Source: Blastocladiella emersonii ATCC 22665 (lineage: Eukaryota; Fungi; Blastocladiomycota). Taken from it: DNA of 64,000 bases. The stretch is taken from positions 930,001 to 994,000 of the forward strand of contig JANHCV010000012.1 in assembly GCA_025594325.1 (NCBI GenBank), given 5' to 3'. Positions 1-64,000 of this stretch are shown one piece after another. Under the pieces are notes generated by a model. That model saw only the letters and a program-made list of their open reading frames with translations. It searched no databases and was not told the DNA's origin. Numbering within the stretch: position 1 is the first letter of the stretch; the number at the start of each line of letters is the position of its first letter. Both the position numbers and the translations under genes were made by a program.

Positions 1-2291
1 TGGTGAGTCGCATCGGCGGCGGGCGCGCGGCGGCGCGAGATGCGTCGCGGTCGGCTGCTGCAGCGGCCGCGGAAGCCATGATCCCGCGAACGGCGCCCTG
101 CATCGCTTCCGCTGGGACCCGCGTTGGGACGGCCACGTCAGCGCTACCGCCTCCGCCGTTCCCGCCGTACGGAAGCTCGTTGCTGATGCGGATCCACTCG
201 GCGGCCCCAATGTTCGGCTCGAGCGCAGGAAGCGCCCAGATGGAGTAGCGGACGCCGCTCGGAAGTACCCCAGGGCGCTCCTGGATGTACCACGTCACGT
301 CGACCGTCCTGCTCGCCTCGTTGTACACGTGGCGGAGAGCCCAGATAAACGCGACTGCAGAACCGTCGGTGCGCTGAATGCGGATAGCGGACGTTCGAGG
401 AATGCCGGGGAGAAGCATGAAGGTCGCGCGGACCTGGAATATGGGATCGTCCGCGCGGTTGTCGAACGGAAAAACAAAGCCGTGAGCTCGAGCGAGAAAA
501 GCACGTTCTGCACGGGTTGCGCCGATGAGGCCGAGCTTGGTGAGGTCCGACTTGGCCGCGACGGCGTCGTCACTCTGCCATGGAAGCGAGGTGCACGGCT
601 CGGCACCAGTCCAAGTCAAGCGCCGCGCGGCAAAAGCGTACGCGAGAAGCTTGACAATGAAAGCAGAAGTTGTCAGAGAACCGCCTAAAGAACGGAATGA
701 ACGTGTGAGTATGCGAGAGGACAAGATTTACGAAATGCACATCGTACGGACCTTGAGCAAACACGCAAAATTTATCGCGGCAGTCCAACATCCCCGTGAA
801 GCGAACGAGCACCTCCCACAAGTACTTGGCAACATGACTGAGAAGCGCAACAGGTGCATCAGGCGCATCCACCTTGCAAAAGGTGGTGTGCTGGTAGGGC
901 ATTGTCTTGGACGACTCAACAATGTTGAACGAAAAGGGTCGGACGTACGCAGCCCAATCGGCGGAAAACAGCTGCGGAGCCTCGCAAACTACAACGCCAA
1001 AAAGCGCAGGCAGAGCCCGCGAAGGAAGCTTGTAGCACTCCGCCATGGATTCCGCAAGGGAGGATGGAACCACGCTTGACGATTTCGTTGCGCAAAGGGT
1101 CAAAAGAGAGCGATCGTCCGCCGATTTGTCGTTGTACTTGAGAAGCGCGGATCCGCGGAGAAGTAGGTTCAGATCGCCACAACGCTCGACAAGCGTGGAC
1201 GTGTCGATCACATCAAAGCGCTGCTCGGGGTCCGCTGCGAGCTCCTCCATAACCAGGACTGCGTCGCCAACCACAAAGGTGAGGCGGTGCTGGGTGCCGC
1301 TGCTGGCATCGGGCGCGGGAGCGAAAGCATCCGCAAGGCCGCGAAGCCACGAGCTCAGCTGGCGAGCCATCGCAGACTCGGCGCGCTCCTGCGATACGTC
1401 GAAGAAGAATCCAGTGGACGGCAACGCAATAATCTTGGCCTCGCATGAGTTGATGTCAAAGAAGGTCGGGTTGGGGCAGCGACCGACCCGCGCGGTGAGG
1501 AAAAACGAGTTGGTTTCAACGACGCGCTCGATTTCGCACCGCGTCCGCGTCTCGTCGAGCCGCTTGACCTTGTCGGTCGTGTCAAAATAGAGAGCTGCAG
1601 CGGTACGGTTCACCAAGACCTCGTATACTTTGCGGTTGGGGTCCTTGCTAATAAGTTCGCCAAACTCGTCCCAGGGCTCCTCGACACAGGTGATGCGGCG
1701 ATGCTCGAAAGCAGGCGAGTCGAGCAGACGCTTACGCGACTCCACCTGGTCGGAAGAAGTCGGCAGAGCCTTGGCTTGCTCGAGCCATCGCGTCCAACAA
1801 GCGCGAACCGCCAGCTGCGTCGCGTCGTCCAACACACGAACAGGCAGGTTTTTCACGAGCCAGTCGTAGGCGATGCACGCGCGCATTTGCTCGGTCCAGA
1901 ACGTGAGCGCCGGCCGTTCGAGTTGCTCGGAGAACCACAACTGGCCAACGAATCGGTGGAGCGTCGCATGCTCGATCGTGGAGGACATGAGGGCATGCAG
2001 GATAAGAAGTGTGCGGGCGATCGGTTCCGGGCGGAGGTCGTTCAGCGTAAACGACATGGCGGCGCGCGAAGACTTGCGCTTTGCCTCGACCAGCGTGTGC
2101 GCGACCGAGCGCAAGTCGTGGAAACCGCAGAGTAGTGCATCAAGCTTGCGACCGGGGATGCTCGCGTCGTGGTAGAGGAAGACTTCGGCCGCGCACGAGT
2201 CGCGGAACGGATCAAAGTGCTCGGCTGGGTCGGTGAGCAGAACCGACGCGCTCGTTTGCGTCGGTACAAAAATAAGGTCGGCCGATTCCAT
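1..2291 (-). CDS. DUF4470-like domain protein, copy 1 (3' end runs off the window)
   Basis: Exon 1 is 2291-752, followed by a phase-1 intron at 751-685 (GTCCGT...TTTAG). Exon 2 stays open from 684 to position 1. Motifs LLCGFHDLRSV and FTLNDLRPEPIARTLLIL match DUF4470-type N-termini. After splicing, SLTTSAFIVKLLAYAFAARRL aligns with RLTTLLFLPKLVAFALASGRL of the paralog at 25828-28976. Confidence 0.7.
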
Positions 2292-2416
2292 TGCAGCAAG
2301 TTACTTCATTAGATTAGCATTGCTAGATGAGTGTGAGTCGTCAAGGGAGAGCGCGAGTCGCTGGAGACAGCGGCTTGAAACGCCACCGCCATCACAGCCA
2401 GCGTTGAATATCACAA

Positions 2417-2439
2417 CACGTGTTTTCGCGACGCGTCTC
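2417..2439 (+). promoter_or_regulatory. Bipartite motif CACGTG-N7-GACGCGTCTC
   Basis: Sequence CACGTG TTTTCGC GACGCGTCTC, 126 bp upstream of the DUF4470 ATG, in the divergent intergenic region. It is one of five exact-spacing copies. Function is inferred. Confidence 0.55.
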
Positions 2440-2936
2440 GCGTCGGACGTCGGCTTCATGAGTTTGTCCGTTGATCGAAGTGACCACGTTTTTTCGAAGG
2501 GCTCGCTGACCAGCAGGGCCAACAGCATGTCGGCCGACAGCGCTGCTTCACCCGCGACCACCCCCCGCCACAACCAACCACTTGGCGAGAAGAGCCTTGT
2601 CGCGCCTGGCAGTGCGTTGCCAAGTCGCTCACCGTTGTAGGTCTTAAACATGGGCATGACTGGCGCGGGCCATTACGGAGCACGCGCCGCAGTTTGACAC
2701 GTTCAGCATGCGTTGCGCCGCGCGTCGCTCGCGCAAGCGGGCCTCGATGCGATCCTCAAGCACCGATCCGCCAGCCTCAAACAGGTTATGCTTGAGGAGG
2801 TCAAAAAAGCTGGGATGGGCAGCAAGCTCGACGTTGCCGGCTCTCCGGCTCTGTGGATAACCCGTCAATCAGCTGATCAAAACTCGGCGGTGCCCCCTGC
2901 CCTCGCTTTTTCGCGCATCTGCACAAACCCTTCACC

Positions 2937-4137
2937 ATGGATCTAATGGAAAGGACACTCCCTGCATTGCCGGTTGAGATACTGGATCTTATCTTGCGCG
3001 AAGCCGTTTTGACGCACGGCCCAAACGAGCTCGACAGGCTTGCCGAGTATGGTCACGTCATGCCGCAGGCGTATGCACCGCGCGCCCGCGACACTATTCA
3101 GCAACGGCTTCTCTAGCGCATGGCCATGGACAAAGCCACACACAAGGGTCGCATCGATGTGCTCGAGGCCTGGCGCCGCTCGGGGTTCCCGCTTGGTCAC
3201 ACCGAAAGAGCTTTCTATATTGTCAACTCTTACGAGTTACTCGACTGGTGGTATCGATCTGGACTCGCTTCGACTGGTGGTATCGATCTGGACTCGCTAT
3301 GCCCGAGGTCAAAGAGCCATACCAAGCCCACATTGCTGTTCACCTTATGGGAGAAACTCGCGCGGACGTGAAGATATGAGTACGTTGCGGGTGCTCAAAC
3401 TCAACCTCTCCCGGCTTTCGCTCTTGTCGGACGACATGGCCAATCTCGCATCCTACTTGCCTTCTGGACTAACTCACCTCAATTTCTCGGTCAACGACTT
3501 CAAAGCCCTTGGCGCGGAATAACTCGCGCATCACCTTCCGCCTGGGCTGATCTCGCTTGACGTGTCCAGCAACTGGCTTGGCGATGCGGGCGCTGCCGTA
3601 CTCATCAGCCACATGCCACCGGGACTGCACGAGCTCTCACTACACGAGTGTCGCAATGGCTCAACTGGAATCGTGAACCTCGCCCCACGCCTTCCCGCGA
3701 GCCTAGTTGCCCTGACGATATCAGGGAACGGAATTGATGCGTTTGCAGCAAGGGTTCTCGCGCAGCATCTCCCTCAAGCTCTTGGACGGCTTGACATTTC
3801 GAACCATCCGCTTGGGCTTTGTGCACAAGGTGCCGAGCAACTCGTACATGCTCTGCCGTCGACGCTGCGCTTTCTCTGGCTAAACAACACAGGCGCGACC
3901 GCCGCGGTTGTGTGCACGCGCATGTCGCGCGCGCTATGGAGATTCGTGGACCTGGACATTAGCGGGACGTGTTCGACCCATGTCGCACTCGAGGCCATTC
4001 TCAACCACAATTTGCCAAGCTTACAGTGGCTCGGACTTGCCAACATCACCGATCCAGACACGGGGGACGAGGTTGACATGACATCGTTCCTCGCACGAGT
4101 CCCAGTTGGACTTCCCGTGGACCTGGACGCCGCATGA
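2937..4137 (+). pseudogene. F-box-like/ankyrin-like/LRR family pseudogene
   Basis: Starts LPALPVEILDLILREAV, then KGRIDVLEAWRRSGFPL, then RNI-like LRRs (LPSGLTHLNFSVN, LPPGLHELSLHEC). Lesions: in-frame TAG at 3114-3116, a frameshifting 29-bp duplication at 3241-3298, and in-frame TAA at 3520-3522. Confidence 0.75.
3241..3298 (+). repeat. Perfect 2 x 29-bp tandem duplication
   Basis: TCGACTGGTGGTATCGATCTGGACTCGCT occurs at 3241-3269 and again at 3270-3298. Confidence 0.95.
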
Positions 4138-4311
4138 ATGTATCGGTGTTATGATCTGTCTCGGCGCAGATGGGCAGTCTCGGGCGAACGACGCGTCGTT
4201 CATAACACGTGATGTGAACAACGCGAAGCTCAGAGGACAGGTATTGCGCAGCTTCATCGCACCCGTCCAGAAATTCATTCAAAATCTGCATTCAAATGAT
4301 TACACCTATTG

Positions 4312-7300
4312 CTAATACATTGACATGAGTGGATTCGCAGGCCCTGGCGACGCCCGCGCTGTACTCGCAGCAAGAATCGCGGCCGCCGCGCTGTACGCTT
4401 CGGGGCACTCGAAATCGAGGACGATCCAGGTCCCCGTCGCACGCGCGTTGACGACAATTGATAGTTCTTCGCCAGGTGGGGCAGCGTACGCGATGAACGC
4501 GGTCGCCGGCCCGCATAACGAGCGCGACATCCGGCTGCTCCGTTCGCGCAGGACCACCGCAGTCGTATCGCCGTGTCCAACGCACCACAGATCCATTTCT
4601 GTGGCTCGTGTCGAGCGCCACGACTGCATGAGCCGATCAGCGAGACTGCGCGCGGGCGCCCATGCCGGAAAAGCACGATGCGCGCGGACGCGGAAGTGCA
4701 GAACGGTCAACCCACACGCGAGACTCGGGTCGCTGAACACGTCAAGCGCCTGTGACGGCCAAAAAAACGAGGGCGGTAGCGGTGAATGTACGGTGCTCGT
4801 CTCGCTGGGTGGAGGTACGAGAAGTGGGACCGTCGCGGCGAACGGCGGAGTGAAAGCGGGCGAGGCCTTGTCGTTGGAGCGAGTCGCTGCGTCCACGAGA
4901 TCCAGCGGCGGAGAAGCATCGGAAGCGCTGCTGGCGACCGCGGACGGCTTGGCCGCCACGACGGCCGAGTCGAGTGTGAGATTCAGGTCATCGGATTCGT
5001 CAGCATCAGCGAAACCACCGCGGATTTGCAGGCTACCGGCGCCATCGCCCGCGGTCCCGCGCTGCTGCTCGAGCTGACGTCGCACTTTGGCCGCGTTGAT
5101 CGCGGCGAGCAGCATCGGGCCCGTGTAGCTTACGACCGAGAACGCGCCCGCGAACGCGACAAGCACGGTGATCAGCTCGTACTGGACACGGGCGCTCGGC
5201 GGCGTCGAGAGTAGAACATTGACGATGATGATGATCACGGCCGCGTTGACGAGGCAGATGCCCCAGCGCACCGCCTCCTTGAGGTTAAACCGACATCCAC
5301 GCGCGCGCCACGCCCACCACAGCGCGAGCGCGTAGAATGCCGAATGCGTCGACGTGATCCACAGCGCCGCGTTGCCAAGGACGTCGGGCGCCGCGCACCG
5401 GCAGCGGTACTCGATGCTCGTGATGGTGGCCAGCACGTTGACCGACGGCGAGCACGACACGGCGAGGTAGATGGTGGGACCGAGATACATGAAGACCATG
5501 ACGAGGCCCGACTGCGCGAAAAGTCGAGCGAAATGCGAGCTAGACCCGTTGAGCGCGCCGAGCGCGAGTCGAAGGCGGAGCTGGGCGGCCGCGTTGAGCC
5601 GCGGCTTGCCCGACGCGGACGAACCAGACCGCCCAAAAGTCCCGATCGTCCGCCGACGTGACGCAAGCTTGCCGCCACCGCTGCTACGAACGCTCCCCAT
5701 CCTGGCCGTCCGAAGGACGGGAGCGTGGCCACCGGGCTTCATAACACTAGAAGCCGTCTTCTGCCGTGCCGCGGCAGCTGCAGCCGACTCGCGCTGCGAC
5801 TGGACCAGGAACAGTCCGAACAATCGCGGCGCGGCCGCGACAATCAACGTGCCCGCACACCAGATCTGGAGGATCGGTCGCGCGAGGCAGGTGAACGGAG
5901 TTGGAATGCCGAGATACAGCCAGCCGACTGCGACAGCAACGAGGCCCGTGAGATGTACGAGCACGAGGACCGGTACCGTCGTTCGAAGCAGTGGCCGTGA
6001 GGTCGAGCGGAAGTACAGAGCAGTGGCGAGCGAGACCGCGACAAGCACAATGACGATGCCGAGGTAAGCCGTCAGCGCAATACCCGCGACCGAGTTCAGC
6101 TGCGTGTTCTGCAGGACCTTGGGGCTCGCGTCGGAAGGAATGCGACCGGGTGCGAGCCCTGGGAACGTATAGTTTCGCAGCAACGCGACGGGCGGGTTGT
6201 TGGGCACCGAGGCCCACTCGGCAAACACAACGGGATCGCCGAGCGCGTTGGATGGGAGCGGCGCGGCAAGGTAGACAAATTTTGCAAGCGTGTCGCCGCT
6301 GGCGTCGAGGGGAAGCGCAAACCGCGGCGACTCGGCCACCGTGGTCAGGTTGAGTAGCGAGAGCGAGAGGCGCTCATACAAACACGGAGATCGGGCCGCG
6401 AGGTCGGCGGGCGTCGCATTATTCGCGGCCATGAGTCGGTGAAGGCCAGCGACCATTGCGAACGCGCATGCATAGCCGTTCGTGAAGGTTAGCGCGGCCA
6501 ACGGATGCGGGTACGGCATGCCGTTCACCGCCGCGTACTCGCGCTGGAACGAGGCGAAGAAGTCGGGCGCGCCAAACGGATCGGTCATGTAGAGAAACGG
6601 CGCCGCGTGCTGTAGAATGCCGGCAAAGGCCTCAGGCGACACGGAGCGCAGATTTGACATGGGGTTGTTGAAGAAGATGATCACGATCGGCTCGCCGTGC
6701 GGCGTCGAAGAGAAGAAGCCGCGCTGCCAGAGGCTCGCTAGGATGCGCGCACCAACGTCCGTAACGTGCGCGAGGACCAGGATCTTGGTGTCGCTGGCCA
6801 CGAGCGTCTGGTGGACCTGGTGCATTTTGTCGCGTTGCGTGTCGGGGTCGTAGATCAGCGAGTTGCTCAGCAGGTCAAAATCGTTCACCGCCGCCTCGAT
6901 TTGTAGGAATCGGACGACTACAATTGGGAATCGTGTGTGAGCTGAGCAGTCGAATCTCATGCTCGATCGCAGTCTCGTACGTGAGTTGAGATACGAGTAT
7001 CCGCCTTCCTGGATGATGCTGTACCGGCGCCAGCGAAACTTGCGGAACAGATCCGTGATGCCGCGGGCATCGATACGCGACGCGCCCTGATGGCGGAAAA
7101 AGTACGGGTAGCTCGATTTGTCCGAGAGCTCGGCGCTCGCCGAAATGAAGGAGCAGAAAGGCAAGCGGACGGGCGAGGTGATGATCGAGATGATCTTCGA
7201 CGTGTCCGAGTTGGGTCCGCCCAAGATGCCCGACGCGTTCATGTTGATGGCGCTCAACGCCCCAAAAATGACGCGGCCATCCTGACTCGCGCCGTCGCCC

Positions 7301-7599
7301 GTGGTGTCGATGAGCGGCATGGTCACATTGACGCCGGCGAGGTAGCCAGCAGCCTGAGCCTCTCGTATACCCAGGCTATGGCTCTCGATTGCGGCGAGGT
7401 ACTCTTCGCGCGAATCGAGATCCAAGTCGCGGAACGGGAGGATGAGCTGGCTTCGTCACCTCGTCAAAATCCTTGTGTGTGATCCTCGCTTAGGCGGCGA
7501 GAAACGCACCGGAATCTTGACTTCAGATGCGGTCGTAGTCGAGACGACCGTGACTCGCAAGCACATCATAAGAACAAGCAAGGCTACCACCGAGTTCAT
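4312..7599 (-). CDS. Class C (GABA-B-like) GPCR: periplasmic-binding/ANF ectodomain plus 7TM, about 1050 aa
   Basis: Signal-peptide exon 7599-7510 (MNSVVALLVLMMCLRVTVV...), intron 7509-7447, and a probable in-frame intron at 6980-6918. ANF-type motif SASAELSDKSSYPYFFR. The TM region includes WLYLGIPTPFTCLARP and FNLKEAVRWGICLVN. Confidence 0.8.
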
Positions 7600-8296
7600 T
7601 CTGCATAGATTCATTTTGCAATGCATGGAGTTCGCAGGATCCGTAGCCCACTTTGACAGCGTGCCTCAACTTGATCCTCTCGAGCAGGTTTAGGGCGACG
7701 TTTAACGCGTCTCCCACGCGAGACAAGCGCGCGCGAGACATCACATGATATCGCGACGCGTGGCGCGGCTGCCACCATTTTTCGCAACCTGGACGTGCTG
7801 AATTATCCTAGAAGGGTTCAAGCAGGACACGTATATTCATGAAAATTATCAATAGAGCGCGAGCCGCTTCTCACGAAACTGGAGGGAGCGGGCGGCGGAA
7901 AGTGGTCGCTCCACGTCGGCCGCGCATATCGCAAGGGGTCCCATCCATTCGTGCTCATGGCTTACGTTGGTGTGAAAAGGCGAGCAGAGCGAGGAGCACG
8001 AGAAGATCCGGAGACAGCTTAGCCCAGCTCGCCCGAGTTTCAGGCATCAGCTGACCGGGCGTGATTGATCGTCGCGTCTCCCCCTCCGTCTCGCGACGGG
8101 CGGAAGTCTTTGTTTCTCATACTCGTGGAGAAATCTAAGCGCTCTCGAAGTTCGCGTTAAATTTGGCCATCGTCGAGCTACGTTTCGAGAGAACTCAGAA
8201 GGACCGCTAGTGGACGAGGTTCGAATAGAATCGTGTTACATTTCCCTTCTGCGGCCAACAACAACGAAAAGGGTGATAATCTCTCAAACTCTTAGC

Positions 8297-9600
8297 CTAC
8301 TCCAAACCAGGGCTCGGGGGATCGATAACAATGGGCCGACGATCAACGCCAGCGTAGTAGCCAAGGTAAGCGAGGCGGTTTGGCGAACCCGCACCGATCG
8401 ACGTGAGCTTATCAGTCGTGGCATCGTTGATGACCAAGTCGAAGATCTGGGTGCTGGACATGTCCTTCTTCAAACCCCAGCGGACGGCGGCAATGCCGGC
8501 AACCATCGGGGAGGCCATGGACGTGCCCGAAATGGTCTTGTAGCCGCCGTTGTTCCAGGCGCTGTAGATGTCGCTCCCAGGAGCAAAGATATCAAGGCAC
8601 CGGCCAAAGTTACCTGTTACGAGACGATCGTGTCAGTTGTTGGTTTGCGAGCTCGAGTGCGAGTGAATACAAGAAGGAACGCACTAAACGAGGAGCGCGA
8701 GTCGGTCTTGGTCGTGGAGCCGACGGCCATGACGCCTGCGGCCGAAGCAGGACTGACGCCGCACGCGTCCACGTTGTCGTTTCCGCCAGACACGACGACA
8801 AGAACGCCGCTGGCAGCGAGGGCAGAAGCGGCGTCGTTCGAGGCCTGGTGGAACCCGCCACCCAGACTGAGGTTGGCGATCGAGCGGCGGCCCGTCTCGT
8901 TGGCCTTCTTTGCGACCCAGTTGATGCCGGCGATCACCTCCGAGTTCTGCCCGGTACCGTCCTCGTTGAAGACACGAACCGCAATGACCGATGCTTTCTT
9001 CGCGGCGCCCGTGGTCACGCCGGCAACGGTGCCAGCGACATGGGTGCCGTGGCCGTTCTTGTCCTGCTGCGAGCAGCCGCGGCAGGCGTAGCCCCACGAC
9101 GCGCGGCCTTCGAACTCCTTGTGCTCGACCATGACGCCCGTGTCGATGACGTAAACGTCGACGCCCTCGCCGGCATTGGACAGGTACCAGTGGTCACCAC
9201 TCACGTCGAGGGGGCGCGACGAGATCCGGCTGAGGCCCCACGACGGCGGCGACTGCTGGTATTCGGAGATGGAGACCCAGGTGTCGGGCTCGACAGCGGC
9301 GACCTTGGGGTGCGACTTGAGACGCTTGGCGAGGCCGGGCGAGAAGGTGCCAGCGTAGCCCTTGAACGACGACGACAGGTTGTACTCGTGGGCGACCGTC
9401 GACTGGATCGAGACGCCCTCGCGGGCGTTCTCGGTGGCGACCTCGGCCTTGAGCGCGCGCGTGAACGCGGCCTGGTCGACGCCGGGCTTGAGGCGGATGA
9501 TGAACTGGTTCGGGATCGCGTCGCCCGTCTTCTTGCCGCCGGGCGCGGCCTGGACGCCGAGGACGAGAGCCAGAGTCGCGATGAGCGTGTAGAGTTTCAT
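8297..9600 (-). CDS. Secreted subtilisin-like serine protease (S8A, proteinase K-type) with I9 propeptide
   Basis: Signal peptide MKLYTLIATLALVLGVQA. Catalytic triad motifs VIDTG, NGHGTHVAG and GTSMASP. Intron 8684-8614 joins SSFS to NFGRCLDIFAPG. Confidence 0.95.
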
Positions 9601-10434
9601 GGTTGAGTGTCTATGAGCGCGGAGCTCGAGCCTAGTTTGAGATGACAGAGAGTTGGACGCGGGGGCGCGGGCGGTCTTTATAGTCGGCGGCTGTCCCTGA
9701 ACGAGATCTAGCACCACGGAACTGCTTCGCCACACAAGCAACCGCGCGCGTGCGCCTCGAAGAACGAGCGCGTGCACGGACTGTGGCGAGGCGCGCGTGA
9801 TGCATCGTGTGATGCCGAGCGCACGCGAGCGGATCGAGGCGACGGAAGCGTGGGCCCTCCGCAGACCGCATGGGCCCGCACTTGCCCTGTTGGTGTAAGT
9901 CGCAGCGATGGTCGTTTGATGTCGAGGTCATCATCGATCGCATCAGATGATATCCCGACGCGTCCCTTGTCTCGCGGCGTGTCTCCCCGAAGGAATCAGG
10001 CGGTATTCCAACACGGCTCTCGTCTCGCGCTGCGTCGTCCCGAAGAGCTGCCGCGAGCGGAGGCCTCGGACAGCACAACGTTCTACTCGCCTTTATGTCC
10101 TGGCCATTGAATATGAGGTGCACGCCCGACTGGATCCGAGGAGTGATATTCGGTGATACTCGGCGGTCAGGTGATCAATTTGACGCGCAACGCCACTTTC
10201 GGGTCCCGCGGTCCTGCCCCGTTGACGTTTCCTCCCTCGCCTCGCTGCCTTCTCAACGAAAGCGCACTCTGTGCAACACGAAACTACATGCAATGTCAGT
10301 CCCGCGATGCTATAAACCCGGCCCTTGAGTCCGACTTGGTCTCTGACCCGACCGCACATCTAGCCTCGGACGCCCCCTCCCCTCCGCCACAGCCAGACGC
10401 CTCGACGTCGCCCGACGGCCTGGCGTCACACTCA

Positions 10435-11811
10435 ATGCGCCGCTCGATGCGCAGCAGCATGGGGAGCAGCATGGCGAGCGCGGCGAGCAGCGTGGGTAGC
10501 TCGGCCGCGGCGCCGCCGACGGGCACCAGCGGCCTGTTCTTTGCCCCCTTTGCCGGCGTGGTGCTGATCCCGCAGAGCCTGCACCCGTCGGACGTGCTGC
10601 GACTGCCGCTCGCCAACGATGGCGACACGCTGGCGATCGGGCGGCTCGTCGAGAAGCGCGCGGCGGCCATGGCGGACGGCACCATCAGCCGCAAGCAGAA
10701 GGTGGTCATGGACCCCGCCCAGGGCGTCATCATGTTCCGGTCCAAGGTCATCTCGCGGCACCATTGTAAGGTGTTTCGCGCCAACAAGCGGGTACGCTCT
10801 CCGTTTTCTCCAACCACCCGACTCGACTGACCCTTTCCGCCTCAACCAGTACTGGCTGCAGGACACCCGCAGCAGCTCGGGCACATTCGTCAACGGCCGC
10901 CGCCTGTCGGGGATCGGCGAGGAGAGCGCGCCGTTTGAGATCTTTGACGGCGACCTGCTGCAGCTCGGCGAGGACTACGACCAGAACGGCGTCGTCCACG
11001 AGTGCCTGCGGTTCAAGCTCGTCATCTCGCCCGACCTCACCAACCCGATCCACGCGCGTGCTGGCACTGCACCCGCGACCGCCTCGGCGCCTGCCGTGAC
11101 CGACGATGAGGGCGTGCACGCGGGCGGGAACCACGAGATGCACGACGCGTACGCACCTTCTCACCATCCCCACCTTCTCCCGCAGACCTAACAACCCAGT
11201 CCATTTAGCACCAGCGGCGACCCGGCGCGCATGCACGCCGAAGTCGAGGCCGAGTTCCGCACTGTATGGGCGAGCCTGGCGTCCGACGCGCCGTCGACAG
11301 TCCTGCGGCAGGTGCAGGCCGGATTCATGCTGTCGGCCGCATCGCTCGCGCCGCCGACCCCGCTCAGCGCCCCGCCGAGCGCGACGACCGACCTGACCAT
11401 CGCGCACGGGCTCTCGCCGGTCATCGGCGCGGGCGCGTCCGCGACCACGCTCGCTGAGCAGAGTGCGAGTACGCTATTCGGCCCGGTCCGCGATTTCGGG
11501 AATGTCACTAACGCGACTGCGCGAGTGTAGACCAACCGCCCGCCGCACTCGCAGCCTCGATCGCAACCATCGACTGGCCGTCGCCCGTGGTGCGGGACCG
11601 CGTGGCGCACCTCGCCGAGACGCGCGACCCGCGGCTGCTGGCGGTCCACGCGGCGGTCGCGGCGTGGCACCTCAAGGCGTTCCGCGACGCGGCCGTGCGG
11701 CTGGTCGGTGGCGGAGGTGGCGGCGTGTCAGCTGGCGAGAACGGAGGAGGTGACGGCGCGGCGAGTTTCCCACACGCGCCACTCCCCACGCCAAGAACGC
11801 TCGCGACGTAA
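10435..11811 (+). CDS. FHA-domain protein (start uncertain; alternative ATG at 10288)
   Basis: FHA motifs LAIGR, FRSKVISRHHC and LQDTRSSSGTFVNGRRL...GDLLQLG. Introns 10792-10849, 11149-11208 and 11463-11530 keep the frame. Confidence 0.8.
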
Positions 11812-11859
11812 AAGCGATTGCTACGAGAAGATATATCGTTTTTTTTTGTACACTTCCGC

Positions 11860-14800
11860 TCAGCCAACAAGACGGTTGACGAGCAGGTCGCGGTCGACGT
11901 GGGCGAGCTCGGACACGCGGCCGAGGTGGCGCAGCACGTCCTTTTTCGTGATGAGCCCGAGCAGCGTGCCGTTGCGCGTGATGAGCACGTACCGGAGACC
12001 CATTTTCTTGATCAGCTCGATGACCATCTCCATGGGCGTGCGCGGCACGATCGTTATGGGCGTCGTGTCCATCCACGGCGACAGGTCCACGAAATGGTTG
12101 GCGGACGCGACCGCCGCGGCGATCGCGGACCCGAACGAGCCGATGGTGCCCGGCGAGCTCGCCGTGGCCCACGCACCCGACGACCCAGCACTGCTGCCGA
12201 TGGTGCTCGGGTCGAGCCCGAGCGACTGCAGCGTGGGCACGTCCAGGACAAAGTAGCACGGCGTGGCGTCGGTGATGGCGGGCCGCTTGCGCGCCTGCTC
12301 GAGCGCGTACCGGAGTTCGTTGCGGTTGATGTATCCGACGATCTGCATCGCTTTCGTGGACGCGACGACGGGGAACCCCTTGTGCGAGTTCTCGCGCAGG
12401 ATGCGCTCGAGGTCCCCCACAGACGCCTCGGCCGCGGGGATAACGACGAGCTCCGACGCGCTGGTCATGACCTGGCCGGCGTGCACCGACTCGATGTACT
12501 CTTCCTTGGTGTCGAGGAACGGGTACCCGTTGAGCCGGATCAGGCCGTCGTAGATGGACTCCTTGCCGAACGCGTCGCCGACGAACTTGGACACCATGAC
12601 GGCGATCATGATGGGCAGCACGTAGGTCAGGGCGCCCGTGATCTCGAACATGATGACGACCAGCGACACGGTCATGCGGGTGAGCCCGGCGAGGAACGCC
12701 GCGGCGCCGAGCAGCGCGTAAGGGCCGATCGTCACGCACTCGGTCTCGGGGATGCACGACGCGAACAGGAAGAAGCCCGGGTACGCGTGCTGCAGGCTGT
12801 CGACGGCCATGCCGAGGACGCGGCCGACGCACGCGCCGATGGCGAGCGTCGGGATGAAGCAGCCGCACGGGACGCGAATGCCGAAGGTCACAACCGTCAA
12901 CGCGATCTTGGCGACCGACGCGATCAGGAGCAGCATGGCCGTGTGCGGGTAGGCCTCGCGCGAGCACAGCTCGGCGTGCAGCTCGTCGGCGGGGTCGGGC
13001 GAGCACTCGCGGAACAGCGCGCCCACGAGCTTGTCGGTGGAGATGCGCAGGTACCCGTTGACGTACGAGATGATGGCCGTGATGAGCGCGATCGCGCACG
13101 CCTCCTGCACCGGGTGCACGCGCAGCCACGTCCACTTGCGCAGCGTCGAGACACGCAGGTTGGCGCGGATGAAGAAGGCGCCGAACAATCCCCCCAAAAC
13201 GCCGAGCAGGATGAAGAAGATGATCTCGAACGAGTGCCACGAGCTGTCGTACGCCACCTGGAACAGCACCAGTTTCCCCGTCCGGTACGGGTTCAGCACC
13301 TGCAGCGTGACGGCCGCGCACATGGACGCGAAGAAGGACCGCAGCTGCGTCTTGTGCGGGAAGTAGTACGACACCTCCTCGAGCGAGAACAGTACGCCGC
13401 CGATCGGCGACCCGAACGCACACGAGATGCCCGCAGCAGCGGCCGCCGACAGGATCTCGCGCTTCTTGGCCTCGTTCTTGGCAAACTTCTTGAACAGCCG
13501 GGGGATGATGTTGCCGACGCAGCACGCCACGTGCACGAACGGACCCTCCTTGCCGACCGACATGCCCGACGCCGTGGCCAGGGGCTACATGTGGGGGGTG
13601 CGTGGCGGTCAGCGGCGCGGGTCACTCGGAGGCAATAAGGGAAGCAACGTACGAGTCCAATGACCTTGATCAGGAGCGTCCATCCGCCGAGGAACTTGCG
13701 CATGATGAACCCGCCGAGAATCGTCTTGACCTCGGGCATACCGGATCCGGCGGCGTAGGGTGCGAGGTGCTTGACGAGGAACGCGGCGAGGAACGTGAAG
13801 AGGACGGCGAACCCGACGTACATGGCGTACGAGAGGAAGAACCGCTCCGCACCCCCTCTTCCACCGCCAGTCGCGTCGCCGGGCAGGATCTGGTCGCTCC
13901 AGTGCACCCACGCGTCGCACCGCTCCTCGTCCTGCATCCAGCAGCAGAACTTGCGGTTGAGGTACCAGTGGTCGACGCACCGGCCCTCCTTGAGGTCCGA
14001 CAGCCACTCCTCGACGAGGGCGATGAAGGTCGCGATCACACCCGTGACGACGCCGACCATGGCGACGATCAGCCACGCCTGGCTCGCGTCGAACAGGTTG
14101 GCGAGCGCAGTGCCGTGCTCGCGCAGCCGCTTGAGCCGGATCCGCTCCTTGGCGAAATCGTGGATCCAGTCGATGGTCGTAAAGTCCTCGTACTTGACGC
14201 GCCGCCCGCCGCCCTCCAGCATCCAGTCGGCCTCGGGCGCGTCCGTGTCGAGGTACTTGTCGTCGCCCGGGTCCGCGAGCCCGGGCGTCGCTACGTCGTC
14301 GAGCACCGAAATCGAACGGTGGTGCGCGTCGCCGGCGTGTGCGCTCGTCGGCGTCGTGGGCGACCACCCGGCGGCGCTCGGGAGGGACGGACGTGACCGG
14401 TTCGCGCCGCCGCCCGCGCGCCCGAGGCGGCCGAGGAACGGGCGGCCCGAAACCGACCCGGGCGTCCGCTGCGCGTACGTGTTTCCGCGCAGCCCGCTGC
14501 TCAGCGACCCGCCGGGCGACGCGAGCATCGGCTGGCTCGACGCGTGGTTCGGGTCGTCGTCCTCATCGTCGTCGTCGCTCTGGATCGGGACCTCGGCATC
14601 CACGCCCGCGCGCGCGGCGGCCGCAGCCGCAGCCGCAGCAGCAGCAGCGAGCTCGTCCTGGTACGACGCGGCGGTCGAGATGGGCGACGGTCGGCGCGGC
14701 TGGCGCGCTGCAGCGGGTACCGATGCCGGTGGCGTTTCCGGTAGCGGCGGTGCGGCAAACGGATTCGCGGGCGCAGTAGCGAGCGATGGCGAGGCCGGCG

Positions 14801-15017
14801 CGCTCGCGGCGGCCCACGGCACGGGCGCGAACGGGTTGGGCGGCAGGCCAGGCGCAACAGAGCCGACAGGCGGCGGCGTCGCGGTGCCGGAAGCCGGCAG
14901 GTCGGCGTCGGACCCGTTGGCGAGCGCGCCCGACAGGATTCGCTGGCGCGCGATGGCCGAGGGGGCCGCGGCGGGTTGGCTGCCGGGCGGCGGCGGTGGA
15001 GGCGCCGGTGGATCCAT
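11860..15017 (-). CDS. GEF1: CLC chloride/proton antiporter (ClC-3/Gef1-type) with C-terminal CBS domains
   Basis: Motifs GSGMPE, GKEGP (gating Glu) and LFSLEEVSYYFP (proton Glu), plus CBS pair (HKGFPVV; LLGLITKKDVL). Intron 13652-13585 is phase 0. Long Pro/Ala-rich N-terminus. Confidence 0.93.
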
Positions 15018-15208
15018 GGGTGCAGTGCAGGGTTGTTGATTGCGTTGCAAGGAGTGTGCGATGGAGGAGAGAGAGGGTCGGTCGATGGGCGGGGCATGAT
15101 AGAGTTCCCTTGACAAGCGTGAGAGCGCGCGACGGTGAAAAAAGGTGAACGGCGCGCTCTTTCTATTTTTGGCCGGTCGCTGCCTGCTGACGACCATCAC
15201 GCAGTTCA

Positions 15209-17022
15209 TCAGGCAACCCTGCGGGAACAATCGACGGCGAGCTCCGGGAACTCCTCCTTCCACCGGCACATGAAGGCCGTCGACTCAATGGCCGCGCGGC
15301 AGTTCTTGCCCTTGGTCGCGGCGGCAAACTCGGCGACGTCGGCCTCGCTCGCGGCAGGATCGCGCTCCGCAACGGGCGCGAGGACATGCTCGCATTCGTC
15401 GCGGAGCGCGAGCGCAATAAACGTGCCTGCGCGGGTAGCGAGCTTAGCCTTCTCGATGAAGGTGCACTGGCGGTGGTTGAGCAGGCAGTCGAGCACCTCG
15501 AGCGAGCGCGCGCGGTACTCGGTCAGCGGGATCCGCACGTCGCGCTGCGCGACCTTCTCCTTGACGAGGCCCGTGACGAGACCCGCGCTGGACATGAAGT
15601 CAGCGCCGCGCAGAAAGTTCTCGAGTAGCTCGACGTTCCCCGCGAAAGCCGCCGCGTGCAGCCGCGCGGTCTCGTTGAGCCGGCCGTCGCCCGTGAACCG
15701 CCAGTCGTTGGCGATCAGCTCCCACGCCTCGACGCTGCCGCACGCGCCGATCGCCCACTCCCACGCCATGCGCCACGGCGGCATATCGTCGATCTCGTAC
15801 CCGACGTTGCGGAGCTGGCGGTCGTACGAGAGCCGCAGCAGCAGATTGACCATGTCGATGCGCTGGAGCCGCAGCGCCGCGTCGAGCGCCGCGTTCACGT
15901 CGTCGGCCGACACGGGCCAGCGGAACGCGTGCTTGACCGCGTGGTGCCGGTCGAGCACCGCGTCGAGGACGATCGCGCTGCGCCGCGTCGCAGTGCTGGT
16001 GAGCTGCAGCGTGGGCGCGAGCAGCGCGAGGATCTCGACAAGCGGCGCAAACGACGCCGCGTGCCACCACTCGCACTGCGGGTGCTCGACCAGCAGCTTC
16101 AGCGTCGCCTGGCACTTGGCCGTGATCTGCCACTGCGCGCCGCGCGCCTTGGGCACGGCGACCGCCGCGACGGCCTCGACGAGCGCCCACAGGAACAGGT
16201 ACTTAAGGTGTCGACCGGCCGGACCCGCCGTGGGCACCGGCCACGTCGCCTTGGGCCCGATGAAGCGCGCGAGCAGCGCCGTGTCGTGGCGGTACGTGGC
16301 GACAATCATCCCCTTGTACTGCATCGTGGCACCGCCCGTCGCCGCCGGATCGTCGAGCAGCGCCTGGATCCGCTTGAACTCAGCCTTGTCGAGCGCGTGC
16401 ACGTCGAGCGAGAGGAACCACTCGAGCGCGTCCTGCTCCTCCGACACCGCCTCCGTGCCGCGCGACGGCAACAGCGGCGTCAGGCTATCTCGCCGCAGCC
16501 ACGCCAGCTGCGCCACTGACGCCGGGCGCGTGATGTACTGCACCATCAGTTTGCTCATGTCGACGCGCTCGCACGCGACGTACGACCGCAGAATCGACTC
16601 GCGCACGGGGCACGGGATCGGCCGCGGGTCCTCGAGCTGCGCGTGCGGGCGGCGGTGCGGGTCGAACCCCGGGTGCGCGAGGAGCAGTGCGACTTTCTCG
16701 GCGGCGTACGCGAAGTCCGCCTTGCGCTCGCGCGCATCGCTGCCCATCACGTCGCGCAGGTGGTCGCCCTTGTACTCGCGGTCGAACCGGAACGCCGGCG
16801 ACGCGAGGAGCGCGCGCGCGCGAGGTCCGGCGGGCCGGATAGCGCGGCGTGGAGGTGTGCGTCCGACGGGCTCAGGGTGAGGCGGATGAGGGGGTCGGCG
16901 AGGATCGCGCGGACGAGGGCGGCGTCCTTGGCCTCGATGGCCGCGGCGAGGCGAGCGTTGGATGTCAAGGACCCGCTGGATCCGTGGGATGCATGGCGTG
17001 ACACGATTGCATGGGGGTTCAA
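15209..17022 (-). pseudogene. Ankyrin-like helical repeat family protein, copy 1 (frameshifted near the 5' end)
   Basis: The AAIEAKDAALVRAILADP frame shifts by +2 at the (CG)6 run 16811-16822 into LLASPAFRFDREYKGDHL...YKGMIVATYRHD...HLKYLFLWALVEAV...CEWWHAASFAPL. There is also no in-frame ATG before the AAIEAKD helix. These could be sequencing errors rather than real lesions. Confidence 0.65.
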
Positions 17023-17210
17023 GGTGCACGGAGAGGACAGGCTCAGCGATCCGGCGCCGGTGAGAGGGCGAAAAGGGCCCCGCGGCGCGGGTCAGCTGAC
17101 CAAAAACGTGCGCGGCGCAACGCGAGACACGCGGTGCGAGACAGTTTGGCTCGCGCGGCGAGCGAGTCAAAGACCGTGGAACGCGATATATTAACAAAAT
17201 GGAAACCATC

Positions 17211-18267
17211 TCAGGGTGCAAGGCGGCTTCCTTGGCCCGTCGGGGAGCCCGGGATCAAGCCCAAAGAGGCACCAGCGACGCTGGCCAACGGCGTGAGCAG
17301 CCCGGAATTGCTATTCATGGTGTGCGACACGCCCAGCGGTGCCAAGCGCACGCCCGACGCCTGGATCAAATTGGTCGCCGTGAAGTGGGACTGCGAGCTG
17401 GTGGCATTTGAAGGAGTCGCGTGTGCGCGCATGATGCTGCGAAGCGTCTGCAGGAACGAGCAGATGACACGGAGCCGGAGCGATTCCACGAGGTACACGG
17501 ACGCCCACATCGGATCAAACGAGGGGTCGACCTGGACGGCGACGTTCGCAGCGACCATGAGCGCGCACTCGACGAAAAGCGTAATCTGGCTTTTGCGGAT
17601 CGCGGCCGTCAGTCCCTCGCGGAAGGCCGGTTCGCCGTCCTTGCGCTTCGTTAGGTCGTTCACGCGGTACAGGAACACGCCTGAGATCAAGGCGTTCACC
17701 AGCGCGTCGCCCATGCTCCAGTCTACAAGAGCGGGAGTGAGTGGTCATGGACGCGGTGGCTATCGTGATCGGCGACGTACAGCAGACCAAAGTCCCCGCC
17801 GTGCCAACCAGGTCGATTGGGAGCCTCGTCGAGATCTCGATCCAGAAGTAGATGGTGTCGACGATCTTGACCACGGTACTTACAATCGCGAGCCCGACGC
17901 ATAACAGGCTGATCCGCGGCAGCGCGGCCTTGCAGAACCGCCAAAGTCGGAGCCCGTTCAAGAGGACAAGACCGGACCCGGCAATCAACGACCAGGTTGC
18001 CCCACCCATGTCCCATGCGACGCCCACGGGTCGCCGGAATCCGTCGGCGTCGACCCCGTCTCGCGTATCAGCGAGAAGCGACTGGAATCGCGAGTTGACG
18101 TCGAGCATGTGGGCGACGCAGATCGCGCACATGGCCGCCATGTACAGCGATCGTGTCGACCGGTAGGATTCAACGGCCACAATCAGGGTCCCGAAATCGA
18201 GGGTGAGCGTGATGCCAAGCAAGAATGAGGCGCCGCTCCATATCAAAATCGGTTCAGTAAACCCCAT
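17211..18267 (-). CDS. Orphan multi-pass (probably 7TM) membrane protein, about 332 aa
   Basis: Exons 18267-17781 and 17722-17211, with a phase-1 intron at 17780-17723 (GTACGT...TGTAG). About seven hydrophobic segments by eye and a Ser/Thr-rich C-tail. Confidence 0.7.
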
Positions 18268-18599
18268 GGCGTTGCTAGTTGATCCGTTATTCCAGATGCA
18301 TAGAGTAGAGCGTATACATTAGCCCAGCCAATATCAAGTAAGAGTGTGAGAGGGACACGGGCAGAGCATACCTGGTCTGCACTCGATTGGAAGATCACAA
18401 AAAAATGAGACGTATCACACTGCACTGTGCCCCACAGCCGTGGGAGATGTTGGCTGCTGAGTTTCGCCCACCCGAATTTCGACTTCGAGAGTATTAACGC
18501 GTCAACGTGCGGGCTGCCTCCCACTCTGGGTGACTGAGCCACCCGCTGCGCCACAGCTGTGCCCTGCGACTCGCTTTTCACCTCGTCGCACATACGGGG

Positions 18600-18843
18600 T
18601 CGCACAGGCGGGGTCGCCCTTGTACTCGCGGCCGATCTGAAAAGCGGGCGACTCAAGGAACGTGCGCGCGAGATCCAGCGGTCTTTGTAGGGCGGCGCGC
18701 AGGCCCGAGATCGTTGGGTGGAGGCACAGTGGGTCGCCGAGCGGCGAACCGACCAGGGCGGTGTCCTTGGCCTCGATGGCTCCGTCGATGCCGGCGGCGA
18801 GCCTTAGCGGTCCACTGAATTTGTGGCATCCATGGTTTGACAC
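18600..18843 (-). pseudogene. 5' remnant of the ankyrin-like family
   Basis: GAIEAKDTALVGSPLGDP...PLDLARTFLESPAFQIGREYKGD matches copy 1, then homology stops. The upstream sequence near 18960-18990 resembles that of copy 1 near 17115-17150. Confidence 0.7.
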
Positions 18844-20583
18844 GCTTACTTAGGGTTTAAAATGCCTTCGCAGCGCGGGGAGGAGTTCCTCAATTACCGT
18901 GGCGAAGCGGGGAAACGCGCTGCGTCACTGATCGGCTGATCACAAAGCGTGACTGGTGCAATGCGAGCCACGCGGAGCGAGACAGTTTGGATTTCCTGAT
19001 CGAAGATCTAAAGACAAGCAGCAATATTGTATTGTGAGCCGCACACACATCACCGATCCCATCACGCTCGAGTTCCATCAGGTCCACAATTCTTTCACGT
19101 CGTCGGATGCAAACTTCTTGACCTGCTTCTTCCAGCGACGCACGACTTTCGTGTCTTCAACGGCCGTGTGCCAGTCCTTGGCCGCGGTCGCAGAGACAAA
19201 CTCGGTGACGTCGGCCTTGGTCGCCGCGGGGTCCCGCTGTGCGACGAGCGCGAGCATGTCGTTGCGGCCGTGGCGGCGCGCGAGGGCAAGGAACTTGGCC
19301 GCGTCCAAAGTAAGCTTTGACTTGGCGAAGAACAAACAGTCTGGTCGCTGAGGAGGCACTCGAGCACCTTGAGCGAGCGCGCGCGGAACTCGGACCGTGG
19401 AATCCGAAGGTCGCACTGCGCGACGTGCTCCTCGACGAGACATTTCGCGAGACTCGAGGTATTGAAATACATGTCCTCGCTCAATAAGTGCTTGAGCAGC
19501 TCGACGTTCCCCGCGCGGACCGCGGCACAGAGCAGCTCCGGGTACGTGAGCCCGCCGGGTGCTTTGAAGCGCTTGTCGCTGGCGATCAGCTCGTACAGCT
19601 CAATGCTTCCGCACGCGCCGATCGCCCACTCCCATGCCATGGTCCACGGCGGCTTGTCATAGGTATCGTATCCGTCGTCATCATCTTCGTCGTCGCGCTC
19701 GTCGTCACTCTCGCTGGGAAAGAAGTCCCAGGTCCGAGCTGGAGGCGCGTAGCCAACGCCAGTATAGCTTACCACGAGAATGCGCTCCCGAGAGCCCTTG
19801 AGAAGCAATTTCACCGACTCGATGCGTTTGAGCCGCAGCGCCGCGTCGAGCGCCGCGTTCACATTGTCCGGGTGCGTGCCGTTGAGTAGGGCCCGCTTGA
19901 GCGCGAGATGCCGGTCCAGAATCGCGTCAAGAACAAGCGAGCTGCATTGCGTCGCGGCGCTGGTGAACTGAAGCTTCGGCGCGAGCAGCGCGAGGATCTC
20001 GGCGAGCGGCGCAAACGACGCCGCGTGCCACCACTCGCACTGCGGATGCTCGACTAGCAATTTGACCGTCGCCTGGCACTTGGCCGTAATGCGCCAAGAA
20101 GCCTTGCTCGATTTCGGAACATCGACGGCCGCGACGGCCTCGACGAGCGCCCACAGGAACAGGTACTTGAGGTGCCGGCCGACCTGGCCCGAAGTCGGCA
20201 CGGGCCACGTCGCCTTGGGCCCAATGAAGCGAGCGAGAAGCGACGCGTCGTGGTACTTTGCAGCGACAATCATGGCTTTGTAGTTGAGAGTGGGACCGCC
20301 CGTCGTGGACGGGTCGTCTAGCAACTCTTTCATGCGCTCGTACTCCAAAACCAGCGAGTTGACGTTAAGCATAAGGGCCCGTTTGGTTCAGATCAGGTGG
20401 ATCAGCTGAAAAAGTTGCCACGTTTCACCTCACCCCCGTTCATCTCAGCGGCCGTGCGAACCAAACGCCCCGCTGGATGAACGCCCCCCCGCAATAAAAT
20501 CTTTCCCACCTCTTTGCAGCCGCACTTATTGCAACGAATCAACACCTAACCTCACGCATCGTGTTCTCGAGCCCTCAAACAAC

Positions 20584-21901
20584 ATGGACAAGGGATACAA
20601 CCGCAAGCTGCGCGGCCTAATGCTCACAGCCGCCCTCGCTCTCCTGCGACGTCTCGCTGCGCGCAACGAGCGCCGCCCGTGGGAGCCTATCCGCACGTCC
20701 ACGCTTTCTGGCGAGTCGTGGGTTCAAGAGCTGCTGACGTGCAACAGCGAAACGCGTTTTTCGGAAATCGCCCGTATGCCCCGCGAGACCTTCAAGGCCA
20801 TCTGCCGCCTGTTCCGCGACCGTGGCCTTCTCGCCGACGGCCGCGAGCTGTCCGTCGAGGCGCGCTTCATGGTTTTTCTTGTCATGGCCGGCGAGGGCAG
20901 CACCAACCGCAACCTCAGGGAGCGGTTCCAAATCTCTGGCGAGACCGCGTCCAGGGTTCTGAAGCAAGTGCTCGACGCTCTGTACCGCCTGATGCCCGAG
21001 TTCATTGTCCAGCCGTCCGATTCTACGCCCGTGCATGAGCGCATCGCCCACGACCCGAAATACGCTCCGTTCCAGAACGCGGTCGGCGCGCTTGACGGAA
21101 CGCACATCCCGTTTGTTGTGCCCACTAAGCTTCACGACTCGTTCCGAAACCGCAAGGGGACCATATACTCAAATGTCCTCGCTGCCTGCGACTTTGACTT
21201 GAACTTCACCTACGTTCTCGCAGGGTGGGAGGGCAAGGCGCATGACTCGCGCGTGCTCTCGGACGCCTTCGCCCGTGGGTTCAAGATCCCCGCCGGCCGC
21301 TTCTACCTCGCCGACGGCGGCTACGCAAACCGCACGTCCATCATCGTGCCCTTCAGCGGTACCCGCTATCATCTTCGCGAGTTTGCCCGCGGCAAGGATG
21401 GGTACGTTCTCACTGCCATGACCATCACGTTGGCGCCATCTCATCCGCTTCATCAACGTACGTAGAGTTAAGAACCGCGAGGAGCTTTTCAATCTGCGTC
21501 ACGCGTCGCTCCGCAACTCCATTGAGCATATCTTTGGCGTGCTCAAGAAGCGGTTCCGCGTCCTCTCGATTGGCGCGGCCTACCCAATCAAGACTCAAGT
21601 CAAGCTTGTGTACGCGCTCTGCACGCTGCACAACATGATCAACAAGTGGAACCAAGGCGGCGACGCCTTCTTTTGCGACGCCGAGACGGAGCTCCGGCGC
21701 GCGCGGGACGCGGCGCGTGAGGCGCGTGTGCGTGGGCGCGAGCCCCTGAACGACGAGAACGAGGAGGACGACGAGGCCGCTGTCCTCGAGGCCTCGCTGG
21801 ACGGAGCTCGTCAGCGCGGTATCTCGCTTCGGAACCGCGTCGCAAATGTTCTTTGGACCGAGTACAGGCGCGTCATGGCCGCTCGTGGGACCCGTCTTTG
21901 A
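20584..21901 (+). CDS. Harbinger/HARBI1-like DDE transposase (DDE_Tnp_4 family)
   Basis: Motifs GALDGTHIP, YLADGGY and ELFNLRHASLRNSIEHIFGVLKKRF. Intron 21402-21465 (GTACGT...CGTAG) joins the two ORFs in frame. Confidence 0.93.
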
Positions 21902-22023
21902 AGGCGCGAAATAATTGTTGTACCCGCATGCATGCTGTAATATACTGATTTGTCAAGTACTATAATGTTATATAAGCGATTCTAGATGATTTGACGCGTC
22001 GCTGAGGTCAGAATGCATCGGTG

Positions 22024-22046
22024 GAGACGCGTCGATCAATCACGTG
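22024..22046 (-). promoter_or_regulatory. Bipartite motif CACGTG-N7-GACGCGTCTC inside the transposon
   Basis: The + strand reads GAGACGCGTC GATCAAT CACGTG, which is the reverse complement of CACGTG ATTGATC GACGCGTCTC. Confidence 0.45.
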
Positions 22047-22214
22047 ACGTGCGAGACACTTTGCGAACCACGCGTTTCTCAACGAGTCGCGTCATTTTCG
22101 AGCCAAGGGTAACGATTGAAGATACGATGGACACAAAGCCAGATGTATTGGACACAAATGGGCGAGAACAAGGCCAGGAAGCAACGCGAGGGGAGGGGGA
22201 CATGTGCGAGTGAG

Positions 22215-22679
22215 CTACTGAATGAAAATCTCGAGGATGCGCTTGCGCTTCGATTCGGACACGGCCATGACGCGAAGCGCTTGATCCTCGGTCAGGCGGG
22301 TGGCGACGTCGATCTGGTACTCTTCATTGTCGTTGTACGCGTCCTGGACCCATTCAAGTGCGGCGGTCAGAACGGGCTTGGAGTCGGCGGTCGCGACCCT
22401 CTGGAACACCTCCTTGATGCCCATGAGGAATTCCGAGTCCGAGAGGCGACGCGAGCTGCTGTCCGAAGTGCGGCTGCGCTTGCTGGCGGGGGCCGCGTCG
22501 TCTTGACCATCGACACCTTCCACGTCACCAGACTCCTTGCCGTCCTGCTCGAGGTGCGAGTACTCGCCGGTGGTGGTCGAGCTGCCCCACGAAGGAAAAC
22601 AGCGTTTATATAGGCCGGGAAGCACAGCCTGAAGGTTTCGGGGGCGAGCAGACGGGCAATTCAGCGACGAGGGTTCCAT
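22215..22679 (-). CDS. Harbinger second ORF (putative C-terminal part of the Myb/SANT-like partner; may be 5'-truncated)
   Basis: Lies inside the TIRs, convergent to the transposase. It has an acidic/Ser linker and a helical C-terminus. No Trp-spaced Myb/SANT repeat is visible. Confidence 0.5.
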   Translation of the reverse strand: MEPSSLNCPSARPRNLQAVLPGLYKRCFPSWGSSTTTGEYSHLEQDGKESGDVEGVDGQDDAAPASKRSRTSDSSSRRLSDSEFLMGIKEVFQRVATADSKPVLTAALEWVQDAYNDNEEYQIDVATRLTEDQALRVMAVSESKRKRILEIFIQ

Positions 22680-23833
22680 TCAGCTCATCCGGGGGTCGAC
22701 CCAAACGCCGCGATGAACGCGACGGGGTGAAAATGCCACGTTTCAGCTGGGTGAACACCGGACCGTGTAAAATCGATTGATCCACCTGATTCACCCCGGA
22801 ACCAAACGGGCCCTAAGCAAGAACTCGAGCTCCTCCTGTTCGGGTGCAACCGAATTGTCGCGAGCTGGCGTTCGTGTCGTGAGGTTGCTGCGGAGCCACG
22901 TCAAGTGCGTGAAACCACGCTGCTGGGTCAGGTACTGGACCAGCAGCCTATGCACGTCGACGCGCTCGCAAGTGAGGTACGCCTGCAAGATGCGCTCGAG
23001 TACGGGGCTCGGGATCTCCCACGGATCCCAAACTGGCCCGTACTTGTGTCGGTGCAGATCGAAATCGGGACGAGCTAAGAGCAGCTTGACCAACTCCTCG
23101 GACCCACGGCCTGCATCGCACTCGCATTCGATGCCCTCGATGGCGTCGCGCAGGTGCTCGCCGCGATAGTCCGGATCGAACCGGAAGTTCGGGGACTCGA
23201 GGATCGCGCGCGCCAGTTCCGTTGAGCCGCGACGAAGCGCGTCGCCAAGATGTTTGTCCAGGGGACAAAAGCAGCGCACTGGCTCTGCAAGCAGTGAGCG
23301 GACGAGAGCAACGTCGTTGGCTCTGATGGCCGCCTCAAAGCGCTTTACAAACGTCAGCGGCTGAGGGCCGCGTCGACTTCCATATCGATACATGTTGCAC
23401 GTAGTTTCGTTTAGTTTTTGCGTTTCATAAACTTAGAGCTAGAGGGCTCGGATCACAATTTGCTGGCTGCGCTGTTGATCAGCTGTCTTGGCCCGCGTTC
23501 GTGGTCGGAGTGCGTGTTGACCACAGGGTGCGAGACACGACGCCTAATTGAGTTCCTTGCCTTGTATCACGTATGATTTCGGCATCTATGCTGCTGCAAC
23601 TCACTGGAAAACGAAATGCGCAAATATTTTTGACCCGGTAGCCACGTCGCTGACGTCTGATAGCCAACGCCGAGAGGCGACTCGCGATCACAAGCGCGGG
23701 TACCTTGATACGATTTGAATTACCTGCCTCAGCAGGGCGACCGACAACACGAACTTCCTGACCAAGCTCGCTCGATCCGCAGCTGATCAGGCGACGTAGA
23801 GCGGGATTGTCGAAGCCCAGGTGAAGGCTTGAC

Positions 23834-23866
23834 GTGTTGCGCCACTCACGTTTCGCGACGCGTCTC
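23834..23866 (+). promoter_or_regulatory. Composite copy joining both recurrent motifs
   Basis: GTGTTGCGCCACTCACGTT TCGC GACGCGTCTC, about 440 bp upstream of ankyrin-like copy 2. Confidence 0.4.
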
Positions 23867-23937
23867 GACGATTCTCCTCGCAGCCCAGTAGAAATGCAGC
23901 AAAATCTTTTTATGATCGCATGTCACAGATTTAATCT

Positions 23938-24200
23938 TTAGATCTCCTTCTCCAGGAACGCTTTGAGCTTCGGACCAAGTCAGTTCATCACGCTGCCAGC
24001 CGCGGGGTACGCTGAGATGATGAGGACGCGCTTGAGGATGTTGCACATGTCCTCGTAGAGCTCCTGCTCAAATTGCGGGTCGGACTCAGGCAATGGCCCC
24101 GGGAGGGTCTGGAACCGGGCGGTAAACATAGGAACTTTGGCTTGCCACGGAAGCTCGCGCACAGATATCCGTCCAGCGATTGCGCTTGAGCACTTAGAAT
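23938..24200 (-). pseudogene. C-terminal remnant of a DUF4470-like family gene
   Basis: FQTLPGPLPESDPQFEQELYEDMCNILKRVLIISAYPAAGSVMN*LGPKLKAFLEKEI* aligns with FQLLPLPDPLPKKDPRFWYALYVQIRPMLKRVLVLPAYPVCGSGMDTLGPSLRALLNKNA* of the 25828-28976 gene. In-frame TGA at 23980-23982. Confidence 0.75.
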
Positions 24201-24462
24201 TGATGGAAACCCCGGCGAACCATGGTTGCGAGGAGCAAGCGAGGCCGGCCCGCATTTCGAAGTCGAGTTCAGCAGCAAGCCGACGCACGCGGCCGACCTG
24301 TCACCACCGTCAGTGTGGCGCAGCGCGTCTCACAACCCGCCTCGCGTGTACGGTTCACACAAGTCAATCATCGAATTAGAGATACACTTCGGATTTATTT
24401 AAATTGAAACTATTGGCGACCGGTAGCGTTAGGAACTGCTCCCTTCCGTGCTGGGCTTTCAA

Positions 24463-24549
24463 CCCCGCCCCTCCTCCACCCCTCCCCCACCCCCACCCAC
24501 ACCCCACCCACCCCTCCTCAACTCAACCTCAACTCAACCTCAACTCAAC
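24463..24549 (+). repeat. C-rich tract followed by (CTCAACTCAAC)x3
   Basis: Nine C-runs of 3 or more bases in 24463-24514. The 11-bp units are at 24517, 24528 and 24539. Confidence 0.85.
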
Positions 24550-25827
24550 TGGCACCTCATGATATTTTCCGCTTCCGCGTGTTGAACCTCTGCGATGTGA
24601 TCAGAGGAGCGAGGAGCGTCACCATGGCCATGGTCATGACCATGGTCATGACTGATTTGACCCGTCAGCGACTATGGATCTCGCCGATCTCTATTGCAGC
24701 CCACGCGCGCGTGCACGCTGATGCATAGGACCACGAAGCTGGACGCGTTTGGTTGCTCGCCGCGACCGACGCGGCCGCCGCTCCGCGGCGACTATTCTTC
24801 CGTTGACCGCCGCCTTCACTGCATGAGTGAGCTACGTCGAGGCGCGCGCGACATCGAAACTGACACGAAGATCATCCCGCCGAGGGCCCAGATTATATCT
24901 CGGCGCGTCTCGAGCTGAGTCGCCAGCGCATGCGTCTCAAGCTCTGCCTGCGCCTCGTGCGGCCGCTGACCCATCAAGTTCCGAGCTGAGCAACATGTTA
25001 AAGCTCTTCATTCAACCCGCTATGAGATCGCCGTCCGATTTTGGGCACCGCCGCCGTTGCTTCCGCGCCCCACATAAACGTGAAGAGCGACGCGAATTCG
25101 ACCTGGGTGCGGTGTTCACGGAAAAGCAAGCGTTGAAGGGCATGACGTTGAGCAACTACACGTTGTTGGTCGCGTCGCCGCTCCCCGCGCCATTGGTCGC
25201 ACCGACATGCGTACAAACTGGCGCGCGTCAAGACCAAGGCAGTGCGCGAGCTGGTTGGTGCCCTTGATCATGGTACACAGGCGGGTCACGGGAGGGAGAA
25301 CCACTGGCTGTAGTACCGCTCGACGTCGAAGGCGAGCGACGGGTTGCGCGGGGTGGCAGACATGCTAGGCGGTTGCCAACGACGCGGCGGCGCTCAAACC
25401 TGTTGAAGGTGGAGCGGCGGGAGGATCGACGGCCACTCGCCCGTGGTCTCGGCCGTCGCGGGCACGAGCGTAATGTCGCAGTCCTCAGCAGCACCGTTTA
25501 CGCCTCGCTTGGCATCACCTTACCGTCAGGGCTCGTTGCGACATTTCCCCTCGCCTCGCTCAGTGTGAAGACGGCGTCGTGACGAGGTTCAGCGACTTTT
25601 ATTGGGTCACAGAGATGCCATTGCTGCATGTTAACATGGTGGCAGCTTCATGGGTATTTTCATGAGATGAGGAGCGAGCAAAGGGCAAAAAAGGGGTGGC
25701 TTATGTAGGTGCTTGCCGGTCAGGTGACGCGTCGCTATGTGACGACCGCGCTCTAGGTCACGTGGGCTTCATTTTTTCGGGGAGACCACTGGGGTTGAGC
25801 CCAGCATGGCTAGAACAACATTCAAAA

Positions 25828-28800
25828 TCAGGCATTCTTGTTCAGCAGCGCCCTGAGCGACGGACCCAGCGTATCCATCCCGCTGCCGCACACCGGGTAA
25901 GCGGGAAGGACCAGGACGCGTTTGAGCATCGGCCGGATTTGCACGTAGAGAGCATACCAGAAGCGCGGGTCCTTCTTTGGCAGTGGGTCGGGTAGCGGCA
26001 GAAGCTGGAAATGGACCAGCGCCACGCTGGCCTTGTGAGGAAGACAATACAAGGAACGCGTACTGGTAAGAAGGTGCTCGTGCTCGGCAAGGTATTGAGC
26101 GAGTTTGGAACGAGGAGAAGCCTTGACAATGATGCACTCAAGGGCGGCAGTTGGGATCGTTCCAGGGCCAGCGGAAGGAAGCATGACTGGGCGGTTGAAG
26201 AAAATGTAAAGCCGGGGCAGGTTTGACTCGTTGTTGTACACTGAGAGTCCATCATAACCAGCGGCGAACGCTTCAAAGATTGAGCGGCCAAACTCGACAA
26301 CTGCAGTAGCAGTTTTGATGCACGTCGTGGTAGTGTCAAGGATGGCATTGTGATTGTACGCGTTATTCAGGTTGACGTTCCCAAGGGAGTTGAGCAGGTC
26401 AGTTGCAGCGCAAATGGCCGCGCGAATCAAGTGGCGCATGACCCGGCTTTCTGCTGGCAGGGCGACACAGCGCCCAATGCAAGGACGCGACGCTGGGAGC
26501 AAAGCGGTGATGGCTCCCATGATTCGCGTAAGTGGAAGGTGCACGTAGACATGGTTGGCGCGTTCAATCTCCATCTCGTAGGATGGATTCGCAGGCGCGG
26601 TCAGGCGCATTGCCTGATACTTGTCCTTTGAGAGGCACAAGATAGAAGCCCCAGGATGGGCGTAAAGCAAATCTGATGAACAGGCCGTGAAGTTTGTTAG
26701 CCGACGCGAATTCCAAAGAGCGACCTGGATTGAGTCCTCATTCTCCACGGCACACACAACGGGAAGCGGCCAGGAGCTCGGACATTCAGGTCCTGATTGG
26801 GGCAGGGGCGGCCGCGATTTGATCAAACCCTCAAGAATCGGGAAAAAGTGCTGAACAGGAACCCGCGTGAGCTTAGCAGAAGCGAGCGGAATAAGGCTCC
26901 CGCCAATCAGCTCAAGCTCGGGCACTCCTGTGCAAGAGGACAGTTGTTCACAGTACACGCCAAGCATGCACTTTGCGTCGTCGTTGAATACATTTTCCAA
27001 GACGATCGCCCTAACACGAATGCGTGGAGGTAGTTTGTGGATGGGTTTGACGTGAATGTTGTCAAGTTGACAAGTGGCATCAGACGTGACAAGGTCGAGT
27101 GTGACAAAAGGCGCTGACCAACCGGCGTCATCAGCGGCGGGAAGAACGAGTTCGATGCAAATGCGGTCCTGCATATCTGCTGCCTTGCAAATGCCGTACA
27201 TGGGAGTCGCGCTGAACAAGTCGGCCAGCTTCCCCAACCCAAGCTTGCAGGAAACCGCAGTGCTAAGCAGGAGCGTGGAAAGTGACGGCCAGAACGGCGA
27301 GGCGTCAGCGGAGGAAGCGTTTGTGACAAGGCGTCCGCTTGCCAGAGCGAACGCAACAAGCTTGGGAAGGAACAGCAGCGTGGTCAAGCGAGCAGCTACA
27401 TAAACAGCACGATCGAGTGAGTGACGAGTTCTCAGGCAAACGACGAGCGAGACCAAAGGGTACGTGGGGCTTGCGGGCGATCGTGGAAATCTAAGCATTC
27501 AGCGAGACATTTGACCAAGAACTCCGATACGAGAAGCGACGATGGCACGGTTGGATGGGCCAATTTGGTGAAGGTGAGGTACGCGATGGGATGGTGATTG
27601 AAGTGGTCGAGGCTCCACGCAAACGGCTGGAACCAGGTCGCTGAATCGTTACAGCTTGGTTTCTTGGCAAGGACGACGCCGAAGAAGGTAGGGAAAGACT
27701 TGAGCCGAAGACCCGTCTTCTGGAGCAGGTAATCGTCGTAGTCTCTGGTGACCTTGACCTCGCGATCCTTGGAGTACGCAAGCAAGCGAGCGCGTTCGCG
27801 GTCCTCATCGTTGTGGCGAAGGAGCGCCGATCCGTGGATGAGGATGCTAAGAAGGCCGCACGAGTCCATGAGATAGTTTGTGTCCACAACATCGAAGCGC
27901 ATCGAGGGGTTGGCGGCGAGCTGCTCCATGACCGTGACAGCGTGACCGTAGGCGAAGGTGACGTGCACGCGCGAGTCATGCATGCCGTCGTGAAGGGCTG
28001 AAACCCAGTCCCGAATTTCCAAGAGCATGAAAGAATCGGGAAGCTTCTGCCCAAGCGCGAGGTCGAACGCCGTGGAAGGAAGCGCCGTGGAAGGCACGGC
28101 ATAGTAGGGCTTGTCGTCCAAGGAGATGCGCAGGAAGGTTGGGTTGATGACGACGGTGGGCTCTTCCAGAAACACCCCGGCCGACATGAGGCGTTCGAGG
28201 TTGCAAGCGTAGCGTGCTGATTCGGCGGAGTTGAGCGCGTCTGGGTATTGAGACTCGATTCGATCGATGAGGTTCTTTGCAACCTTCGAAAAATGGGTCT
28301 CGAACGGCCCGAACGTAATCGTGTCCATCATGTAAAACTTGCGGTGCTTGAGCAGAGTGTCGACCGACCAATCCATGCCGAGCCAGATGCGCCAGCAACG
28401 GCGAAGCTTCTCCAGCGTCGCCTCGTTCAAGACGCGGAGCGTCGAGTTCGGCGGGCCGCGAAGCCAATCCTTGTCGATGCACGCGTGAAGCTGGCCGGTC
28501 CAAAACTCGCGCACGCTGGCATCGAGTACCGCCGAGTACCAGAGCTGGCCGACGCAGCGAGCGAGTGCCTGCGTGTCAAGCTCGTTGGGCGGGGCGTGGG
28601 CGATGGCGTGAAGAATGAGCAAGTTGCGAGCGAGAACTTCGGGCTGCCAGTCGTTGAGGACAAACGAGAGCGTCGCCGTGGCGCCCTTGGCCGCGGCCTC
28701 GCACACGGTCCGGGCGACCTCGGCCAGGTCGCCGCAGCCGCACACGAGCGCCTTGAGCTCAACATGCGAGGTAGGGCCATGATAAAGAAACAGGTCCCGC

Positions 28801-28976
28801 GGCGGAAGCTCCCGAAACGGGCGGTACTTGTCGAGACGGTTGCTAGGGCACGGCGCACGGCAGGTCATCATCGGCGGGAGCGACTCTGCCACGGGGAGTT
28901 CCTTCATAATAGCAGATGGGGAGGGAGATGCATTGCCGCGAGTTGCGGGCTTTTTCGTTTTCTTCTTTTGCTTCAT
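25828..28976 (-). CDS. DUF4470-like domain protein, copy 2, about 1026 aa
   Basis: Exons 28976-27464 and 27395-25828, with a phase-1 intron at 27463-27396. Motifs LVCGCGDLAEV and LSFVLNDWQPEVLARNLLIL, FDVVDTNYLMD. The intron position matches copy 1. Confidence 0.75.
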
Positions 28977-29135
28977 GGTTGCGAGGGAGGGGTGAGCAAG
29001 CGGTTGCTCGTCACTGGTCGAATTCGACAGATTGCAGCCGAACGCTTCCGGCCTGCCACTCCTGTCAGTGAGGCGCAGCACGTTGCCCCGACCGGCTCGC
29101 GCCCAAGTCACCTTCCTCTTCGACCAGCGTTTCGT

Positions 29136-31571
29136 TCAAGAGTTCGTACACGAGGTATGAGGGAAGCAGTGGTGGGTAAGGGGGTGCAAAACTGGGGACG
29201 TGTATGACAAAACTACTCGTCGGCGCTCGACAGGCTGGAACTGCTCCTTCCAGCGGCGCATGACCTTGGTACCCTCCATCGCGGTGCGCCAGTCCTCGGC
29301 CTCGACGGCTGCCACAAACTCGTCCGTCTCCTCCTGGTCCGCGGCCGGGTCGCGGCGGGCGATGGCGGCGAGCACGTCGTTGCGGCCGTTGCGGAGCGCG
29401 AGCTTGATCACCTTGCCCGCAAACTCGTTGAGCTTGGCCGCGTCGCCGGTCCCGCTGGCCAGGAGCGGGCTGCGGCCGGCGCAGAAATATTTGAACATCT
29501 TGAGCGACGTGGCGCGGAACTCGGCAAGCGGGACGCGGACGTCGCGCTGCGTGACGTGCTCGTCGGCGAGCTGCTCGACGAGCTCCTCGTCGCCGCGGAG
29601 GCCCGAGTACGCGGGGCCCTCGAGGTGGAACCAGTCGAGCAGGTCGATGTTCCCGTACCGCATCGCGGCGAGAATGCGCTTGTCCGAATCGAACCGGTTG
29701 ATGCCGGTAAACCGTCGGTCGCGCTGGAACTGGCGCCACACGTCCAGGTCGCACGCGCCGATCGCCCACTCCCAACTCGAGTGCCAGAAGGGGAGGTTGC
29801 CGTACCCGACGCCGCGCACGTCGCGCGATGCCGTCAGCAGGAACTTGACCGTGTCGGTCTGCTTGAGCCGCAGCGCCACGTCGAGCGCCGCGTTCACGTC
29901 ACCCGCCGCGACCGCACCGCGCTTGAACGCGTCGCGCATCGGGTCGCGCCGCTTGAGCATCGAGTTGACGACGAACGCACCGCGGCGCGTCGCGGGGGTG
30001 AAGACGAGCGTCGGCGCGAGCAGCTTGACGAGGTCGTCGAGCGGCGCAAACGACGCCGCATGCCACCACTCGCACTGCGGGTGCTCGAGCAGCAGCTTGA
30101 CCGTCGCCTTGCACGCGCGCGTGACGCGCCACCGCGCATCGGGGGTTGCGGGCACGGCGAGCGCGTCGACGGCCTCGACGAGCGCCCACAGGAACAGGTA
30201 CTTGAGGTGGCGCCCGGTCTGGCCGGCCGTGGGGACGGGCCACGTCGCGTCGGGCCCGATGAAGCGAGCGAGTAGCTCGGTATCGTGATAGCGCGCGGCG
30301 ACGATCATGCCCTTGTACTGGAGGGTCGCGCCGCCCGCGGTCTTGGCGTTGGCGAGCAGCTCCTTGACGCGCTCGACGTCGGCGGGCGCGAGCGAGTCAA
30401 CGTTGCGGGCGAGGAGCGACTCGAGTTCGGCCTGCTCGGGCGCGACACTCGCGTCGCGCGGCAGCGGCGTGAGGTGGTCGCGCAGCCACGACAGCCGCGT
30501 GACGCCCTGCACGCGGGCGAGGCAGTTGACGAGCACCTCGTGGACGTTAGCGCGCTCGCACTTGACGTAGGCGCGCAGGATGCGCTCGCGGACGGGGCTC
30601 GGGAACTGCCACGGGTCCTCGAGGACGTCAGTAGCGCGGCGGTGCGGGTCGAACTTGGGGTGGGCGAGGAGGAGCTCGATGTTCTCAGCGTAGCGCGGGT
30701 CGGCGACGCGCGGGTGGCGGCCCGAGCCGAGCGCGTCGTACAGGTGGTCGCCGCGGTAGTTGCGGCGGAACTCGAAGCGCGGCGACGCGAGCAGGACGCG
30801 GACGAGGTCGGTCGGGCCCTCGGACAGCGCGGTGCACAGGTGGAAGTCGGTCGGGCGGATGCGCTTGCGCGGGTCGGCGAGGAGCGACTGCACGAGCGCC
30901 ACGTCCTTGGCCTCGATGGCGGCCTCAAACTCCTCGTCGACGGGCGGCTCGGGCTCGTCGTCATCCTCGTCGTCGCGAGCCGCCGAGACCTCGTACGAGT
31001 AGTCGACCGAGTCGTCAATGACGTCGCCAGCCTTGAAATTGAACTTGCTCGTGTCCTCGAACAGCGGCGAGTTGGCGATGAGGGGGACGAGGTGCGTGAA
31101 GTTGCGGTCCTTGGCGAGCTTGAGGTGGAACGACGACGGGACGAAGCGGTTGTGGTAGTCGTCGAGGAACGCCTGGAGCAGGTCGGCGCGCCCGAGCTTG
31201 ACGGCGTCCTCGAGGAAGAACGAGCCGCGGTTCTGGATCGGGAAGAAGAAGTCGGGCCGCAGCAGGTGCTTGATGACGGCAGGTCGGTGTCCAGCGAAGG
31301 CGGTCCACAGCTGCATCTCGGGGTTCCGCGGGCCGTTGCGGCGGTCGTCGGCGAGCGCGATTGCGCACGGGTCCTTGCCGTTGCGCAGCGCATAGATCCA
31401 CGCGTCGCCCGAGCTCAGCACGTGAGCGTACTCGGGCTGCGCGAGCAGTGCCTGCATCTGCTCGACGTCGTTGGCGTCAATCGCCGCGAGGACGGCGCGG
31501 GTGTGCTCGTCCTCGGCGGGCGGCCGGACGTTCTCGTTGAAGTGGTTGCTCAGGACTTCAGGTTGCGACAT
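29136..31571 (-). CDS. Ankyrin-like helical repeat family copy 3 (intact, with extra N-terminal repeats), about 811 aa
   Basis: Uninterrupted ORF from MSQPEVLS. The AAIDAND and AAIEAKD helices are repeated. Shared core YKGMIVAARYHD...RFIGPDATWPVPTAG...HLKYLFLWALVEAV...HPQCEWWHAASFAPL. Confidence 0.8.
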   Translation of the reverse strand: MSQPEVLSNHFNENVRPPAEDEHTRAVLAAIDANDVEQMQALLAQPEYAHVLSSGDAWIYALRNGKDPCAIALADDRRNGPRNPEMQLWTAFAGHRPAVIKHLLRPDFFFPIQNRGSFFLEDAVKLGRADLLQAFLDDYHNRFVPSSFHLKLAKDRNFTHLVPLIANSPLFEDTSKFNFKAGDVIDDSVDYSYEVSAARDDEDDDEPEPPVDEEFEAAIEAKDVALVQSLLADPRKRIRPTDFHLCTALSEGPTDLVRVLLASPRFEFRRNYRGDHLYDALGSGRHPRVADPRYAENIELLLAHPKFDPHRRATDVLEDPWQFPSPVRERILRAYVKCERANVHEVLVNCLARVQGVTRLSWLRDHLTPLPRDASVAPEQAELESLLARNVDSLAPADVERVKELLANAKTAGGATLQYKGMIVAARYHDTELLARFIGPDATWPVPTAGQTGRHLKYLFLWALVEAVDALAVPATPDARWRVTRACKATVKLLLEHPQCEWWHAASFAPLDDLVKLLAPTLVFTPATRRGAFVVNSMLKRRDPMRDAFKRGAVAAGDVNAALDVALRLKQTDTVKFLLTASRDVRGVGYGNLPFWHSSWEWAIGACDLDVWRQFQRDRRFTGINRFDSDKRILAAMRYGNIDLLDWFHLEGPAYSGLRGDEELVEQLADEHVTQRDVRVPLAEFRATSLKMFKYFCAGRSPLLASGTGDAAKLNEFAGKVIKLALRNGRNDVLAAIARRDPAADQEETDEFVAAVEAEDWRTAMEGTKVMRRWKEQFQPVERRRVVLSYTSPVLHPLTHHCFPHTSCTNS

Positions 31572-31680
31572 GTTGCATGCATAGGAGGGGTTTAAAAGCG
31601 GCTTTGCGGGGAGAGTGAGCAGCGGAGCGACGAGGAACGACGACAAAGGAGAGCGCCCAAAATCGAGCGCTCAAGCCCAA

Positions 31681-31703
31681 CACGTGTTTTCTCGACGCGT
31701 CTC
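31681..31703 (+). promoter_or_regulatory. Bipartite motif CACGTG-N7-GACGCGTCTC
   Basis: CACGTG TTTTCTC GACGCGTCTC, 110 bp upstream of the ATG at 31571. Confidence 0.55.
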
Positions 31704-31906
31704 AAGCAGACGCCTGCGGTGCAACCGCAACGACCGCTCGCTCTCCCATCAAGCTTTGTCCTAGCGCGCGCTGATTCAGCGAGCAATCGCAAATGCGGAT
31801 TATATTCACTCGCTCACAGATCAGTGAAGCTCACCGATCAACCACCACCAAAATATGACATTGAGACACGCGCTAAGCCCAACTTGATTGTGGCTGATCA
31901 AGAAGC

Positions 31907-33159
31907 TCACGTCAACTCGGCCTCGTCCTCATAATCGTGACTGATCCGAAGCTTCGAAAGTGCCCAAAGATGACACTCCCTCAGAATCGACCGCAGCTCG
32001 CCGCCGTCATCCATTGCGCGTAGGTCGAGTTTCTCGAGGCTCGCTGGCACGTTGTCAAACAGGGGGTCGATGCCCGCCCGCGAGATTCGGTTTCTGCTCA
32101 AGTTGAGATACTGGAGGCGCGGGGGAAGCTGCGACATGATTGGACCGTAGGCCTCGTCAGTTAGACTAACACCATCGAGATCAAGAAACTTGAGACCAGC
32201 GGGAAGGTGCTGAACCAGCTTGATCGCGCCCGAATTTCCGAGGAAGTTCGCGCAAACGGAGAGCTGGCTAAGTCCAGCCGGAAAGTGTTGAGCGAGCTCT
32301 GCAATATTATCCGCGTTAAGGCCGCAGTCACCGAGGTGCAGGTTCCGCAAGCTTGACGGGAAGCACAAGCGCTGGCCGTTAGAAGCAGGCGCCACTGCGC
32401 CGTGTCCGACCCAGTTGTACCACAAGCTGAGCTCGGTCACCGTTTCCGGGAGGCGCAGCGCGCAAAGAACTGGAAAGGTAATGTTGCAGCAGGTAAGCTT
32501 GACGTTGGTGATCGAACCGCTCTTCGCCATGACATCGGCGAGTAGAGCAGCACCAGCCTCGGTAATCCGGACTTCGCTAATCTTCATGTCGGAGCGGCCG
32601 CTCCGCCCAATGACATCAGCTCGCGCGCGAACGAGAGCGTCGCCAACTGAGGCACTGTCGCGTCGATGAAGTTGCTAGTAATGTGTGGGAATACGCTTCG
32701 CGTCAGCCATGATCAGCGGTGTAGCGACAGGAACCATACCATTTTCTGTGCGCCAGGGGTCCGGTCGACCTCGCCGTGAAAGTACACGACGACTCGGTTC
32801 GCGGAGCTGTTGAAGTACAGTGCAGGGAGAGGAAGGCCCGATTGGTCCCACCAAAGCAGCGCTTTATAGGACCGGGTGTAACCAAACAAGATTTCCGAGT
32901 ACTTGATCGGCAAGCGCGAAAGCAACCATTCGTCAAGAAGCTTGGTTTGTCCCGTCCAGCAAGCAGCGTTGACTGAAAGTTCCTTGGAGTGGCGGAGCAG
33001 GGCGCGGTGGACGCGCGGTGCGGCCGCTCTCGACATGACGTGTGTGTATTGCAGCATCGCTTTGTGCTCGCTGTCGTCGTGCATGGCGACGGCCTTGCAA
33101 AGGATCTCGTCGATGATCGAGTCGGGTAATGCTGCAAGTCTTTTATCCATTCGCTTCAT
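31907..33159 (-). CDS. F-box-like/ankyrin-like/LRR protein (intact), about 395 aa
   Basis: Exon 1 is 33159-32740 (LAALPDSIIDEIL...LWWDQSGLPL), followed by a phase-0 intron at 32739-32675. Exon 2 is 32674-31907 and encodes RNI-like LRRs (FPSSLRNLHLGDC, LPAGLKFLDLDGV). Confidence 0.8.
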
Positions 33160-33244
33160 ATTGGCTGCGAAAGGTGAGGGGCAAAGAGAGCTGTGCGGAG
33201 TCGCGGCTCGACGAGCCGTTAGGGAAACGTTTTCGTTCACGTCG

Positions 33245-33267
33245 CACGTGATTGATGAACGCGTCTC
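33245..33267 (+). promoter_or_regulatory. Bipartite motif CACGTG-N7-AACGCGTCTC
   Basis: CACGTG ATTGATG AACGCGTCTC, 86 bp upstream of the ATG at 33159. Confidence 0.55.
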
Positions 33268-33399
33268 GCAGCCCGGCTCGCGCGTCCCGCAGCCCGACCC
33301 ACGCGTTTCTCGGCTGCCGCGAACAAACTATGAAGATAATTTCATTTAGCCAAACTAGGCCATCGACCACCGACTCGTTTAGCAAATGACGAGTTTCAT

Positions 33400-34705
33400 T
33401 CAGTAGTCGTCGTCTTCGTCCTCGTCTTCGTGGCCGATTTGGACCCTGCCACGAGCGCGGCGAGCACACTTGTACCCGAATTCAGGCAGTCGGCTCTCTT
33501 CCTCCATCGCGTTAAGATTGATTCGCTTGAGGCCCGATGGCAGGCTGTTAAAAATGATGTCAGTGGACGCCCCGATCACTTTGTTCTCGCTCAAGTTGAG
33601 GAATTGAACTTTGGGAGGAAGGCAAGCCATAACGGCCGCGATTCCCTCGCCATCAATGTTGACAGCGGTTAGATCGAGGGACTTGAGGCCGGCTGGGAGA
33701 CGTTTCACTAGCTCGATGGCCCCCTTGTTCCCAAGCGGATTGCTGGTGGCAGAAAGCTCGGCGAGACCAGCCGGAAAGTGCTGTGCAAGCTCCACGACGT
33801 TATCCGCGCGAAGGCCGCACTAATTGAGGCTCAGGGTGCGCAAGCTCGTCGGGAAGCCCAGGCGCTGGCCGGCGGAGGCAGGTGCGACGGCTCCGTGCCC
33901 AACCCAATTGTACCACAAGCTAAGCTCGGTGACCGTTTCTGGGAGACGCAGCGCACAAAGAACCGGGAAGGTAACGTTGCAGCAGTTCAGCTTGACGTTG
34001 GTGATTGAACCGCGCTTCGCCATGGCCTCCGCGAGGAGCGCAGCGCCGGTCTCCGTGATGCGGACATGGAGGATGTCAATGCGAGTGTCGCTACCGCGCG
34101 CAATTTCGGCTGCCTGCTCGCGAATGAGAGCGTTCCCGATCGACGCGCCGTCTCGCCGAACAAGTTGCTAACAAAATCGAGACGACTTTGTGTCAGGAAT
34201 CATGCACTACGATCCGAAATGGTGTTTGCGAACCTAGACGTACAATTTCTCCCTTGCTTGGGGCCGTTGCTGCGCAATACGTGCCCATCAAGACAGAGCC
34301 GTAATGAACGGCGCATAGTTTCGCCGTGTTATCCACTTTACCATGGAATGGAAGTGGAAGGCCGGACCGGTCCCACCATTCGAGCGGATCGTACGACTTT
34401 GTGAAAGCAAGCGCCGTGTCGTTGGCCCGGAGCGGAAGACCCAAGGCCCGCCATTCATCAAGAACCTTGACGCGCCCCCATGCGGTGGCAAAATCAACGG
34501 AGAGGGCAGCCGCGTGGCGAAGGACGACACGGTGAACTCCCGGGGCAGACGCCCGAAGCACAACGCGCATGTACTGCAACATCCCGTCCAGGTCGCGGCG
34601 GTCGTGCAGCAAAACCGCCCTGCACAGGATGTCGTTGAGGATCGAACAAGGAAGCAGTTCGGATGCATGGGATGCAAATAAGAGAACGGTGGGCTCCTTC
34701 GTCAT
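33400..34705 (-). pseudogene. F-box-like/ankyrin-like/LRR tandem paralog with a premature stop
   Basis: Starts LLPCSILNDIL...EWWDRSGLPL, with a phase-0 intron at 34243-34168. The LRRs are nearly identical to the neighbouring gene. In-frame TAG at 33820-33822 (LSLN*CGL versus LHLGDCGL). Confidence 0.75.
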
Positions 34706-35147
34706 CGATTGCATCGTTGGCGTGACATGTCCCGTTGAAGTGCACCAAAATCTTTCGCGTGACCCCGCACTCGGGCAGCGGGAGCCCCGACCGGCGCCAC
34801 CAGTCGAGCGTCGCGTACGAGTTGTCCGCAGCGGCGGTGATCGCGCGGCTCGTGTACTTGAGCGGGCGGCCGGACCGGCGCCACGCGTCAAGCACGTTCA
34901 AGCGGCCTGTCGCACTCGCATCGTCCATGGAGACTGAGAGCATGTGGTCCTGGATCGTGCGGTGCACGCGAGGCGCCCGGTTCCGCAGAAGCACTCGGCC
35001 GTACTGCGACAAGCACTCGAGATCGTCCGGATCGGCGGTCCACACGGCAAAGCACAGGATATGTTCCGCGATCTCGTCGGGCAGCGTGACCCGGCTCCCT
35101 CCGAGCATTGCGGGCAGTCGATCGTTCATTCGCTGCGTCGTCTTCAT
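34700..35147 (-). pseudogene. Orphan N-terminal module (F-box-like plus ankyrin-like) without in-frame LRRs
   Basis: TLPDEIAEHILCFAVW...TGRLNVLDAWRRSGRPLKY...LDWWRRSGLPLP. It abuts the next family member in a different frame. Confidence 0.6.
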
Positions 35148-35996
35148 CGTTGTCGTACTCAGCGAGCAGCACGTTCACGACGCGTCCCGCCGCTCACGTG
35201 TGGAGCCCCGCGGCGCGTCTCAAGCCTCTCCCGTGCTGCGTGCGGCGGTGGCGCCCGCACGTCAAGCCGCCGCCATCGCACCCCCGCCGCCACACCGCCG
35301 CCGCGAGCGCACCAGACCTTGTCCCTGAGCTGCTGCGCGGCCGTGGCCGGCGAGGAAGGCGCGCCGATGACGCTCGGGCCAGGGCCGGGTCGCAGAGCGC
35401 GAGCGCTAGTTCCGCAGACGGCAGGTGCGCGGGTGCCCGCGCGGGCCAGGCCACGCGCGGCGCGTCTCGCGGTCATCGGCGCTCGCTGACCACTCTCGAG
35501 TCGATGATGATGGTGATGGACGAGGCCCGCAACAAGCACGCCGCGCTGTGAAGGGTGACGCGTTCGTTCCCACGCGTACGGCGGAGCGCTCCCGAGAAGT
35601 CCCGCACGCCCACGCTTGGGAGAGCGGGCCACGCGAGCGCGTCGCGCTTCTTGCATGGTGAACAATGCGAGGCGCAGCGCTGCGTTGCTGCGGCCGGTCA
35701 GCGTGACGGAGAGAGGAGCAGGCGGTGGAGCGGAAACAGGACGCCGCCCCGATGCCGCGGGCGCATCTCGGTTTGCTTGAAGTGCGGCGCCGGCCGGCTT
35801 CATCAAGGCACCCGCCCGCCTTCGACTCGTTCCCATCACACGGTGCTCGTCAACAAATACGACCGGCTGCATCGGGACCTCTCCCTCTCTCTCTCCCAGC
35901 AACGCAGCCAGTGCAACGCATCGACACACCCACACGCACCGACCACCCGGCGTCACCCTCTACGCATCGACTAGACGCCACCCTTCACCCCCAACC

Positions 35997-37334
35997 ATGA
36001 CCAAGCTGTCCTCGACGACCTCGGCGCTGGCCATGGCCGTGCTCGTGGCCGCCGCCACCTCGTCGCTCCTCGTCGCCACCACGGCGCCCGCCGCCGTGTC
36101 CGCGCAGGGCGTGTCGATCCCGCCGCTCGACACGGGCGCGCTGTTCAAGCAGAAGCGGTGCCCCAAGGCGTGCGACCAGTGGTCGCCGTGCTGCGTGCAG
36201 GGGTACTGCGTCAACAAGCCCTTCGCGTGCATGACGTCCGAGGGGTGCGTGCCCGACCAGACGTTTGGCGGCAAGTGCACGCCCATCCCCATGTGCAAGT
36301 CGTTCCGCGAAGACTTCAATGATGCCAGCGTGCTCATTGACAAGTACGACATGCAGACACCGGACCAAGCGCGCATGTGGCGCGAGTACCCGGGCGCCGA
36401 CCACGCGACGGTCGAGAACGGCAACCTCGTCCTCGAGCTGCAGTGGTCGGACAAGGACGGCCGCGGGCAGGGCGCGACGATCCCGACGCTGCGGTGGGTG
36501 CAGTTCGGGACCATCTCGGCGCGCATCAAGACGGCGGGCGGCCGCGGCGTCGTCAACTCGTTCATCACCAAGACGACCATTTCGGACGAGACGGGCGACG
36601 AGATCGACTTCGAGATGCTCGGCGGCAACGTGTCCGAGGTGCAGACCAACTTCTACTGGAACGGGCAGATCGACTACACCAAGGGCGCGCGGTGGAAGGG
36701 CGGCAACGGGTTCGCGACCGACGGCGACTACCACACCTACACCATCGACTGGAAGCCCGACGGCATGAAGTTTTTCGTCGACGACACGCTCATCCGTACG
36801 CCTTCCTGCGCTCCTTGCCTTCCTTCCTCGACCTGTCACTGACCTCTCCCGCGCCTCGCTCGAACAACAGGCTCCGTGACGCCCGCGCAGGTCGGCAACA
36901 AGTACCCGGCGCAGATCGCGCGCGTCTTCTTCTCGATTTGGGACGCCGGGTGCAACATGCCCGAGGGCACCGTGCAGTGGGCGGGCGGCGAGACCGACTG
37001 GTGCAAGGACGCGGCGAAACGCGCCACGCCCAAGCGCATGTACGTTGACTGGCTCGAGGTCAAGTGCATGACCGAGGACCCGCGCCCGCTGGCCGACTAC
37101 ATCCCCAACATTGCCAAGCCGTCCAACGGCACTGCGGGCGACGCGGGGATGGGCGGGTTCACGCCCAACATGCCGCCGCGGACCACCAACCGCACGACGA
37201 CGGGCGTGTCGGCGGGCGGCGCGAACGCGGGCGACGCGATCGGGTCCGGCAACGCGGCGGCCGGCGGCGTCGCGGCGTCGGTCGCGTCGGTCGTGGCCGC
37301 TGCCGTGATCGCGGTCGCGGCGCTCGCGCTGTAA
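35997..37334 (+). CDS. GH16 chitin transglycosylase (Crh/Utr2-type) with Cys-rich chitin-binding-like module and probable GPI anchor
   Basis: Signal peptide, CPKACDQWSPCC...GC module, catalytic DEIDFE and YHTYTIDWKP. Intron 36796-36870. Hydrophobic C-terminus. Confidence 0.9.
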
Positions 37335-37527
37335 GTGCGCCCCACCATCCATTCTCTCCCCCCACTAGACTCTCGTTGCCGCTGTCCCCCTCCTCCTCCT
37401 CCTGGGCGTCGTGCCCATCCACTCTTCCTCCCTCCCTCAGTTGCAGTTTTGACACATCAATCAATATCATTCATTCTTCTCTACTCTACCCACCGCGTCC
37501 GCGCACCCATCCACCGCGCGGCCCTCG

Positions 37528-38739
37528 CTACGCCCGCGCCCCGACGGCCGCGAGCACGATCCACTCGATCCACTTGTACGCCGGGTGCGCGCGCTTCTTC
37601 AGGCTCCGCGCGATGGCGGCGAGGACCGCGGCGACGACGGCCGCGTGCCAAGTCCACCGCGCGACGGCGCGGATGAGGGCGAGGACGGGCGGGGATGGCC
37701 GAGCGGCTGCAGCACGCGATTGCGCAGCGGTGGTTGTGTTGAGCAGGGACTGCAGCTTGGCGATCTGCGCGCGGAGCTGCGCGACTTCGGCCGACGCCGC
37801 GGCGGCGGCGGGCGTCGCGGACGAGGTAACGGCAGCGGTTGTGGGCTTGAGCTCGGGCGACGCCGAGGCCGCGGCCGCGGCGGGGAGCTGCGTGACGACC
37901 CACGACGCGGACATGTCCTGCGTGCCCGCCGCCGCGGCCGCGGTGGGCGCCTCGGTCCCCGCGACGGGCCCGATCACCGTCGGCCGGCGCGCGGGCGACG
38001 CGGCACCGTGCGGCGGCGGGCGGACCGTCGACACGCTGGTGACGCTGCGCGCGTCATCGTTCGCTGCGCGGCGCGACCCCGTAAACGCGGACGAGTGCGG
38101 GTGCGGGCCGGGGCCGATGGGCGGGGAGAACGGGCGGATGTCGCGGTCGTCCTCGTCGTCGTCGATGTCGGACGCGGACTCGGTGGCGGAAAAGTAGTCG
38201 GGGTCGTCGGACGTCGCCCCACCGCCTGCGGTCGCGATGCTCGCGCGGCGCAGGAACGCGGCGGATGGTGGGGAAGGGGACGAGGTGCGCGGGACGAAGT
38301 CGGGCTCGCGCTCCTCCTCTTCATCCCCCTCCTCGCTTTCGGCCTCGGACCCCTCCTCCTCGTCCGTCGTCGGCTCCTCCAACGCGCGGCGCGCCGGGAG
38401 AAAGCTCTCGAGCAGCTCGAGCGCCTGCGGGCGGTCCGGGAACCGGCGCAGGAACCCGAGGAACGCGTCGACGTACTCGCGCATCGCGTCCTCCTGCGAC
38501 GTGCCCTTGCGCGCGGCCCACGCGTCCCATTTCGCGCGGCCGACGGGGTCCCACAGCGACGGGCGTTTTGCGGTTTTGGGGATGTCCCCCTGCGTCGCCT
38601 GCTTGTACAGGGAGTAGAACTGGAGCTTCTCGGCGTTGGACGGCGCCAGCCCCGCGTCGGAGCCCGTCGCGGGAGGGAGGTTCTGGATCGTCTGCACGGC
38701 GCGCGCGAAGAGGGCGGCGGCGGAAGGCGTTGATGACAT
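37528..38739 (-). CDS. Acyl-CoA-binding domain protein with C-terminal coiled coil/TM (ACBD4/5-like)
   Basis: KLQFYSLYKQATQGD...SLWDPVGRAKWDAW...AMREYV, then an acidic linker and a hydrophobic C-terminal segment. Confidence 0.88.
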   Translation of the reverse strand: MSSTPSAAALFARAVQTIQNLPPATGSDAGLAPSNAEKLQFYSLYKQATQGDIPKTAKRPSLWDPVGRAKWDAWAARKGTSQEDAMREYVDAFLGFLRRFPDRPQALELLESFLPARRALEEPTTDEEEGSEAESEEGDEEEEREPDFVPRTSSPSPPSAAFLRRASIATAGGGATSDDPDYFSATESASDIDDDEDDRDIRPFSPPIGPGPHPHSSAFTGSRRAANDDARSVTSVSTVRPPPHGAASPARRPTVIGPVAGTEAPTAAAAAGTQDMSASWVVTQLPAAAAASASPELKPTTAAVTSSATPAAAAASAEVAQLRAQIAKLQSLLNTTTAAQSRAAAARPSPPVLALIRAVARWTWHAAVVAAVLAAIARSLKKRAHPAYKWIEWIVLAAVGARA

Positions 38740-38970
38740 TTTCGGGTGGGTTACATGGGTTGCGCTCGGGAGAGAGAGAGCGGATTCGGTCCGCGAGCTG
38801 TGATCTCACACCTTTGCAGAGCGTGAAAACCGCAGGGAGAACGCGTCGGCGCCGCGGCGAGGTGACCGCACGTGGCGGGCGACGCGTGCGTCACTTCTTC
38901 TCTTCTTCGCGCCGCCGATCGCTCACGCTCTCCCCAACCGACGCAACGCAACGCAGCGCAACGTAATCGC

Positions 38971-39925
38971 ATGATGGCCGACACCAGCACCACCACTCCC
39001 GCGCAGCAGCCCGAGGTCCCGCCGACCGAGACCGAGCCCCTCGTCGCGGGCTCGGCGACCGACGACGGCGCCATCGCCGAGGGCGAGCAGACGGCGCACT
39101 CGCTGCGGTGCGACGACTGCGGCAAACTGTTCCGCAACAGTACGCTTGTCCGCCGCTCCCGCTCCCTCACCGCCCACTGAACTCCCTGCCCCGCGTAGTC
39201 GACTACGCGCAGCTGCACAACGCCAAGTCGGGCCACGTCAACTTCTCCGAGTCGACCGAGATCATCAAGCCGCTGACCGAGGAGGAGAAGCGCGCCAAGG
39301 TCGAGGAGCTGCAGCGCAAGCTCGCCGAGCGCCGCGAGGCCCGCGCGCGCCAGGACGCCGAGGAGGCGCGCACCCGCGAGCGCATCCGCCGCAAGCACGG
39401 CCAGGAGATCGTCGAGGCCCAGGAGAAGCTCAAGGAGAAGGAGATGCTGCTCGCGATCGAGGCCAAGAAGCGCGAAAAGGACGAGGATAAGGCGCATCTC
39501 GCGCGCGTCCGCGCCGAGATTGAGCGGGATCGGCAGGAGCGCCTCGCTCGCGTACGTCGCCCTTCACTCGATGCTTCCCCCATCCACTCTGACCCTGTGC
39601 GTGTGTGTAGAAAAACGGCACCCCCGCCGCCTCCGCTCCCGCTCCCGCCGCCACCGCCGCCCCGCCGCGCCCCTCCGCCGCCGCCGCCAACACCAACACG
39701 GCGCGCATCCAGATCCGCGGCGCGGGCGCGGCTCCGCTCACCCACGAGTTTGCCGCCGACGCGACGCTCGCCGACGTGTTCACGTGGCTCGCGCAGAAGG
39801 GCGCGCCCGCGGGGTCGCTCATGACCACCTTCCCGCGCCGCACGTTCGGGGCGAACGACATGAAGAAGTCGCTGCGCGAGCTCGACCTCGTGCCGAGCGC
39901 GGCGCTCATGTTCCAGAAGTCGTAG
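38971..39925 (+). CDS. UBXN1: UBX-domain protein with N-terminal C2H2-type zinc finger (UBXN1/SAKS1-like)
   Basis: Zinc finger LRCDDCGKLF...HNAKSGH, a charged coiled coil, and UBX motifs ARIQIR, MTTFPRRTF and LVPSAAL. Introns 39140-39198 and 39552-39610. Confidence 0.85.
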
Positions 39926-39969
39926 GCCAGGTCTGGCAAAACTGAGTTGGTTGTATAAAACGGGCATGT

Positions 39970-41564
39970 TTACGGTTTGGATCGCGACCCCTTGGTCAGG
40001 TCAACGAGGTCGTCGAGCACCTGGCCCTGCCTCGCCGTGGCCCGCCAGTTGTGCTCGAGCAGCGCCAGCAGGGCAAAGTACCGCCCGATCAGCTCGCGCC
40101 GTTTCGCGCTCAGCGTCGGCGGGTACAGCCACTCGACGCTCGTTGTCGCCGAGTGCGTCTCGAACAACGCGAGCAGGGCCCGTTCCTCGTCGTTGGCTTT
40201 GGTCTTGTCCACCAGGTTCTCGACGGACGCGGTCGCGGTGACGGGTTGTTCCACGGGCTACACGGGCGCGGGCGGGTGAGTGAGGGAAGGGGAGGGAGGG
40301 GAGGGAAGGGGCGGACCTTGAGCGCGCGTGCCGTCTTGGCGCGGTCCCGCATGTGTCCGTTGGACAGGTTCGACACGATCACGGCCACGAACAGGCTACA
40401 CAATCCGCGGGCATCGTCAGCTCACGATGGCCACCACCCATCCGCTCGCTCGCCCGCACGTACTTGAGCAAGATAAACCCCTCGAGCACCACAAACGCAA
40501 ACATGAAAAAGTAGATGGTCGCGTCCTTGTCCCTGCTGTCAATGTACAGCGACGACCAGTCGTCGAAGGTCAGGACTGAGAACAGCCGGAACAGCGTGGT
40601 CCCCATGGACCCGAACCGGTGCTGGTCCACGCCGCTGTACAGCGACCGCGCGACCACCGCGAAAATGTACAGGATCAGCGCCATCAGGCACACGATGCTG
40701 CCGAGCGCTGGGATCGAGCGCAGAATCGTCTCGACCAGGATCTGCAGGCTCCGGAACATGCTGATGGTTCGCAGCACGCGAAGGCTGCGCAGAGCGCGGA
40801 AGGCGCGGAAGATGCGGAGCAGGCGGACTACACGGCGCTTGGAGTGAGTGGCCGCTGTCGCAGCGGAGGGCAAGTAGCACGTACGGATCTGCGTGTTGAA
40901 CCCGGCCGACGCCTGCGCAATGTACGGCATGAGGAACGAGAGGATCGACACGGCGACGATGGTGAAGTCTACACCCGCGTCAAACGTCAGCGCAGTCGAG
41001 CGAAAGCGAGCACCCACGACGCGTACCGAACGAGTTCCACCCGGATTTAAAGTACAGCAGGCGGAACACGTAGAGCTTGATGCCCGTCTCCATGAGGTAG
41101 ACGCCGAGGAAGCACATGTCGATGAGGTCAAAGTACCACCCGTAGTTGACGTTGACCCCGGTCGTCTGCAGCGCCATGAGCACCGTGTTGCTGAGAATGA
41201 GGGCCAGGATCGTCGACGAAAACAGCTTGTGCGTGACGAGACGGTGCAGCGCGGCGCGGTAGCTCCCCGGGTCGATGGTCTCCCTAAGTCGGTCGTCGAC
41301 GGCAGTCCACATTGTCGACGAAAATCAGCCTACGCGACGTCGCAGAGAGGGTGAGGGAGGTACGGACCCGAGAGTAATGCTCGCCTGGTCGCCCATGTTC
41401 GAGGCGCGGCCAGCGGACGACGAGCCAAAGTCATCCAGGTACGAACTCGACGACAGCGACGCGGAGGCGGACAGCGACGGGGAGGCAGAGGCGCGGCGCG
41501 ACGACGGCGAGGTCGAGGCCGAGACGCGGCGCGACGACGGGGTCCACCGCGGCGACTCGACCAT
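39970..41564 (-). CDS. CATSPER1: CatSper1-like 6TM cation channel subunit (5' structure unresolved)
   Basis: S4 segment RLLRIFRAFRALRSLRVLR, pore LTFDDWSSLYIDSR, S6 LLNLFVAVIVSNL, and C-terminal RELIGRYFALLALLEHN...VLDDLVD. Introns at 41026-40969 and 40884-40828, plus two more near 40390-40460 and 40260-40320. Confidence 0.8.
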
Positions 41565-42233
41565 GGAGGCCGTCCGGGATGGGCGGCGGCGGTGGCGGCG
41601 CGGTCGAGGGTGGATGCAGCGACCAGCCCGCGGTAGAAGAACAGCGCAGCGACGAGGGTCTAGCGGGACTTGAGGGTCGGTGGTGCTTTGCGCCGATGGC
41701 TGCTCATGTCACCCACGAGGCAGATGGTGGTGGGGATGGTAGCGGGGCCTCCTCGAGGGGGCACACGGAGAGCAGCGGCGGCGGCGGCGATCGCGAGAGC
41801 TGCGTTGCGTTGCGTTTGGACGGGCGCTACCCGGCGAGATGCATGGAAAGTGGGCAGGGTACGAGGGCGAGTTGATGGTGCTTCTCGCATTCCAGTGCAC
41901 CCTCGAAAACGCGCGCGCGAGGCAGCGGGCGGCCGGAGACGCGTCTCACGCGACGCGGCGTTCATCCGCGCGCGGCGATACCAGGTGACATCAGCCGCGT
42001 GGCCGAATGACGCCGCCGCGCGATCATCGCGCCGCCCGCTCTCATTCGCGACCCTCGCACCCCTCTACCACGTAGCTCTGCCGGCAGCGACTTGCTGCAC
42101 CCGACTCGCACACGCACCGCCGGCGCACCCGCCCATCCACCGTCTGGCGCGAGTTTGCCTGCCGAGCCAGCCGAGCAGCCCGCCGTCTGCCTCCACAACA
42201 CCGACTTCTACCGCCAACACCACCAACATCATC

Positions 42234-44948
42234 ATGAGCACCGCGCGCGGCACCCCCGCCAAGCGTGAGCCGCTGTTCCACGTGCAGGACGTGGTGGCGC
42301 TCGCGACGGCGCGCGACCAGCTGGGCGTCGTGGTGCGCACGCACCTGGACCCCGAGGAGTACGAGGACAGCCCGGACTTTGACCCGTCGACGAACCTGGC
42401 GCCGCACGAGGTCGAGGTGACGTGGAGCGCCACGGGCGGCACGCCGCACCCGCGCCCGCCCGCCGTCTACGCCGAGTCGGACCTGGTGCTCGTCGACCGG
42501 TCGTTCGTGCAGGGCGACGTGGTCAGCGACGCGCGCGACCACGCCAAGGTCGGCACCGTCGTCGCCGTGCACGAGGACGTCGACCTGCGCGACATGCGCA
42601 ACACGAGCACGGTCGTGCGCGGCGTCGACTTCGCGCAGCTGCGGTCCGCGTACCCGTTCCTGCTCACGGGGACCCCCGTGTTCATGGACAAGTATGTCGG
42701 GTGGATCCACGACGCGCGCACCTTCAAGGTTCGCGCCGTCTTCTCGAACGGCGCGATCGGCGAGATCGACGCCATCGTCTTCGAGCGCATCGCGTCGCTC
42801 CAGGGCGTCGACCCGGCCCGCAATGCCGACCCGCTGCCGCCCACCGAGCCCGGACTCGTCTTCACGTGGCCGCCGCAGTTCTCGCAGGCGTGGGACTGGC
42901 ACGCGACCCCGCACCTCCGGTCCGTCGGCAACGGGTACGGCGTCGTCACCGAGCTCCTGCCCACCTCCGTCACGGTCCAGTGGGTCGAGTCGAGCCTGCC
43001 CGACGACGCTGACGTCGAGTGGCCGCCCGCCGAGACCCGGTTCGCGGACCTCAAGCTCATGGAGGCCACCACGCCGTTCCACCTCGGCGCCCTCGTCCGC
43101 CGTATCGCCGACGACCAGCCCGACGGCACGAATGCGGGGTTGTACCGCGTCGAGCGCACACGCACCACGCTCACGGTCCGGTGGCACGACGCGACCGTCT
43201 CGCACGACGTGCCCGTGACCGCGGTCCGCATCCCGCTCGTCGTCGACGACACGCTGGTCTGGCCCGGCGACATCGTGTGGAACCGCATGGGCGACGTGGT
43301 CACGCTCGACGACGCCGACGACCTGCGCGTCGGCGTCGCGCAGTCTGCCGACAACGCCAACAAGATCGCCATCGTGCGCTGGTTCGACCCCGCCTGGGAG
43401 ACCCTCGGGGAGCCCGAAACCGTGTCCCTGTACGAGGTCTCGGCCCACCCGCAGTTCGTCGTCGACCTCGCCGCCAAGGTCTTCATCCCGGGCAACCGCA
43501 ACCTCCCCGATTTCGCGTGGTTCGGCGAGGTGGTGGCGATCAACAAGGACGGGACCCGCGACTTCCGCCTGGGCAACGGCACCACGCAGACGATCCGGTT
43601 CGACCGCGTCGTCCCCATCGCGCTCGGCGACGACGACCATCCCGACGACGACGGGAGTGATGCCGGCAGCGTCTCGGACGACGAGTGGGTCGACGAGGAC
43701 GGCGAGGATGGCGAGTGGGAGTCGGCCGACGAGAACGCGGGTTCGAGCGACGACGACGAGGCCGGCGAGGGCCGCCAGGACGCCGCCATCATCGCCCGCC
43801 TCCGCCGCGACCTCGCCGCCACCCTCGCCGCCGACCCCGACGGTATCAACATGCTCGCCGATGCCGTCGCCGAGGCCGCTGCTGCGTCCATGACGCCCGG
43901 CGCGCGGTCCGCCCTCGCGGCGCTCGTCAGCGCGAACCCCGCGGCGGCAGCCGAGGTCGCACCACTACGAGCGGCTGCTGCTCCCGCGCCGACCGAGCCG
44001 GCCGAGACGACCGCGCAGTCCGAGCCCGAGGCCATGGACGTGGACGCGAGCGGCGCCGCCGCATCGGACGTCGCGCCCGCTGCTGCCGCGGATGCTGCAC
44101 CTGTCGCCAACGGCACCGAGCCCGCTGCTGCGGCCGCGTCGCCGCCCGAGGACGAGGAGATCGAGGGCCTGGAAAAGTTCGAGGTGCTCGACGACTCGGA
44201 CGACGTGACGTTCCACTACCCGACGCCGACGCCCATGACGTCGTCGCTGATGCGGCAGATCCGCAAGGAGCACCAGCTCCTGCAGGGCAACCTGCCCGAC
44301 GGGATCGTGGTGCGCGCGTTCGCGGACCGCATGGACGTGCTGGTGGTCCTCATCTTTGGCCCGCACGACACGCCGTACGCGCGGTGCCCGTTCCTGTTCG
44401 AGATCCAGCTGCCCGCCGACTACCCGAACTCGCCGCCGCTCGTCTACTTCTTCAACCGCGGCGGCGGGCGCATCAACCCGAACCTCCACGAGGACGGCAA
44501 GGTGTGCCTGTCCCTGCTGGGCACGTGGCAGGGCGCCGGGCCCGAGGCGTGGAACCCCGCGAAATCCACGATCCTCCAGTTCCTCGTGTCGGTCCAGGGG
44601 CTCATCCTCATCAAGGAACCCTACTTCCTCGAGCCCGGGTTCATGCGGTTCACCAAGACCGACGACGGCGAGGCCAACTCCAAGGCGTACAACGAGAAGG
44701 TCACGATCCTCGCCCTCAAGACGGCCATCTCGACCCTCACCCGCCCGCCCGCCTACTTCCGCGACGCCCTGACGGCGTACTACTCGCGCCACCGCAACGC
44801 CGTCCTCGACCACGCGCGCGCGGTGCTCGAACAGGACGGGCTCACCGAGGGCGCCAAGATCATGCTCCGGCCTGTCATCGACAACCTCGAGCGCGCGCTC
44901 GATAAGGCGCTCGCGGCGCCGCCAGCAGCAGCTGGGTCGGACGCGTAG
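42234..44948 (+). CDS. UBE2O: UBE2O-like E2/E3 hybrid ubiquitin-conjugating enzyme
   Basis: C-terminal UBC domain with GPHDTPY...FEIQLPADYPNSPP and INPNLHEDGKVCLSLLGTW. Long N-terminal region of beta-barrel-like repeats. Single ORF from MSTARG. Confidence 0.9.
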   Translation: MSTARGTPAKREPLFHVQDVVALATARDQLGVVVRTHLDPEEYEDSPDFDPSTNLAPHEVEVTWSATGGTPHPRPPAVYAESDLVLVDRSFVQGDVVSDARDHAKVGTVVAVHEDVDLRDMRNTSTVVRGVDFAQLRSAYPFLLTGTPVFMDKYVGWIHDARTFKVRAVFSNGAIGEIDAIVFERIASLQGVDPARNADPLPPTEPGLVFTWPPQFSQAWDWHATPHLRSVGNGYGVVTELLPTSVTVQWVESSLPDDADVEWPPAETRFADLKLMEATTPFHLGALVRRIADDQPDGTNAGLYRVERTRTTLTVRWHDATVSHDVPVTAVRIPLVVDDTLVWPGDIVWNRMGDVVTLDDADDLRVGVAQSADNANKIAIVRWFDPAWETLGEPETVSLYEVSAHPQFVVDLAAKVFIPGNRNLPDFAWFGEVVAINKDGTRDFRLGNGTTQTIRFDRVVPIALGDDDHPDDDGSDAGSVSDDEWVDEDGEDGEWESADENAGSSDDDEAGEGRQDAAIIARLRRDLAATLAADPDGINMLADAVAEAAAASMTPGARSALAALVSANPAAAAEVAPLRAAAAPAPTEPAETTAQSEPEAMDVDASGAAASDVAPAAAADAAPVANGTEPAAAAASPPEDEEIEGLEKFEVLDDSDDVTFHYPTPTPMTSSLMRQIRKEHQLLQGNLPDGIVVRAFADRMDVLVVLIFGPHDTPYARCPFLFEIQLPADYPNSPPLVYFFNRGGGRINPNLHEDGKVCLSLLGTWQGAGPEAWNPAKSTILQFLVSVQGLILIKEPYFLEPGFMRFTKTDDGEANSKAYNEKVTILALKTAISTLTRPPAYFRDALTAYYSRHRNAVLDHARAVLEQDGLTEGAKIMLRPVIDNLERALDKALAAPPAAAGSDA

Positions 44949-45190
44949 GAGGAGAAGGGAGAGCGGGAGGTTGACTTAGTTACACAATCATCGAATCAAT
45001 CGTCATATTTGCTACGCCTTCGCTCGCTTGTCGTGTGTCGGAGATGTTCGTTGAAAGCAGGGGACTGAGCAGAGGGTTGTGCTTCGCTGTGCGCTGTGCG
45101 CTTTGCGCCTGGCTCGAGGAGTTGCATGCGCGTCCACCTCCCCGCTCTCCCGACCTTCGCGCAAACCCATGAAGCTCAGCTAGCAAGACA

Positions 45191-46966
45191 ATGGAACCTC
45201 ATGCATTGCCTTACACCATCCTCGAGCAAGTCCTCTCGCTCGTCGCGCAGCCGCACTCGCGCATCCCGGCCGCGTCCCGCGAGCTCGCCGTCGGCCACGC
45301 CGCGACCCGCATCGCGTGGGCCCAGCGCGCGGCCGAAACCGTCGTCGGACCCCCGACGTCGTGGCACGCGGACGACGACGACCTAGTTAAAACCGTTCCC
45401 ATAACCCGGCTCGTGAAGTACCTCGAGCACCTGCTCCTTTGCAGCCCGCGCTTGGGTCCTGACAGGAGGCCGCGCGACCCGTTCCACGGCACCGTACTCG
45501 ACTGGGTCTTGCGCAGCGCGCGCGCAGCGGGACGGTCCCGCCCGCTGATTGAACTTCTTGTTTACTTCATGTACACTCGTGACACGGACCGGTTCGCCTT
45601 GTTCCTTGACCGCGTGCACACCGAGTGGCCCGACGCGCTGCAGGAGCGGGTCTCCGTTGACCGGTACGCGTGTACCGCCACGACCCACCGCATGCGAGTG
45701 GACCTGGCCACGCAGCGGTTCTACAAATTCGGTGCGAGCGCAAGCTACCTTGTCCGTCTAGTGCCCGCGGAGCTCGATGGATTTGCGGCGCCCGAGGTGT
45801 CCGCGCTCGAGTTCCTGACGGTCCTGGCGCTCCTCGAGTGGAACCCGGCGGTGCTCAATGTGCTGGGCCGTCGCGCGCTGGCCGTCAACGTGGCTGAGTG
45901 CGTAAACATGGCCTGCGTCAACGCCACGCAGCCGATCCCGCTTGAGCGCCAGGGCACGCCGGGCGAGCTCGCTGTGCGCGTCGGCCGGACGCTGAAGTGG
46001 CTGCGCGACGCGTACAAGTAGGAGGATGATGAGTTGCGGCTCTTCGAGTGCGCCATTCCACTTGACTCGGCGGTCCTGCAGTATCTCTTTGACTCGTACT
46101 ACCCGCGCTACAGGCTTCAGCCCAAGGTTGACAGGAGGGAGGCCGGTTGCTTGCGGCGCGTGGACGCGTTAATGATCGAGACGGGCGATGCGGCGTTGCT
46201 TCGCAGAATTTCGAGAATGTCGACCAAAATCAACTTTTGGGCTTGCATTCTCTCAATGATTGACCACGACAATAACGAGTTTGTCAACGCGCTCGTCAGA
46301 TGCTTCACAAAGTGTACCCGCGGAAAGTTCAGCGCGGCGCAGGTCGTTGAGATGGGCACGCATGCAGTGTCGGACAGGTGGGGCCTCCGTTCTCTCGTCT
46401 CACCGCTGTCTAACGGCCACGTTTAGTGTTGCCCGAGAACTCCTTTTTTCGCTACACTGACACCGCGGACCCGCTGCTCCCCCTCCTCACGTTCGCCGGC
46501 GCAGCGGGCCTAGATCGCGTGAAAATAGTCTGTGACCACTTTGCCCCGTGGTTGAACGACAGTCTCCTCCTCCCTCCTCGACCTGATCCTGGCCTTGATC
46601 CGCAGCCGCGCTGGCCCGCCGCTCCCGACTGCTCCGCTGGAAATGCTTCTTTCGATCGTCCCGGACATCAACCCGCACAAGGCCGCACCTAAGGTTCAGG
46701 ATACCATCACCGGAATTCTTTGTGTCGCCCTGCTCGACGAGGAGCTTCGGGAGCAGACGTTCGCGTACTTGTGCCACCGCGCAGGAGAATTTCTTCGAAT
46801 GGCAACGTTTCGCCAGCCGCTCAGGGATGTCCTCGCCGGGAAGTGGTTCAACTGCTCCTGCCCGGTCCCGGCTGATGCCGAGTCAAAAAGTGTCAGGAAC
46901 CCTGCAATGTACACCTCGGCATCACGCGACGTATGTCTTGTTCGAGTCAACAGAACTAATGGATAG
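45191..46966 (+). pseudogene. Uncharacterised protein with F-box-like start, interrupted
   Basis: Starts ALPYTILEQVL...IPAASREL. In-frame TAG at 46019-46021 is followed by an open continuation (EDDELRLFE...). Further frame changes occur near 46430 and 46600. Confidence 0.5.
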
Positions 46967-47062
46967 GTCAAAGTTGAGGAAAATGTACGGTTGAGCCGCC
47001 GTTCTGTAAGTTAGCCCGATGTTGTATTGCGTGGAAACAAAACGAGCCTTTGTTCAATTAAC

Positions 47063-47081
47063 GCGTTGCGCCACACACGTG
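47063..47081 (+). promoter_or_regulatory. Motif GCGTTGCGCCACACACGTG
   Basis: Identical to 50145-50163, and one mismatch from 56402-56420. Confidence 0.45.
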
Positions 47082-47139
47082 TTCGCCGTTTCAAAAAGTG
47101 GGTCGCACTTGCGCGTCGAGAGCAGCCGAGATCTTCTTC

Positions 47140-47540
47140 GCTGACCTGGTCGCGGACCTGCTCGTCGCCGTGATTTGCATTGAGGCGGCCGCGCGTGGCA
47201 GCTCACACGACCTGATTCGGGTCTGCGGAAAGTACATCACGGACACAAACGCCGACGACACACTGTCGGTCGTGCCTCAGGAGATCACAGGTTACGCAAT
47301 CAGCGGCAACCCGCTCGCCGGGATTTTGCGTAAAGCCTGCGAGGTCGCCGCCAACGCCATCGCTCTTGGATCGCGAGGCCGAAGCGCCCTCAAGCGCAAG
47401 CTGCTGCCCGGGTCCGGCTCCAACTAGGTCGCCCACCGCGCGACCGTCCCTGTCGTCATCGTCCGCACCAGCCCCGACGAAGAGCACGACCACGACGAGG
47501 AGCACACGCCAAGCTCGAGTTCGCCGCGTCGCCACTGAAC
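47140..47540 (+). pseudogene. Universal stress protein (Usp) C-terminal fragment
   Basis: AIALGSRGRSALKRKLLPGSGSN*VAHRATVPVVIVR matches the Usp signature GSRG...GSVSxYVxHxAxxPVxIVR. TAG at 47425-47427 stands where Tyr is expected. The N-terminal half is absent. Confidence 0.7.
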
Positions 47541-48653
47541 GGCGCCATCCAGTCGGGCAGCACCAAGACCGCGCAAAAGTCGCTTTAGCACCACCCTTTC
47601 CCTCAGGTTTGGCGCTCTCCATCGATCGCAGAGATAAACACACACATCCTCATTTTGCTCCACTTGGCCTACTGCAAAAAGCAAGATGTATACCGGCCCT
47701 TCACCGCGGGCGTCGGACATGGCGACAGTCCACACAAGAGCGCGACCCAGTGTACCCGCAGCACGCGCATGAGCGACGCGCAGTTTTTCACGCCGCTCGC
47801 GAGCGTCCTGCGCTTGCTCGAGTCGCGTCCGAGTGCGCCGGGAGCAGCCGCCGCTTGTGCGAGGCCAACAACGAGGGGTGGCCGACTGTGTCCTAACCAT
47901 CTCTTCTCCCGCGTCTTTCAGGTTACTGATGTGAATTTGGGTGAGATGCGGCGAATCTATATTTGAAGTTGAATCCGACCTCGACAGATGAGCCTTGAAC
48001 CACTCGCAACTGCAGTTTTTTTCGTCTACTACTTTGGCTGCGTGGCGAATGTGTTGCGAGCAGATGCTCAGATCAGTCGATGCCCAGGGAAGCGGCCGAG
48101 AGCAGGCAATCAGTTACAAAGCTGCAATCATTTACAAAGCTGCTCCGAAGATGTGACGAGCGCCGTGCACGTGAGCGACTCTTGAATCACACACGTCGTT
48201 TCCCAACCAGGCGTCTTCACCATGGGATCAGGGCTCAAGTGACCCAGATCCAACAGCTTCAGTCAATCCAGTCGAGCAAGATGTCGCTCGCCGACACAGG
48301 GCTGCCGTTCGGGCTCAACCGCCGGGCTACGGGATCGGCAGCCGTCAGCCGGACGCCGGGCGGCTCAGCAAGGATGCATAAAGTGGGCGCGAGTATACAT
48401 TGCAGCAAGCCTTGAGTCGGTTACATGGAGAGTGTGCGATGGAGGGGAAGCGAGAGGGCTGCGGGCAGCGACAAGTGTCACGACAGCGCGCACCATCACG
48501 CGAAAGTGAAACGGGACGCGACGCTCAGCCCAGAACCCCTGGTTCGCCGCAGCACTTAGCCCCCCTGGTTCGCCGAACGCGTGTCCCACGCTTTTCGCTC
48601 CCTGCCTTGAGCCCGAGACGCATGCAACATACGAATTTGAATGAATCAACTCT

Positions 48654-50027
48654 ATGCGAGCCACCATGCGCATCCCGTACGGCATCGTTGAGCGGGCCCT
48701 TGAACTCGCGGTTTACGCGAGCGACCCAGGCGACACCGCCGCGATGCTCAATTACCTCCGCGTTCTCCCACGTGTGCACGGTCAAGCGGTGCACAAGGCT
48801 GTATTGTGCCACGCGACGGCCTTCTCGATCGACAAGGCGAGCGAGGCTGGCCGCATCGCTGTCCTCGACGAGTGGGTCCGCTCGGGTTTGCCGCTCAACT
48901 ACACCAAGAAAGCCCTGGTCAATGCCTGGCTCAATCACCACTACGACGTTGCCGCTTGGTGGCGAGAGTCCGGACTCCCGCTGAAACTTGATCCGGGCGA
49001 GGTTCCTCTGCTATGAATATCCGAAGCCGTAGAAGCTCACGCTGGCGCAGCAAAAAAACGGTACAACTTTGCTTTGAAGCTCGTAGCCGACACCCGTCTG
49101 ACTTGTTGTTCCCAATAGGTTCATGGCTGCGTCCTGGCGACCACTGGCGACTTGTCCATTCTCGATACTTATGACCAGCTTGCCTCGGGCGCTGATAATC
49201 GGCTTCACTTCATGTACGTGCGGCTCACCCAAGGTGGAGCCAAGCTGATTGCCCACCTGCTTTCGGAGGAGCCCGGTTGCATCGTGGACACGATTTCCTT
49301 CACGGACTCGGTGATCACCTTGCCGCTCATCCAATCGATGCGCCTCCCTCCCTCCATGCGTGTGGTGATTTTACGGAGGATCCCCATCGACTACGAGGCC
49401 GAGTTCCTCCGCGGCCCGTGGCTTCCCGAAGGCGTCGAGTCGCTGGCCCTCAAGAACATTTACTTTGGTCGCGGCATCGGACTCGACTTGCTGCCCTCAA
49501 CTTTGGCGGTGCTCGAGATTACCGGGTGCGAGCTGCCGCCTGCTGCAATGCGCTCGCTTGCTCGTGGTCTCCCGCAGCGCCTGCGAACGCTCTCAATCGA
49601 TCGCACGCAACTGGACGATGACGGCGAGGATGGTGAGCCCGGGCAGCCCGCCGTTCACGCTCTCGCCGCACGCATGCCGTCAACTCTTCAAAAGCTCACG
49701 CTGACGAAATGCGGCCTTGATACGCCAGACTTGGTCGCAGTTCTCGCACAAGCATTTCCGGAAACGCTGCTCGAGCTCGATCTCTCGGGCAACAAGTTGG
49801 CTCTGGCAAGTGTTGAAGCACTTGCACCTGGCATTCCCCGTTCGCTCAAGACGTTGTGTCTCAAGAACTGCAGTCTCGATGACAAGTCGATCAAGGTCCT
49901 CATCTCCTCGCTATCGCCCGAGTTTGCTTTGCTCCAAGTCGCGAGAAACCGCATGATCAACCACTCGAGCGCACGGGATTTCTTTGCCAAGCAGTGTCCC
50001 AACGGCAACTATGATAGCTCGTCTTGA
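48654..50027 (+). pseudogene. F-box-like/ankyrin-like/LRR family member (disrupted, or using a weak splice donor)
   Basis: Starts IPYGIVERAL...AGRIAVLDEWVRSGLPLNY...WWRESGLPL, then TGA at 49014-49016. An acceptor near 49118 opens an LRR frame to 50027. The family-position donor at 49061 is out of phase. Confidence 0.6.
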
Positions 50028-50144
50028 ATCATTTGAACGATGAGCTTGTCAATACACTCTTCTAATTCATTGCGCGACAGCTGTATTTGGGTTGTCTGCT
50101 CCACGGCTTTAGGACCTGTGTCCAAGCAGTGAGAATTCAAAGTC

Positions 50145-50163
50145 GCGTTGCGCCACACACGTG
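50145..50163 (+). promoter_or_regulatory. Motif GCGTTGCGCCACACACGTG
   Basis: 100 bp upstream of the family ATG at 50263. Confidence 0.45.
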
Positions 50164-50262
50164 AGCGGTTTCAGCGTGCGAGCCTCGTTCGTTCGCTGAG
50201 CGCAGCCGGGTTCCTCCTCCGCGACCCCACCTGCCATGCATCACACACGCATCGAATGAATC

Positions 50263-51603
50263 ATGGACTTGGTGCAACCTAAGCTTGCCGTGGCCGACAT
50301 CATCGAGGCCGTCTTGGTTCGCGCGGTAAACGCGCACCCGGCCGACGACGTGTGCGCGATGCGCCCGTACCTCAACGTGATGCCTCGCGCGTCCATTTTG
50401 AACGTCACGCGTGCCGTTCTGCGGCGCTGTCCGAGCCTCAGCGTCAAGCACGCGACACGAACAGGAAACCTGGCTCTCTTGGAGCTGCATCGAGACTGCG
50501 GCATGGACTTGACCGTGGATCCTAATGACGCTCTCGAGGCGCTAAATCAGGACATTTGACGACGTCGTCGCTTTCTGGCGTGCGCACACGTCGTCCGTCA
50601 CCTTACAGTTCATTACGCCCATGCAGCTGCGCGTGGCGCTCGATACTACGCGGCTGGACAATAGGAATTCGCCAGCATCTGGCCTCGCACCTGGCGATTT
50701 AGCAGCGATTGCAGCCTCGGATGCCATTTCGCCGGGACAAAGCGAATCAATTGATATACAGCAGCGCCGGATGACGCCCCATCTCACAAACTTGTGCCGA
50801 CTTGAGCTGGAGAGTTGCCTCCCCGCTGCAGACACGGTCAGCGCGATCATTGCTGCGCTTCCCGACTCGGTCAAGGCGCTGGTCCTGAACAACAAAACAA
50901 CTTGATCGATGATGCCGTGTCGAGTGCGCTCGCTGGTCGCGCACTTCCGGGTCTGCGCGAGCTCCGTCTTGCGTGGACCAGTCTGAGTCCAGAACAATTA
51001 CCGGCCCTGGCTGCAGCACTTCCTGCCACGCTTACCACGCTTGATTTTGAAGGCAACTTTGGTATCGACGAGGGGCTCGCTGGATTCATGGAGCAGGCTA
51101 GTGCAAAGGCCACGAGCTTTGAAGCACTTTGCATTGGCAGGATGCCGCTTTCCTCGCTCGATGTGGTGCGATTCGCACGAGCTCTCCCAGCGACGCTCCA
51201 GCTGCTCGACCTTCAGGGCGGCACGTTTGCCTTAAGCGCGCTGGCGCAGCTCTTCGCTGGACTTCTAGCGGAACGGATTGTGCATTTATGACTCCACCTC
51301 GTCAAAATCGACCGAGATGCGCTCGAAGCTCTCGTCACGCTTGTTCAGCGTGCGCCCTGCCTCGCCTTGTTGGATGTGGGCTTTGCCCAACTTGACAACC
51401 GATCCATGGCGCAGCTCATCCCAGCACCCCCCGATTCCCTCGAGGCCTTCATCTTTATGTATAACCGAGTGGACGACCATGTCGTGGAGTTGCTCGAAGC
51501 GCGTGCACTCCCCAAGTTGACCTGGGTCCAAGGCATCTCTGCGCACAGCAGCGACGTTGGCCTTGCTCGGCTGAAAGCATTTCAAGTTGCGCGGTCAAAC
51601 TGA
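50263..51603 (+). pseudogene. F-box-like/ankyrin-like/LRR family pseudogene
   Basis: Starts VADIIEAVLVRAV...TGNLALLEL. LRR segments LPDSVKALVLNN and LPATLTTLDFEGN. Frameshifts near 50550 and 50895, and in-frame TGA at 51289-51291. Confidence 0.7.
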
Positions 51604-51716
51604 GGCGGCCTTTTCTTTGTACAATCACCAGGACGCAGCATGTTTCCCCTCGAATATATCGCCATATCATTACTCCCAGCATCTTCTGATGGTTGTGTCG
51701 GACTAGGAATATATGC

Positions 51717-53096
51717 TTACATTTTGATCATGACACGGCGGTCGAGCACCATGTAGCGCAGGATCACGACAAACACGCCGCCGAGGATCATCGTCGCACC
51801 CGCGAACCCAATGGCCGGCGCAAACTGCCCGCTCGGCAGCGAGCCCTTGGACTCGCTGATGAGCGCCGTGGCAATGGGCGTGCCCGCGGCGTACCCCGGG
51901 ATGTTGCTCGTGGTCATGAGGCCCAGCGTCGACGCGAGCGTCGCCACACCGAAGAGCTGCGCGACGCAGCTCGGCGTGATGCTGAGGAACCCGCCGCTCG
52001 AGAACCCGTAGATGCCCGCGAAAATGTACAGCCACGCCTGCGAGGTGCCGCCGAGCATCCACGTCGTCAGCACCGAGACGCCAGAGGCCAGGATCGACAG
52101 CGCGAGCGACGTGACGTTGCCAATGCAGTCCGCGATCACGCCCATGGACACGCGGCCGAGGATCGACGTGATGTTGAACACGGTGAGCAGCGCGCTCGCA
52201 AAGGCCGGCGAGTGTGGCGTCGCCTTGGCCACGTAGGTCGGGAGGAGGTACGGCGGGACCAGGAATCCGAACGTGTTGAGCGCGAGGCCGATGTAGAGGA
52301 GGATGAAGCGCTTCTCGCGGAACAGGGCGAGGTTGAGGAGCGGCGGCGCGGGCGCACCGCCCGTGCCGTTGGACTTGGACGGAGCAGCGAGACGCGGGCG
52401 CGCCAGCAGCGCAGCGATTGCGAGCAGCGCAAAGTTGATGGCGGCGAGCACGCGCAGGGTCCACGCGACGCCGACGCTCGGCATGATGGCCTGGATCAGG
52501 TTGACGCTGACGAGGCCGCCGACGCCCGAGCCCGCGACCGAGATGCCGATAGCGGTCGAGCGGCGCTTCTGCCACCACTGCGCGACGAGTGCGAGCCCCG
52601 GGTTGAGGCCGAGCGAGCACGAGACGCCGTACAGCACGCCCTGCGTCAACAGCAGGTGCCACACCTGCGTCGCGAAGCTGGCGAGGAGCAGCGAGACGCC
52701 CGAGACGACGGCGCCGAGCGCGAGCGTGTTGCGGAAGCCCCACGACTCGGCGAGGCGGCCCGAGAAGGGGCTGGCGACGGTCATGGCGACGGGCGTGAGG
52801 GTGCCGATCAGCGAGATGACCGAGAGCGACGCGTCCGGGTACTCGACCGTCTTGTACTGGGCGGCGAACAGGCCGAACGAGTTGACGATCCCAAACACGG
52901 CGTAGAAGACGAAGAAGGACACGGCAACCTGCGACCACGCCTTGAACCCGCCGTCGAGCTGGTCGAGCGCGGCCTGATCATCGGCGGCGCTCGCCTCGAG
53001 GAACGCGGCCGAGTCTTGTTTCCGGACAGCCGTGTCGGCGTCGGCGTCCATGGCCGGCGGCACGGTCGCGTAGTCGGTGCGGGTAGTTGATGTCAT
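51717..53096 (-). CDS. MFS monocarboxylate-type transporter (MCT/SLC16, Mch-like)
   Basis: DGGFKAWSQV N-terminal motif, WWQKRRSTAIGISVAGSGVGG, ILGRVSMGVIADCIG, and about 12 TM segments. Confidence 0.92.
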   Translation of the reverse strand: MTSTTRTDYATVPPAMDADADTAVRKQDSAAFLEASAADDQAALDQLDGGFKAWSQVAVSFFVFYAVFGIVNSFGLFAAQYKTVEYPDASLSVISLIGTLTPVAMTVASPFSGRLAESWGFRNTLALGAVVSGVSLLLASFATQVWHLLLTQGVLYGVSCSLGLNPGLALVAQWWQKRRSTAIGISVAGSGVGGLVSVNLIQAIMPSVGVAWTLRVLAAINFALLAIAALLARPRLAAPSKSNGTGGAPAPPLLNLALFREKRFILLYIGLALNTFGFLVPPYLLPTYVAKATPHSPAFASALLTVFNITSILGRVSMGVIADCIGNVTSLALSILASGVSVLTTWMLGGTSQAWLYIFAGIYGFSSGGFLSITPSCVAQLFGVATLASTLGLMTTSNIPGYAAGTPIATALISESKGSLPSGQFAPAIGFAGATMILGGVFVVILRYMVLDRRVMIKM

Positions 53097-53648
53097 GGTG
53101 GTGGGGACGTTGCTTCGTGGTCGCGGTTGTGATGGGGAGCCCTGATTCGAGTCGCGGGGGACCCGGTCCCTTATGTACGCGACACGCGTCGCCCTGCGAG
53201 AACAATGTGAACCGGCTCACGGCCTATCGGATTCACCAAGTTCCGGTGGCCGCATCGCCTTTTTCCGGCGGTCGAGTCGACGGGCGTCGATGAAGCCGAC
53301 GGGAGCGCGAGAACCCGCGGATAAGGCGCGCAGCCTGGGTGCGGCACCCGCGTGGCTGGGACAGGCGGCCCCCCGTGTTACCGCGCTGCGCCACAGGTAC
53401 AGTCAGCGCCCCTCCCTGGCCATCCCTGGCCATGCGTGATGCGGCAACGCGGATCCACGCATTCGAGTCGAGTGACCCCCCGAGTTGTTGATCGTCAACA
53501 AGCGCCCGTTGCGTATCTGATGGTGACGCATTTCGTCGGGCGGGCACGGCGGGCCTTGCCGACGAAAAACAGCGCACTCAACGCGCTGTAGTTCGCGCCA
53601 ACCCGCAGTCAAGTAGTCGAGGGAGAGAGCAAAAGTGTCTCGCGGCAG

Positions 53649-53671
53649 CACGTGATAAATCGACGCGTCTC
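53649..53671 (+). promoter_or_regulatory. Bipartite motif CACGTG-N7-GACGCGTCTC
   Basis: CACGTG ATAAATC GACGCGTCTC, about 550 bp upstream of the MFS gene and just past the LRR gene stop codon. Confidence 0.5.
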
Positions 53672-53756
53672 ACAGCTGAACGAATGCGACCAAAACTGCT
53701 CGGACATTGGATAACAAGGAAAGAGTAGATTAGGTTACAGATAAAATCCAGGGGAC

Positions 53757-56174
53757 TTAATCCATGTCAGAGTCTTCTTCGAAAGGATCGCCGTCGCTCC
53801 CACTGTCCTCCTTGTAAACTAAATCGTCCAAGTCGGGTTCATCCGAGCCAGGTTCCTCTAAATCAGATTCACTAGGCTCGTACCGGGCAATCTCTAGCTT
53901 GGTGAGCGACTTTGGCCCGGCGTCTCGAATCGCTTGCCCGCCAACGTCAGGCGAAATATCCGTATCATTAAGCAGGAGCTCCCCGAGGGCAGGCGGCATG
54001 TGCTGGGCGAGAAAGTGTGCACCGTTGTCCGTGAGCTCAAAGTTACCACGGAGATCGAGAACTCGAAGCGTCGCAGGCAGGACTGGCGCAAGCATAGCAA
54101 TCGCATTGTCATTGACGAGCGTGGACCTCAGGCACAGCGACTCGAGGCGAGGTGGGATGTTCTGTGAAAGCACTTGTATCCCATGTGCACCAATTCGATT
54201 AAGTTTGAGGTCAAGGTGCCGAAGCGTACGTGGCAGTCGGCGAAAAAAGTAGGTTGCAGCATTATCACGCAGCCCTGCAGGCCCAACATCCAAGGACTCG
54301 AGGCCTGCAGGAAGGCTCTGCGCGATTAGTTTGGCGGATTTAGGCTCGCAGCAGTCAACGTTGGCTGCGAAGCTGAAGCTGCGCAGCGATGACGGGAGGG
54401 ACGCGAGAAGGGGACCTACACTTTCCCTTGATACACCCGCGCCGCCGAGGTCCAGTAAAAGCTCCTCAAGCGCCGGCGGTAGGTGGCGGGCGAGCGTGCG
54501 GGCTACTTTTTCTGTGATGCCGACGTTGCCCCCAAGATCGAGCACTCGAAGCGTCGCAGGCAAGGCGGGCGCGAGCATAGCGATTGCATCGTCCGTGACG
54601 AAATTCTTTCGCAAGGAAAGTGTCTCAAGGTGAGGCGGCATGCTCTGTGCCAGTGCTCGCAGTGCATGCGTGCCAAGTTGGTTGAACTCGAGATCAAGGT
54701 GGCGAAGCGTACGCGGCAGTCGCCGAAACAAGTAGGCGGCGGGACTATCGCGCAGGCCAGAGGACCCAAAGGCAAAGGATTCAAGGTCTGCGGGAAGGCT
54801 CCGCGCGAGCAAATGGACCGTTGCGGCCGCGCGGCAGCCAATGTTGGCCGAAAAGTTAAAGCTTTGCAGCGAAGCCGGAAGGGCATCAAACAGGTAGCGG
54901 AGACTGGTATTCGAAATGGACGTGCAATTGAGTCCCAGAGTCACAAGATTCGGCAGCATCGCGTCAGCAAGAGCACGGGCGGCGTTCGTCTGAAGCCTGG
55001 TCCAGCCCATGTCGAGCTCCTTGAGGGACGAAGGAAACGACCAGCGGACGGTTGTCTTCGGTTCCTCGAACTCGAGCATGTTATGGGGAAGGCTTAGACG
55101 TTCAAGGACGGGCGGGAGATGCTGGCAGATCGAAGAGAAGCCCAGAGCCGTGAGCTTGTTTCCCCCGAGGTCAAGCGACGTGACTGACAACGGAAGAGCA
55201 TTCACAATTTCGAGAACAATGTGATCACCGTATTCGTTGTGATTGATGCTGAGAGACTTGAGAGAGGGTGGCAGCCGCTGGAGGAACCGAGCTCCAAGGT
55301 GCGGATCCGCCAAGTTGCGTGAAAAGTCGAGATGCTCGAGATTGGGCGGCCACTGCCACGAGTCAAGCAAGTGTTCGTTGACAGCCTTGAGAATCCACGA
55401 GTGGCTGAGTGTAAGCGAAGTGAGCGTCGACGGGAAGCGGAAGCTGGCAAGGCGCTCGCAGTCAATCGTACTGCCCTCCAGGTCAAGCGAGCTAAGCGCC
55501 TGTAGCGGACTCGCCATGGCGGCGTTGAGAATTTCGATCCCGGCTATAGTGACGGGCTGGTAACGCAAAGCGAGCGCCGTCAGCGTGCCCGTCGCAATTG
55601 CGCGAGCGGCAGACTTTATCCCCAACCCGGTTGGAATGCGGCCGAACGAATCCTATTCGGTACATGTCGCAAACCACAGCGTGAGTTGTCAAAGTAGAGC
55701 TCCTGAAACCACTAACAAATTCCATACCGCTCCATAGCAGTATCGCTTGTGATGCTCGGGGTGAGGGAAGCCCAGCGCGGCACGCGCCAAGTCGTCGCAC
55801 TCGCCTGGGCGGACCATGGGAAGCGGAGGGCCAAAGTCGCGAAGCCAGTCGAGCGTCCGCAGCGGGAGTGCGCAAAGCATCTGGTTCGAGTACCGAACAG
55901 GGACGCCGTTTGCGACGAGTTTGTTCAGTAGCGCGACGTGGCCTGCCTGCAGGGCGTGCTCCACAGTGTGGAAGCTTGAGTGGCGCAAGATGGCCCTGTG
56001 AGCACGCGGGATAAGGCTAGCGTGTGCAACGTGGGCGATTTGCAGGAAGCCGTCCAGGTCATCACGGTCGAGCGACCAGACTGCGTAGCAGAGAACGCGG
56101 TCTATGACCTCGGGGGTGTTGAGAGCAGCTCGCCTCGTCCTTTGCATCAGCTTCATGGGAGGTTTCGTTGACAT
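53757..56174 (-). CDS. F-box-like/ankyrin-like/LRR protein (intact, long), about 780 aa
   Basis: Exon 1 is 56174-55728 (LNTPEVIDRVLCYAVW...AGHVALLNKL), followed by a phase-0 intron at 55727-55653. Exon 2 is 55652-53757 with many RNI-like LRRs and an acidic tail. Confidence 0.82.
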
Positions 56175-56401
56175 GGCAGGAGGGAGAAGGAAGGAGGACG
56201 AGGCCTCGAGGGCGGCGAACAACGCCCGGCGGCGCCGCACGAGAACGCCGAACCATGGTCATGTGAGTGGCGCTCGGAACGTGGAACGCGTTTCCCGGGC
56301 TGATCGTCAGGCTGATCACCAAGTTAATCGTCAGGCTCTAAGTTAGTGGTTTTGATGCTTCCGCGACAGGCCGCAGCCGCCTGGCTTGGATTGCGAAGGT
56401 T

Positions 56402-56420
56402 GCGTTGCGCCACTCACGTG
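56402..56420 (+). promoter_or_regulatory. Motif GCGTTGCGCCACTCACGTG
   Basis: About 230 bp upstream of the ATG at 56174. Confidence 0.45.
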
Positions 56421-56699
56421 AAAGTGCGGGATATGAACAACGCGTCCGCGTCCAGTCCAGCCGTGAAAGGGGACCCACTTTTCCACTCCTGAAATCATTT
56501 GGAAGGCAGTTCTTATCCTCGCTCTCGCAATGACGCGCTTAAAAGTCGACAACTTTCAATTTGTTTGAGGTGTTGGCCCTCGCTTCAGCCAAGTTTGCTC
56601 AGCGTTCCAGCAACAATTAGAGTCAGGAATGTGCATGAGGAAAGATTGAGCAAAACAAAAACAACAAGGCATCATCAAGTCACGGCCGCAACCTCCAGC

Positions 56700-58431
56700 T
56701 CACGCCGTGTCCTCCAAAGCCGCGCTTAAATCAACGTCAAAGTCGGTGGCAGAGTCGTCCTGCTCCGAACCCGAATCTGAATCCAATACAGAGCTTGATT
56801 CCGTGAGATCTTCAACGAGTCCACGGTCCGGGTCTGCTTCAGCCAAGCGACGCTGCAGCCGTTCCGCGCGGCGGTATGTAGCACTGGAGTTGTAAATATC
56901 ATGAAGACCGTACCAACAAGCAAACCGGAGCATCTCCTTAGCTAGGCGCATTGACTTGTCGTCCGATCCTTTGAGGGCGTAGGAAAGCACTGCGGCAGGA
57001 TCGATGTGTGAGTAGCCGACGAAGGAGCAGCTACACGAAAAGGCGTACCGTGTGCAAAACCGCTCGTGAAGCCGTTTTGACCTAACTTGTAGACAAACAA
57101 GTTTGCAGCGCCGGTATAATTCCTGTAAGCTTCCGGGTCGTAGAGCACACAGTGGAAGTTGTTCTCGTCAAGAAGCCCAGCGTAGAAAAACTCGGCCACG
57201 AAGTCCTCGTTAGGATCGGTCCTGTTCACAAACAAGTCAAAGACCGCTGTACGGAGCAGTTCTGGGTCATCTCCATCCCAGTCAGCAAGATTGCGCTGCG
57301 CTTTGGAAAAACTGACCTTGTCGAAGTGTCTGAAAACGGTCATGAAGAGCTCGGGTGATGGGTCGGTGAGCGTGAGGCAGCGGAAGGCACAGCTTTGGGT
57401 CCTCGGATCGCTCTTGTCCCAGCCGCTTGCGGAGAGCCATGAATAAATGCGAGTCACACCCTCGTCAGTGACGGGCGCGTGCTTGAAGTAGCTGTGCTCA
57501 AAGTCACCACCCAAGCCGTTTCCGAGAAACAGAAGAAGATTGACCAGCCGGTCTCCATCCAGACCGTATCGCGGGTCCGACAAAAGCTGGAGAGAATCGG
57601 CGTTCCACGTCTTGATCGAAAAGGCCGCCCCGAACTCGAGAAGTGTCGGACACGACGAAGTATTGGCACCGTATTTGCCGCAATTCGTATCGTCACCAAA
57701 AGGCAGCTCGCAGAAGTCGAATACGAGATGACCGAGCTGCTTCCACTGGGCTGGCTGAAGTGGAGTCGATATGAGCTCGGGAACGTTGTCTTGAACCAGG
57801 TCCAAGAGTCGGCGAAGCGAGCGCAGGTCATGGACTGACGTGAGAAACACGAAAAGTGTCATAATAGCGAGGAGCGGAGATCTTGCAGTGGCGGCGCCTC
57901 GAGGTCCAGACTGGTTGAGTCGTGCAGGAGAGAATTGAGCTTGCCGTGAAAACGCGTGGCCGAGAACGGAGTTCCAAGTCCGCTGGCAGCGCGGCGTACG
58001 AGATGGGCGATGAAAGATGGCGAAATGTTGTGCGACAGGTGAGGCGGCCCGTTGCTATCTTGGCAACGGTCGTGCAAGCAAGTGAGCGCTTCCATGAGTG
58101 AACAACGAGTCTCCGAGTCGGAATCCGTAGCAACTTTGGTCGAAAAGTTGAGGTGGGAGCTATGAGCTGGGTCAGGGACCTCGCCTTCGCCGTAATCGAG
58201 ATCTTCGCTTGACGCGGATTTGGCGTCACTACTGCACCCGTCTCGTGCAGTATAAGCGGTCGTGCGGGCACCCAAGAGAGCGCGGAATCCCCAATGGATG
58301 GTGACGGGAGCATCTGAAGCGGCCTGGTACAGCGCGCGAGAGGCTGCGGGAACAACGGCGCGCGACTTGGCGAGCTGGAGGACCGCGGCGCCCATGGACG
58401 TGTGCGCGATCGCGTCAAGGCTAAGTTGCAT
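56700..58431 (-). pseudogene. Uncharacterised helical protein with a possible F-box-like start and one frame break
   Basis: ORFs 58431-57859 and 57862-57049 overlap at ATGA. Intron 57048-56990 joins to 56989-56700. VVPAASRAL resembles IPAASREL at 45191. Confidence 0.5.
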
Positions 58432-58988
58432 GGTGTCCCGCGTTTTAATTGCAAGTTTACGTGTGCATTTGAGGGGGACAAGAAGAGGAAACGGCGCCGT
58501 TGACGTGAACGCGCGCGAACTTGCGGCTGCTCACGTGCGCGGCCATGAGGTGGCGCGACGCGTCTCGCGTCCCGCGCGTGCGACGCCGCGCACCGCACGC
58601 TGCCGAGGACGATTCCAACGCCAACCTGACGCTTGCATGCCGCTTCGTTCGGTCGTTCCGAGTTGCAGAATGCGTTGTCGCGTATAGATCGGACGATGAC
58701 CGCGCGCTTTGACAGTCGAAGTTGACGGTCGTATCGCCTGGCGCCCATTTTCACTTCGCGCCGACCTGAGGAAGTGCTACGGGCGACTTGCGTCTCGACA
58801 CTGCGCGTACGATCCATCTCGCAAGCGCTGAGCTGGTCGGCGTGTTCTCCACCCCGAGGCGCGGAATGTGGGCTGCGGGACAGGCTGCGTTCAATCATGT
58901 GATGTGAATCGCAACACGTCCTGCATCCCTCCTTTGCTCTCAACCACCTTGGCCACATCAACCAACAAGTATATCCACCCACCCTCAC

Positions 58989-61988
58989 TCAATCACGCAC
59001 CTCCATCCGCTCGACCCCCGCAACTACCTGTTCCACCGCGCCGACCTGCGCCTCGATCTCGCGAATCGCTGCAAGCTGCCGCTCAAGCACCCGCGCAATC
59101 CGCATTTCCTGCTCCTCGCCGACCCTGGCCTCCGCCGCGGCCTCAGCCCGCGCGTCCGCATCTTCCAGCAGCTTCTCGCGGAACCGCACCAGCTTCACCT
59201 TCCGCTCCGCGAGCCCCGTCGCCGCGCGCGCCGCACGGAGCAGCTCGCGGTGAAACTCGCGCTCGTCGCGGGACAGCGCGTCCGGGTGGGTCGCGTCGTA
59301 GAAGAGCTGGAGGAGGGCGTCGGCGCGCTGTGTCGCGTCGTTGACCGCGCGGTCGGCCGCGTCCACCGCTTGCTGGAGCGGGCGCGGCGCGAAGGCGATG
59401 GTGCGGACGAGGTGTTCCGCGGCATCCGCCTTGGCGGCGTGCCGCGCGAGGGCCGCGTCGAGGGCGACCTTGAGCGCGGTCAGGGCGCGCGCGGCGCGCG
59501 CGAGCCGGTCGTGTTCCGCCAGGAGGTACGCGAGCTGGTCCTCGGAGACGCCGAGCGCGGGCTCGTGGAGCGCCGGGATCGAGACGACCGGGAAGGCGGT
59601 GGGCAGGTCGCTGAGCGGGAGGGACAGCGGGGTTTCGGCGAGGGCGCCGGGCGGCGCGGTGGCGGTCTCGCCGGTGGTGGCGTCGGGCTCGGCGTCGTCG
59701 TCGTCGTCGCACAGGTACACGAGCGGCGCAGCCGCCGCGTCGGTGCGCGTCAGGACGACCGTCGAGTGCGTGAGCAGCGTGTCGGCGGTCGCGACGAACC
59801 CGATGACGACGTTCTCGGCGCGCGGCGGGGCAGCAGCCGCGTCGCCGCCGAGGCGCGCAAACGACGCGCCAAACTCGTTCTTTGGGGCGACCAAAGCGGT
59901 GGCGGGCATGACGGTGGTGATGACGTGCTTGACAATCGGGGCAGCGCCGGGCCGGACCCGGACGAGATGCACGCCCTCGTTGTGCGCGACGAGGACCTGC
60001 TCGGCGGCGGCCGCGGGGACGATGGCGTCGGGGAGGAACCGCAGGTACGCCTGCGTCGGGAACTCAATCGAGTCGAGGACGAACGCCGCAACACCTTCCA
60101 CCTCCACCTCCTCGCCTTCCGCCTCGGGCGGCCCAACGACCCACACGGCGCGGTTCGACTCGACAACGAGCCCGCCCCAGCGCGGGAGCGCCGCGTCGAG
60201 GGCGAGCACGTCAACGATCCCGGCCTTCTTCTGTGTCGGGTTGCCGTTGTATGCGAGGAACAGGGCGGGCAGGGGCGTGGCGTCGTCGTCGGTGCCGGCG
60301 GGCATGGTGAGCGCGGTGCAGACATCGGTGCACGTCACGTCGAGGTGGTGCACGGCCCACGACTCGGGCGCGTCGTCGCCGTCGAGGACGAGCGGCTGCG
60401 CGAGGGCGCGGACCGAGGGGTACACGGGCGACTCGAAGACGAGCTCGATGTCGGCGTCAGTCGGCTCGATGGGGAAGTGCACGTCAACTTCGTCAACCTC
60501 CTCGTCGGCGTCGGGGAGCAGGCGGAACTCGTCGGCGATCTGCGCGTCGATATGGCCGAGGAACCGGCGCAGGGCAACGTAGCCATGACTCCCGACCGCG
60601 AAATTGGCGAGCGACGCGACCATGTGCTTGTACACGAGCAAAGACACCGCACCCGTCGCGGGGAGGACGGGGCAGACGACGCGGACGGTCCCGTCGCGCA
60701 TCGCCGCGTACACGGTGTACGGCGCCCAGACGTGCGCGGGGTCGGGCGAGGCGACGCCGAACGCAAACGCGACGGGCTGCGCGCACTGCTTCATGGGGTC
60801 GAGCGGGTTGCGCGCGGCGCGGACCTGGTCGGCATCCAGCAGGTAGTCGGTGTGGAACGGGTGCTCGACCGACTGCGCGACATCGTAGCTGCGCAGCGTG
60901 CCGTCGGCCGAGAGCACGGCCAGGTCCGAGTGCTGCTTGCTCGCCGGGTGCCACGCGGTCTGCAGGAGCGGCGCGGCGCCCAGGTCAAAGTCGGACGCGC
61001 CGAGCTCGAAGCCCTCGGCGTGCAGGACGGGCGGCGCCGTGTCGCCGTGCGAGGCGAGCCCGCCGCCGCTGCCGCTGCCCGCCGCGGACGACGGCGCGCG
61101 CGACGTGACCGAGTGCGAGTACGAGATGGATGGGCGGCTGCTGCGCGAGCCGAAGAGCGTGGACGTGGACCCGCGGTGGTGGGCCGACGCGGGCGCGTGG
61201 GACAGCTTGCCGAGCCCGTTCTTGAAGTGCACGACGAAGACGCGGCGGTGGCCGAGGACCGACAGCAGGCGGCCGTCGCCGTTGAACTGCAGCTGGATGA
61301 CTTCAAAGTCGATGGGCCCGCAGTTAAGGTCGACGCGCTATCGGGGGAGGTGTCAGCCATGGTCGCACGGCGCTGGGAACGGGCAAAGGCATACCCAGTA
61401 AGGACACCCGCGCTCGAACGCGGTCGCCACATCCATCTCGTGCGCGTCCTCGGGGATCGTGTCCGCGACGCGCTTGACGACGCGCAGGTCAACGACGCGC
61501 AGCTCGCGGTCCACGATGACGGCGAGGGCGTGCCCGTGCATCGCCAGGATGTTGCGCACGGGCGCGTCCGCGAACTCGTCTTCGTCGACGACCGCGCTGT
61601 TGTCCGTCGTCAGGTCGTCGGGCAGCAGCTTCGAAGCGCCGCCGAACACGGACGCGCGCGGGTTGAAGGAGGACGCCGAGGCGGAGAAACTCTGGCGCGT
61701 AGCCGAACTGAGCACGCTCGTGTTCCCGCCGAGGCCGGACGACAGGCCGAACGAGAAGTTGGGGTCGACGACGGAGGCTGGCGCCGCGTCGCCCGCGGGG
61801 GACGAGCCGTTGCCGCTGCCGCGGAAGATCGGATGGTGCTTGAGGTACATGTGCCACAGCGGCGCGGCGGCGGGGTGCACGGCCGATGAAGCCGCAGGCG
61901 CAGGGGCCGCGAGGGGCTCGACCGTGGACGCCGGGGCAGCGGCCGGCGCGGCGGCGGCAGGCGCGCGGAAGACGGGGAACGGATGCAT
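58989..61988 (-). CDS. NUP82: Nup82/Nup88-like nucleoporin, about 980 aa
   Basis: Beta-propeller motifs IQLQFNGDGRLLSVLG and TAWHPASKQHSDLAVLSADGTLRSYD, plus a C-terminal coiled coil. Intron 61394-61338. Confidence 0.75.
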
Positions 61989-62305
61989 GGTGGTAGAGCG
62001 GCGCGTTGCAGGCAGTGAGGGGGACGCTGGCCTGGCGCACGCTTCCGCGGTCGGCTGTCGGGCTGACGGGGCGATGTGCGACGCGACGACGACGGCGAGG
62101 GCAAAAAAAAATCTCAAGGCAACCTGTCCCCACGCGACGGGTCAGCTGACGCGGGGTGACCTCAATCCACACGAAGCGACCCCGCGCGCCCCACCCTGCC
62201 ACCGCGCTGCCGCGCCGTGCGTGCCGCCGTCGTTGCGCGGCGCTTGCCCTGATCCCGAGGTTGACCGCACGCACGCCCGTCAGTCCATTCAAAAACCCGC
62301 CAACC

Positions 62306-63267
62306 ATGAAGCGCGTATGTGTGTCGTCCGCACACCCCACCGGCCCGCCGACCAAATCCCTGACGCCTCACCCCGCGATGACCTACCCTAGTCGTACAAC
62401 AACCGCAACGAGGGCCCGACGTCGCGCGACCAGCAGTCGAAGCGTGCGAAGCCGGACGCGGCGGTTCTGGCGACGAGCCCGATGATCTTCGTGGGCCAGC
62501 TGCCGTTCACGGCGACGCAGGCGGCGCTGTCGGAGCTGTTCGGCCAGCACGGCACGGTCAAGAACCTGCGCATGGTGCGCAAGTCGCTGCGCCGCGAGGG
62601 CAAGGTCAAGCACCTGTTCACGGGCGTGTGTTTCGTGACGTACGCGAGTGCGGCCGAGGCCGATGCGGCCGCCAAGGCGCTGGCGGGCACCGAGTACGAG
62701 GGCCGCAAGCTGCGGTCCGACAAGGCGCCGCCCGGCCACGAGGCCGGCATGTCGCACAAGCCGCGCGACCCGACGGGCGCGCCCTCCAAGACGCTGTTTG
62801 TGGCCAACCTCCCCTACAACTTTGACAAGGAGGTGCTCGAGGGCATGTTCGCCAAGCAGCGCGGGTTCGAGACGGTGCGCGCCACGCCCGACTCGATCGC
62901 CAAGGGGTTCGGGTACGTGCAGTTCGAGGACGTGGACGCGGCCGTCGCTGCCGTCAAGGCCATGAACGGCACCATGTTCCGCGCCCGCCCGATCCGCCTC
63001 GACTACGCCAACTCGTCGCAGCTCGCCAACGTCAAGTCCAACGACCCCGCCAAGCAGAAGAAGGCGCTGGAGGCCGCCAAGGCCCACGCCGCCGAGAACG
63101 GCGAGGTCGTGGTTGCCGCGCCCGCCTCGAAGAAGAAGGCCGCTGCTGCCAAGGCGGCGCCCGTCCAGGTCAGCGACGACGACGACTCGGACGCGTCCGA
63201 CGACTCCGAGGAGGAGGAGGACAACTCGGAGGACTCGGATTCCGACGAGGACTCGGACGACGAGTAG
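62306..63267 (+). CDS. Two-RRM RNA-binding protein with acidic tail (nucleolar Nsr1/Gar2-like)
   Basis: Micro-exon ATGAAGCGC (62306-62314) and intron 62315-62391. RNP motifs IFVGQLP, GVCFVTY, LFVANLP and KGFGYVQF. Confidence 0.88.
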
Positions 63268-63405
63268 GTGTAGTCGGTCGGTCCCGCTGCTTAGTACTAG
63301 TTTCCCTTTTGTGTATATACACGGCACTCGCTTATAGCCCCCTCCACGACGATGACGGCGACGCAAAAACTAGTTGTGTGTATTCTCTCTCTCGCACCCA
63401 CGCCC

Positions 63406-63962
63406 TTAGACGCGCACCTTGCCGTTCTGGGCCTCCCAATCGCCAATATGCTTGTTGGTGCGGTCGACCATCTGCTGCACCGTGAGGTTCTTGCCGTACG
63501 CGTCAACAAACTGGCCCGCGGGGTCCATGAGGTACATGAAGATGGAGTGGTCGACGAGGTAATCGTCGTCGCACTCCTCCTCGGGCGGCGGCGACGAGAA
63601 GTAGACGCGGTACTGCTTGGCGGTCGCCTTGACCTGCGGGTAGGTCCCCGTGAGCCCGCGCAACCGCGGGTGGAACTCCTTGACGTACTCGCGCACCGCC
63701 GCCACATCGTCGCGCTTCGGGTCGACCGAGATGAACACCGGCACCACCTTGAGCTGGTCGTTGGGGGCGAGGGAGTCGAGCGCCTCGGCCATCTTCTCGA
63801 GCTCCTCGGGGCAAATGTCGGGGCAGTTGGTGAACCCAAAGTACACGAGCATGAACTTGCCGCGGAACGCCGCGTCCGTGATCGGCGCGCCCTGCTCGTC
63901 CGCCAGCGTGAACGGGCCGCCCAGCTTCGGCTTGCCGACGGACTGGTCCGCGTCGCGCGCGG
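63406..63962 (-). CDS. SCO1: SCO1/SenC copper chaperone for cytochrome c oxidase (last exon; 5' part outside the window)
   Basis: LGGPFTL, YFGFTNCPDICPEEL (CxxxC), and YLVDHSIFMYLMDP. Confidence 0.95.
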
Positions 63963-64000
63963 CTACACTTACCGGAGTCAGCCGGTGTCGCGGGTACGAG

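Follow-up and report, generated by a model that had tools for sequence, protein, structure and literature searches.

Does a bipartite sequence that recurs at a fixed internal spacing near unrelated fungal genes represent a functional element, and of what kind? The sequence is CACGTG-N7-RACGCGTCTC, and the window in which it was noticed is a stretch of 64,000 nucleotides from Blastocladiella emersonii ATCC 22665, a water mould-like fungus (assembly GCA_025594325.1). The initial annotation had counted five exact copies, and all five are present: at 2417, 22024 (a minus-strand match), 31681, 33245 and 53649. In 100 dinucleotide-preserving shuffles of the window, the expected number was 0.00, not a single shuffle giving even one copy. 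Four further exact copies occur in 68 kb of other B. emersonii DNA (loci L001, L002 and L003). The combined B. emersonii sample thus amounts to 132 kb and is skewed to accessory gene islands. Full-text literature searches and the genome paper yielded no published description of the motif or of B. emersonii promoters. A search of the window with Rfam models gave no match at gathering score, which rules out a known RNA family.

The two halves of the motif are held at a rigid distance. In the histogram of CACGTG-to-ACGCGT gaps over the 132 kb, gap 8 is represented by nine pairs and gap 9 by five, with 0.11 expected per gap. The predicted spike at a spacer of k=7, which in the formula first proposed places the hexamers at gap 8, is therefore observed (nine against 0.11). 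When ACGCGT positions were shuffled within 1-kb blocks, a control that preserves clustering, 0.28 pairs were expected and 14 were observed. Within the window, 13 of the 22 CACGTG sites have an ACGCGT at 30 bases or less (1.25 expected). That two CpG-rich palindromes, both common in a GC-rich genome, merely coincide by chance can be given almost no weight: near-copies with three mismatches are not in excess, which would agree with chance, but none of the 100 shuffles produced an exact copy and the spacing peak survives the control for regional clustering. The motif is a real 23-base element with rigid spacing.

Read on the gene strand, the part that is invariant over eight copies is GAGACGCGTCG-N6-CACGTG. 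The constant block beside the spacer is thus the 11-base GAGACGCGTCG, longer than ACGCGT alone. The spacer is itself constrained, since C precedes R in four of the five window copies, and A/T-rich sequence occupies the three to four bases adjoining CACGTG. Half of the copies read ATCACGTG at the E-box, and several carry a TCTCGCG string at the outer edge (ACGCGTCTCGCG). Towards the gene, GAGACGCGTCG is followed by an A-rich spacer of 6 bases and then CACGTG; after some 40-70 bases more come a CT-rich tract and the ATG.

This layout is reproduced in front of genes of different families. The copy at 2417..2439 (minus strand, GAGACGCGTCGCGAAAACACGTG on the gene strand) lies 125 bases before the ATG at 2291 of a DUF4470 gene (570-2291, minus strand). 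The copy at 31681..31703 (minus strand) lies 109 bases before the ATG at 31571 of an ankyrin-like gene (29136-31571, minus strand), and that at 33245..33267 (minus strand, R = A) 85 bases before the ATG at 33159 of an F-box-like/LRR gene (31907-33159, minus strand). The distance of 86-126 bp and the common orientation described at the outset are confirmed for these three minus-strand genes, and so is the absence of homology between their families: the three proteins show no mutual BLASTP similarity (E > 0.2). No gene product matching the exact DUF4470 ORF is on record, and scanning metagenome data with the ankyrin-like family's core yielded no relatives. Outside these three, exact copies with a downstream gene extend the rule. 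Over six copies, a count that leaves out both Harbinger transposon copies and the copy at 53649, the ATG is always on the CACGTG side, at 125, 109, 85, 99, 116 and 123 bases, a tight position relative to the ATG. The downstream genes are DUF4470 (two paralogs), ankyrin-like, F-box/LRR (two) and pterin-4a dehydratase. An ORF start falls in the 85-125 interval by chance at about 0.028 per site, giving P ~1e-7 or less for an interval that was set post hoc. Fixed spacing together with fixed relative orientation, the mark of a composite element, thus recurs at six independent promoters: the element is constrained in its spacing, its orientation and its position.

Instructive in this respect is the pair of DUF4470 paralogs. 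As proteins they are only 32% identical, and their upstream DNA has diverged except for the module, the CT tract and an AATGC box, which both retain. Between module and ATG, a CT-rich tract is seen repeatedly, as is a CATGCA-like box. Such CT-rich tracts are typical of fungal promoters. Presence of the module is not universal within a family, about four of seven F-box-like first exons having it.

We conclude that the motif is probably an upstream promoter module with fixed orientation. The same positions could also be read as gene ends, and the motif as a terminator, insulator or chromatin boundary separating closely packed genes rather than an activating promoter site. Indeed, in tandem arrays the same-strand stop codon of the preceding gene lies 86-233 bases from the module (copies at 31681, 33245, 53649 and in L002), and two occurrences, the Harbinger copy and an ACGCGT-N9-CACGTG pair (gap 9) at 4191..4211, are located between convergent 3' ends, in the latter case those of an LRR gene and a GPCR, outside the promoter rule. 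However, the 2417 copy occupies a divergent intergenic region, between ATGs at 2291 (minus) and 2937 (plus), with no gene end close by. The distance to the ATG (85-125) is also much tighter than that to the preceding stop (86-233), the module keeps one orientation with respect to the downstream gene, and a CT-rich tract follows it. A boundary function is therefore improbable.

Two of the exact copies belong to a transposon. The copy at 22024..22046 (module on the plus strand) is carried by an intact Harbinger element whose inverted end repeats lie at 20374-20389 and 22799-22814. It is found 3' of both Harbinger genes, the transposase (plus) and ORF2 (minus), which are convergent, and it faces no credible ORF. 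A second Harbinger element holds an identical copy (L001 2425-2447). When the transposase was used to search for homologs, no annotated B. emersonii Harbinger copies came up. In addition, a block of about 46 bases, AAAGTGTCTCGC-N4-5-E-box-N7-GACGCGTCTC, is common to the Harbinger copy, to the copy at 53649 and to a degenerate copy at L003 4245. The 53649..53671 copy (minus strand) has a further GCGAGAC box and a CT-rich tract after it. Its nearest annotated start, an MFS ATG (53096), is 552 bases away, a 41-codon ORF begins 117 bases from it, and a 5.36-kb segmental duplication terminates directly beside it.

Are the other copies, then, debris or passengers of a Harbinger-type transposon, devoid of a regulatory role of their own? 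The intact element, its second copy and the shared block speak in this direction. Yet the other six copies have only the motif in common with the element and no inverted end repeats near them, random landing would not place them in one orientation at 85-125 bases from ATGs, and retention in paralogs of 32% protein identity would not be expected. A host module may equally have been picked up by the transposon. This origin is thus very unlikely. A long dispersed repeat as source is rejected as well: the flanks were said to be unrelated and do not align past the motif, the exceptions being the two Harbinger copies and the ~46-base block, and around the copies outside the transposon neither inverted end repeats nor alignable flanks were found.

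The exact pair belongs to a larger module family centred on CACGTG, which includes a second motif, ACGCGT-TGCGCCACW-CACGTG (motif B), longer-spacer forms and extra GTCTC boxes. The longer-spacer variants reported earlier are both present. One, ACGCGT-N9-CACGTG-N14-GCGTCTC at 35180..35221 (minus strand), has its CACGTG 47 bases from the ATG at 35147 of an F-box-like gene. The other, CACGTG-N20-ACGCGTCTC at 58532..58566 (minus strand), precedes a 190-codon ORF by 100 bases (ATG 58431). A gap-7 variant, CACGTG-N7-ACGCGT at 38869..38887 (minus strand), is found 129 bases before the ATG at 38739 of an acyl-CoA-binding protein (ACBP) gene. Motif B occurs with a distal MCB as GCGTTGCGCCACT-CACGTG-N19-ACGCGT at 56400..56445 (minus strand), 240 bases before the ATG at 56174 of an F-box-like gene; as CGCGTTGCGCCACA-CACGTG at 50143..50163 (plus strand), 99 bases before the ATG at 50263 of a plus-strand F-box-like gene; and as ACGCGT-TGCGCCACA-CACGTG at 47061..47081, with no clear ATG-initiated gene nearby. 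A degenerate three-box copy, TGCGCCACT-CACGTT-N4-GACGCGTCTC, is located at 23838..23866.

The near-copies noted initially also exist, each with three mismatches and with accessory GTCTCGC/GCGAGAC boxes in the flanks. That at 7742 is part of a box cluster (7705..7764) made of ACGCGTCTC, two GCGAGAC and CACATG-N7-GACGCGT. GGCGTG-ATTGATC-GTCGCGTCTC at 8058..8080 is followed by a GTCTCGC box, and CAGATG-ATATCCC-GACGCGTCCC at 9944..9966 by GTCTCGC and GTCTC, 12 bases apart. Their number is not above chance, the search at three mismatches giving a total of 10 matches where 4.1 were expected.

These arrangements bear on the number of proteins involved. A single protein, multi-domain or oligomeric, for example of the multi-zinc-finger or CG-1 type, might read the whole 23-25 bases. 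The CG-1 type comes to mind because CGCG and CGTG cores have both been reported for this class, as in a paper on plant CAMTA3 (PMC4890006). The long constant block, the partly constrained spacer with its A/T-rich side next to CACGTG, a CG[CT]G core common to all three hexamers of the three-box forms, and extra GTCTC boxes recurring every 12 bases (+18 and +30) would suit such a protein. On the other hand, CACGTG is associated with quite different partners (TGCGCCACW, spacers of N19-20, a GCGAGAC box on the opposite side), for which independent modules are a better fit, and both halves are perfect palindromes of the kind bound by dimers. We consider a single reader unlikely.

For the promoter module, occupancy by two proteins is proposed. 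The gene-proximal CACGTG would be bound by a dimer of an E-box protein, either bHLH or bHLH-zipper, and a second sequence-specific protein, possibly MBF/APSES-type, CG-1-type or another, would bind the 11-base GAGACGCGTCG. The rigid 14 bases from centre to centre would allow the two proteins to touch and bind cooperatively. The response would then be limited to promoters with both boxes in register, and because only these would respond, unrelated gene families would be tied into one expression programme. Judged from the sequence, the module is most likely a shared on/off switch for unrelated genes.

The regulon of accessory genes put forward in the initial annotation is retained in part. Unrelated families do carry the module, but at least one housekeeping gene also has an exact copy: the exact copy is upstream of the pterin-4a dehydratase gene, in addition to the gap-7 variant at the ACBP gene. 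Neither the Harbinger copy, nor the block that 53649 has in common with it, nor the housekeeping gene fits a simple accessory-gene regulon. A more specific scenario, to which we give a rather low probability, is a switch of the Blastocladiella lineage, in which an MCB-like site derived from the cell-cycle circuit of early fungi was welded at rigid spacing to an E-box, partly multiplied by Harbinger, and now serves one large regulon tied to life stage. Targets in that scenario would be hundreds of species-specific and receptor genes, mostly missed by current annotation.

Outside B. emersonii, the search for orthologs in Blastocladiomycota recovered only the ACBP of Allomyces arbusculus. The 21-kb Allomyces arbusculus locus around it, a single locus, contains no gap-8/9 pair; about 2.2 would be expected there at B. 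emersonii density, and zero has a Poisson probability of ~0.11. The closest pterin-4a dehydratase match, from an unrelated metagenome eukaryote of 42% GC, has no motif. The pattern search used for B. emersonii likewise gave no exact motif at the Allomyces locus or at an unrelated locus.

Such a module could be of practical use. B. emersonii is under development as a model for fungal phototaxis and optogenetics, and a compact upstream module with a strict layout is a handle for the construction of expression tools. It could aid in finding accessory genes left uncalled in public annotation and in asking which transcription factors run the programme. More generally, it would be a clean natural case of a rigid two-site spacing maintained across unrelated promoters, and its presence in Harbinger hints at one route by which sites spread.

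How does the module compare with known systems? CACGTG is the E-box of bHLH proteins, and ACGCGT is the MCB (MluI cell-cycle box) of SBF/MBF KilA-N/APSES factors. Like the MCB, the module has an ACGCGT core and a promoter-proximal position, 85-125 bases (plus 14) upstream of the ATG; unlike the MCB, it has a longer constant block, GAGACGCGTCG, which is locked to an E-box, and the genes (DUF4470, ankyrin-like, F-box/LRR, pterin-4a dehydratase, ACBP) are not those of G1/S or DNA synthesis. With E-boxes of the Cbf1, Pho4, Myc/Max and USF types it shares the perfect palindromic CACGTG, which is here the hub of several fixed arrangements. The yeast CDEI/Cbf1 site resembles ATCACGTG. Yeast also has composite elements with fixed partner spacing, Pho4-Pho2 at PHO5 and Cbf1 with Met4/Met28/Met31. 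As in these, an E-box is accompanied by a nearby second site, and constraints on spacing and orientation would imply protein contact. The partner sequence is different, however, the rigid spacing is found at many unrelated promoters, and the host is an early-diverging zoospore-forming fungus. The dependence of Pho4 on a partner factor is treated in PMC12177071, and the fungal ancestor is inferred to have had factors of the SBF family (PMC4862756, PMC9457484). Finally, the vertebrate CGCG element TCTCGCGAGA, a CpG-island promoter element (PMC6192621), is also CpG-rich and partly palindromic, and several module copies show TCTCGCG at their outer edge. The palindrome of the module is GAGACGCGTCTC as opposed to TCTCGCGAGA, and the vertebrate element acts without an E-box partner, at housekeeping promoters firing in both directions.

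In the direction of the genes, the constant part of the module CACGTG-N7-RACGCGTCTC reads GAGACGCGTCG-N6-CACGTG, and the bases immediately preceding CACGTG are A-rich. Five exact copies had been reported in the initial annotation, at 2417, 22024 (minus strand), 31681, 33245 and 53649. All five were recovered, compared to no match in 100 dinucleotide-preserving shuffles; the window has a GC content of 58-70% and carries eukaryotic, intron-bearing genes. Further exact copies lie in other DNA of the same genome (L001 83-105(-) and 2425-2447(-), L002 21896-21918(+), L003 6456-6478(+)). Alignment of the copies over ±150 bases showed conservation confined to the motif, in agreement with the unrelated flanks described initially. 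The near-copies proposed at the same time do have accessory boxes of the same kind in their flanks, but with up to three mismatches allowed the window contains 10 matches against 4.1 expected, and they are therefore not enriched by count.

ACGCGT is found within 30 bases of CACGTG at 13 of 22 sites in the window, against 1.25 expected. Across 132 kb of sequence from B. emersonii, a gap of 8 bases between the two hexamers occurred nine times, 9 bases five times and 10 bases twice; the remaining gaps occurred at most twice each, with an expectation of 0.11 per gap. As a control, every ACGCGT was relocated randomly inside its own 1-kb block, a procedure that preserves intergenic clustering. Pairs with a gap of 8 or 9 amounted to 14, compared to 0.28 in this control. 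Since a spacer of k = 7 plus the R gives a gap of 8, the gap-8 peak corresponds to the spike at k = 7 for which the initial annotation had suggested a search.

All copies were then set in one orientation and the first ATG-initiated ORF was sought on the CACGTG side. The module at 2417 lies 125 bases from the ATG of a DUF4470 gene, that at 31681 109 bases from the ATG of an ankyrin-like gene and that at 33245 85 bases from the ATG of an F-box-like/LRR gene; these families, presented from the outset as non-homologous, are indeed mutually unrelated by BLASTP. The distance is 99 bases for a second DUF4470 paralog (L002 module), 116 for an annotated pterin-4a dehydratase gene (L001 module) and 123 for a first exon of 24 codons that precedes an LRR exon and terminates at a GT intron (L003 module). 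Most F-box/LRR and DUF4470 genes are uncalled in the public annotation, and the module is near only about four of seven F-box-like first exons. The targets had been described as accessory genes: they are unrelated to each other, but housekeeping targets are present too. About 2.8% of sites have the start of an ORF of at least 140 codons within an interval of this kind; on this basis, five or six matches out of seven correspond to P ~1e-7 to 1e-9, for an interval picked post hoc.

The DUF4470 paralogs have only 32% protein identity, and beyond the module, an AATGC box and a CT-rich tract there is little that their upstream regions have in common. A CT-rich tract and a CATGCA-like box are regularly found from module to ATG, the order after the module being CT-rich tract, CATGCA-/AATGC-like box and caccATG (for example window 2292-2416 and 31572-31680; L001 130-221). 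In other fungi, transcription starts just downstream of CT-rich tracts, and the CATGCA-/AATGC-like box may mark the transcription start. The 2417 module is located in a divergent intergenic region, with ATGs at 2291(-) and 2937(+). The ATG distance is tight and one-sided; together with this divergent setting and the common footprint of the DUF4470 paralogs, it points to an upstream promoter module. The same three features count against reading the copies as a repeat, as a terminator or as chance occurrences, each of which fits less well.

Some copies depart from this layout. The 22024 copy is internal to an intact Harbinger element of 2.44 kb (20374-22814), whose perfect 16-base inverted end repeats start at 20374 and 22799. 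Transposase and ORF2 are convergent, and the copy lies between their 3′ ends; the ORF to which it points is not a credible one. The element interrupts an ankyrin-like gene (parts 19095-20372 and 22791-23393). L001 has a second, near-identical Harbinger immediately upstream of an F-box-like gene, and the motif within it is identical. A block of ~46 bases is common to the transposon copy, the 53649 copy and a degenerate copy at L003 4245. The 53649 module is 552 bases from the annotated ATG of an MFS gene; a CT tract directly follows it and a 41-codon ORF begins 117 bases away. It is exactly adjoined by the boundary of a 5.36-kb segmental duplication (L003 9475-14834 = L004 9475-14834, window ~48263-53622; 99.7% identity), containing the MFS gene and two F-box-like genes, whose copies lie ~76 kb apart on one contig; the other copy has different DNA at this boundary. 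At 4191, two genes end convergently on either side of a gap-9 pair. Third-codon-position GC separates two gene classes across the window: conserved genes (CLC channel, UBE2O, MFS, acyl-CoA-binding protein (ACBP)) at 0.90 or above, and a class C GPCR, two DUF4470 genes and the Harbinger genes at 0.70-0.77, with LRR exons lower still.

CACGTG is the hub of several arrangements. Motif B, ACGCGT-TGCGCCAC[AT]-CACGTG (gap 9), occurs in the window as three exact copies (47061-47081, 50143-50163 and 56400-56420; 0.06 expected), besides a degenerate copy at 23838-23852, and at four further sites (L001 7374 and 8464; L002 15500 and 21887). One copy lies 99 bases ahead of a plus-strand F-box-like gene, and motif B and the module are merged at a single CACGTG at L002 21887-21918 and L001 83-120. 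Forms with a 19-20-base spacer exist at 56415 and 58532, the latter among the longer-spacer variants announced initially. GTCTC boxes repeat at +18 and +30 relative to CACGTG (period 12 bases), and in some copies a second GCGAGAC box is present on the side of CACGTG that faces the gene. With yet another partner, GTTCATCAA-CACGTG-AT...AAAATC(ACGCGT) occurs at L002 4763, 5939 and 8216, sites which resemble promoters of genes duplicated in tandem. A 121-codon ORF of coding-like composition without an ATG (47062-47424(+)) begins at a motif B copy and may be a truncated gene or one whose first exon has gone unrecognised. Between a CatSper-like gene and UBE2O there is a perfect palindrome of 12 bases, GAGACGCGTCTC (41937-41948), with no CACGTG nearby.

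The module comprises two palindromes, both perfect, with centres 14 bases apart, which suggests two dimeric proteins touching on the DNA. In the most economical reading, CACGTG would be bound by an E-box protein and GAGACGCGTCG by another protein. No published description was found in the full-text literature on both hexamers in fungi or on B. emersonii promoter motifs, and the B. emersonii genome paper makes no mention of promoters.

Upstream of the Allomyces arbusculus ACBP ortholog (L005 9625-9675), GAGACGCGTC-N33-CACGTG lies 331 bases from the ATG. Boxes and order are those of B. emersonii, but with a different spacing; this single 21-kb locus contains no gap-8/9 pair. Searches with the pterin-4a dehydratase and the ankyrin-like family found no further relatives. 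ACGCGT is the established MBF site (MCB). SBF-family factors have been inferred for early fungi (PMC4862756, PMC9457484). The module shares the ACGCGT core with the MBF site, but its genes are not cell-cycle genes and its constant block exceeds an MCB in length; for these reasons, it is not classed here as an MBF site.
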